From a virus (lineage: Duplodnaviria; Caudoviricetes), in IMG/VR virus record IMGVR_UViG_3300033067_001453, positions 1-34,130 of that record: 34,130 nucleotides of DNA; one strand, written 5' to 3'. Made by a program: the position numbers and the translations under genes. Shown one piece after another: positions 1 to 34,130 of this stretch (its first letter is position 1; each line of letters opens with the position of its first letter). The notes beneath the pieces were generated by a model, which saw only the letters and a program-made list of their open reading frames with translations, was not told the origin of the DNA and ran no database searches.

Positions 1-134
1 CACATTTTCTTCGCCTTCACCGGCCTCTCTGTGGCTGGATGCCGGGCCGACATGCACCTGCGGCAGATCCTGAACGGCGCGTCGTGCTTCTCGACGTTGA
101 TCTGGGCTTTGCAAGATGGGCAGGTGAAAGTCAT
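1..134 (-). CDS. Small zinc-ribbon protein, truncated by window edge
   Basis: Read by hand from ATG at 134: MTFTCPSCKAQINVEKHDAPFRICRRCMSAR...; two CxxC pairs; directly follows the 143-415 gene. Confidence 0.55.
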   Translation of the reverse strand, partial: MTFTCPSCKAQINVEKHDAPFRICRRCMSARHPATERPVKAKKM

Positions 135-142
135 GGCAGGGG

Positions 143-415
143 CTAGAAAACCCCCTCCAACGGATCAACGCCGGTCTGCGCCTTTGCCCTGGCCACGAGC
201 TGGTCGGCCTCACGGCCCAGCACCACCATGCGCAGGGCCAGCAACGCCTCCTGCGTGATCGTCTGCTTGCCACGCTTTCTGTTATGGAGGCATTCGTAGC
301 GCACACCGAGGGCATCTGTGAGTTCTTTGTATGAGAGACCGGATCTGCTGAGTAGAACGTTGTACTCCCGCACCATCTCTGGCTGTTTGTCGAGGACTGG
401 GTTGCGTTGTTTCAT
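143..415 (-). CDS. XRE-like helix-turn-helix protein with C-terminal tag (VDPLEGVF)
   Basis: LSRSGLSYKELTDALGVRYECLHNRKRGK HTH pattern; start moved to ATG 415 (ATGA overlap with upstream stop). Confidence 0.7.
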   Translation of the reverse strand: MKQRNPVLDKQPEMVREYNVLLSRSGLSYKELTDALGVRYECLHNRKRGKQTITQEALLALRMVVLGREADQLVARAKAQTGVDPLEGVF

Positions 416-600
416 TGTTGTGATTGTTCCTGGTTGTGGAGCGCGAACTCGTTGATCAGCGCGGCCATGCGGCCCTGCCACTCGTCCGGCATCCGGTGCA
501 TGGCCTCCGGTGACATCTCATGCCACGCGGGGTCGTAGAACGCCAGGGCCAGCGCGTCCCGTCCCGGTGTCTTGTCGTCGTCAGGTGATGGGCTGTTCAT
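412..600 (-). CDS. Hypothetical protein
   Basis: Fits the chain of overlapping minus-strand genes. Confidence 0.6.
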   Translation of the reverse strand: MNSPSPDDDKTPGRDALALAFYDPAWHEMSPEAMHRMPDEWQGRMAALINEFALHNQEQSQQ

Positions 601-877
601 AAGATGACTTCTTCATTGCGTTAAAATTGATTTGGTCAATCAGGTTGGACGCGAACTTGTTTCTTTCATCCCTTGATCCTTCACCTGTGATTGCATTGAG
701 CGCGCTGAGAAGCATGTCGTCAGCTTTCAGAAGTGAAGTTGCCGGGAACGCCACAACAACCTTGCTGGGATCAACACATTCCACAGCGATAAAACCTTGT
801 TCGGTCATCCTGTCCCGCTCTGCTGGATCTAGAGTTCCAGTTGGAAAGAGGACGAGTTGTTTTGGTATTGTGTTCAT
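581..877 (-). CDS. Hypothetical protein
   Basis: ATGA overlap with 874-1320; 98 aa. Confidence 0.65.
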   Translation of the reverse strand: MNTIPKQLVLFPTGTLDPAERDRMTEQGFIAVECVDPSKVVVAFPATSLLKADDMLLSALNAITGEGSRDERNKFASNLIDQINFNAMKKSSYEQPIT

Positions 878-1320
878 GGCTTCGGAAGTTTGAAGAACAG
901 CTTGGCTGGCTTGGTGCCGATGACCTCAAGGTTGTACGAACCCGACGTGTCCACGTTGCCAAACACCGCAACCACCGGCCCTTTGCACGGCAGCTCCCAG
1001 CGCAGCACTCCTTGATTGCCTGTCTTGTGCAGGTTGGTCGTTGCACCGGTCCCGCAGTCAGTCTCAGAGGCAATGAGAACACCTACGCCCCTGCTGGTGT
1101 CGTAGTCCACACGGGCGAAGTCCAGATCCTCAAACCCGCACTCCACAGCCACATCAGGATGGATCGAGATGATGAGCTTTGGAGACACTTTCTTCCGTGC
1201 TGGCCTGATGCAGTAGACGAGCTTCTGGCCGTCCTTGAATCCTGCCGGGGGTGTGGATGGCACAAGTGACGGGGCTTCCATCATCGCGGCTTCGAGATCA
1301 TCGAGTTCCTGGGTGGTCAT
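874..1320 (-). CDS. Hypothetical protein
   Basis: 148 aa ORF with A/C-rich leader; TTGACA upstream at 1361-1356. Confidence 0.7.
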   Translation of the reverse strand: MTTQELDDLEAAMMEAPSLVPSTPPAGFKDGQKLVYCIRPARKKVSPKLIISIHPDVAVECGFEDLDFARVDYDTSRGVGVLIASETDCGTGATTNLHKTGNQGVLRWELPCKGPVVAVFGNVDTSGSYNLEVIGTKPAKLFFKLPKP

Positions 1321-1369
1321 GATTGTGTTTCTGACTTAATGTTATAATGATATATTGTCAACTGACTGC

Positions 1370-1666
1370 TTACTTGACGTTCACACTGCCGACCATGCTG
1401 TTGAACCGCTGCACCAGCGGCTGGTCAAGCTCGGAGACCCAGACATCATTCTCTTCGATGTAACGCCACGCCGCCTCGAACCGCTGCTGTGTCGGGTTCT
1501 TGCAGAAGCGCAGCATCAGCCGCTGGGCCTCCGTCCGAACCTGTTGCTCGTGGGTCTGGGTAAGGCCGATGTAGAGCTGCCGGGCTCCATAGATCACGAA
1601 GACGACGGCTGTGGCGAACAGGGCTGGCCCGAGGGCGGTGAAAGGGTCTGCGGGTGGTGGGTTCAT
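1370..1666 (-). CDS. Hypothetical membrane protein
   Basis: N-terminal hydrophobic segment ALFATAVVFVIYGA; ATGA overlap. Confidence 0.65.
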   Translation of the reverse strand: MNPPPADPFTALGPALFATAVVFVIYGARQLYIGLTQTHEQQVRTEAQRLMLRFCKNPTQQRFEAAWRYIEENDVWVSELDQPLVQRFNSMVGSVNVK

Positions 1667-1938
1667 TGTGGTTTGATGAGATTGCCGTGAGAATCAACGA
1701 AGGCTGTCTGTGGCACCGGTGTGTTGCAGAGCAGTTGCACCCATGCAGCCCCGAGTGGAGTTGTCCGATAGATGTTCTCCGCCCCCGGTCTGTCATCAGG
1801 CTCAATAGCTCCGCACTCCATCAAAATGGTTGCAGATTCAGAGGACACCATGCTCTGGGGTTCATATGCCCGGCATGAGACATGGCAGTGCAGAAGAAAA
1901 CTGACGGTGGCCGGGCAGCCAAGGGTTACTGAGTTCAC
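1663..1938 (-). CDS. Hypothetical protein
   Basis: Probable GTG start at 1938 overlapping upstream stop (GTGA). Confidence 0.6.
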   Translation of the reverse strand: MNSVTLGCPATVSFLLHCHVSCRAYEPQSMVSSESATILMECGAIEPDDRPGAENIYRTTPLGAAWVQLLCNTPVPQTAFVDSHGNLIKPQ

Positions 1939-2435
1939 GCGCACACCTCCTTCGCATACTGCTCGTGTGCCGACAACACGGCGTCCAGACTGTCCCGTGC
2001 AGCCGTCATCCGCTTCAACCATCCTGGACGGGTGGTCGAGGGCTGGATGCAGTCGATGACAGGCGGCAGCATGGAGGCTACCTTCTTAGCTGCCCGCATG
2101 TCCTTGATGGCGTCCTGCGGGCCGGCACCCATGGCGAGGATCACGTCGGGCCGGTGACGGCTGATGACCTGGCGCACGTGCTCCACGTTGTAGGCCGGAC
2201 GGCCTCCGCTGTCACCGATGGCCGGGCTGGTCGTCGAGGCGTGCTCGAAGATTGTGTGATGCGTTTTGAAGTGCTGGCCGAACACGGTCAGTAGGCGGGA
2301 GCCGGTGAGGTTCTTGGTGTAGAACAGGTGCCGGGCGATGACCTCGTGCCGTCTGTCGGGCTGACGGGAGAGGAGCTGGTGGAGGGCCGTGGGATCGGGA
2401 TGCCACGTGTTGGCGAGGAGGCAGAGGATTTTCAT
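1935..2435 (-). CDS. Uracil-DNA glycosylase-like fold protein, divergent
   Basis: TGSRL, RHRPDVILAMG and IQPS motifs in the order of the UDG-family tG-L / P-vi-lG / HPS motifs. Confidence 0.5.
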   Translation of the reverse strand: MKILCLLANTWHPDPTALHQLLSRQPDRRHEVIARHLFYTKNLTGSRLLTVFGQHFKTHHTIFEHASTTSPAIGDSGGRPAYNVEHVRQVISRHRPDVILAMGAGPQDAIKDMRAAKKVASMLPPVIDCIQPSTTRPGWLKRMTAARDSLDAVLSAHEQYAKEVCA

Positions 2436-2665
2436 TTGGCGGGTGCGGGCTTCAGCCAGTCTTTTTCAAGATCAGCAAGGTTGTTGATCACAATGTCGAT
2501 GGTCTTTTTGGACACCTTGCTCTGATCATGAATAAGCGCCACAAGGGCCTTTCGTGAAAGCCGTGTGCTGTTGATGGCCCTTGCTGCATTGCCAATCTGC
2601 ACAATGGCGGATGCGATGATTTCTGCCGGGACGGCTTCTGGTGGTTGTGTGATGTTTGTTTTCAT
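2432..2665 (-). CDS. Hypothetical protein
   Basis: 77 aa, overlaps both neighbours by 4 nt. Confidence 0.65.
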   Translation of the reverse strand: MKTNITQPPEAVPAEIIASAIVQIGNAARAINSTRLSRKALVALIHDQSKVSKKTIDIVINNLADLEKDWLKPAPAK

Positions 2666-2763
2666 TTGAGGATGCAGTAGGCAACGAACGCGAGAAAGGC
2701 ATACCCGGCGATCTGCACGGTGGCGTCAGGCCAGTTGTCGATGGTGGAGAGAATTGTGGTCAT
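2662..2763 (-). CDS. 33-aa membrane peptide (not in ORF track)
   Basis: MTTILSTIDNWPDATVQIAGYAFLAFVAYCILK; fills the gap exactly with ATGA overlaps at both ends. Confidence 0.6.
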   Translation of the reverse strand: MTTILSTIDNWPDATVQIAGYAFLAFVAYCILK

Positions 2764-2993
2764 GGACGGCGTGCCCCCAGCAGTTTCTTCAGCTTCCCCA
2801 ATATCCTGAACTCGTCGTTGGTGCTCCACGACTTCTCCACCAGCGCAGTGAGCGTGGCAAGGTCGGGGCGGGTGAGGACGACAGCCACGTCACCCTGCTG
2901 CAACGAGGCGCAGAGCTTGTCGAAGACCGACATGCCTGACGTGGTGGGCTGGCCGATGACGGCTGGCGGTATGGTGGGTTTCTTGTTCTTCAT
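2760..2993 (-). CDS. Hypothetical protein
   Basis: Preceded by AAACAGGAGA ribosome-binding motif. Confidence 0.65.
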   Translation of the reverse strand: MKNKKPTIPPAVIGQPTTSGMSVFDKLCASLQQGDVAVVLTRPDLATLTALVEKSWSTNDEFRILGKLKKLLGARRP

Positions 2994-3087
2994 GCTGTTG
3001 TCTCCTGTTTCATTTTATGTTTCTTCAATCTGCCGTGGTGCGGCACGGTGCCACGCGGCTGCGGTATTGTCAACACAGAAAGTGTGA

Positions 3088-3318
3088 TTATGACGTGTGG
3101 TCGTCCACAGGCTTGTTCAGCTCCGCGATCAGCGAGTCTGCGTAGCGCACGGAGCACTTCGCCAATGATGCTGGCATCCAGTCCCGCGACGTGTCGGCCA
3201 GCAGCCGCTCCATGGCCCGTGTGGCGATGTATGCGCGGACGGAGAGGCCGGTGCTGCTGCGTGGAGTCTCCGTGGTTAATGGCGAAGGGAACGCCGGGGC
3301 GTGGGGGTCGGTGGTCAT
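3088..3318 (-). CDS. Small phage protein (PAFP...GLS-R-Y-A...YAD-L type)
   Basis: PAFP / GLSVRAYIATRAM / RYADSLIAEL pattern common in phage accessory proteins. Confidence 0.7.
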   Translation of the reverse strand: MTTDPHAPAFPSPLTTETPRSSTGLSVRAYIATRAMERLLADTSRDWMPASLAKCSVRYADSLIAELNKPVDDHTS

Positions 3319-3542
3319 TGTGGCGTGGCCGGGTGGGTTTTCTTGACAAGATTGTACTTCTCCAATGTGTCATTATGCTGCCAAAACGCCCCGACGCTAA
3401 AAGAGAAGTGGACGATAACCAGCCCAATTAAAAGAACTGCTCCAGCCATGGCGCAGTCTTCATTTTTCTGGCTGACACCAATTGTGAGAACTGTGATGAC
3501 AACAGCCCATGGGATGAGCGAGAGTGTGACAATGATGGTCAT
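3315..3542 (-). CDS. Hypothetical two-helix membrane protein
   Basis: Two hydrophobic stretches; ATG 3542 overlaps upstream stop. Confidence 0.6.
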   Translation of the reverse strand: MTIIVTLSLIPWAVVITVLTIGVSQKNEDCAMAGAVLLIGLVIVHFSFSVGAFWQHNDTLEKYNLVKKTHPATPQ

Positions 3543-3754
3543 GGTGTGACAAGAGTGAGACATTCCTCGAAGAAGCAATGCGACAATGGCTCGGTGCTGC
3601 CGTCGTCGGTGAACCATATGCACTCCACAGAGTCATCATCGTCTCCGGCAGGCTCCTGCACCGTCATCTGCGGCCCTCCGCTGTTGAGGCGCACGATGTC
3701 GCCGCGTTTGAACCTGGGGGTGAACTCCTGTGTGGGTGTTGTTTGTGTGTCCAT
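3539..3754 (-). CDS. YodC/DUF2158 family protein
   Basis: FKRGDIVRLNSGGPQMTV...VECIWF signature. Confidence 0.8.
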   Translation of the reverse strand: MDTQTTPTQEFTPRFKRGDIVRLNSGGPQMTVQEPAGDDDDSVECIWFTDDGSTEPLSHCFFEECLTLVTP

Positions 3755-3761
3755 GGGTGGT

Positions 3762-3790
3762 GTTTTACAATGAGGGTGCTGTTATGTCAA
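3762..3790 (-). promoter_or_regulatory. Sigma70-like promoter, probably leaderless transcript
   Basis: TTGACA-17 bp-TAAAAC, 7 nt before ATG 3754. Confidence 0.55.
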
Positions 3791-3810
3791 TACAAAAAGT
3801 GTTATATGTC

Positions 3811-4563
3811 TTACCAGATGCCGGCAAGGGGGTCTAAAACAAAACGCCCGCCGAACAGATGACGTGTGCGCTTCTGGCCGGTTCTGCTGCTGCCGGTTGC
3901 ACCCATGCCCTTTGCACGTTCATGGAATGTCTTCCCTTCTTTCTGAAGCTTTGCCACCAGCTCGCCCACCGGGGTGTTGAGAGAATAAAGGTAGAGCCTG
4001 CAATAGTCCACGTTCTCCATGCGTGCAATCTGTGTGAGCGTGCGGAGTTCACCTTTCCACTCATATTTGATGTTTGACCGTTTGTTTGAACTTTGCTCAT
4101 CCCGTGTGGCCCAGACGCAGTTTTCTTTGGAATATCCCTTGTTGTTGTCCTTGCGTTCAAGTGAATGATCAGGGCTGGGCCGTGGCCCCATGTCCTCTGA
4201 AAAAATGTCAAAGTTATCCCGCCACTCGGCGGACACCCCAATGCCGCGAGACCCATAGTGTTTGAACGACGGATGCTTCTTGTTGTAGCACCTTGTCTTC
4301 ATGGTCTGCCAAATAACATAAACCGGGTTTTTGGATGAATGAAGAACCCCGTCTGTTTTGGTGATCATCTCAATGCGGAGGCACCCACATGACTGCGATG
4401 CCCCACGCACAAGACTGCCGTAGAGAACATTGTCCTTGATGACGCCACAATCACACCTGCACTTCCAGCGTGACTGCCCTCTTGTCTGTCTTGGTGCCTG
4501 CTCGATCACGAGCCAGCGGTTGAACCGTCTTCCGGTGAGGTCATTGAATCGTGGGTGCGCCAT
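3811..4563 (-). CDS. HNH-type homing endonuclease with C-terminal tag (LDPLAGIW)
   Basis: DLTGRRF, WKCRCDCG, SCGC, YGSRGI, HSLERKDNNKGYSKENCVWAT motifs. Confidence 0.85.
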   Translation of the reverse strand: MAHPRFNDLTGRRFNRWLVIEQAPRQTRGQSRWKCRCDCGVIKDNVLYGSLVRGASQSCGCLRIEMITKTDGVLHSSKNPVYVIWQTMKTRCYNKKHPSFKHYGSRGIGVSAEWRDNFDIFSEDMGPRPSPDHSLERKDNNKGYSKENCVWATRDEQSSNKRSNIKYEWKGELRTLTQIARMENVDYCRLYLYSLNTPVGELVAKLQKEGKTFHERAKGMGATGSSRTGQKRTRHLFGGRFVLDPLAGIW

Positions 4564-4569
4564 ATGTAA

Positions 4570-4598
4570 TGTTTAACATGGAAACATATTAGTGTCAA
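4570..4598 (-). promoter_or_regulatory. Sigma70-like promoter for the HNH gene, probably leaderless
   Basis: TTGACA-17 bp-TAAACA with extended TGn, 6 nt before ATG 4563. Confidence 0.5.
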
Positions 4599-4912
4599 GA
4601 TAATGATATAATAGTTCTCTGGTTTGGGAGAAAAAATTCTGGTCAGGTGGACGTGGACTGCGCTCGTGGTTTCGAGGGCGGCCCCATGCCCCCGTGGTCC
4701 TTCAGCCTGCGCAGAGAAGTAGCACCCCCTGCCGTAGATCGGTAGCCACATGCAGCCCGGCTTCCCTTGCTTAGGTTCTACTCGTTCTACCAGTTGGATT
4801 CAGAATACTAACATCTGTTAATGTAGTATTACATACCACCAATATTTAATAATCGAAAGTAGCCGATTTACTTAATGTACTCATTCTCAACGAAGTAGCT
4901 ACGTAACTCCTA

Positions 4913-5482
4913 CTAAACGTCTATGATTGACTCCTCATTCTCATTTCCGAGAGGTGCAACTGACGCACCAGCGTAAGCCTGACAATTCACCGTAACTTGT
5001 GTGTCTCCGCCCCAATGGCCAGCTTTGGCCGCGATATCTGCGTAAACTTTGACGTGTGCGGGCTCCGTAGGCGCGAGATGGGGCTTTAGGCTACCGTCAC
5101 CTTCAAGACTCGATTTGAGCCCCTTGGTGCCAATCTGGAGCGCAAGGAGACGGGCTGCCTGCACTTCATCGGCAAAAGTGGCTGCGATTGCCCCCAAAGA
5201 AGCATTTTCGGCATCATTTTGCTCTTTTTGGGTGCCTTCGTGACTTAACGTGATTGCTTTGACGTGCTTCGATACTGCCCCTTGAGCACCTAGCACTTTT
5301 CGCCGTAGTCCGTGAGCTACTGCCCATGTCTTATCATCAGATCGGCGCTTCCTGATAGCCGTTTCTGCAATCTCATAGACTTCCGCGAGGTCTTTATCCG
5401 ATGTTCCTGCCATGCTGGCATTCCTCAAGGCTTCCCATGCGGCTTTACTGAGCTGTGGTTTGAATCGTTCTTTGGTGAGCAT
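4913..5482 (-). CDS. Probable terminase small subunit (N-terminal HTH)
   Basis: WEALRNASMAGTSDKDLAEVYEIAETAIRKRR...W resembles TerS N-terminal HTH; first gene of the leftward arm. Confidence 0.55.
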   Translation of the reverse strand: MLTKERFKPQLSKAAWEALRNASMAGTSDKDLAEVYEIAETAIRKRRSDDKTWAVAHGLRRKVLGAQGAVSKHVKAITLSHEGTQKEQNDAENASLGAIAATFADEVQAARLLALQIGTKGLKSSLEGDGSLKPHLAPTEPAHVKVYADIAAKAGHWGGDTQVTVNCQAYAGASVAPLGNENEESIIDV

Positions 5483-5726
5483 GGCGATAGTCTATCACAT
5501 TTGTCAACTATAAGCCGTAAAACGAGATCCAGGGCTTGCCGTAAAACGGTTCAACCGGCTTCCCTTTGACCTGGCCTCCCGCTTCAATCTCAGAGCTGGC
5601 CACCACTGCCCAAGATTCGCCCTTCCAAACGTCCCAACTCTCAGCTTGCTATTCCTCCAATGTGCTGGCGTGCGGGGCCATAAAACGAGAACCCAGCCCT
5701 TCTCCGTAAAACCTGATATAATAAGA

Positions 5727-5869
5727 TTAACATATCCTTAGTGACACCCTGCCACCCTAAAACGGCCAGTCGCTCTCCCTTTGTACTTTTTTTTTCCTCT
5801 CTATTTTTTCTCTCACGTTAACCCAATTCAGCTAAATGTCTGTCCAAGGTGTCACTTAAGATATATTAA
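5727..5869. repeat. 25-bp imperfect inverted repeat around a pyrimidine tract; candidate replication origin
   Basis: 5727-5751 TTAACATATCCTTAGTGACACCCTG vs 5845-5869 CAAGGTGTCACTTAAGATATATTAA (21/25 complementary) in an AT-rich gene-free gap. Confidence 0.55.
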
Positions 5870-6139
5870 CTAATTCTTCAATCTTCATAAATCACTGGTT
5901 CTCAGTAGTTTGGGATATATAAAATAAAGTAACTACATAACCCCTTTTAGTGGTGCCACCTTATAATGTCATGTGGCATGGTGGCATATATTTTAACCCC
6001 CATTTTCATTTTTGGTATGGTCTAATATCAGTCTGGTTGTTTTGACATATTGCCATGTTCCACGTTGGAAAAGTGACATAATAAAAAGCAAGATTCTGTG
6101 GTGTAATTGGCTCAAAACGTGCCATAATTTTACTCACTT

Positions 6140-6643
6140 ATGAAAACTCAGCATCCTCAAACATCCCCTACGACCATCTACATGGCACTCTGTCTGCTCG
6201 TCAAAGCTCACCAGGTCAAAGTTTTGGCCGGTCTGTCCAACAGGATGGACAACCACACAATTGAGATTCAGCGGTTCTGTCATGCTCACATCTTGCAAGG
6301 CGGTGAACTCGACTCAGATGCAACATTCAGTTTTGAGTTGTCCAACGTGCGGAAACTCGTCTTCAAGGTGGATCATGAGCACAAGAATCCCCATGTCTAC
6401 AGTCGGCACCTTGTGACGGTTCACCCGGCCCCCAAGTCGGTCTACGGTTTTACCGTCGCTGCGGAAGGTGGCGGGAACCGAGACTTGGCAGGGAAAGGGA
6501 AATATCACTTCGCACTTGTCTCCCACTTCACACACCAGCTCCGGGCAGACGCTCCGGTTGACTGGGAAGCGCCCGACTTGCACATTCCCACGTTTTACAC
6601 GGGCCCGGAGGAAATGGCAGACCCGCTTGAGGGTGTCTGGTGA
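6140..6643 (+). CDS. Hypothetical protein with C-terminal tag (ADPLEGVW)
   Basis: 167 aa ORF, first gene of the rightward arm. Confidence 0.75.
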   Translation: MKTQHPQTSPTTIYMALCLLVKAHQVKVLAGLSNRMDNHTIEIQRFCHAHILQGGELDSDATFSFELSNVRKLVFKVDHEHKNPHVYSRHLVTVHPAPKSVYGFTVAAEGGGNRDLAGKGKYHFALVSHFTHQLRADAPVDWEAPDLHIPTFYTGPEEMADPLEGVW

Positions 6644-6684
6644 TCTCCTTCACACGGTAAAACATCAAATTGTAAAATAAGTCA

Positions 6685-6713
6685 TTGACTAATTCATGGA
6701 CATGCTCCATACT
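6685..6713 (+). promoter_or_regulatory. Early sigma70-like promoter
   Basis: TTGACT-17 bp-CATACT. Confidence 0.55.
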
Positions 6714-6862
6714 GTACACGTTGCCACAAGGCACCACGTGGAAAGTAAAAGCCGGAGCCCCTCACACCAGAGCAGGCCGCACGTGAAGCGAGAAAACGAG
6801 AAACCCGTGCTTTGCCATGGGGGCAGTTCACAACAAAAATCAACCTGCCCCCTATTCAAAAC

Positions 6863-7090
6863 ATGGAAACAGCATCATACCTTCAGGAAATCGCCACCCG
6901 CAACAAAGGCAGGGTGGCAAAAGTGTACAACGACAAGCTTGGTTATGGCATCGTTCAGACTTCACGAGGCTTTGAGATATACAACGAGTTCGGGTACGCC
7001 GGAGCCCGTGCCACCTTGGAAAAGGCGGTTGCTGAATACGACAGAATGGAAACGGGTAACGCCGCCTTCTGCCATGCACACGGATGCTAG
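6863..7090 (+). CDS. Early hypothetical protein
   Basis: METASYLQE... start after hairpin 6819-6852. Confidence 0.65.
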   Translation: METASYLQEIATRNKGRVAKVYNDKLGYGIVQTSRGFEIYNEFGYAGARATLEKAVAEYDRMETGNAAFCHAHGC

Positions 7091-7139
7091 GGCAATTTGC
7101 CACAAGGCAGACAGAGAAACAGGAAACCACATAAAGAAC

Positions 7140-7430
7140 ATGAACACTAATAAGACAGAATGGCAGGCCTCGGATCAAAGCAAAGCCGAGTACATGGGCA
7201 TAATTGAGATTGAAGACAACAAAGGAGAATTTCACATTTTTGAAATTCTCTTGATCCCAAACGACCGCTATTTGTTCGGGGGAGCCTGCAACGCGGGCTT
7301 TCTTGAGAGCGGGTACATGAAGCTGGAAAATGAGTCTGGCGAGTTTGAGGAGCTACTCGCGGAGCTGGCATGCTACTATGATGACGGGCCTGGCTACGCA
7401 CCACGCCTGGTTTGTAATGATCGTATGTAA
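7140..7430 (+). CDS. Early acidic hypothetical protein
   Basis: MNTNKTEW... start after AAACAGGAAAC; upstream part of the tracked ORF overlaps another gene. Confidence 0.7.
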   Translation: MNTNKTEWQASDQSKAEYMGIIEIEDNKGEFHIFEILLIPNDRYLFGGACNAGFLESGYMKLENESGEFEELLAELACYYDDGPGYAPRLVCNDRM

Positions 7431-7437
7431 ACAAACC

Positions 7438-7550
7438 CCTCCCCGCAGCCGCCGCCATACGGGTCTATGAAACCTGTCCCGGCGATTGAGGGGAGGCGTT
7501 CACAACGAATGCCGACAAAGCAGAGAACAAACTAAAAACAGGAGACAGAC
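7438..7550 (+). repeat. Early intergenic stem-loop element
   Basis: CCTCCCC/GGGGAGG-closed long stem, loop CTATGAA, then GGCGTTC/GAATGCC hairpin and AAAACAGGAGA. Confidence 0.75.
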
Positions 7551-7808
7551 ATGAGCCTTAAATCAGCATTGGAAAAAGAGCTGCCTAAAACGTCACGCGA
7601 CTGGCAGGGGAGAGAACAGGCCATCTTCTACCCTAAGGGGCAGATTGTGGCACGGTGCGAATCAGTTGTGCTGATCCGTCAGACGAAAAAACGGTTTGCT
7701 GTGGTCTATGACCTGCAAACCAAAAAAGACCTTTCCCGAGAATCCGCGCTTATGGAGTTCGGGGAATGCTGCCTGCATCAGGCATCTTGTGAAGGTCTTT
7801 GCGATTGA
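7551..7808 (+). CDS. Early hypothetical protein
   Basis: AGGAG 6 nt before ATG. Confidence 0.75.
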   Translation: MSLKSALEKELPKTSRDWQGREQAIFYPKGQIVARCESVVLIRQTKKRFAVVYDLQTKKDLSRESALMEFGECCLHQASCEGLCD

Positions 7809-7875
7809 CGCTCAACCACTGCCCCAGGGGGCCTAGCACCTAGCCAGTGCTCCCCCGATGGGGCAGGATTGAACG
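7809..7875 (+). repeat. Early intergenic stem-loop element
   Basis: CTGCCCCA/TGGGGCAG and AGCAC/GTGCT stems, loop CTAGCCA. Confidence 0.65.
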
Positions 7876-7926
7876 CCACAAAGGCGGGACGGGTAAAAGG
7901 GAACACAAACTAAAACAGGAATCAGC

Positions 7927-8364
7927 ATGAAAACGAAAATGACAAAAGACTGTGAAAACTTTCTCGAAACCCTTCTTTGGGCATTGCCTGAAGACGAGCC
8001 GGAAGAAGTGCGCGAAGCAACGATCTATGATTTCTCCCCCGAATTCATCGCAGGGGTTGAGTCGTTTATCAGCGGCTTTCGTAAATTCGCCAGCGAGAGA
8101 AACCCGGAAGCATTGGGGCAGGCAGACGAGAGCCCCCGTTCATTCGGTGGAAACGTCTACTACAGTCTCTCCGGCCGTGGGGTCGGTTTCCGGGATGATG
8201 AAGAGACAGAGGCAATGCAGCCATTGCTAGAAGAGTACAGCGGGCGGGAATACCGGTTTGAAGATCTTGGAAGCAGTTTGAGCTTTCGGGAAGACGGGAA
8301 GCTGGATCTTTCTTTCATCCCTTCAGCCATTGACGAGTACCGGGCTAAAATGTTCAACCGTTAA
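7927..8364 (+). CDS. Early acidic hypothetical protein
   Basis: AAAACAGGA leader; FLETLLW...ATIYDFS...GRGVGFRD pattern seen in phage early proteins. Confidence 0.75.
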   Translation: MKTKMTKDCENFLETLLWALPEDEPEEVREATIYDFSPEFIAGVESFISGFRKFASERNPEALGQADESPRSFGGNVYYSLSGRGVGFRDDEETEAMQPLLEEYSGREYRFEDLGSSLSFREDGKLDLSFIPSAIDEYRAKMFNR

Positions 8365-8367
8365 GCA

Positions 8368-8479
8368 GACACTTCCCCATTGCCCCCTCATGTGGCCTCG
8401 CAAGCCACCCAGGGGACAAAGGGGAGGCGTTCAACAGTGAATGCCGACAGGAAACAACACTAAAACAGGAGATACCATG
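8368..8479 (+). repeat. Early intergenic element, near-identical to 8877-8983
   Basis: GACACTTCCCCATTGCCCCCTC...GTGGC-CTCGCAA-GCC...GGGGAGGCGTT...GAATGCCGACA...CTAAAACAGGAGA. Confidence 0.9.
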
Positions 8480-8875
8480 ATAACCACACAACGTAAAACG
8501 TACACACAAAACGGAATCGAGTACAATGAACCAGAGATCCCTGCGGGCTTTGTGGTCATTGATTCTTATACCCCGCATTCGTGTCCATGGGACTGCTACG
8601 GCAACCGACATTTGCGCGAGTGTTCCAATGTAATGACGGAAGCAGGCATTGAATATGCCGCGCTTGTCACACACCGCCGTGTCTGTGCTCCATTCCCATC
8701 AGGCCCTAATGGCCGCGTACGGTTTGGTGACGACATGATGCCGGGGGTGTACCGGCTTGCGGTGCCATCGGCGGAAGCAGAGAACGCAAGCAAAGCATTG
8801 ATGGGCCATCGGGCAGACGTGAAAGCGTGGATTGATGGCAAACGCGGCATGCCTAAAGCTTGCTGCCCTTATTGA
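8477..8875 (+). CDS. Early hypothetical protein
   Basis: ATG 8477 follows AGGAG; flanked by the two direct-repeat elements. Confidence 0.75.
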   Translation: MITTQRKTYTQNGIEYNEPEIPAGFVVIDSYTPHSCPWDCYGNRHLRECSNVMTEAGIEYAALVTHRRVCAPFPSGPNGRVRFGDDMMPGVYRLAVPSAEAENASKALMGHRADVKAWIDGKRGMPKACCPY

Positions 8876-8876
8876 T

Positions 8877-8983
8877 GACACTTCCCCATTGCCCCCTCCT
8901 GTGGCCTCGCAAGCCGCCCAGGGGACAAAGGGGAGGCGTTTACAACGAATGCCGACAAGGAAACTAAAACAGGAGACACCATG
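8877..8983 (+). repeat. Early intergenic element, near-identical to 8368-8479
   Basis: Direct repeat of about 110 bp. Confidence 0.9.
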
Positions 8984-9181
8984 AACAGACAGAACACACC
9001 AAGAGCTTGGTGCATCATGCAGACGATAATTCCGTTCCACCCGGCCATTGTGTCAGGGATGGGGCGCAATCGCAATACTTGGGACTACGAAGCCCGGAGC
9101 AAACGGACGGCGCAAAGATGGCTCAAGGCTTTGAGGGAGGCGGCTCCATCGGCTCACTACGTGATTGAGGAATCGCGATAG
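8981..9181 (+). CDS. Early hypothetical protein
   Basis: AGGAG before ATG. Confidence 0.7.
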   Translation: MNRQNTPRAWCIMQTIIPFHPAIVSGMGRNRNTWDYEARSKRTAQRWLKALREAAPSAHYVIEESR

Positions 9182-9312
9182 TAAGCACCCATGGCCGCAC
9201 AATGCGGGATAACCACCCGCCCGGCCTCCACCTGCCCTGTATTCGGCATTCCGGCAATCACGCCTTTGAGTGTCGAAACGACAGGGCAGAAAACAAACAG
9301 GAGACAGACCAA

Positions 9313-9495
9313 ATGACCACACTCCAGTTATGCGAGACAGTGACAGCAAAAGGCACGTTCTACTATATCGACGGAAAACGGGTCTCCCGTGATTCGTTCC
9401 TCGCTGCGAAGTTTCAACGTCGCATGGACTCATTCGTCACACGAGTCGAACGCCATGCAGTGAAGAACTTTTCAACGATTTACGTGCCAGCCTGA
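9313..9495 (+). CDS. Early hypothetical protein
   Basis: MTTLQLCETV... start after AAACAGGAGA. Confidence 0.7.
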   Translation: MTTLQLCETVTAKGTFYYIDGKRVSRDSFLAAKFQRRMDSFVTRVERHAVKNFSTIYVPA

Positions 9496-9577
9496 GAAGC
9501 ACCCCAGCACAAAGGCCCATGGCGAATAACCATCGTCCCGGCCCCCGTGCATCCAATCAGCCATTAAACAAATGCAG

Positions 9578-9606
9578 TTGACAAACCCCCGGCCATGTGT
9601 TACTAA
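9578..9606 (+). promoter_or_regulatory. Sigma70-like promoter
   Basis: TTGACA-17 bp-TACTAA; spacer AACCCCCGGCCA similar to the promoter at 13160. Confidence 0.5.
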
Positions 9607-9747
9607 TTTAGTAATGCGTGCCACAGAAGCAGGGCAGACCGGGCGCAGTTAAACAATTTCCAGCGGTGAACGCTGGCGTTAGGAAAGACAGAAGCAGGGC
9701 AAAACCAACGGGGGCGACACCCGCTCAAAACGTCAAAAGCAAAACAC

Positions 9748-10182
9748 ATGAAAACGACAAACACGCAGATTGCAAAGTACGACCCGGCAGCACCGACAAA
9801 ATGGGTGCGCTCACAACGCAAGGAGGGGAAATGCTTCTTTTCCACCATGAGCATCATCAGCATGGCGGACAAGCCAAGCATTCATGGCCGGGTCTGGCCG
9901 GTGATTGAAGCACGGCTCTATGGCACCGGCAACGCGAACACCTGCTGCTTGTGGGTGTCAGGAGCCGGAGAAAACAAGGTGAGCACGCAGGGCAGTGGAC
10001 GGGCTGGCGGTTATGGGTACCACCGCCCGTCCGCAGCTCTAGCGCAGGCCATCAGCAATGCCGGATTCACGCTCTCCCGCGACATCGCCGGAGTTGGCGA
10101 CGACGCAATGCAGGAGGCGCTTCTGGCCATGGCCAAGGCGCTCAAGATCAAGAAACCCGCCGTTGTGCTCAGTTATCAATAA
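9748..10182 (+). CDS. Early hypothetical protein (GRAGGYGYHRPSAA type)
   Basis: G-x-A-G-G-Y-G-Y-x-x-x-S-A-A motif recurrent in phage early genes. Confidence 0.75.
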   Translation: MKTTNTQIAKYDPAAPTKWVRSQRKEGKCFFSTMSIISMADKPSIHGRVWPVIEARLYGTGNANTCCLWVSGAGENKVSTQGSGRAGGYGYHRPSAALAQAISNAGFTLSRDIAGVGDDAMQEALLAMAKALKIKKPAVVLSYQ

Positions 10183-10188
10183 ACCACA

Positions 10189-10249
10189 GGTCGAAACCGT
10201 CCCCGCACACGCGGGGCGGTCTGAGGGTTGAGCCCTCACTGACGAGACC
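10189..10249 (+). ncRNA. Type II hammerhead ribozyme; predicted cleavage after C10221 (GUC)
   Basis: GGTC-GAAA-[stem III CCG..CCCCGC/GCGGGG..CGG]-TC-[stem I TGAGGG/CCCTCA]-CTGACGA-GACC; full catalytic core and all three stems. Confidence 0.9.
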
Positions 10250-10299
10250 GCCAGAAGCAGAGCAAGGTAACAACACAAAAACAGGAGAGACAGAACACC

Positions 10300-10767
10300 A
10301 TGAGCAGAAACACCATCGACACACGCGACCTCTACAAACGCCAGCAGGAGCTTCAAGACCTGAAGGATGCACTGGAGAGCGCACGCGGGGAACTAGATCA
10401 ACTGAACACCAGCAAACCCGGCGAGGACGACTCGCTGGAGGATCTGGAAGAATGGGAAGGCAGTCTGGAAAGCGCACAGTCTGCACTGGACGAAGCACAA
10501 GCAGCGTTCGGCACCGATGAACAGGAAGAACTGGAGGAACTGGACAACCTCGAAAGCGAGATTGGCCGGAACTGGCGCGACGGTGAAAGCATGATCCCGG
10601 AAGACGAGTTCGAGGATTATGCGCGTGAGCTGGCTGACGACCTCGGCAGCACCAAGGGCAACGAATGGCCCTTCACCTGCGTTGACTGGGAACGCGCCGC
10701 CCGTGAACTCGCGATGGATTACACCACCGTGAGCTACCAGGGCGAAGATTACTACGTCCGCGCCTAG
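10300..10767 (+). CDS. ArdA-like anti-restriction DNA-mimic protein
   Basis: Very acidic; C-terminal EDYARELADD...VDWERAARELAMDY...YYV resembles the ArdA C-terminal domain. Confidence 0.7.
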   Translation: MSRNTIDTRDLYKRQQELQDLKDALESARGELDQLNTSKPGEDDSLEDLEEWEGSLESAQSALDEAQAAFGTDEQEELEELDNLESEIGRNWRDGESMIPEDEFEDYARELADDLGSTKGNEWPFTCVDWERAARELAMDYTTVSYQGEDYYVRA

Positions 10768-10771
10768 AGCC

Positions 10772-10829
10772 CTCCCGTGCCTCCTCCCCTGTCCGCATAG
10801 CCAGCGGTCAGCGTGAGGAGGCCGGGGAG
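10772..10829 (+). repeat. Early intergenic stem-loop element
   Basis: GCCTCCTC/GAGGAGGC and CCGC/GCGG stems, loop ATAGCCA, 3' GGGGAGCGTT. Confidence 0.7.
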
Positions 10830-10940
10830 CGTTTTAAAAACCACGCGCCACAAACACATTGTCGTGGACTGGCGTGTTCAGCCATGGGAAGCGCCCACAC
10901 CATAAGCAGGGCGGACCGGAAACTTTTTAAACCGCCCCTG

Positions 10941-10969
10941 TTGACAAACCCACAACTTCAACACAAAAT
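10941..10969 (+). promoter_or_regulatory. Sigma70-like promoter
   Basis: TTGACA-17 bp-CAAAAT. Confidence 0.5.
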
Positions 10970-10982
10970 CAGTAATAACCCC

Positions 10983-11087
10983 ATGGACCCGCTCGAACCA
11001 CAAGACCCGTCCGCCTTCGTCCAGGCCGTCATTGTCACCCTCATGGCCTGCGCCTTCGGTGCCGTGCTGCTGGGGTATTGCCATTAA
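10983..11087 (+). CDS. Small membrane peptide
   Basis: MDPLEPQDPSAFVQAVIVTLMACAFGAVLLGYCH, just after the promoter. Confidence 0.5.
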   Translation: MDPLEPQDPSAFVQAVIVTLMACAFGAVLLGYCH

Positions 11088-11111
11088 ACCAGTCTCAAAA
11101 AACACAACATT

Positions 11112-11990
11112 ATGGAAACAGAACAAACACCAGTACCCGCTCAAACCGCAGAAATTAAACACACATTCAAGGGCACCAACTTGAACCTCCAATGCCGGGG
11201 GTTTCAGTTCGAGATTGGCAAGACATACACCCATGAAGGCAGCGTCAAAGCCTGCAACAGCGGGTTCCATGGATGTGAAAATCCTCTGGATGTGTTTGGT
11301 TATTACCCGCCAGGGGTTTCACGGTTTTTCCAGACTGAGCAGTCCGGCCAGATTTCCATTCATGATGACGATACAAAAGTTGCCTCAGCATCTATCACAC
11401 TGAAAGCCGAGCTTTTGCTGCCGGACTTTATCACGGCTGCCTACCAATGGGTTTTGTCCAAATGTTCACCACCCACAAGCAAACACGCCACCGGGGACCG
11501 ATCAGCGTCGAGCGCCACCGGGTACAAATCAGCGTCGAGCGCCACCGGGGACCAATCAGCGTCGAGCGCCACCGGGTACCGATCAGCGTCGAGCGCCACC
11601 GGGTACCAATCAGCGTCGAGCGCCACCGGGTACCGATCAGCGTCGAGCGCCACCGGGTACCAATCAGCGTCGAGCGCCACCGGGGACCGATCAGCGTCGA
11701 GCGCCACCGGGGACCAATCAGCGTCGAGCGCCACCGGGGACCGATCAGCGTCGAGCGCCACCGGGGACCGATCAGCGTCGAGCGTGTCAGGCAAAAACTC
11801 GGTGGCCATGAACATTGGCTGGTATGGCAAAGCAAAAGCATCTGAGAATGGGGCCATTGTGCTTTGCAACCACGATGAAAACGGAAGCCTTCGGCATATC
11901 AAGGCGTCCAAGGTTGGCAAAAACGGCATCAAGCCGGACACGTTCTACATTCTCAATGACGATGGTGAGTTCGAGGAGGCCCACCCATGA
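11112..11990 (+). CDS. Phage protein with 9-aa SASSATGxx repeats (DUF7666-type)
   Basis: KGTNLNLQCRGFQFEIGKTY...CNSGFHGC N-terminus, repeat core, GIKPDTFYIL C-terminus. Confidence 0.8.
   Translation: METEQTPVPAQTAEIKHTFKGTNLNLQCRGFQFEIGKTYTHEGSVKACNSGFHGCENPLDVFGYYPPGVSRFFQTEQSGQISIHDDDTKVASASITLKAELLLPDFITAAYQWVLSKCSPPTSKHATGDRSASSATGYKSASSATGDQSASSATGYRSASSATGYQSASSATGYRSASSATGYQSASSATGDRSASSATGDQSASSATGDRSASSATGDRSASSVSGKNSVAMNIGWYGKAKASENGAIVLCNHDENGSLRHIKASKVGKNGIKPDTFYILNDDGEFEEAHP
11487..11783 (+). repeat. Coding tandem repeat, 11 x 27 bp
   Basis: Unit GCCACCGGG(G/T)AC(C/A)(G/A)ATCAGCGTCGAGC. Confidence 0.95.
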
Positions 11991-12157
11991 TCCCCTCACG
12001 TCTCACCGCACAGATCAACAGCCAGATTGCCGACACCCGCGCCATGACATTGGAGTCCTACGTGGCCTCCCTTGAGCACGCGCAGGCCCGGCAGCAGGCA
12101 CCATCACAACCACAGCAGCCCAAGCAGGGCGAAGCACAGAAAGGGAAACAACAATGA
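11987..12157 (+). CDS. Small Gln-rich hypothetical protein (not in ORF track)
   Basis: MIPSRLTAQINSQ...; ATGA overlaps at both ends. Confidence 0.55.
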   Translation: MIPSRLTAQINSQIADTRAMTLESYVASLEHAQARQQAPSQPQQPKQGEAQKGKQQ

Positions 12158-12312
12158 GCTTTGTCATGATCCCCGTCTTCTCAATTGTTTTCATTATGTC
12201 TCTCGTCGGAGCATCAGTTGCTCCATGGCCTGAATGTAAATGGTTCACTCTTGCAATGATGCTTTCCGGGATTGCCCTCCTTTTGATGTTTGCACCCTAC
12301 ATAAATCCATGA
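12154..12312 (+). CDS. Small two-helix membrane protein (not in ORF track)
   Basis: MSFVMIPVFSIVFIMSLVGA...; ATGA overlaps at both ends. Confidence 0.55.
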   Translation: MSFVMIPVFSIVFIMSLVGASVAPWPECKWFTLAMMLSGIALLLMFAPYINP

Positions 12313-12524
12313 ACACCACGACCACACCACCATCACAGCACCAGCCATCCCCAGGACTCCGCCACCTCGACGAGGCGGTGAAGAAGGTTCTCTACTTCAG
12401 CGATCACAACATGCCTCCCGCACGCAGGGCGCACCCGGCTGACCGTGTGACCGACAACCGCCATGTGTTCCACAGACGGTATTACCGGATTGGCGAGGCG
12501 ACCAACTTCACGGAGGCCAGTTGA
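12309..12524 (+). CDS. Hypothetical protein
   Basis: ATG 12309 overlaps upstream stop. Confidence 0.55.
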   Translation: MNTTTTPPSQHQPSPGLRHLDEAVKKVLYFSDHNMPPARRAHPADRVTDNRHVFHRRYYRIGEATNFTEAS

Positions 12525-12526
12525 TC

Positions 12527-12832
12527 ATGCCCACCCGCTTCGACCTCACCAGAATCACGGACTGGGCTAACACGACCCACCAGCAAGCCGCAGCCACCCT
12601 TGGCTGCTCATACGTGACAGCCGTGAGCCTGCGCACCAAGCTGGGCCTGCCCAAGGGTCCGCGCAAGCCGGGCTCCGGCAGCAACCGTTACAAGAACCAC
12701 CCGCCCAAGCCCCGCAGACCGTGGGACCGGGTGACGGACTGGGGGATGCCGGTGGGCGAGATTGCTGCCCTTGTGGGGTGCAGCAGAACAGCAGTCAGGG
12801 AACACATCAAGAAACACAGGAAGACATTATGA
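12527..12832 (+). CDS. Tandem-HTH DNA-binding protein
   Basis: Two units: QAAATLGCSYVTAV and EIAALVGCSRTAVR. Confidence 0.7.
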   Translation: MPTRFDLTRITDWANTTHQQAAATLGCSYVTAVSLRTKLGLPKGPRKPGSGSNRYKNHPPKPRRPWDRVTDWGMPVGEIAALVGCSRTAVREHIKKHRKTL

Positions 12833-13146
12833 AAGAACAAGTACCCACACCACGCACGGACGCAGAAACATATGGAGGAAAAGGCATCATCGGTGCTGGT
12901 TATGTCTCCGCCGAATCGTCACGCCGTCTCGAACGTGAACTCGCCACCGCCATCAAAGAACGAGACGAAGCAAGACGGGACGCGGATAACCTTTTCAACC
13001 ACCTCACATATGTGACAGAACAAGGTTTGGATGTTGGTGGCACATGTCTTTGGCTTCACAAAGATTCCGACTCAGCCAGCGCCATGCTCGAAAACGCACG
13101 CAAAGCTCTTGCTGTTCATGAAGTTCTCAAGCCAAAAACACATTAA
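12829..13146 (+). CDS. Hypothetical protein (TPRTDA...RRLEREL type)
   Basis: Common phage motif followed by coiled coil; ATGA overlap. Confidence 0.65.
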   Translation: MKEQVPTPRTDAETYGGKGIIGAGYVSAESSRRLERELATAIKERDEARRDADNLFNHLTYVTEQGLDVGGTCLWLHKDSDSASAMLENARKALAVHEVLKPKTH

Positions 13147-13159
13147 GTAACGAATCTGC

Positions 13160-13188
13160 TTGACCAAACCCCGGCCACCGGTTACAAC
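13160..13188 (+). promoter_or_regulatory. Sigma70-like promoter
   Basis: TTGACC-17 bp-TACAAC. Confidence 0.5.
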
Positions 13189-13206
13189 AACCCCCAGTTC
13201 ACCATC

Positions 13207-13656
13207 ATGCCCCGTCCCGCCCTAGCCGTCCACTGGCCGTCCCAGCCATGGACCAAACACAACAACGCCGCCCTTGCACGCATGCTGGGCTGCCACGAGA
13301 ACACCGTGGCCGAGCACCGGGCCGTCCATGCTCCCCACACCACCAGAACGCCGGGCAGGCCTGTCACGGTGGACCTGAGCAATGCCGACTTCACGCAGCA
13401 CGACACCACCATTGCGTTCATCTACGAGTGCCACGTGGACACGGTGCGTGAGTGGCGCAGAACACATAAAGTGCCAGCCTGCACCAAGCCTGTGCCCGGT
13501 GGCTCCGGCAGACCGCGTGTGTATGACCGCAGCCGGTTCGACGCAAGCAGGACAGCCCGCGAGAACGCCGAGGCCATGGGCTGCTCACGTCAGATGGCGT
13601 GGCTGCTGTTGAAGGAGCACAAGAACAGGAAACCAATGAAGAAAGGGAAGAAGTGA
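13207..13656 (+). CDS. Triple-HTH DNA-binding protein, related to 12527-12832
   Basis: LARMLGCHENTV, IAFIYECHVDTVR, NAEAMGCSRQMA units with GRP linkers. Confidence 0.7.
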   Translation: MPRPALAVHWPSQPWTKHNNAALARMLGCHENTVAEHRAVHAPHTTRTPGRPVTVDLSNADFTQHDTTIAFIYECHVDTVREWRRTHKVPACTKPVPGGSGRPRVYDRSRFDASRTARENAEAMGCSRQMAWLLLKEHKNRKPMKKGKK

Positions 13657-13657
13657 G

Positions 13658-13900
13658 ATGAACACACTTATATGGCCTGATGTTTTTGCAGACAACTCTT
13701 TGATTGAAACACGTGAACCCGCAGCTCTTTTAGCCGATGGGCTGTGTGCATGGGGGAACGTAAAAGCTGGAAAAAGTTTTGGCCCAATACCCAAGTCTTT
13801 TGGTGAAACCATGGTGAAAATCACAAACAAGCTCGGCATGAAATCAGGATTGCCAGAAGCTTTCCATGAAAAAGCCAACGAGATGTTTCCAAAGCCATGA
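13658..13900 (+). CDS. Hypothetical protein
   Basis: Tight operon packing. Confidence 0.55.
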   Translation: MNTLIWPDVFADNSLIETREPAALLADGLCAWGNVKAGKSFGPIPKSFGETMVKITNKLGMKSGLPEAFHEKANEMFPKP

Positions 13901-14088
13901 CCTTCATCCCACACAAGCCGGGCGACCCGATGCCCTGCCACGCCGACACCAAGATCCTCGTCAAGCTCTCCAATGGCATGGAGACCACAACACCGATGAA
14001 GGCCAGGCAGTGGTTCTGGAACGAGTGCGGGCTCACATCAGTTGTGGGGTGGCAGTATGCGGAAACAGCGAAGAAAATCACACCATGA
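13897..14088 (+). CDS. Hypothetical protein
   Basis: ATGA overlaps at both ends. Confidence 0.6.
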   Translation: MTFIPHKPGDPMPCHADTKILVKLSNGMETTTPMKARQWFWNECGLTSVVGWQYAETAKKITP

Positions 14089-14357
14089 ACACACGAATTG
14101 CACCTTGGAAGAGAAAGCCAGCAAAGCCATCAGCAGTTGTTCTTGTCATCCCAGAAAAAGGACAACTTCAAGACCGCATCACACTTGGACGTGAAATCTT
14201 TTGTGCAGCTTTTCCTGAGCTTAGAAATTTTCCAATTAAAAGGCTGCATGAGCTTTTCACCAAAGGGGTCAATCTAGGGCTTTATAAAAAGTGGACCCTT
14301 GGTGCAAGCGTCATCAGGAATGATCATAAAATCATCCCAGTTAATTTGGAATATTAA
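14085..14357 (+). CDS. Hypothetical protein
   Basis: ATG 14085 overlaps upstream stop. Confidence 0.55.
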   Translation: MNTRIAPWKRKPAKPSAVVLVIPEKGQLQDRITLGREIFCAAFPELRNFPIKRLHELFTKGVNLGLYKKWTLGASVIRNDHKIIPVNLEY

Positions 14358-14362
14358 ACACC

Positions 14363-14824
14363 ATGGACACACTCACCGACATCATCAGGCAGCGGCACTC
14401 CCGCATCAAGTCAGCATCGCCACGCGCTGACATCGGCCTCTTCAACTGGGGTGGCAAGTTCGTCTGCTACGGCGACGACGCAGACCGCGTGAACGAGTGG
14501 CTGGCGGGCACCGGCCTGTGCGAATACCTAGAGCTGTCACTGGAGCCATGGGACTGGTCTCTTGCCGAGGTCAGCATCCCGCTGGTCTCCATGGACAAGG
14601 CCGTGCATCTGCTGTTGCAGCACGCCTCCGTGGCGCTGGTGGACCAGTCCGACGAGCGTGGTGTTCCACGGTTCGTGACGTTTCTGTTTTTGAATAAGTC
14701 CGGGTCGGAAGGATTGCCACCATGGACAAAACCCCTGTGCAAAATTGACGGCCCTGAGTTTTTTGAGCACAAAGCTTCCCAGATCTTTGAGGCTGCTGTC
14801 GACCCGCTGGCCGATGTGTTTTAA
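14363..14824 (+). CDS. Stand-alone MutS domain I-like protein with C-terminal tag (VDPLADVF)
   Basis: IGLFNWGGKFVCYGDDA...SIP...AVHLLL...VALVDQ follows the MutS_I pattern. Confidence 0.6.
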   Translation: MDTLTDIIRQRHSRIKSASPRADIGLFNWGGKFVCYGDDADRVNEWLAGTGLCEYLELSLEPWDWSLAEVSIPLVSMDKAVHLLLQHASVALVDQSDERGVPRFVTFLFLNKSGSEGLPPWTKPLCKIDGPEFFEHKASQIFEAAVDPLADVF

Positions 14825-14831
14825 TATCAAT

Positions 14832-15002
14832 ATGAGCATCACAACAACTCAGATTATTCTTTCATACTTTACCGTGTTCGGTGTTGGTATGTTCATCGCT
14901 GCTGAATGGTCCGATATTTGGAAACCATCTGTCCCCGGCATTGTTGGCCTCATCATTGGTCTTTCATCAGCCTTGGTCTACCTCGGCACCCGGCTGGGAT
15001 GA
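14832..15002 (+). CDS. Small two-helix membrane protein
   Basis: Two hydrophobic segments. Confidence 0.6.
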   Translation: MSITTTQIILSYFTVFGVGMFIAAEWSDIWKPSVPGIVGLIIGLSSALVYLGTRLG

Positions 15003-15271
15003 AGGCCGCACGCCTCCAGTCCCTGCTCCACCAGACCGTTCTCCATGCCCACGGGCTCGACGATCCGCCGTCCCCCGAGAACCTGGCCCGGTTGATGAGC
15101 CGCACGCTGTCCTCCTGCCACCTCGCCTACCACACCCACGGGGCGCTGGTGGTGTGGAAGGAAAATAAAGCCGGTGAGATGGAACTTGTGTTTGACACCA
15201 GCCGTGGGTCTGCGTTACAAAATGTGTGCCAGTGGTATGCGGAGGAACTGAAGAACCAGAAAAAGATATGA
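14999..15271 (+). CDS. Hypothetical protein
   Basis: ATGA overlaps. Confidence 0.6.
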   Translation: MKAARLQSLLHQTVLHAHGLDDPPSPENLARLMSRTLSSCHLAYHTHGALVVWKENKAGEMELVFDTSRGSALQNVCQWYAEELKNQKKI

Positions 15272-15555
15272 AAATTGAAAAGCTGAAGCCCGGTCAGATT
15301 GTTTATGATGTTCACAGGCACAAAATGGGGAACACCACACTTACCAGCATGGGCGTGTGGAATGTACGAATCGTTGAGGTCAACATCGAAAAACAGACTG
15401 TGCTGGCTTCATGGAACTGCAACCAAGAACAAACTTATTACCGTGGCACATGGAGCAAGTGGAGAGCCAACAAACCAGTTCTTGTCAAGGTGGGATGGGC
15501 ACAACGTCTTGCCACCCGTGCTGAATTGAAGGCCTTGAAGGAGGGGAAGCCATGA
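15268..15555 (+). CDS. Hypothetical protein
   Basis: MKIEKLKPGQIVYDV...; ATGA overlaps. Confidence 0.7.
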   Translation: MKIEKLKPGQIVYDVHRHKMGNTTLTSMGVWNVRIVEVNIEKQTVLASWNCNQEQTYYRGTWSKWRANKPVLVKVGWAQRLATRAELKALKEGKP

Positions 15556-15800
15556 ACACACTTTTTTCTGATTACAGCAAACCGGCCTACTATTACCGGC
15601 TTTTTCACGAGGGACGGCCCAAGCCACAGGTTTTCGATTTCATGCTGGATTACAACATGCCAAGATATGTGATTCAAGAACTGGCCGGAACAGGTGTTAC
15701 CATGTTGCTCCCACCCCAGCCCTTGGTGGATGACCTTTTCCTCGGTACCCCGGCTGGAAAACCAGCAACAACGGTTGACCCCCTCGACGGTGTTTGGTAG
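15552..15800 (+). CDS. Hypothetical protein with C-terminal tag (VDPLDGVW)
   Basis: ATGA overlap; tag supports real translation. Confidence 0.7.
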   Translation: MNTLFSDYSKPAYYYRLFHEGRPKPQVFDFMLDYNMPRYVIQELAGTGVTMLLPPQPLVDDLFLGTPAGKPATTVDPLDGVW

Positions 15801-15815
15801 AACCCGGACCCCGCC

Positions 15816-18422
15816 ATGCCCGCAGCCAAATATTTTACAGGCCAGTCCGTCACCACATGGGTGTCCTCATGCCCGGCCACCACCTTCCGCGAGCTGGTCG
15901 AGACCTGCATCCACACCCCCATCCCCCTGGCGCTCACGCAGGACGGGTTCATGGCGATGCCCAAGGCTGCCCGTGACAAGTACAAGCGGGACAAGCTGAC
16001 CCTGCTCACCCCGGCTGCCTTCAAGGCGGACAACGTGCCCCGCAAGACCGAGAACGCCACGGTCTGCAACCTGATCTTCCTCGACATTGACGAGGACAAG
16101 AAGACCGGCCTGTGCCCTGCCGCCCCGTTCGTCAAGAACCCGCAGATCCTGAGAGACCAGCTCGCCCCGCTGGCCTTCGTGGCCTACCACACGATCAGCA
16201 GCACCCCTGAGAAGCCGCGCATCCGCATCATGGTCTCGGCTGATGCCATCCCGTTGTCATTGTACCCGGCAGCCGTGGCCACCATCGCCCAGCGCATTGG
16301 CCTCACCATCATCACCCCCGAGTCAGAGGTGGCCGTGCAGCCCATGTTCCTGCCGGTGCTGTTCGCCGGTCAGCACATTGACGAGCACCCGACCTTCTGC
16401 GGTGAACTCATCGGTGAGGCCCTGCAACCCCGGCAGGTGCATGATGTGGAGATGGACGAGATCATGGGCGTGGAGCCCAAGGGATATTCCAGCGACAAGG
16501 CCTACAACAGTGAAGACCCGCTGGCCTTTCTCCGCCCTCCGGTCCCTGAGATCACCTTGGAGATTGCCAAGGAAGCTCTCTCCCATGTGGACCCGGACAT
16601 CGAGATGAAGCCGTGGATCGCGATGGCATCAGCCCTCAAGCACCAGTTCTCCCACAAGCACGCGGCTGAAGCATTCGAGATCTTTGATGAGTGGTCGGCC
16701 AAGGGCATCAAGAAATACCTCGGGCGCGATGACACACTGACCAAGTGGAACTGCATCCAGCCCACACCAGTTGGCCGGGTGCCCGTCACCATCCGCTCGC
16801 TGATCCATGCCGCCGTGGATGGTGGCTACAACGCAGCCCCGGTGAAGGAGGTTTCGTTCAACTCGGTGCTCAACTGGATACGGGAGGAAGGACGGACCAA
16901 GACCGACCTCACCACCGTGGCCCTTCAGAAGATCATGGCAGCCGTCATGCTCTCGGACACAGAGGAAGGGGTGTTGCTCAATGCCGTCATCCGGCAGGCC
17001 AAGAAGCTCGGCATTGACGCCAGCATCGGGGATCTGCGCAAAGATCTCAAGAAGCTCAAGGCCAAGGCGGCTCAGAAGGATGAGAGCCAGGACAGCAAGG
17101 AGATGCCCGGATGGCTCAAGGGCTGGTGTTATGTCACCTCCCGCAATGAGTTTTTCCAACACCGCACCACCCGGCGCATGGACTGTGATGCGTTCAACAA
17201 CGCCTTTGGCCGCAAGCTCCTTCCCGACCCGGCCACAGCAGGGGAGGACGCGGACCCGGCAGTGTTGTCCAAGCCGATCATCAGGCCCCAAGACTTCGCC
17301 CTCAACCTGCACAAGATCCAATGTGTGGACGGCTACCGTTACACACCCTCGGAGCCGGGGAAGATCTACACCAAGAAGGAAGGGCTGTGGTACGTCAACA
17401 CCTACCGGGCCAACTTCCCCACCCCGACTAAAGAGTATGCTGACGAGGCCAAGGCTCTGATTGATAAACACCTTGAAGTGCTCATCGCCAACCCGCAATA
17501 TCGGTCAGTGCTGTGGGACTGGATGGCCTTCAATGTGCAGTTCCCCGGCGTGAAGGCCCGTTGGGCTGTGCTGTTCCAAGGTGGCGCTGGTTGTGGCAAA
17601 ACATTCTTCTTCAAACTGATGCTGGCGGTTCTCGGTCAGGGCCACGCCAAACTGGTCAATAAAGCCTCCATCTCGGGAAACTGGAACGAGTGGGCCACGG
17701 GAGCCCAGTTGGTCGGCATCGAAGAAATCCGTGTGACGGGCGAGAACCGTTACGAGATCATGAACAAGCTCAAGGAGCTGATCACCAATGATGACATCCC
17801 GGTCAACCAGCGCAACAAGGACACGCGCACCGAGGAGAACATCACCAACTACATCGCGTTCTCGAACCACCACGATGCACTTGCCTTGGCTCACGATGAC
17901 CGGCGCTACTTTGTGCTGAAGGCCATCCTGCAAGAGGAAGAAGAGATCAAGGCCCTGTCCGAGACCGGTTATTTCACCGCCCTCTTTGACCTGCTCAAGG
18001 AACGTGCTGGTGCCCTGCGCTATGTGTTTGAAAATTACCCCATCAGCAGTGACTTCGACGCCAACGGGCGTGCGCCCTACACCATCTTCCGTGACCAGGT
18101 CATTGAGGACACCAGTGATGAGGTCACAACGCTGATCCGCCGCCTGATTGAAGAGGGCGAGCATGTGCAGGTCAACAGCGACTTCATCGTGGCCAAGGAT
18201 CTCAGCGCCATCTTCGACCTTGAGGGTGCCCAAGGGTGCAGCGACCACCAGCTTGCCCAGCGTCTGCGCAACCTCGGGTACCACTCTGGCAAACGCTCCA
18301 TGCTTGACGGCAAGAAACAGACCATCTGGGTCCGCAATGGACGGCTCAAGGACGTAACCGACCTCGGCGCTTATGTCAGGCAGAAGATGGAGGACCAGAA
18401 AAAAATCGCAGACATCTGGTGA
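15816..18422 (+). CDS. DNA primase-helicase (prim-pol N-terminus, PriCT-2, SF3-type NTPase); ends KKIADIW
   Basis: FLDID and YHTISS...PRIRI primase motifs; FDEWS...KY...KW PriCT-2; Walker A GGAGCGKT; Walker B IEE; FSN sensor. Confidence 0.9.
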   Translation: MPAAKYFTGQSVTTWVSSCPATTFRELVETCIHTPIPLALTQDGFMAMPKAARDKYKRDKLTLLTPAAFKADNVPRKTENATVCNLIFLDIDEDKKTGLCPAAPFVKNPQILRDQLAPLAFVAYHTISSTPEKPRIRIMVSADAIPLSLYPAAVATIAQRIGLTIITPESEVAVQPMFLPVLFAGQHIDEHPTFCGELIGEALQPRQVHDVEMDEIMGVEPKGYSSDKAYNSEDPLAFLRPPVPEITLEIAKEALSHVDPDIEMKPWIAMASALKHQFSHKHAAEAFEIFDEWSAKGIKKYLGRDDTLTKWNCIQPTPVGRVPVTIRSLIHAAVDGGYNAAPVKEVSFNSVLNWIREEGRTKTDLTTVALQKIMAAVMLSDTEEGVLLNAVIRQAKKLGIDASIGDLRKDLKKLKAKAAQKDESQDSKEMPGWLKGWCYVTSRNEFFQHRTTRRMDCDAFNNAFGRKLLPDPATAGEDADPAVLSKPIIRPQDFALNLHKIQCVDGYRYTPSEPGKIYTKKEGLWYVNTYRANFPTPTKEYADEAKALIDKHLEVLIANPQYRSVLWDWMAFNVQFPGVKARWAVLFQGGAGCGKTFFFKLMLAVLGQGHAKLVNKASISGNWNEWATGAQLVGIEEIRVTGENRYEIMNKLKELITNDDIPVNQRNKDTRTEENITNYIAFSNHHDALALAHDDRRYFVLKAILQEEEEIKALSETGYFTALFDLLKERAGALRYVFENYPISSDFDANGRAPYTIFRDQVIEDTSDEVTTLIRRLIEEGEHVQVNSDFIVAKDLSAIFDLEGAQGCSDHQLAQRLRNLGYHSGKRSMLDGKKQTIWVRNGRLKDVTDLGAYVRQKMEDQKKIADIW

Positions 18423-18446
18423 ATAGTTCTTGCACGATACACTTTC

Positions 18447-18455
18447 TGTTATAAT
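18447..18455 (+). promoter_or_regulatory. Extended -10 promoter
   Basis: TGTTATAAT in the intergenic gap ahead of the replication operon. Confidence 0.6.
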
Positions 18456-18515
18456 CTCAGATCACACTTTCCGCCCCAGTCGGCGGAGCAACCCAAAACA
18501 AACACAACAAGTCCG

Positions 18516-18890
18516 ATGAAAATCGAAATCACCATCACTCCCGAGTCCGCCAATATTCTCGCCGCCGCCATCGTCTCGGCCATGGGTGGCGCTGCCCCGG
18601 CTGCCGCCATCACCGAAACTTCCACAGTCGGTCAGACCAAGGAAACCGCCAGCAAGCCAGCCAAGGCTGCCAAAGCCGAGAAGCCCGCGGCCCCGGCTGT
18701 CACGCTGGAAGACCTCCGCGCCGTGGCCACCGAGTGCGTGAACGCTGGCAAGAAGGACAAGCTCGTCGAGATCAACAAGAGCTTCGGTGCCACCGGCCTC
18801 TCCAAGATCGAGCCCGACAAGTACCCTGAAGTGCTGAAGGCCCTCAAGGCGCTGGCTGCCGAGGCCCCGGAAGAAGACCCTTGCGCGTAA
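18516..18890 (+). CDS. Ala/Lys-rich protein typical upstream of DUF2800
   Basis: VTLEDLRA...GK...FGATGLSKIEPDKY pattern and position. Confidence 0.75.
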   Translation: MKIEITITPESANILAAAIVSAMGGAAPAAAITETSTVGQTKETASKPAKAAKAEKPAAPAVTLEDLRAVATECVNAGKKDKLVEINKSFGATGLSKIEPDKYPEVLKALKALAAEAPEEDPCA

Positions 18891-19133
18891 AGCCGTGAGA
18901 ATTTTGGAAAATGAAGAGCAGCACGCCAACCGACAAAACTTGGTGTTCAAACGAGCCGAGCGTTCTTTTCCAAATCGCAGGAGGGGACTGTATTCCCCAT
19001 ACCGAGTTGAGAGATTGGTCAAGCTCCCGACTGCTAACAGCACCTGCAAGTGTGGATCACTGATAGCACATAAAAGCCCAAAGACTGAGCAACCTGTTGA
19101 CAATGTGGTGGCTCATTAATTTTTAAAAGTGCA

Positions 19134-20363
19134 ATGAAACCGTCCCCCCGTCCGCCAGTTATCTCGCTTTCGCCGTCCGCCGCGTCCCGCTGGCTGACCT
19201 GCACTGCCAGCCCACGGTTCATCGCTGAGAACGCCGACAAGATCGGCAGCACGGACACCGTGTGGAACGTGGAGGGCGACATGGCCCATGCCGTGGCCAA
19301 CGCAGTGCTGCTCGGCCAGCCGCTGCCCACCGAGTCCAGGGGCAAGAAGATTCCGAAGGACAAACTGCCTGAGATGGTGAAGCACGCCAGGGGGTTCAAG
19401 GCGTTCGTGGATGTGCCGGGACTGATTGACCTGCATTCTGAATTGAAGATCTCACTTTGGTACATGCCCAACCGCAATGGTTATGTGGATGCTGCCAGCC
19501 GTGGCAACGATTATGTCCGCATCACTGATCTCAAGTATGGTCAGGGTGTTGCCGTCACCGCTGAAGAAAATGAACAGATGGCCATTTATGCCCGCTCATG
19601 GGTGGAGCAAGAATGGGATGACCAGCACAACCTCACCGAGGACACCGTGTTCGAGCTTGCCATCTACCAACCACGCATCCGTGAAGGCGAGAAGATCTCC
19701 ATCTGGCGGCTCACATGGGCCGAGCTGAAGGAGTTCACCGACAACATCGAGCGCATCGCCAAGAAGATCATTGCAGGCATTGACGAGACCTTCCGCCCGT
19801 CACCCGAGGCTTGCCGGTTCTGCCCGATGAAGAAGCCTGCCAAAGGCCCACCATGTGCCGCCTACACCGAGTGGACTGGGGCTGACAGGGCCATTGTCAT
19901 CAGCGACGTGAACCCGAACGAGGTGATGACCGATCTGCGTCAGTTCGACGAGCGCACCCTCCGGCTCATCGCCGCCAACCGGAACAAAATAAAGACGTTC
20001 GTCGATGATGTGTACAAGGCGTTCTACGGTGAGGCCGTCAACGGCAAGATCCCCGAGGGGTTCAAGCTTGTCCGTGGCAAGGGGTCACGGTCATGGGAAG
20101 ATCCCCAGAAGGCAGCCGAGTTCCTTGAGGTCATGTTCGGTGATGAAGCCCAGACGGAGCCCAAGCTCAAGACACCGAAGGCCATTGAGGACATGATGAA
20201 GGCCCACGGCATGAAGCCAGGCGGACTGATGCCCTACATCAGGAAGTTCGAGGGCGGCGTGCTGCTGGTGCCCAACGATGACCCGCGTGAGTCGATCAAT
20301 ATCAACCCGGCTGACGTGTTTCAGAATTTGGACGTGGATTCACTGCCCGCGTCTGAGGAATAG
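19134..20363 (+). CDS. DUF2800 PD-(D/E)XK (Cas4-like) exonuclease
   Basis: LSPSAASRWLTC, EGDMAH, GYVD, DLKYGQG, QMAIYA, CRFC. Confidence 0.9.
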   Translation: MKPSPRPPVISLSPSAASRWLTCTASPRFIAENADKIGSTDTVWNVEGDMAHAVANAVLLGQPLPTESRGKKIPKDKLPEMVKHARGFKAFVDVPGLIDLHSELKISLWYMPNRNGYVDAASRGNDYVRITDLKYGQGVAVTAEENEQMAIYARSWVEQEWDDQHNLTEDTVFELAIYQPRIREGEKISIWRLTWAELKEFTDNIERIAKKIIAGIDETFRPSPEACRFCPMKKPAKGPPCAAYTEWTGADRAIVISDVNPNEVMTDLRQFDERTLRLIAANRNKIKTFVDDVYKAFYGEAVNGKIPEGFKLVRGKGSRSWEDPQKAAEFLEVMFGDEAQTEPKLKTPKAIEDMMKAHGMKPGGLMPYIRKFEGGVLLVPNDDPRESININPADVFQNLDVDSLPASEE

Positions 20364-20383
20364 GAAATAGTGAAACAACAAAT

Positions 20384-20584
20384 ATGAATACAGACACAGG
20401 CCAAATTCTCCCTTGGGATGATGTGCCTCCTGAACAGGTGGACAAGTTCATCCCGGTTTCCCGTGACCTCACCAAAAATGAGGAATTGGAAAAACAGATC
20501 AAGCTCTATGCCCCTTGTGTTTGCGGGAGCGGAAAGAAGTTCAAATTTTGCTGTAAAACAACACCAACAAAAACGAAGCCATGA
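20384..20584 (+). CDS. SEC-C metal-binding motif protein
   Basis: PCVCGSGKKFKFCC. Confidence 0.8.
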   Translation: MNTDTGQILPWDDVPPEQVDKFIPVSRDLTKNEELEKQIKLYAPCVCGSGKKFKFCCKTTPTKTKP

Positions 20585-20877
20585 CCAAAGAACACGCCAT
20601 CATCACTGCCAAACAATTCCGTAAAGATGCGGACGAACTCCTTCAGCGCATGAAGGAACACAAAACAGATCTGCTGAAACATGCACAAGTCCCGCTGGGG
20701 TTTGATGACCAGAGTGAAGCGATTGCTCAACACATCCTTTCCATCCGTGATCTGGAAAGCTGCATCATGCGTCAAGGCATGGCGTTGAAGTATGTGGGCA
20801 ACCCCAACCCATACCCTAGCTCCAAAGACCCCAGCAGCACTGTTGTCGAGCCGACATCAGATGGTCTGAAAATGTAA
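20581..20877 (+). CDS. Hypothetical protein, possibly Acb2/Tad1-like helical hairpin
   Basis: KQFRKDADELLQ...LSIRDLESCIMRQGMALK...PNPYPSSKDP. Confidence 0.5.
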   Translation: MTKEHAIITAKQFRKDADELLQRMKEHKTDLLKHAQVPLGFDDQSEAIAQHILSIRDLESCIMRQGMALKYVGNPNPYPSSKDPSSTVVEPTSDGLKM

Positions 20878-20899
20878 TTCTTTTCAACCCCAACACATC

Positions 20900-21124
20900 A
20901 TGCACATCCCAGGCAAACTCGAAGCTTCCAAACGCACACCCAGCACACGGTTTTTCAAACAACACCGAGTCCTGACTCGTGAACAAATGGTTTCCCCACA
21001 AGTTCAACGTGTTGCCAAGATTTTTGGTGACAAACACCGCATCAGCACATGGCAGAAGTGCTGCGAACAGGCCAACAAGATTGCGCGGAAACGCGCACTG
21101 GGACAGCTCGGCATTGCCGTCTAA
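20900..21124 (+). CDS. Basic hypothetical protein
   Basis: A/C-rich leader; fills gap. Confidence 0.55.
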   Translation: MHIPGKLEASKRTPSTRFFKQHRVLTREQMVSPQVQRVAKIFGDKHRISTWQKCCEQANKIARKRALGQLGIAV

Positions 21125-21160
21125 CCCATTTTCAACCCCACACCCAAAACACACAACACC

Positions 21161-21805
21161 ATGGCTAATACATCAGGCAAAAAAGAAATCGCAGGCATTC
21201 TCATCGAGAATGGCCGTCTCAGCTTCGACGACCTCTACGAGCCCACGGCCTCCGTGGAAGGCGGGCGTCTCAAGTACCGCTGCAACATCATCATTGACCC
21301 TACCACCGACACCGGCAAACGCAACATCAAGAAGATCGAGAACCTGATCAGGCAGGTCGAGCTGGAAAAGTTCAAGAAGTCCCCGGCCACATACAAGACC
21401 GATGACCGCAAATGCTTCGTGGACGGTGACTCCTGCCTCAACCAAAAGACCAACGAGGTCTATGACGGCTACGCGGGCATGGCCATTCTCAAGGCTGCCA
21501 ATGACAAGCGCCCGTCCGTCGTGGACCGTGACCTCACTCCGCTCACCGCCGAGGACAACAAGACCTACGCCGGGTGCTACTGCAACTTCTTCATCCGCAT
21601 CTATGCAGTCTCGGGTGCAGACAAGGGCGGCAACGGTCTCTTCGCCAGCCTCGAAACCGTGCAGTTTGTCAAGGATGGCGAACCTTTCGGCGGTGCTCCG
21701 GTTGATCCGAAGTCAGTGTTCAAGAACCTGGAGAAGGACGGCGACTCGGACGACGAGGCCGGGGACGACGAGGCCGGGGACGACGATCTTGACGGCGTGA
21801 TGTAA
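21161..21805 (+). CDS. Single-stranded DNA-binding protein (DUF2815, gp2.5-like); acidic tail ends DDLDGVM
   Basis: RLSF..L, DGD, YAGCY, L..VQFVKDGEPFGG, acidic C-terminus. Confidence 0.9.
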   Translation: MANTSGKKEIAGILIENGRLSFDDLYEPTASVEGGRLKYRCNIIIDPTTDTGKRNIKKIENLIRQVELEKFKKSPATYKTDDRKCFVDGDSCLNQKTNEVYDGYAGMAILKAANDKRPSVVDRDLTPLTAEDNKTYAGCYCNFFIRIYAVSGADKGGNGLFASLETVQFVKDGEPFGGAPVDPKSVFKNLEKDGDSDDEAGDDEAGDDDLDGVM

Positions 21806-21818
21806 CCCCCAAACACCT

Positions 21819-21938
21819 TGCCCGTGCTGTTCTTGGAGACGTTTGATGGTGAACTCTGAAAACGTCGAACACCGGTCTGTCTGGGCACAGACTCAAGGCC
21901 GGATTACAAGATCAGCACGGGCATTCTTTTTTTTTTTT
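21819..21938 (+). other. Branched stem-loop followed by T12; terminator and/or ncRNA
   Basis: TGCCCGTGCTG-TCTTG pairs with CAAGA-CAGCACGGGCA; two inner hairpins; T run 21927-21938. Confidence 0.6.
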
Positions 21939-21941
21939 ACT

Positions 21942-22218
21942 ATGAAACCTACCCCTTATTTCGTTTTTGATGTTGAATCTGTTGGCCTCCATGGCGGGGC
22001 TTTTGCTGTGTGCTTGTATTGACGACGATCGTGTTTCGAGAAAATGGGAAGGTCCATATCCTTTTGTCGAGATCTCCAGCATCATGATGGCTGCGGGCAT
22101 GGACCCGATGATGGATTACGAGCGAACCCCTTCCGAGATGCCAAAGCACAACCCATACACGGACTCCGTTCAATCGGCTCGTCTGCTGTTTGAAGCTCTT
22201 AGCAAACTGGCATTTTGA
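21942..22218 (+). pseudogene. Internally deleted, frameshifted DEDDh 3'-5' exonuclease
   Basis: 21942-22022 reads MKPTPYFVFDVESVGLHG (ExoI); another frame ends ...PKHNPYTDSVQSARLL (ExoIII). Confidence 0.6.
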
Positions 22219-22220
22219 AG

Positions 22221-24629
22221 ATGGCCCCCCCAACCACCAGCCCGAAGCGCCGTCGTGTCCACATGGACTACGAAACGTTCAGCGCAGCCCCCTTGGGCGG
22301 CAAGACAGGCGTGGGTGCTCACCGCTATGCGCGTGACCCGAGCACGGAGATCCTGCTCATCGGTCTGGCTGTGGGTGATGACCGCCCCGTGGTGTGGGTC
22401 AATCCAGAGATCTGCGAGAACCCCAATCCCGAGGATCAAGAGATTGCCGAGGGCATCCTTGCTGGTCTCTGTGATCCCAATGTCGTCATTTTCGCTCACA
22501 ACGCTCCATTTGAGGTTGCCATCACCCGTGCTCTTTTTGCCAAGGCTACGGATTATCCTTCACCCCAACCACACCAGTTCCGCTGCACACAGGCGATGGC
22601 CCGGCGTGCCGGGCTGCCACCAGCCCTTGAGGACGTTGGCAGCATCCTCGGTCTGCGGGCTCAGAAGGACAAGGCCGGTCACGATCTCATCAAGAAGTTC
22701 TGTGTTCCCCAGAAGAACAAACAGAAGCCGACCACCAACGCCAAGCTGCTGGCCAAGAGGGCTGAGAGCCCGTTCCGCGAGCGCATCCTGCCCACCGACT
22801 CCGAGGCTGACATGGCCGACTTCAAACGGTTCATCGAGTATTGCCGTCAGGACGTGGAGGTGGAGCGCCAGGCCGCGCGCACGTTGAAGTACTTTGCCCT
22901 GAGCGGTGACGCTCTGGCCACGTTCCAGCTCGATCTCACCATCAACGAGCGCGGGTTCCCGGTGAACCTGACAGCCATCAACAACGCGGTCAAGATCATT
23001 GAGGAGACCGAGGCCAAGACCGGAGCCGAGTTCTTCGCACTCACGGGACTCAAGCACACCCAGCGGGAAAAGATACTCACTTGGTTGCAGCAACGCGGCT
23101 GGCAGGGCAAGGATCTCAAAGCGGAGACCGTGGACGCGCACCTCGATAGTGCCGAGGGTGCCGGTAGCTCGGAGTCGGACGAAGATGATGAGGACAGCCA
23201 GGAGGCCGAGTTCGGTGAAGACGACGGTACCGACATCAGCCGGGCGCTCATGTTGCGCAAACGGCTTACCTACGCTGCTGTCAAGAAGGTGAAGGCCATC
23301 CTCGCCATGGTCGGGCCTGATGACAACCGGGTCCGTGGCACACTCATCCTGTGGGGTGCCGGGCCGGGCCGCTGGGCCGGGTTCAAGGTGCAACCCCAGA
23401 ACATGAAGCGCCCGTCCACCCGGCTGGTGCGTGACATGCCGTGGAAAGCCATGGGGTTCAAGTCCGAGGGCAAAGCCTTGAGCTGGCTCACCCAAGCCGC
23501 GTATCGGGACATTCTGGCCGGACGTGATGCCGACTGGCTGGAGATGGTCTATGGTCCACCCCTTGAAGTGGTCAGCTCGTGCATCCGTCATTTCATCCAC
23601 GACTATCAGGTGTGTCCGCATTGCGGTGGCACGGGCAAGCCCCCGGAGAAGTGGTACAAGCGCAGCGAGCCGTGCTCGAAGTGCGCCAGCATGAAATACC
23701 TTGAGAACTACATGCTCTCCGCCGATTTCGCCGCCATTGAGGCCCGTGGTGTGGCATGGCTGGCCGGTCAGGAAGACGCGCTCGAAGAGTACCGCCAGGG
23801 CATTGACCGTTACAAGAAGATGGCCAGCAGGATCTACGGCGTGCCCTATGAAGAGGTGCAGGAGTTCCCCCAGCGTTTCGTGGGCAAGCAGGCCGTGCTG
23901 CTACTGGGATACCAAGGCGGTGGCCCCAAGTTCCGGCAGACCTGTGAGAAGTATGGCTATTTCGACCTGCCCGAGGGCTTCGAGGATGAGGTCGTCAAGA
24001 TCTACCGTGAGTCGCACCCCGAGATTGTGAAGCTCTGGCGCAAGATGGACCAGTGCTCACGGGCTGCCGTGTTGAGCCCTGGCAAGGTGATCGAGGTCAA
24101 CGACAAGCTCTCGTTCCGGGTCATGGAGATTGCCAATGGCACGAGCTTCCTGCTGCTCCGGCTGCCGAGTGGCCGGGAGATCAGCTATCCGATGCCCGAG
24201 CTGGTCAAGTGCCTGAGCTACACGCACAAGGGCAAGCGGGTGCAGATCTTTGAACCGCAGCCCGAGGACATCCAGAAAGCCATCGAGCGCGTGGGTGAGA
24301 AAAAGTATTTCCTGAAGGATGTTGTCACTTATTATGGCAAGACCGGGAAAGATGGCACGAAGGCTTGGGGTAGGGTTCCTACCTACGGAGCAAAACTAGT
24401 CGAGAATGCCACCCAAGGATTAGCCGCCGACTTTATGGTCAATGGCGCTCTCAACTGCGAAAAGGCCGGATACGAGATTGCCACCCTCATCCATGACGAA
24501 TCTCTCAATTACAAGAAGCCGGGACAGACACCGGAGGAACTTTGCAGGCTTCTCGCCAGCACACCAGAATGGGCAAAGGGCATGCCTCTGCTGGCCGAAG
24601 GAAAAACAGTGCCTTTTTACATGAAATGA
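22221..24629 (+). CDS. Family A DNA polymerase with 3'-5' exonuclease
   Basis: DYET, AHNAPFE, YCRQDV, QPQN, motif A ADFAAIEAR, motif B RFVGKQAVLLLGY, motif C IHDE. Confidence 0.95.
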   Translation: MAPPTTSPKRRRVHMDYETFSAAPLGGKTGVGAHRYARDPSTEILLIGLAVGDDRPVVWVNPEICENPNPEDQEIAEGILAGLCDPNVVIFAHNAPFEVAITRALFAKATDYPSPQPHQFRCTQAMARRAGLPPALEDVGSILGLRAQKDKAGHDLIKKFCVPQKNKQKPTTNAKLLAKRAESPFRERILPTDSEADMADFKRFIEYCRQDVEVERQAARTLKYFALSGDALATFQLDLTINERGFPVNLTAINNAVKIIEETEAKTGAEFFALTGLKHTQREKILTWLQQRGWQGKDLKAETVDAHLDSAEGAGSSESDEDDEDSQEAEFGEDDGTDISRALMLRKRLTYAAVKKVKAILAMVGPDDNRVRGTLILWGAGPGRWAGFKVQPQNMKRPSTRLVRDMPWKAMGFKSEGKALSWLTQAAYRDILAGRDADWLEMVYGPPLEVVSSCIRHFIHDYQVCPHCGGTGKPPEKWYKRSEPCSKCASMKYLENYMLSADFAAIEARGVAWLAGQEDALEEYRQGIDRYKKMASRIYGVPYEEVQEFPQRFVGKQAVLLLGYQGGGPKFRQTCEKYGYFDLPEGFEDEVVKIYRESHPEIVKLWRKMDQCSRAAVLSPGKVIEVNDKLSFRVMEIANGTSFLLLRLPSGREISYPMPELVKCLSYTHKGKRVQIFEPQPEDIQKAIERVGEKKYFLKDVVTYYGKTGKDGTKAWGRVPTYGAKLVENATQGLAADFMVNGALNCEKAGYEIATLIHDESLNYKKPGQTPEELCRLLASTPEWAKGMPLLAEGKTVPFYMK

Positions 24630-24832
24630 AAATTAACACTCAACATATTTGCCCACCTATTTCTGACCGTTCTTTTGACTGGCTGGCAACTGTGGAACAT
24701 CTGAATGAAGACAGCCCCAAAGGCTGGGGTAAAACTGAGGCCGAAGCCATCGCTGACCTCACAGAGCAGATTAAAGATGACTGTGACCACGAAGATTTCC
24801 GAGAAGATCTTGCTTGGCTGCAAACCATGTAA
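24626..24832 (+). CDS. Hypothetical protein
   Basis: PPISDRSFDW...GWGKTEAEAIADL; ATGA overlap. Confidence 0.7.
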   Translation: MKINTQHICPPISDRSFDWLATVEHLNEDSPKGWGKTEAEAIADLTEQIKDDCDHEDFREDLAWLQTM

Positions 24833-24839
24833 ACTGGTT

Positions 24840-25160
24840 ATGAAAAATGAACTTCCAAGCACCAATCTTTACGATTGGAAAACTGACAAAGTGTGTGAGA
24901 CCACCAAGGCTGTAGATGTCACCGCCGAACTGGGCATGCCTCTAGGAGATGATCATCTGTTGCTCCTTTACACCGAAGACCGGAACGGCGAAATTGTGCA
25001 AATGCGGCACGGGTGCTCATCACTACACTACCACACTGAAAGCATTGACCGAGAAGAGAACGCAGACAGCGCCCTTTCAAACATGGCCCATTGGTGTGGC
25101 ACCACGAAGAAAAAGCTGATTGAAATTTGCATCAAACATTCACCCACAATCAAACCATGA
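24840..25160 (+). CDS. Hypothetical protein
   Basis: Tight packing. Confidence 0.6.
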   Translation: MKNELPSTNLYDWKTDKVCETTKAVDVTAELGMPLGDDHLLLLYTEDRNGEIVQMRHGCSSLHYHTESIDREENADSALSNMAHWCGTTKKKLIEICIKHSPTIKP

Positions 25161-25900
25161 ACACACCCACCACACCACCAAAACCACAGCCGGTCGATCT
25201 CATGATCGACATCGAAACCATGGGCAACACTCCAGGTGCCGCCATCCTCTCCATTGGAGCCGTCTTCATCAAGGACGGCAAACTGGGGCATGGATTCTAC
25301 CAGCCTGTTGACCTCCAGAGCTGCCTTGAGAACGGCCTCAAGATGGACGCTGGCACTGTGCAATGGTGGATGAAGCAGTCTGATGAAGCCCGTGAGTCCA
25401 TTACACGGGAGACCGGTGACAACATCATTGCAGTGCTGGCCAACTTCTATGGCTGGGTGACTCAGAATGCCCAAGGCGCTGAAGTTCAGGTGTGGGGCAA
25501 CGCCGCCACGTTCGACGTGGTGCTCATGGAGGAAGCCTTCCGCCGTGTTGGCTATGACATCCCATGGAAGTTCTGGGGCCACAGATGCTACCGTACGCTG
25601 AAAAACCTCTTCCCCGGCGTTCCGAAGCCCGAGTTCACCGGCATCAAGCACCACGCGCTTGACGATGCCAAGTTCCAGGCGCTGCACCTCATCAACATTC
25701 TTGAACACATAAACTGTTTGCAGAACGTGTCTGATTCTGCTACAAACTCACCACAAACCAATGAACAAAAAACACCCGTCGTCCAAAGCCCCGGCTTCGC
25801 TGCCAACCCTGATGCATCAAGCCACGACCCGGCTGAACAAGGCAACCCAGAACCATGTGCGTGCGAAGATCCCGCAGCCGGTGTTCCCGGCACGCCTTGA
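25157..25900 (+). CDS. DEDDh 3'-5' exonuclease (Rv2179c-like)
   Basis: MIDIETMG, WGNAATFD, HHALDDA. Confidence 0.9.
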   Translation: MNTPTTPPKPQPVDLMIDIETMGNTPGAAILSIGAVFIKDGKLGHGFYQPVDLQSCLENGLKMDAGTVQWWMKQSDEARESITRETGDNIIAVLANFYGWVTQNAQGAEVQVWGNAATFDVVLMEEAFRRVGYDIPWKFWGHRCYRTLKNLFPGVPKPEFTGIKHHALDDAKFQALHLINILEHINCLQNVSDSATNSPQTNEQKTPVVQSPGFAANPDASSHDPAEQGNPEPCACEDPAAGVPGTP

Positions 25901-26126
25901 GGTCGTTGTCTCCACAGCCTTTGTCAGGAACAACACCCCGCTTCTGGTCAACTGGCCCACGCTGATCAAGGTGTTCAACGAGTCGGCCCCCACGGCTGAC
26001 CGTCTGCGCAAGCTCATCGTGGCAGAGGTGCAGACCCGCAACAGGCCCACCATGCTCCGCCGCCTCCTGAGCCGCCTGCACATCGTGGAACGGCAGGAGA
26101 TGATGAAGGTGCTCAAGATTAACTGA
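25761..26126 (+). CDS. Hypothetical protein (start uncertain, overlaps exonuclease tail)
   Basis: Codon style of the 3' part matches phage genes. Confidence 0.55.
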   Translation: MNKKHPSSKAPASLPTLMHQATTRLNKATQNHVRAKIPQPVFPARLEVVVSTAFVRNNTPLLVNWPTLIKVFNESAPTADRLRKLIVAEVQTRNRPTMLRRLLSRLHIVERQEMMKVLKIN

Positions 26127-26130
26127 ACAA

Positions 26131-26243
26131 TTGGAAGGCTGGGTTGAGCGGTTGCAAAGGAGAGCCTAACGCTGGTGCGATTCCAGCAGCGATGCCTAGT
26201 CAATAGCGGGATGACAACCCGCCCGCTCAACCCAGCCTTCCAA
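26131..26243 (+). ncRNA. Candidate structured RNA: perfect 21-bp stem enclosing two 5-bp/7-nt hairpins
   Basis: 26131-26151 is the exact reverse complement of 26223-26243; GCTGG-TGCGATT-CCAGC and GCGGG-ATGACAA-CCCGC inside. Confidence 0.6.
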
Positions 26244-26263
26244 AACACAACAAACACACGAAC

Positions 26264-26614
26264 ATGAATCTCAACGAACTCTCAAAAATCGTCCATCAGG
26301 CCAACATCAAATGGTGGCAGGACCCCATCACCAAAGAACCGATCAAACGGAACAAAGGTGAACTTCTGGCGCTGATCCACAGTGAAATCTCCGAATGCCT
26401 TGAGGGCGAACGGAAAGATCTCATGGATGACAAGCTCCCCCACCGCAAAATGGCCGAAGTGGAGCTGGTGGATGCCATCATTCGTATTCTTGATTACGCT
26501 GCCGGGTTCGGCTATGACCTTCAAGGAGCATTTGATGAAAAGATGGCCTTCAATGCTGTGCGTGAAGACCACAAGCATGAAGCCCGGATCATCGCAGGCG
26601 GCAAGCAGTTCTGA
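26264..26614 (+). CDS. MazG-like nucleotide pyrophosphohydrolase
   Basis: LALIHSEISECLEG...EVELVDAIIRILD. Confidence 0.85.
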   Translation: MNLNELSKIVHQANIKWWQDPITKEPIKRNKGELLALIHSEISECLEGERKDLMDDKLPHRKMAEVELVDAIIRILDYAAGFGYDLQGAFDEKMAFNAVREDHKHEARIIAGGKQF

Positions 26615-26619
26615 CCACC

Positions 26620-26973
26620 ATGCCCCCCAAGTTCTACAACCCGGCCAAGCACAAGCCCCGTGAGAAAGCCATCGAGGCTGCCATTGGCCGGTATGCCGTG
26701 AGCAGGGGGTGCCTGTGGTGGAAGTTCACCAGCCCGAACAACCGCTCGGTGCCTGACCGGTGGGTGCTTACCCCCAATGGTGTGGCTGCTCTCATGGAGG
26801 TGAAACGCCCCGGCGAGAAGCTGACAGTCGGACAGGCCCAGAAGATCCAGGACGTGCATGACCGCAACGGGCTTGCCGACTGGACGGACAACGTGGAGAA
26901 GGGCAAACGGATCATCGACGAATGGTGCTCGCTGCCGGGGCCGAGGGATGGCAAACTGGAGGGCGTGTGGTGA
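26620..26973 (+). CDS. VRR-NUC endonuclease; ends DGKLEGVW
   Basis: EKAIE, KFTSP, VPDR, EVKRPG, Q motifs. Confidence 0.9.
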   Translation: MPPKFYNPAKHKPREKAIEAAIGRYAVSRGCLWWKFTSPNNRSVPDRWVLTPNGVAALMEVKRPGEKLTVGQAQKIQDVHDRNGLADWTDNVEKGKRIIDEWCSLPGPRDGKLEGVW

Positions 26974-27908
26974 AACCTCGCATTTCAATATCATTTTCAG
27001 GTGGGCGCACAAGTGCGGTGATGACGAAACTGGTGATCGAAAATCTCGGCCCCACCCATGAGATCAATGTGGTGTTTGCCAACACTGGACAGGAGCACCC
27101 GGCCACATTGGATTTTATCAAGGAGTGTGATGAGCGGCTGGGGTTTGGCACTGTGTGGCTTGAGGCGGTGGTGGACCCCACCATAGGCAACGGCGTCAGG
27201 CACAGGATTGTCACCTATGAAACCGCAAGCAGGGATGGCAGGCCATTCAGGGATTACATTGCCAAGTACGGCATTCCGAACATGGGGAACCCCTCCTGCA
27301 CGGCCCGGCTGAAAGAAAATGTGATGGAAAGTTATCTGCGCAGCATTGGGTGGAAAAATGGGACTTATAAAAAAGCCATTGGCATCCGGGCAGATGAGGC
27401 ACACAGGATGTCAGCCCGTGCGGCTGAGGCCGGGTTCATCTATCCACTTGTGGGCATGGGGTACACCAAGGAAAAAGTGGTGCAGCATGTCAGGTCGTGG
27501 GGGTTTGACCTGACGATTCCCGAGCATCTGGGCAACTGCACGTGGTGCTGGAAGAAGTCATGGCGCAAGCTCCTTACCGTGGCCAAGAACAACCCTGAGT
27601 TCATGGAGTTCCCGGCAAAGATGGAGAAGGAGTTCGGCGGGTTCAAAGTGACACCGGCAACAGCGTCGCCGGACGGACGGAGGAACTTCTTTCGAGGCCA
27701 CAGGACCACCACGGATCTCATGGTAGGCGTGTTGTTCGATGATTTTGAGGAGTTCACCGACAAGCACCACATCCCGTACGACGAGAGATTCGACTTCGGC
27801 GTTGGCTGCGGGGAGTCGTGTGAGGTGGGGTCTGATGAAAGGTATGGCGTGGAGGTGCCCGACGAGGAAGAGATAACCGACGAAGACCTCCTTGCCGACA
27901 TCTGGTAG
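26970..27908 (+). CDS. PAPS reductase-family (PP-loop) protein; ends EDLLADIW
   Basis: SFSGGRTS, ANTGQEH, CTARLK, GIRADE, GNCTWC; GTG start overlapping VRR-NUC stop. Confidence 0.85.
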   Translation: MKPRISISFSGGRTSAVMTKLVIENLGPTHEINVVFANTGQEHPATLDFIKECDERLGFGTVWLEAVVDPTIGNGVRHRIVTYETASRDGRPFRDYIAKYGIPNMGNPSCTARLKENVMESYLRSIGWKNGTYKKAIGIRADEAHRMSARAAEAGFIYPLVGMGYTKEKVVQHVRSWGFDLTIPEHLGNCTWCWKKSWRKLLTVAKNNPEFMEFPAKMEKEFGGFKVTPATASPDGRRNFFRGHRTTTDLMVGVLFDDFEEFTDKHHIPYDERFDFGVGCGESCEVGSDERYGVEVPDEEEITDEDLLADIW

Positions 27909-27914
27909 TCCTGC

Positions 27915-28127
27915 ATGCACTACTCCCCGTCAGAACCCCAGCGGCTGGCCCGCAGTCACCTGCTGGCGCACCCAGACACGTTTCTGCTCATGGGGATGGG
28001 CCTTGGCAAGACGGCCACCATCATTGACCACCTTGATACCCTGCTGCTCACCGGAGAGGCCAGAGCCATGCTGGTGCTCGCTGCCGGGGCCGAGGGATGG
28101 CAAACTGGAGGGCGTGTGGTGAGATGA
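27915..28127 (+). pseudogene. Truncated duplicate of the SNF2 helicase 5' end fused to a duplicate of the VRR-NUC 3' end
   Basis: 27915-28076 matches 28843-29004 (159/162); 28072-28122 matches 26923-26973 (51/51). Confidence 0.9.
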
Positions 28128-28843
28128 ATATTCAACTGATATTTGGTGAATGCCTTGAGTACATGCAGGAAATAAAAACCGGCAGCGTGGACATGGTGAT
28201 GGCTGATTTACCTTATGGCACGACTGCCTGCAAATGGGATGCAGTGATTCCCTTTGCCCCGCTGTGGGATCAATACCGGCGCGTGTGCAAAAAGAATGCG
28301 GCTATTGTGCTCACTGCGAGCCAGCCGTTCACAAGTGCTTTGGTAATGAGCCAGATCGAATTGTTTAAATACAGTTGGACGTGGGCAAAGACAAATTGCA
28401 CTGGATTCGCGAATGCGAAAAAACAGCCGCTTCGACAAATCGAGGATGTTCTAATTTTCTACACTGGTCAGCCGACGTATAATCCTCAGGGCGTGACGAA
28501 ACTCTCTTCTGGTAGAGTGCGGACAAAAGAAACAGGCGACGTTATGGGTCGAACAGGGTTTAAAGATGGTTACGTTCAAGAGGTAACAAATTACCCTAAA
28601 AACCTTCTCCAGATACCCTCAGAAAGAGGGTATCACCCGACTCAAAAGCCCGTCGCCCTAATGGAATACCTCATCCGCACCTACACCAACGAAGGCGAGA
28701 CGGTGCTCGATAATACCATGGGCAGCGGCACAACTGGGGTGGCCTGCATCAACACAGGGCGCAATTTCATCGGCATCGAGCGCGACCCCGAGTACTTCAA
28801 GATCGCACAAAGCCGGTGTGATCCTCTCGCTGGTATCTGGTGA
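28124..28843 (+). CDS. N6-adenine/N4-cytosine DNA methyltransferase (beta class); ends CDPLAGIW
   Basis: DLPYG catalytic motif before HPTQKP and LDNTMGSGTTG SAM-binding motif. Confidence 0.92.
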   Translation: MNIQLIFGECLEYMQEIKTGSVDMVMADLPYGTTACKWDAVIPFAPLWDQYRRVCKKNAAIVLTASQPFTSALVMSQIELFKYSWTWAKTNCTGFANAKKQPLRQIEDVLIFYTGQPTYNPQGVTKLSSGRVRTKETGDVMGRTGFKDGYVQEVTNYPKNLLQIPSERGYHPTQKPVALMEYLIRTYTNEGETVLDNTMGSGTTGVACINTGRNFIGIERDPEYFKIAQSRCDPLAGIW

Positions 28844-30270
28844 TGCGCTACTCCCCGTCAGAACCTCAACGGCTGGCCCGCAGTCACCTGCTGGCGCACC
28901 CAGACACGTTTCTGCTCATGGGGATGGGCCTTGGCAAGACGGCCACCATCATTGACCACCTTGATACCCTGCTGCTCACCGGAGAGGCCAGAGCCATGCT
29001 GGTGATCGCACCGCTGGCCGTGTGCAACCTGACATGGCCCAACGAAGTGGCCAAGTTCGAGCAGTTCCGTCAGATGAGGATTGCTGATCTGCGCACTGAG
29101 GAAGGCCAGAAGCAGTTCACCAATGGCACGGCTCACATCTACACGGTCAACTGGGAGTCCCTGCCCACCGTGGCCGTGCTGCTGGCCAAGCAGAAGTCAC
29201 TGGCCGTGCCTTACGACATGGTGGTGTTTGACGAATCAACAAAAAGCAAAAGCAGTAAATCTATTAGGTCAGCCATCTACCGCGAATACTGCCCCCGTGT
29301 CGCCCGGCAGATCGCGATGACCGGCACCCCAGCCCCCAACAGTGAGGCCGACCTGTGGGGACAGATGATGATGGTGGATGGTGGCAAACGGCTCGGCCCC
29401 AGCTTCAGCAACTTCCAAAAGACTTATTTCAAACCCACTGACTTTCGCAAATACAAGTGGGTGCTCAAGGACGGTGCCGGGGAGCGAATTTATAAACGGA
29501 TCAGTGATGTCACCCTGACGTTGAGGACCAGCGATTGGCTCGATCTGCCGGACACCGTGGTCAACGACGTTGAGGTTGATCTGGGTTCTGCGTTAATGTC
29601 ACAATACCGTCTGTTTGAGGACGAGCTTGTGACCCAGATCCGTGACAAGGTGATCACAGCCCCCAATGCTGCCGCGCTCATCACGAAGCTCATGCAGTTC
29701 ACCAGTGGAGCCACGTACGACGAGGAGAAGCTGGTGCATGAGATCCATGACAAGAAAGTGCGGGCGCTGGTGGAGACGGTCAGGAAGATTGACGGTCCCA
29801 CGCTCATTGGCTACGCCTACCAGCACGAGGTTGACCGGTTGAGGAAGGCGCTGCCCAAGGCGGAGTTCTTCTCCGACTACAAGAACAAGGCGGCACAGGT
29901 GCAGATGCTGGCACGGTGGAACGCGGGCAAGATCCCACAGCTCGTCGCCCACCCGGCCTCGATGGCACACGGCCTCAACATGCAGGACGGCGGATGCAAC
30001 CTTGTGTGGTATTCCCAGACTTACAGCCGGGAGAAGTCCGAGCAGATGCTGGGCCGTCTGTTCCGGCGCGGCCAGCGGAACGAAGTCAACCTGTGGCGGC
30101 TCATGTGCCCCGGCACCGTGGACTACGCCGTGGCTCTGGCCCTGGAGAACAAGGCTGCCAGCGAGAACACCCTGCTGACTGCACTGCAAAGCCTTGAGGC
30201 GTTCCGCCGTGGTGGCGGTGTGGTTGAGATTGGAGATGACTCGGATTTGATGGAGGATGAATATGAGTGA
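28843..30270 (+). CDS. SNF2-family helicase
   Basis: MGLGKT, FDES, TGTP, HGLNMQ, QMLGRLFRRGQ. Confidence 0.92.
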   Translation: MRYSPSEPQRLARSHLLAHPDTFLLMGMGLGKTATIIDHLDTLLLTGEARAMLVIAPLAVCNLTWPNEVAKFEQFRQMRIADLRTEEGQKQFTNGTAHIYTVNWESLPTVAVLLAKQKSLAVPYDMVVFDESTKSKSSKSIRSAIYREYCPRVARQIAMTGTPAPNSEADLWGQMMMVDGGKRLGPSFSNFQKTYFKPTDFRKYKWVLKDGAGERIYKRISDVTLTLRTSDWLDLPDTVVNDVEVDLGSALMSQYRLFEDELVTQIRDKVITAPNAAALITKLMQFTSGATYDEEKLVHEIHDKKVRALVETVRKIDGPTLIGYAYQHEVDRLRKALPKAEFFSDYKNKAAQVQMLARWNAGKIPQLVAHPASMAHGLNMQDGGCNLVWYSQTYSREKSEQMLGRLFRRGQRNEVNLWRLMCPGTVDYAVALALENKAASENTLLTALQSLEAFRRGGGVVEIGDDSDLMEDEYE

Positions 30271-30565
30271 ACCGAACCCATCTGAGTGGAAGCCAGACTA
30301 CTCAGTCACCCCTCGGCGCATCGTCTGCGCTGCAAACCGAAACCGTCAATCTGGGCGCATTATTTGTGGCGCCCGCCATTGGGATGCTGTTATGCGTTCA
30401 CAAGTTAAAGCCGATGAAGGTTTTACGGGGTGGGATCAAGGTTTCATTGACCAGTTTGGTGGCTTTTTGAATCGTCAAGAAGCTTGGGTGGTTGCAGCCG
30501 ATCAAGACCAAATTCGCAAGCTTGTATCAACCACAGGAACACTTTACAGCGAAAATTTATACTGA
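30263..30565 (+). CDS. Conserved-type phage hypothetical protein
   Basis: IVCAANR...GARHWD...QGFIDQFG..LNRQEA...LYSENLY. Confidence 0.75.
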   Translation: MSEPNPSEWKPDYSVTPRRIVCAANRNRQSGRIICGARHWDAVMRSQVKADEGFTGWDQGFIDQFGGFLNRQEAWVVAADQDQIRKLVSTTGTLYSENLY

Positions 30566-31056
30566 TGAAACCCCCTCGCATCACCAGCCTCAAAATCGTC
30601 CAGACCCCGCTCCCGTTGACTGGTGAGTCCACCATGTTTAATCCGCTCGCCACACAGGTCGGTGGGCAGCACTACAAGAACATGCCGATCCAGCCGGTGG
30701 AGTTCAGCGAGCGCAACCAGTTGCCCTACTGCATGGCCAACGTGATCAAGTATGTCAGCCGCCACCGGGCCAAGCACGGGCGTGAAGACCTTGAGAAGGC
30801 CATCCACTATTGTGACCTCGGCCTGTCCATGTACGAGCAGACCAAGACCGCCTGGCGCACCCAAGACTCGGACTGGGCCATCACGCCTCTGCGGTTCTGT
30901 CAGGAAAACAAGTTCGACGCCCCCACCACCAAGGCCGTGATCCACCTATGCAGCGTGTTCAGCCGTGGCAGCATGGGGTACCTTGAAGCCAAGCAGGTGC
31001 TTGAGGACATCCTTATGACGGATTACCCACCGCTGCGGGCTAGCAGGAGGAGATGA
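30565..31056 (+). CDS. DUF3310 (SaV-like) protein
   Basis: QVGGQHY...IQPVEF...NVIKYVSR...EDLEKAIHY. Confidence 0.85.
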   Translation: MKPPRITSLKIVQTPLPLTGESTMFNPLATQVGGQHYKNMPIQPVEFSERNQLPYCMANVIKYVSRHRAKHGREDLEKAIHYCDLGLSMYEQTKTAWRTQDSDWAITPLRFCQENKFDAPTTKAVIHLCSVFSRGSMGYLEAKQVLEDILMTDYPPLRASRRR

Positions 31057-31606
31057 ACTGGCGCAGATCTTCCACCCGATTCACCCACCCCCGGCCATAT
31101 CGAGGGAACTGGCGCAGCCGGGTGTAGTAGGTCTTCCGACGTTCGAGCATGGCCAAGGCCGCGTGCAATGGATTGCCCACAGCGGATGCAGAAGCCAATG
31201 TCTTGGAGCCGACTTTGCCATCCACAGTGGCCCCCACGACAGCCTGAAGCATTTTGGCACTGGGGACCACGCCAATGTTCACAGTGCCGTCGAAATGACA
31301 AATGGCCAGAGCTTCGGGCAGGGCATCCCCATGAGCGCGTTTCCACTCATCGTTGTGGTAGCTCTGCACAGCCTCTTCGAGTGTCAGGTTCTCGATGTCC
31401 AACAGGGGATGGGAAGCTTGGTCAATGCCCCACTTGGTGGTTCCACCGCTGTCCTTGGGGTCGTGCTCCGTTTTGACGGTGCCATCAGGGTGATACTCGT
31501 TCTCGTGTGCCAAAACGAACAGGAGAGCCCGCTGGAAAGCTTCGCTGTATGGCTTGATGGCATCAAACCACCCCGGCAATGCTTGAACTCGCTGATAATC
31601 GTTCAT
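31040..31606 (-). CDS. Endolysin, glycoside hydrolase family 108
   Basis: HE..Y...DPKDSGGTTKWGI, FDGTVNIG, VDGKVGSKT, YGRGWVNRV; ATG 31606 overlaps upstream stop. Confidence 0.88.
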   Translation of the reverse strand: MNDYQRVQALPGWFDAIKPYSEAFQRALLFVLAHENEYHPDGTVKTEHDPKDSGGTTKWGIDQASHPLLDIENLTLEEAVQSYHNDEWKRAHGDALPEALAICHFDGTVNIGVVPSAKMLQAVVGATVDGKVGSKTLASASAVGNPLHAALAMLERRKTYYTRLRQFPRYGRGWVNRVEDLRQFISSC

Positions 31607-31833
31607 GGCTGGACCTTTCCGACTGGATTCTTGGCGCTGGTGACGGGCAGATGGTTCTTGACGGCTTGAGCGCCCCCGGCCAACGCGGCTCCCTGCCATG
31701 ACCCAGTGGCCAGTCCACCGGCCAGCGCAGCCGCGCCATCCTTAACAAGGTTGGCTTCGAGTGTGGCCTTCTGATCAGCCGTGAGGCCGCAGGAGGTGAG
31801 AGCCAGTGTGGCGATGAGGAGAATGGGTTTCAT
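31603..31833 (-). CDS. Small lipoprotein (possible spanin component)
   Basis: MKPILLIATLALTSC lipobox; beside endolysin. Confidence 0.65.
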   Translation of the reverse strand: MKPILLIATLALTSCGLTADQKATLEANLVKDGAAALAGGLATGSWQGAALAGGAQAVKNHLPVTSAKNPVGKVQP

Positions 31834-32471
31834 GGTGTGGAGTGTTTCTGGTCTTGGGCGTCGTTCTCGATGATACTTCTCATGGTGCGCTCGAAGATCT
31901 GGCCTTCAGTGAACCACGTAGAGTGATTATATGTGTGGTTGCTGTGATCGAACACACGTCCTGGCCATCTGGCGGCAAACTCACCTCCACGAAGGCCCAT
32001 TGATCCATATCCAAGGCCAGCCCAGCCTCCGAGAATACGAGTGACTTTGGCAAACTGGAGAGCCTTGTCATTAAGGCTGCCATAGATGTGAACACGGCCT
32101 ACCACATCACTGATGATGGCGTCCTCGAAGTCAGACTCTTGGGCAGCCGGGGCGAACAGGTGGCACGAGGCAACCACAGTGCCGATGTCCCGCAGCAACC
32201 GTGCAATGATGTCAGCGCCGTTCGAGTGGCCCACCAGCACCACACGGTATCCAGCTTGTGTGGCTCGTGACACTTTCCGTGCCAGCTCATCAGTGCGTTT
32301 CCGCTGGCCGATGAACCGTGTCACGGCAGTCGTGTAGTACTCACGCCGGTCTGCGCTTACACCATCAGGTGTGCGAAAGTTGATGTAATCACAGAACCGC
32401 TCCGGCCAGCCTTGAGCGTCACCGGGATGAAACCGGATGCCATTAATGGCCAAGAAAAAAGTCCTGCTCAT
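31830..32471 (-). CDS. Alpha/beta hydrolase (esterase/lipase-like)
   Basis: LVGHSNG nucleophile elbow, NDKAL, C-terminal HSTWF; ATG 32471 overlaps upstream stop. Confidence 0.8.
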   Translation of the reverse strand: MSRTFFLAINGIRFHPGDAQGWPERFCDYINFRTPDGVSADRREYYTTAVTRFIGQRKRTDELARKVSRATQAGYRVVLVGHSNGADIIARLLRDIGTVVASCHLFAPAAQESDFEDAIISDVVGRVHIYGSLNDKALQFAKVTRILGGWAGLGYGSMGLRGGEFAARWPGRVFDHSNHTYNHSTWFTEGQIFERTMRSIIENDAQDQKHSTP

Positions 32472-32764
32472 GATGGCAGCCTCCAATGCACATAGAGGAT
32501 GAACCCCAGCACATTCATCACCCACACGGCCACAATGATGATCCACCTGTCCTCAAGGGACCGAATACGCGTTGAATGAGACTCTTGATTGGCTCGAATT
32601 TGAGGCAGTTCGTTCGTGTTGAGTTTGACTGTGGCAATCTCACTGGTCAGCGTTTTGAGGGACGCCCGGACTTCCTCATGCCACCGGGCCACTGCATCAG
32701 CCTTCTCTTTGAGAAGGACGGCATTGGCCAGCTTCAGTTCGGCGGCTTCTTCTTCGGGTGTCAT
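32468..32764 (-). CDS. Holin-like protein (coiled coil plus C-terminal TM helix)
   Basis: RIRSLEDRW followed by IIIVAVWVMNVLGFILYV; position in lysis cassette. Confidence 0.55.
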   Translation of the reverse strand: MTPEEEAAELKLANAVLLKEKADAVARWHEEVRASLKTLTSEIATVKLNTNELPQIRANQESHSTRIRSLEDRWIIIVAVWVMNVLGFILYVHWRLPS

Positions 32765-32991
32765 TTTTTGGCGTGTTCGATCAGTTTTTCGTCGGCTTCC
32801 CGCACTGCTTTTGACGCTTTCTCCAAGCGCAGATCAGCAGCACAAGCTTCTTCCATGAACTTATCGACCACGCATCGGGCTGGCGCTTTGGTCTCCTCCT
32901 CTTGAGCCTTGATGACCACTGATGGTGCTGGCCTGATGGACGCAGCCAGCTTCTGGTCGTCATGAGGGATGGAGAAGAACGTTGTGACCAT
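32761..32991 (-). CDS. Hypothetical protein
   Basis: ATGA overlap. Confidence 0.55.
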   Translation of the reverse strand: MVTTFFSIPHDDQKLAASIRPAPSVVIKAQEEETKAPARCVVDKFMEEACAADLRLEKASKAVREADEKLIEHAKK

Positions 32992-32994
32992 GGC

Positions 32995-33294
32995 TCATTG
33001 CTCGAACCCGAGCTGTTGAAGGATGGAAAAAGTGAACCGGCTGGGCGGCAGTTTGGAAGCATGCATTTTCATGGCTTCCTTCAAAAGATCCCGTGATTTC
33101 TCTGGGACGCTGATCTCGCGTGAGTTTTCATCCACCCACCCTGGTTTGTCTTCCACCTTTTCCGGGGCGGCAATCAAGGCCACCAACTCGGCAGCTCTCA
33201 TCACATCTGAAGGTGTCTTGAAAGTATCAGGGATATGCATGATCGAGTGGATCAGGCATGCAGTACCGTTGGTGAGCTTTAGAGGGTGATTCAT
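32995..33294 (-). CDS. Hypothetical protein
   Basis: ATGA overlap with upstream gene. Confidence 0.65.
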   Translation of the reverse strand: MNHPLKLTNGTACLIHSIMHIPDTFKTPSDVMRAAELVALIAAPEKVEDKPGWVDENSREISVPEKSRDLLKEAMKMHASKLPPSRFTFSILQQLGFEQ

Positions 33295-33569
33295 GAGAGC
33301 ACACTTTTAACAGCAGCCTCAACCGTGTCAAGCTTGTCCGGCTGGGCCATGACAGCAGCACCGAGTGCCATCAGACGCTCATTCGCGGCCATGGCCAGTC
33401 GGTCAGCCTCTTGTTTCGCCGCCACATAACCCGCCGTTTCCTCGTCGCGAAAGATCTGAGCAAACGTTTTGATGTCAACAGGCGGCTGCCCGCTGCCAAC
33501 GTTGAACTGGTCAACGCGCAATTGCCATGCTGGGAGGGCTTCGTCGGGGATGTAGGTGGTGATTTGCAT
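33291..33569 (-). CDS. Hypothetical protein (tail-fibre-associated position)
   Basis: Directly after the fibre gene. Confidence 0.65.
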   Translation of the reverse strand: MQITTYIPDEALPAWQLRVDQFNVGSGQPPVDIKTFAQIFRDEETAGYVAAKQEADRLAMAANERLMALGAAVMAQPDKLDTVEAAVKSVLS

Positions 33570-33572
33570 AGG

Positions 33573-34130
33573 TTAAGTACCAGTAAGGCCAATGACAATG
33601 CCATTTTTTACTTGGATTGATGTGATAACTGTAAAAGGGCCTGCGGTAACACCTACTGATCCAGATGCGCTGTACCCGCCAGCATCCACAGATCCATACC
33701 CAGTGCTTCCGTCAGTCACTTTAAGTGCCGATGCCGAAACACGTTTGATGCCAGAATCTCGTGTGCCATTCAAGTCTCCATTGGTCCAAATAAGAGACAC
33801 TGAATAGGGTAAAACAAGTCCGTTTCCTCCCCATACCCCGACAGTGGGTCCATTGTTCGACCCCAATTCGAGAAATCCAAAGCCAGAGGTTGAGATGTAA
33901 TTGCCCGAAGCTTCGCGAATGGTCAGTTTGCCGCTGGCGTTATATTTAAGCCAGTTGGTGCCATTGATGGCCAGTCGAAGAAGATCACCAGAAAAACCTG
34001 CTCCTGCATTGACTCCGATGGTGGTCCCGTTGGTGTTCCAGTTGGTGTTTGCTGTGGCTCCTGCGGGTTCAATCAAAAACAGCGGTTTGGTCGAGGTGCC
34101 TGTCCCACCTGCAAAGATGGCCCCGCTCAA
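33573..34130 (-). CDS. Tail fibre / virion protein C-terminus (5' end outside window)
   Basis: Gly/Thr/Asn-rich beta-type sequence ending IQVKNGIVIGLT; frame open to the window edge. Confidence 0.65.
   Translation of the reverse strand: MSGAIFAGGTGTSTKPLFLIEPAGATANTNWNTNGTTIGVNAGAGFSGDLLRLAINGTNWLKYNASGKLTIREASGNYISTSGFGFLELGSNNGPTVGVWGGNGLVLPYSVSLIWTNGDLNGTRDSGIKRVSASALKVTDGSTGYGSVDAGGYSASGSVGVTAGPFTVITSIQVKNGIVIGLTGT

Follow-up and report, generated by a model that had tools for sequence, protein, structure and literature searches.

Ten unrelated proteins encoded by the phage DNA examined here (the window, 34,130 nucleotides in full) end in one common short peptide, and comparison with related phages suggests that this C-terminal tag is probably a docking peptide for a single replication partner coded by the phage itself. 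Ends shared within genomes, versions that lineages have as their own, and lineage-specific tails on one gene shared between lineages make a private address label likely. As judged from sequence, the last hydrophobic residues and the free C-terminus would dock into a pocket of a single partner, which the phage probably encodes and which would sit on replicating phage DNA. This reader would co-evolve with the tag, and the tag may serve to gather nucleases, helicases, methylases and other DNA modifiers, often with the small terminase, on phage DNA. Genes are exchanged constantly among phage genomes, yet how an incoming foreign enzyme becomes part of its new replisome is mostly unexplained; here that wiring is likely readable in the sequence, as a tail of 4-8 residues whose version is set by lineage.

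Table 1. Tagged proteins, candidate readers and associated features of the window.
Feature	Position	Strand	C-terminal end (tag position)	Remarks
HTH protein	143..481	-	VDPLEGVF (143-166)	phrog_4583, E 1.7e-4
HNH endonuclease	3811..4563	-	LDPLAGIW (3811-3834)	phrog_374
167-aa protein, function unassigned	6140..6643	+	ADPLEGVW (6620-6643)	
Stand-alone MutS-domain-I-like protein	14363..14824	+	VDPLADVF (14801-14824)	
82-aa protein, function unassigned	15552..15800	+	VDPLDGVW (15777-15800)	precedes primase
Primase-helicase (PriCT-2 + DUF5906)	15816..18422	+	KKIADIW	tagged; leading reader candidate
phrog_408-like protein	18516..18890	+	EEDPCA	truncated tag-like end
DUF2800 exonuclease	19134..20363	+		no tag in window; many relatives' copies tagged; reader candidate
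Enc34/gp2.5-type SSB (PF10991)	21161..21805	+	DDLDGVM	weak tag; reader candidate
Family A DNA polymerase	22215..24629	+		phrog_17; untagged
VRR-NUC nuclease	26620..26973	+	DGKLEGVW	
PAPS-reductase-like protein	26970..27908	+	EDLLADIW	
Duplicated SNF2 5' end joined to duplicated VRR-NUC 3' end	27915..28122	+		not a separate gene; carries 11th tag match
N6/N4 DNA methyltransferase	28124..28843	+	CDPLAGIW (28820-28843)	
SNF2-type helicase	28840..30270	+		no tag in window; copies of the EDFC, FWG and EWI lineages carry tags; reader candidate

The C-termini and stop coordinates that an earlier note had given for the ten proteins were all confirmed in the window sequence (10/10), as was its statement that the motif always adjoins the stop: the pattern [LI][ADE][GD][VI][WFM] has 11 matches in six frames, 11/11 directly before a stop codon and none internal. 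In 100 fifth-order Markov simulations the mean number of matches was 0.03 at stops (maximum 1) and 1.33 internally, and the strict DPL form, with six occurrences at stops and none internal, was absent from the simulations; both patterns were derived from the observation itself. The eleventh match is the 3' end of the VRR-NUC gene, 51 nt, duplicated at 28072-28122; in runs X1 and X2 the joined segment is covered by contigs that overlap. Altogether, 10 of the 63 genes chosen as real in the window carry the tag, and none of the lysis, tail-fibre and 6.8-10.8 kb genes does, which for the lysis and 6.8-10.8 kb genes agrees with the note. The list stands with one reservation: the SSB end is as described but is not conserved, 4/4 close relatives ending in EEDPLA or EEDPLG. 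The note's count of eight DNA-acting proteins among the ten is backed by family matches that are DNA-related or plausibly so, with the role of the PAPS-reductase-like protein on DNA being presumed and two proteins having no assigned function.

Conservation at the protein level, also claimed at the outset, is borne out by the codons. At codon positions 1, 2 and 3 the six strict tags have pairwise nucleotide identities of 0.88, 0.79 and 0.32, and the same codon is used in 20 of 67 same-residue pairs. Likewise, 60 tagged genes from 10 other genomes give 0.85, 0.82 and 0.45.

The HTH orthologue in genome G001 (53%) ends ADPLADVF, the homologue of the 82-aa protein at locus L106 (44%) retains DPLDGVW, and six of seven homologues of the 167-aa protein keep a tag variant. 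In the latter protein, residues 146-167 have pLDDT<50, placing the tag on a predicted disordered tail; fold and Atlas searches gave it no clear match (best Z 7.0). The MutS-domain-I-like protein has Atlas structure matches to MutS_I (TM 0.53-0.63), and its homologues end NLDDY, NLDEY, DDDLL, YLDEY and EEDFV. As to homologues elsewhere of the HNH, methyltransferase and PAPS-reductase-like proteins, several HNH homologues carry their own genome's tag and others carry none, the PAPS-reductase-like protein has a tail of the local type in G012, and the methyltransferase keeps its tag in G001, G002 and L106, where it also lies after the polymerase.

The PAPS-reductase-like gene is shared between two lineages. 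The proteins of the window and of G012, a phage with FWG tags, are 78.5% identical, against 30-49% for core genes, and are near-identical until the last conserved stretch, beyond which the tail is replaced: G012 ends ETNFWG and the window EDLLADIW.

Many related phages have tags of their own, including EDFC, FWG, LDDY, EWI, DEEV, DEEL and DPAxGL, carried by the primase-helicase (PRI), DUF2800 exonuclease (EXO), SSB, VRR-NUC (VRR), SNF2 and small terminase. Compared over their last five residues, non-homologous proteins resemble each other more within genomes than between them, with z scores for PRI-EXO, EXO-SSB and VRR-SNF2 of 6.1, 6.5 and 6.6 at 55 clusters and 3.4, 4.8 and 4.4 at 26 clusters; at a control position lying 15 residues further upstream, this comparison gives values close to null. 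At 26 clusters most pairs are still significant, PRI-SSB, EXO-VRR and SSB-SNF2 being the exceptions. Among 11 Chi/Nazgul-like phages the within-genome match reaches z ~10, where the upstream control (z 1.8-3.1) is itself not null. When tags are tabulated by genome, own-tag ends number 1-10 per genome versus <0.12 expected, with 3 hits in 52 off-diagonal cells, the regular expressions having been written after the tails were seen and the 13 genomes picked for long tags.

The tag is not universal. An unsupervised search recovered one in 15 of 26 records, and of 19 annotated records 10 show it clearly, 3 weakly and 6 not at all. With the exception of polymerase A, TerL and Cro, each core protein is tagged in some genome, the primase-helicase among them, and the small terminase is tagged in 7 of 11. 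Tagged extra proteins with a family match comprise HNH, methylases, PAPS-reductase-like, Mom, TAGT, terminase-small-like, HTH, radical SAM and DUF3310 proteins, and none of the 61 tagged extras matched a capsid, tail, portal or lysis family. Cultured phages with the system include Enc34, JS26, AH2, BcepNazgul, Carli and P26218. A Prosthecobacter MAG contains a distant relative (28% primase identity), the sole match among 121 genomes of that order.

The exact motif is narrow, because a search for DPL[AED]G[VI]W-stop among viral contigs, covering CTN leucine codons only, gave just 8 loci, 4 of which showed no tagged ORF. Of the others, G001 accounts for one and the window's own phage for another (L011), and two are single tagged ORFs on contigs without a blastp match to window ORFs. 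No description of the motif or of lineage-private tails was found in the literature searched, most subscription papers and supplements lying outside its scope.

The protein-level address label on DNA-acting proteins proposed in the earlier note is thus supported, and strengthened by the lineage versions and the gene with swapped tails; the hubs it named fare less well. Foremost among these is the phage family A DNA polymerase, into whose pocket the tags would dock in the manner of T7, making it a tool belt. Among the core proteins, polymerase A alone lacks a tag in each of the 24 records compared, pairs that include the polymerase have no similarity of tails at 55 or 26 clusters, and the available text of PMC12339929 describes the T7 gp2.5 and gp4 tails as binding the T7 polymerase. 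P26218, whose primase-helicase is different but which retains polymerase A, fits as well. Structures similar to the model of the window's polymerase include those of Pol I and T7 (TMq 0.43-0.52). However, the untagged state of polymerase A may reflect a constrained C-terminus, in which Y802 and K804 are invariant, and AH2 and BcepNazgul have DPA[EDA]GL-type tails in common beside polymerases (family B-like and family A, respectively) with no BLAST match to each other. JS26, FoX4 and AXY1 likewise retain tags beside family B-like enzymes, and three family B-like polymerases themselves end tag-like (EYEL, EESL, EDSL; SSB-Pol z 3.4 in the Chi/Nazgul-like set). Because tags survive swaps of both polymerase and primase, the polymerase hub is weakened, and we consider it unlikely.

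A host protein hijacked as the reader, such as the beta clamp or an enzyme that binds the SSB tail, is rather doubtful. The tags are acidic with hydrophobic ends, resembling the host SSB tip, DDDIPF ends two phage proteins, and AH2 and BcepNazgul have a Burkholderia host and a tag in common. Against this, sister lineages differ clearly in tag (EDFC versus EWI), Carli, which infects Sphingomonas, carries DPLDGL, a tag resembling those of the Burkholderia phages, JS26 (Serratia) is closer in tag to FoX4 (Xanthomonas) than to Enc34, and the QL[SD]LF clamp motif is absent from the tags. Both the variation from lineage to lineage and the recurrence of similar tags across host classes disfavour the host beta clamp and also a host C-degron. 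A degron or stability signal clearing DNA-metabolism proteins late in infection is very improbable: its strictly terminal position, hydrophobic last residues and carriers that include regulators and nucleases would suit, but a host protease should give one motif per host, the acidic tails are unlike ClpXP and Prc degrons, the small terminase is required late and is often tagged, and no conserved protease family was recognised among core clusters. The procapsid, a further hub of the note, is disfavoured because no tagged head protein was found. A DNA- or RNA-level origin, as the next gene's ribosome-binding site or a copied recombination cassette, is scarcely credible, the codon pattern having gone most of the way to refuting it. 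In its favour, GGAGG can be encoded by LEG codons, the start codon of the following gene overlaps the tag in two window cases, and one tag-bearing end is duplicated as DNA. Against it, third positions diverge, the tag is always in frame at the stop, and a start codon that opens 50 codons lies within -8..+12 nt of the stop in only 23 of the 60 tagged genes.

Returning to a phage-coded reader, the primase-helicase is the weakly leading candidate, as a possibility predicted from its distance, which tracks tag similarity best among 14 related genomes (r -0.50, partial -0.28, without a significance test); it is common to AH2 and BcepNazgul at 49%, although their polymerases are unrelated. Against this candidate, it is itself among the tagged proteins, and in P26218 and ctfPj964, where the primase-helicase is of another kind (AAA_25) and bears no tag, four proteins nevertheless share DDLL. 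The DUF2800 exonuclease, SNF2 and the phrog_408-like protein, taken jointly, are a somewhat remoter prospect, the SSB is unlikely, and another phage protein is improbable. Tree congruence of tag class does not separate the candidates (Fitch changes: polymerase 12, primase 13, exonuclease 12, SSB 14; 43 of 61 loci after dereplication). An EDFC-only clade is rejected by AU testing for the SSB (p 0.022, 43 rows) and not for the exonuclease, VRR, primase, SNF2 and polymerase trees (15-17 rows), which is a mild point against the SSB, the taxon sets being different; an SSB swap test gave p 0.67. A co-fold of the polymerase (11-804) and SSB (9-180) with a 32-residue tag peptide scored 0.01 and 0.00 against a mark of 0.32, with controls not folded, and weighs neither for nor against either protein. 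No sliding clamp family was matched in 62 window proteins or 35 of ~92 G001 ORFs, many ORFs having no family, and no further universal core cluster was found. Defence sensing of SSB tails was considered as a driver of diversification and set aside, as the available text of PMC13402713 points to the OB fold instead.

Tentatively, the tags may form a private postcode system in a large phage group, with a hitherto undescribed phage-coded reader, neither polymerase nor clamp, that marks the phage's own replicating DNA or compartment. To work there, each protein that acts on DNA would have to evolve the lineage's C-terminal code, recently gained methylases and homing nucleases among them. Code and reader would drift together, co-infecting phages would be insulated from one another, and the usefulness of horizontally acquired genes would be gated. 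If true, this would offer naturally orthogonal tag-reader pairs, a rule predicting which phage proteins without an assigned function are DNA-acting, and, by way of the tagged small terminase, a candidate connection of replication and DNA modification with packaging. The analysis contributes a long, information-rich tag, a code table across several lineages, lineage-swapped tails in one gene and persistence across polymerase and primase swaps.

Docking through short acidic-hydrophobic peptides is used by many DNA enzymes in bacteria, as with the SSB C-terminal tip and beta-clamp motifs, the latter having a QL[SD]LF-like consensus conserved across bacteria. With the SSB tip, the tag is on a single protein and the pockets are on many, whereas here it is the tag that many proteins have, and the tags DPLxGVW, EDFC, FWG, LDDY, EWI, DEEV and xxGL misfit the clamp consensus and vary by lineage. 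Neither the nucleotide conservation nor the fixed position before a start codon of a DNA-level repeat or translational coupling was found. In T4, as described in the available text of PMC2988020, the C-termini of gp43, gp33 and gp55, which bind the clamp gp45, are highly similar, interchangeable and hydrophobic-acidic, with flexible linkers. The likeness lies in similar C-termini on unrelated proteins, which in T4 are read by one phage protein. However, the T4 polymerase carries the motif and polymerase A here does not, no clamp family was matched among the 62 window and 35 G001 proteins, and the tags change between sister lineages, whereas the gp55 segment is conserved among T4-related phages according to the same portion of that review. 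The T7 system is matched by a gp2.5-type SSB, a family A polymerase and, loosely, acidic, hydrophobic-ended tails on SSB and primase-helicase (DDLDGVM and KKIADIW; EEDPLA/G in relatives' SSBs); according to the accessible portions of PMC12339929 and PMC5686142, the T7 SSB gp2.5 and primase-helicase gp4 dock on the gp5 polymerase by acidic tails, and PMC12339929 names a basic patch and PDB 6P7E with a DTDF peptide. T7 has two carriers, in contrast to up to ten unrelated ones here, among them methylases, HNH proteins, regulators and the small terminase, and the tags described here are lineage-private, differ in a lineage-shared gene and persist when the polymerase family changes, showing no dependence on family A in AH2, JS26, FoX4 and AXY1.

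The shared C-terminal tag of the window proteins is real. All ten tagged C-termini that an earlier note had listed, with their stop positions, are present in the window, on 10 of the 63 genes picked as real. Matches to [LI][ADE][GD][VI][WFM] in six frames number 11, every one directly before a stop, the eleventh being a 51-nt copy, at the DNA level, of the 3' end of VRR-NUC, and Markov simulations (n = 100) gave a mean of 0.03 matches at stops. Among the six strict D-P-L tags, identity at codon positions 1, 2 and 3 is 88%, 79% and 32%, respectively. Therefore, selection acts on the peptide, bearing out the protein-level conservation that the same note had claimed.

The window, a virus record of 34 kb found in river and freshwater sequencing runs, has a replication module that encodes a PriCT-2/DUF5906 primase-helicase, a phrog_408-like protein, a DUF2800 exonuclease, an Enc34-type SSB, a family A polymerase, a DEDDh exonuclease, a VRR-NUC protein and an SNF2 helicase. 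The 14363 protein (genes named by start coordinate) resembles MutS domain I. No family match was found for the 6140 protein, the tag of which lies on a predicted tail with pLDDT under 50; a tag variant is kept in six of its seven homologues. P0254, distantly related to the 6140 protein and with an HTH-like part fused at its C-terminus, has the end DDPLDGIW, and P0248 and P0249 end HPLHGVW. In G001, a complete 64-kb relative, six genes are tagged, all of them outside the structural arm; its HTH orthologue ends DPLADVF versus DPLEGVF in the window, and its methylase sits at a different locus from that of the window with the tag intact. SSBs of close relatives end EEDPLA or EEDPLG, lacking the aromatic anchor, and EDFC and EWI phages, like most FWG phages (lineages named for their tag versions), have off-tag SSB tails too. 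The deviating SSB and phrog_408-like tails look as if tuned weaker.

Of the primase relatives retrieved, 80 of 306 from viral contigs, 11 of 11 from genomes and 80 of 321 from metagenomes were kept. In many of these loci the core proteins, those of the replication module, have a common tail that varies by lineage: [ED][ED]DFC, NLD[DE][YF], E[DE]W[IV], [KE]DFW[GD], DLL, IDVI or DFL. For 91 loci that combine the primase with two or more further marker genes, the tails (last five residues) of non-homologous proteins resemble each other more within a genome than across genomes. Of the ten pairs formed by primase, exonuclease, SSB, VRR-NUC and SNF2, nine had p below 0.02 with 55 clusters (z up to 6.6) and seven had p below 0.03 with 26 clusters; polymerase pairs gave no significant match, and a control 15 residues upstream was near null. 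An unsupervised whole-genome search recovered a tag in 15 of 26 records, and a tag-by-genome table for 13 long-tag genomes, using patterns written after the tails were seen, was diagonal with three hits in 52 off-diagonal cells. A second conserved motif, KNL[CGS]M[ED]L[LIV][FY], closes many primase homologues (P0017-P0116) and differs from the LDDY tag that their own genomes carry. Polymerase matches in LDDY-type genomes G006, G007, G020 and G021 spread over several short frames, which suggests split or interrupted genes, and P0127 and P0128, at 1101-1114 aa, possibly contain insertions.

Of 19 annotated records compared over their replication regions, ten have a clear common tail, namely DEEV-type (Enc34, SAP012), DEEL-type (FoX4, JS26, AXY1), GL-type (BcepNazgul, AH2, Carli) and DDLL (P26218, ctfPj964); it is weak in three (R16L, PaMx28, pCB2051-A) and not seen in six (DU_RP_II, Salvo, PCA1, RHEph04, Javan626, MJing1). 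Within-genome z for 11 Chi/Nazgul-like phages is ~10, versus 1.8-3.1 for the upstream control. The Carli VRR-NUC end, DPLDGL, resembles the window tag. SAP012 and R16L each have a small protein with the end DDDIPF, a match to the C-terminal tip of bacterial SSB, and the two are possible host-SSB mimics.

The PAPS-reductase-like proteins of the window and G012, an FWG-tag phage, are 78.5% identical over 307 residues, whereas core genes of the two are only 30-49% identical. The two genes are near-identical as far as ERYGVE, after which the EEEITDEDLLADIW and DDEDFDETNFWG ends are the respective genome tags; a third homologue, in an EWI phage, ends EEGEWI. The simplest reading would be horizontal transfer, in either direction, followed by relabelling. 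Methylase, HNH and MutS-I homologues likewise follow their own genome's tag in several genomes, although not in all. A family search of 61 tagged non-core ORFs, over half without an informative match, returned HNH nucleases, N6/N4 and C5 methylases, PAPS-reductase-like, Mom-like, TET-associated glycosyltransferase, radical SAM, terminase-small-like, HTH and DUF3310 families, and no capsid, tail, portal or lysis families. In a likely small-terminase cluster, seven of 11 members bear their own genome's tag; the window's member does not.

The window also contains repeats and a tandem segment, the latter likely a product of recombination at TGGTG microhomology between two insertion variants.

Coordinates of features in the window and compared loci
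Feature	Position	Observation
Phrog_408-like and SSB ends	window 18516-18890, 21161-21805	truncated EEDP[LCT][AG] across this lineage, relatives included
Polymerase	window 22215-24629	insertion with CPHC...CSKC around residues 466-490; residues 314-331 form an acidic, disordered loop
Tandem segment	window 26923-29020	VRR-NUC, PAPS gene, duplicated SNF2 5' end + VRR-NUC 3' end, methylase, SNF2; evenly covered in both X1 and X2 runs; variant contigs skip methylase (X4) or both genes (X9)
Early genes	window 7478-10296	repeated upstream elements: 64-nt near-identical pair (8368, 8877) and AAAACAGGAGA motifs ahead of starts
DUF7666 gene	window 11432-11838	27-nt tandem repeats
Inverted repeat	window 26131-26243	perfect, 21 nt, arms 71 nt apart
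Inverted repeat	window 5727-5869	25 nt, divergent non-coding region
G001 structural-arm protein	L013:1513-11961	3482 aa, almost without family match
G012 overlapping frames	L251:9153-9965, L251:9172-9936	both methylase-family matches; end FNEEDFWG, FNEAQFWG
SAP012 small protein	L267:10922-11275	DDDIPF end
R16L small protein	L277:3093-3506	DDDIPF end

The earlier note had proposed that the tag recruits its carriers to one hub. We consider it probable that the tag docks onto a phage-coded partner other than the polymerase; the polymerase and host versions of the claim are disfavored. The primase-helicase would rank first, by a weak lead, among candidate readers: of the proteins compared in 14 genomes, it follows tag similarity most closely (r -0.50, partial -0.28) and SSB least (-0.15). 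Counting against it, the primase-helicase is itself tagged, and P26218 retains the DDLL tag alongside an unrelated primase-helicase. An EDFC clade is rejected by the SSB tree only, in trees with differing taxon sets. By analogy with T7, the reader would be the family A polymerase, which is untagged in all 24 records compared. However, invariant C-terminal Y and K may explain that state, AH2 and BcepNazgul have DPA[EDA]GL-type tails in common yet unrelated polymerases (family B-like versus A), and three family B-like polymerases carry tag-like ends (EYEL, EESL, EDSL). A host protein as reader is weakened because similar tags occur across host classes and sister lineages bear different ones.

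Beta-clamp, SSB-tip and degron consensus sequences were used in comparison, and family searches of 62 window proteins and 35 of about 92 G001 ORFs, many of which match no family, gave no hit to a phage clamp. No description of the motif or of lineage-private tails was found in the mostly open-access literature searched. Docked on a phage-coded partner other than the polymerase, the tag would work like the clamp-binding C-termini of T4, as described in PMC2988020, and like the T7 gp2.5/gp4 tails, as described in PMC12339929 and PMC5686142. Unlike the T7 tails, it does not show dependence on the polymerase, and unlike the T4 C-termini, it is absent from the family A polymerase.
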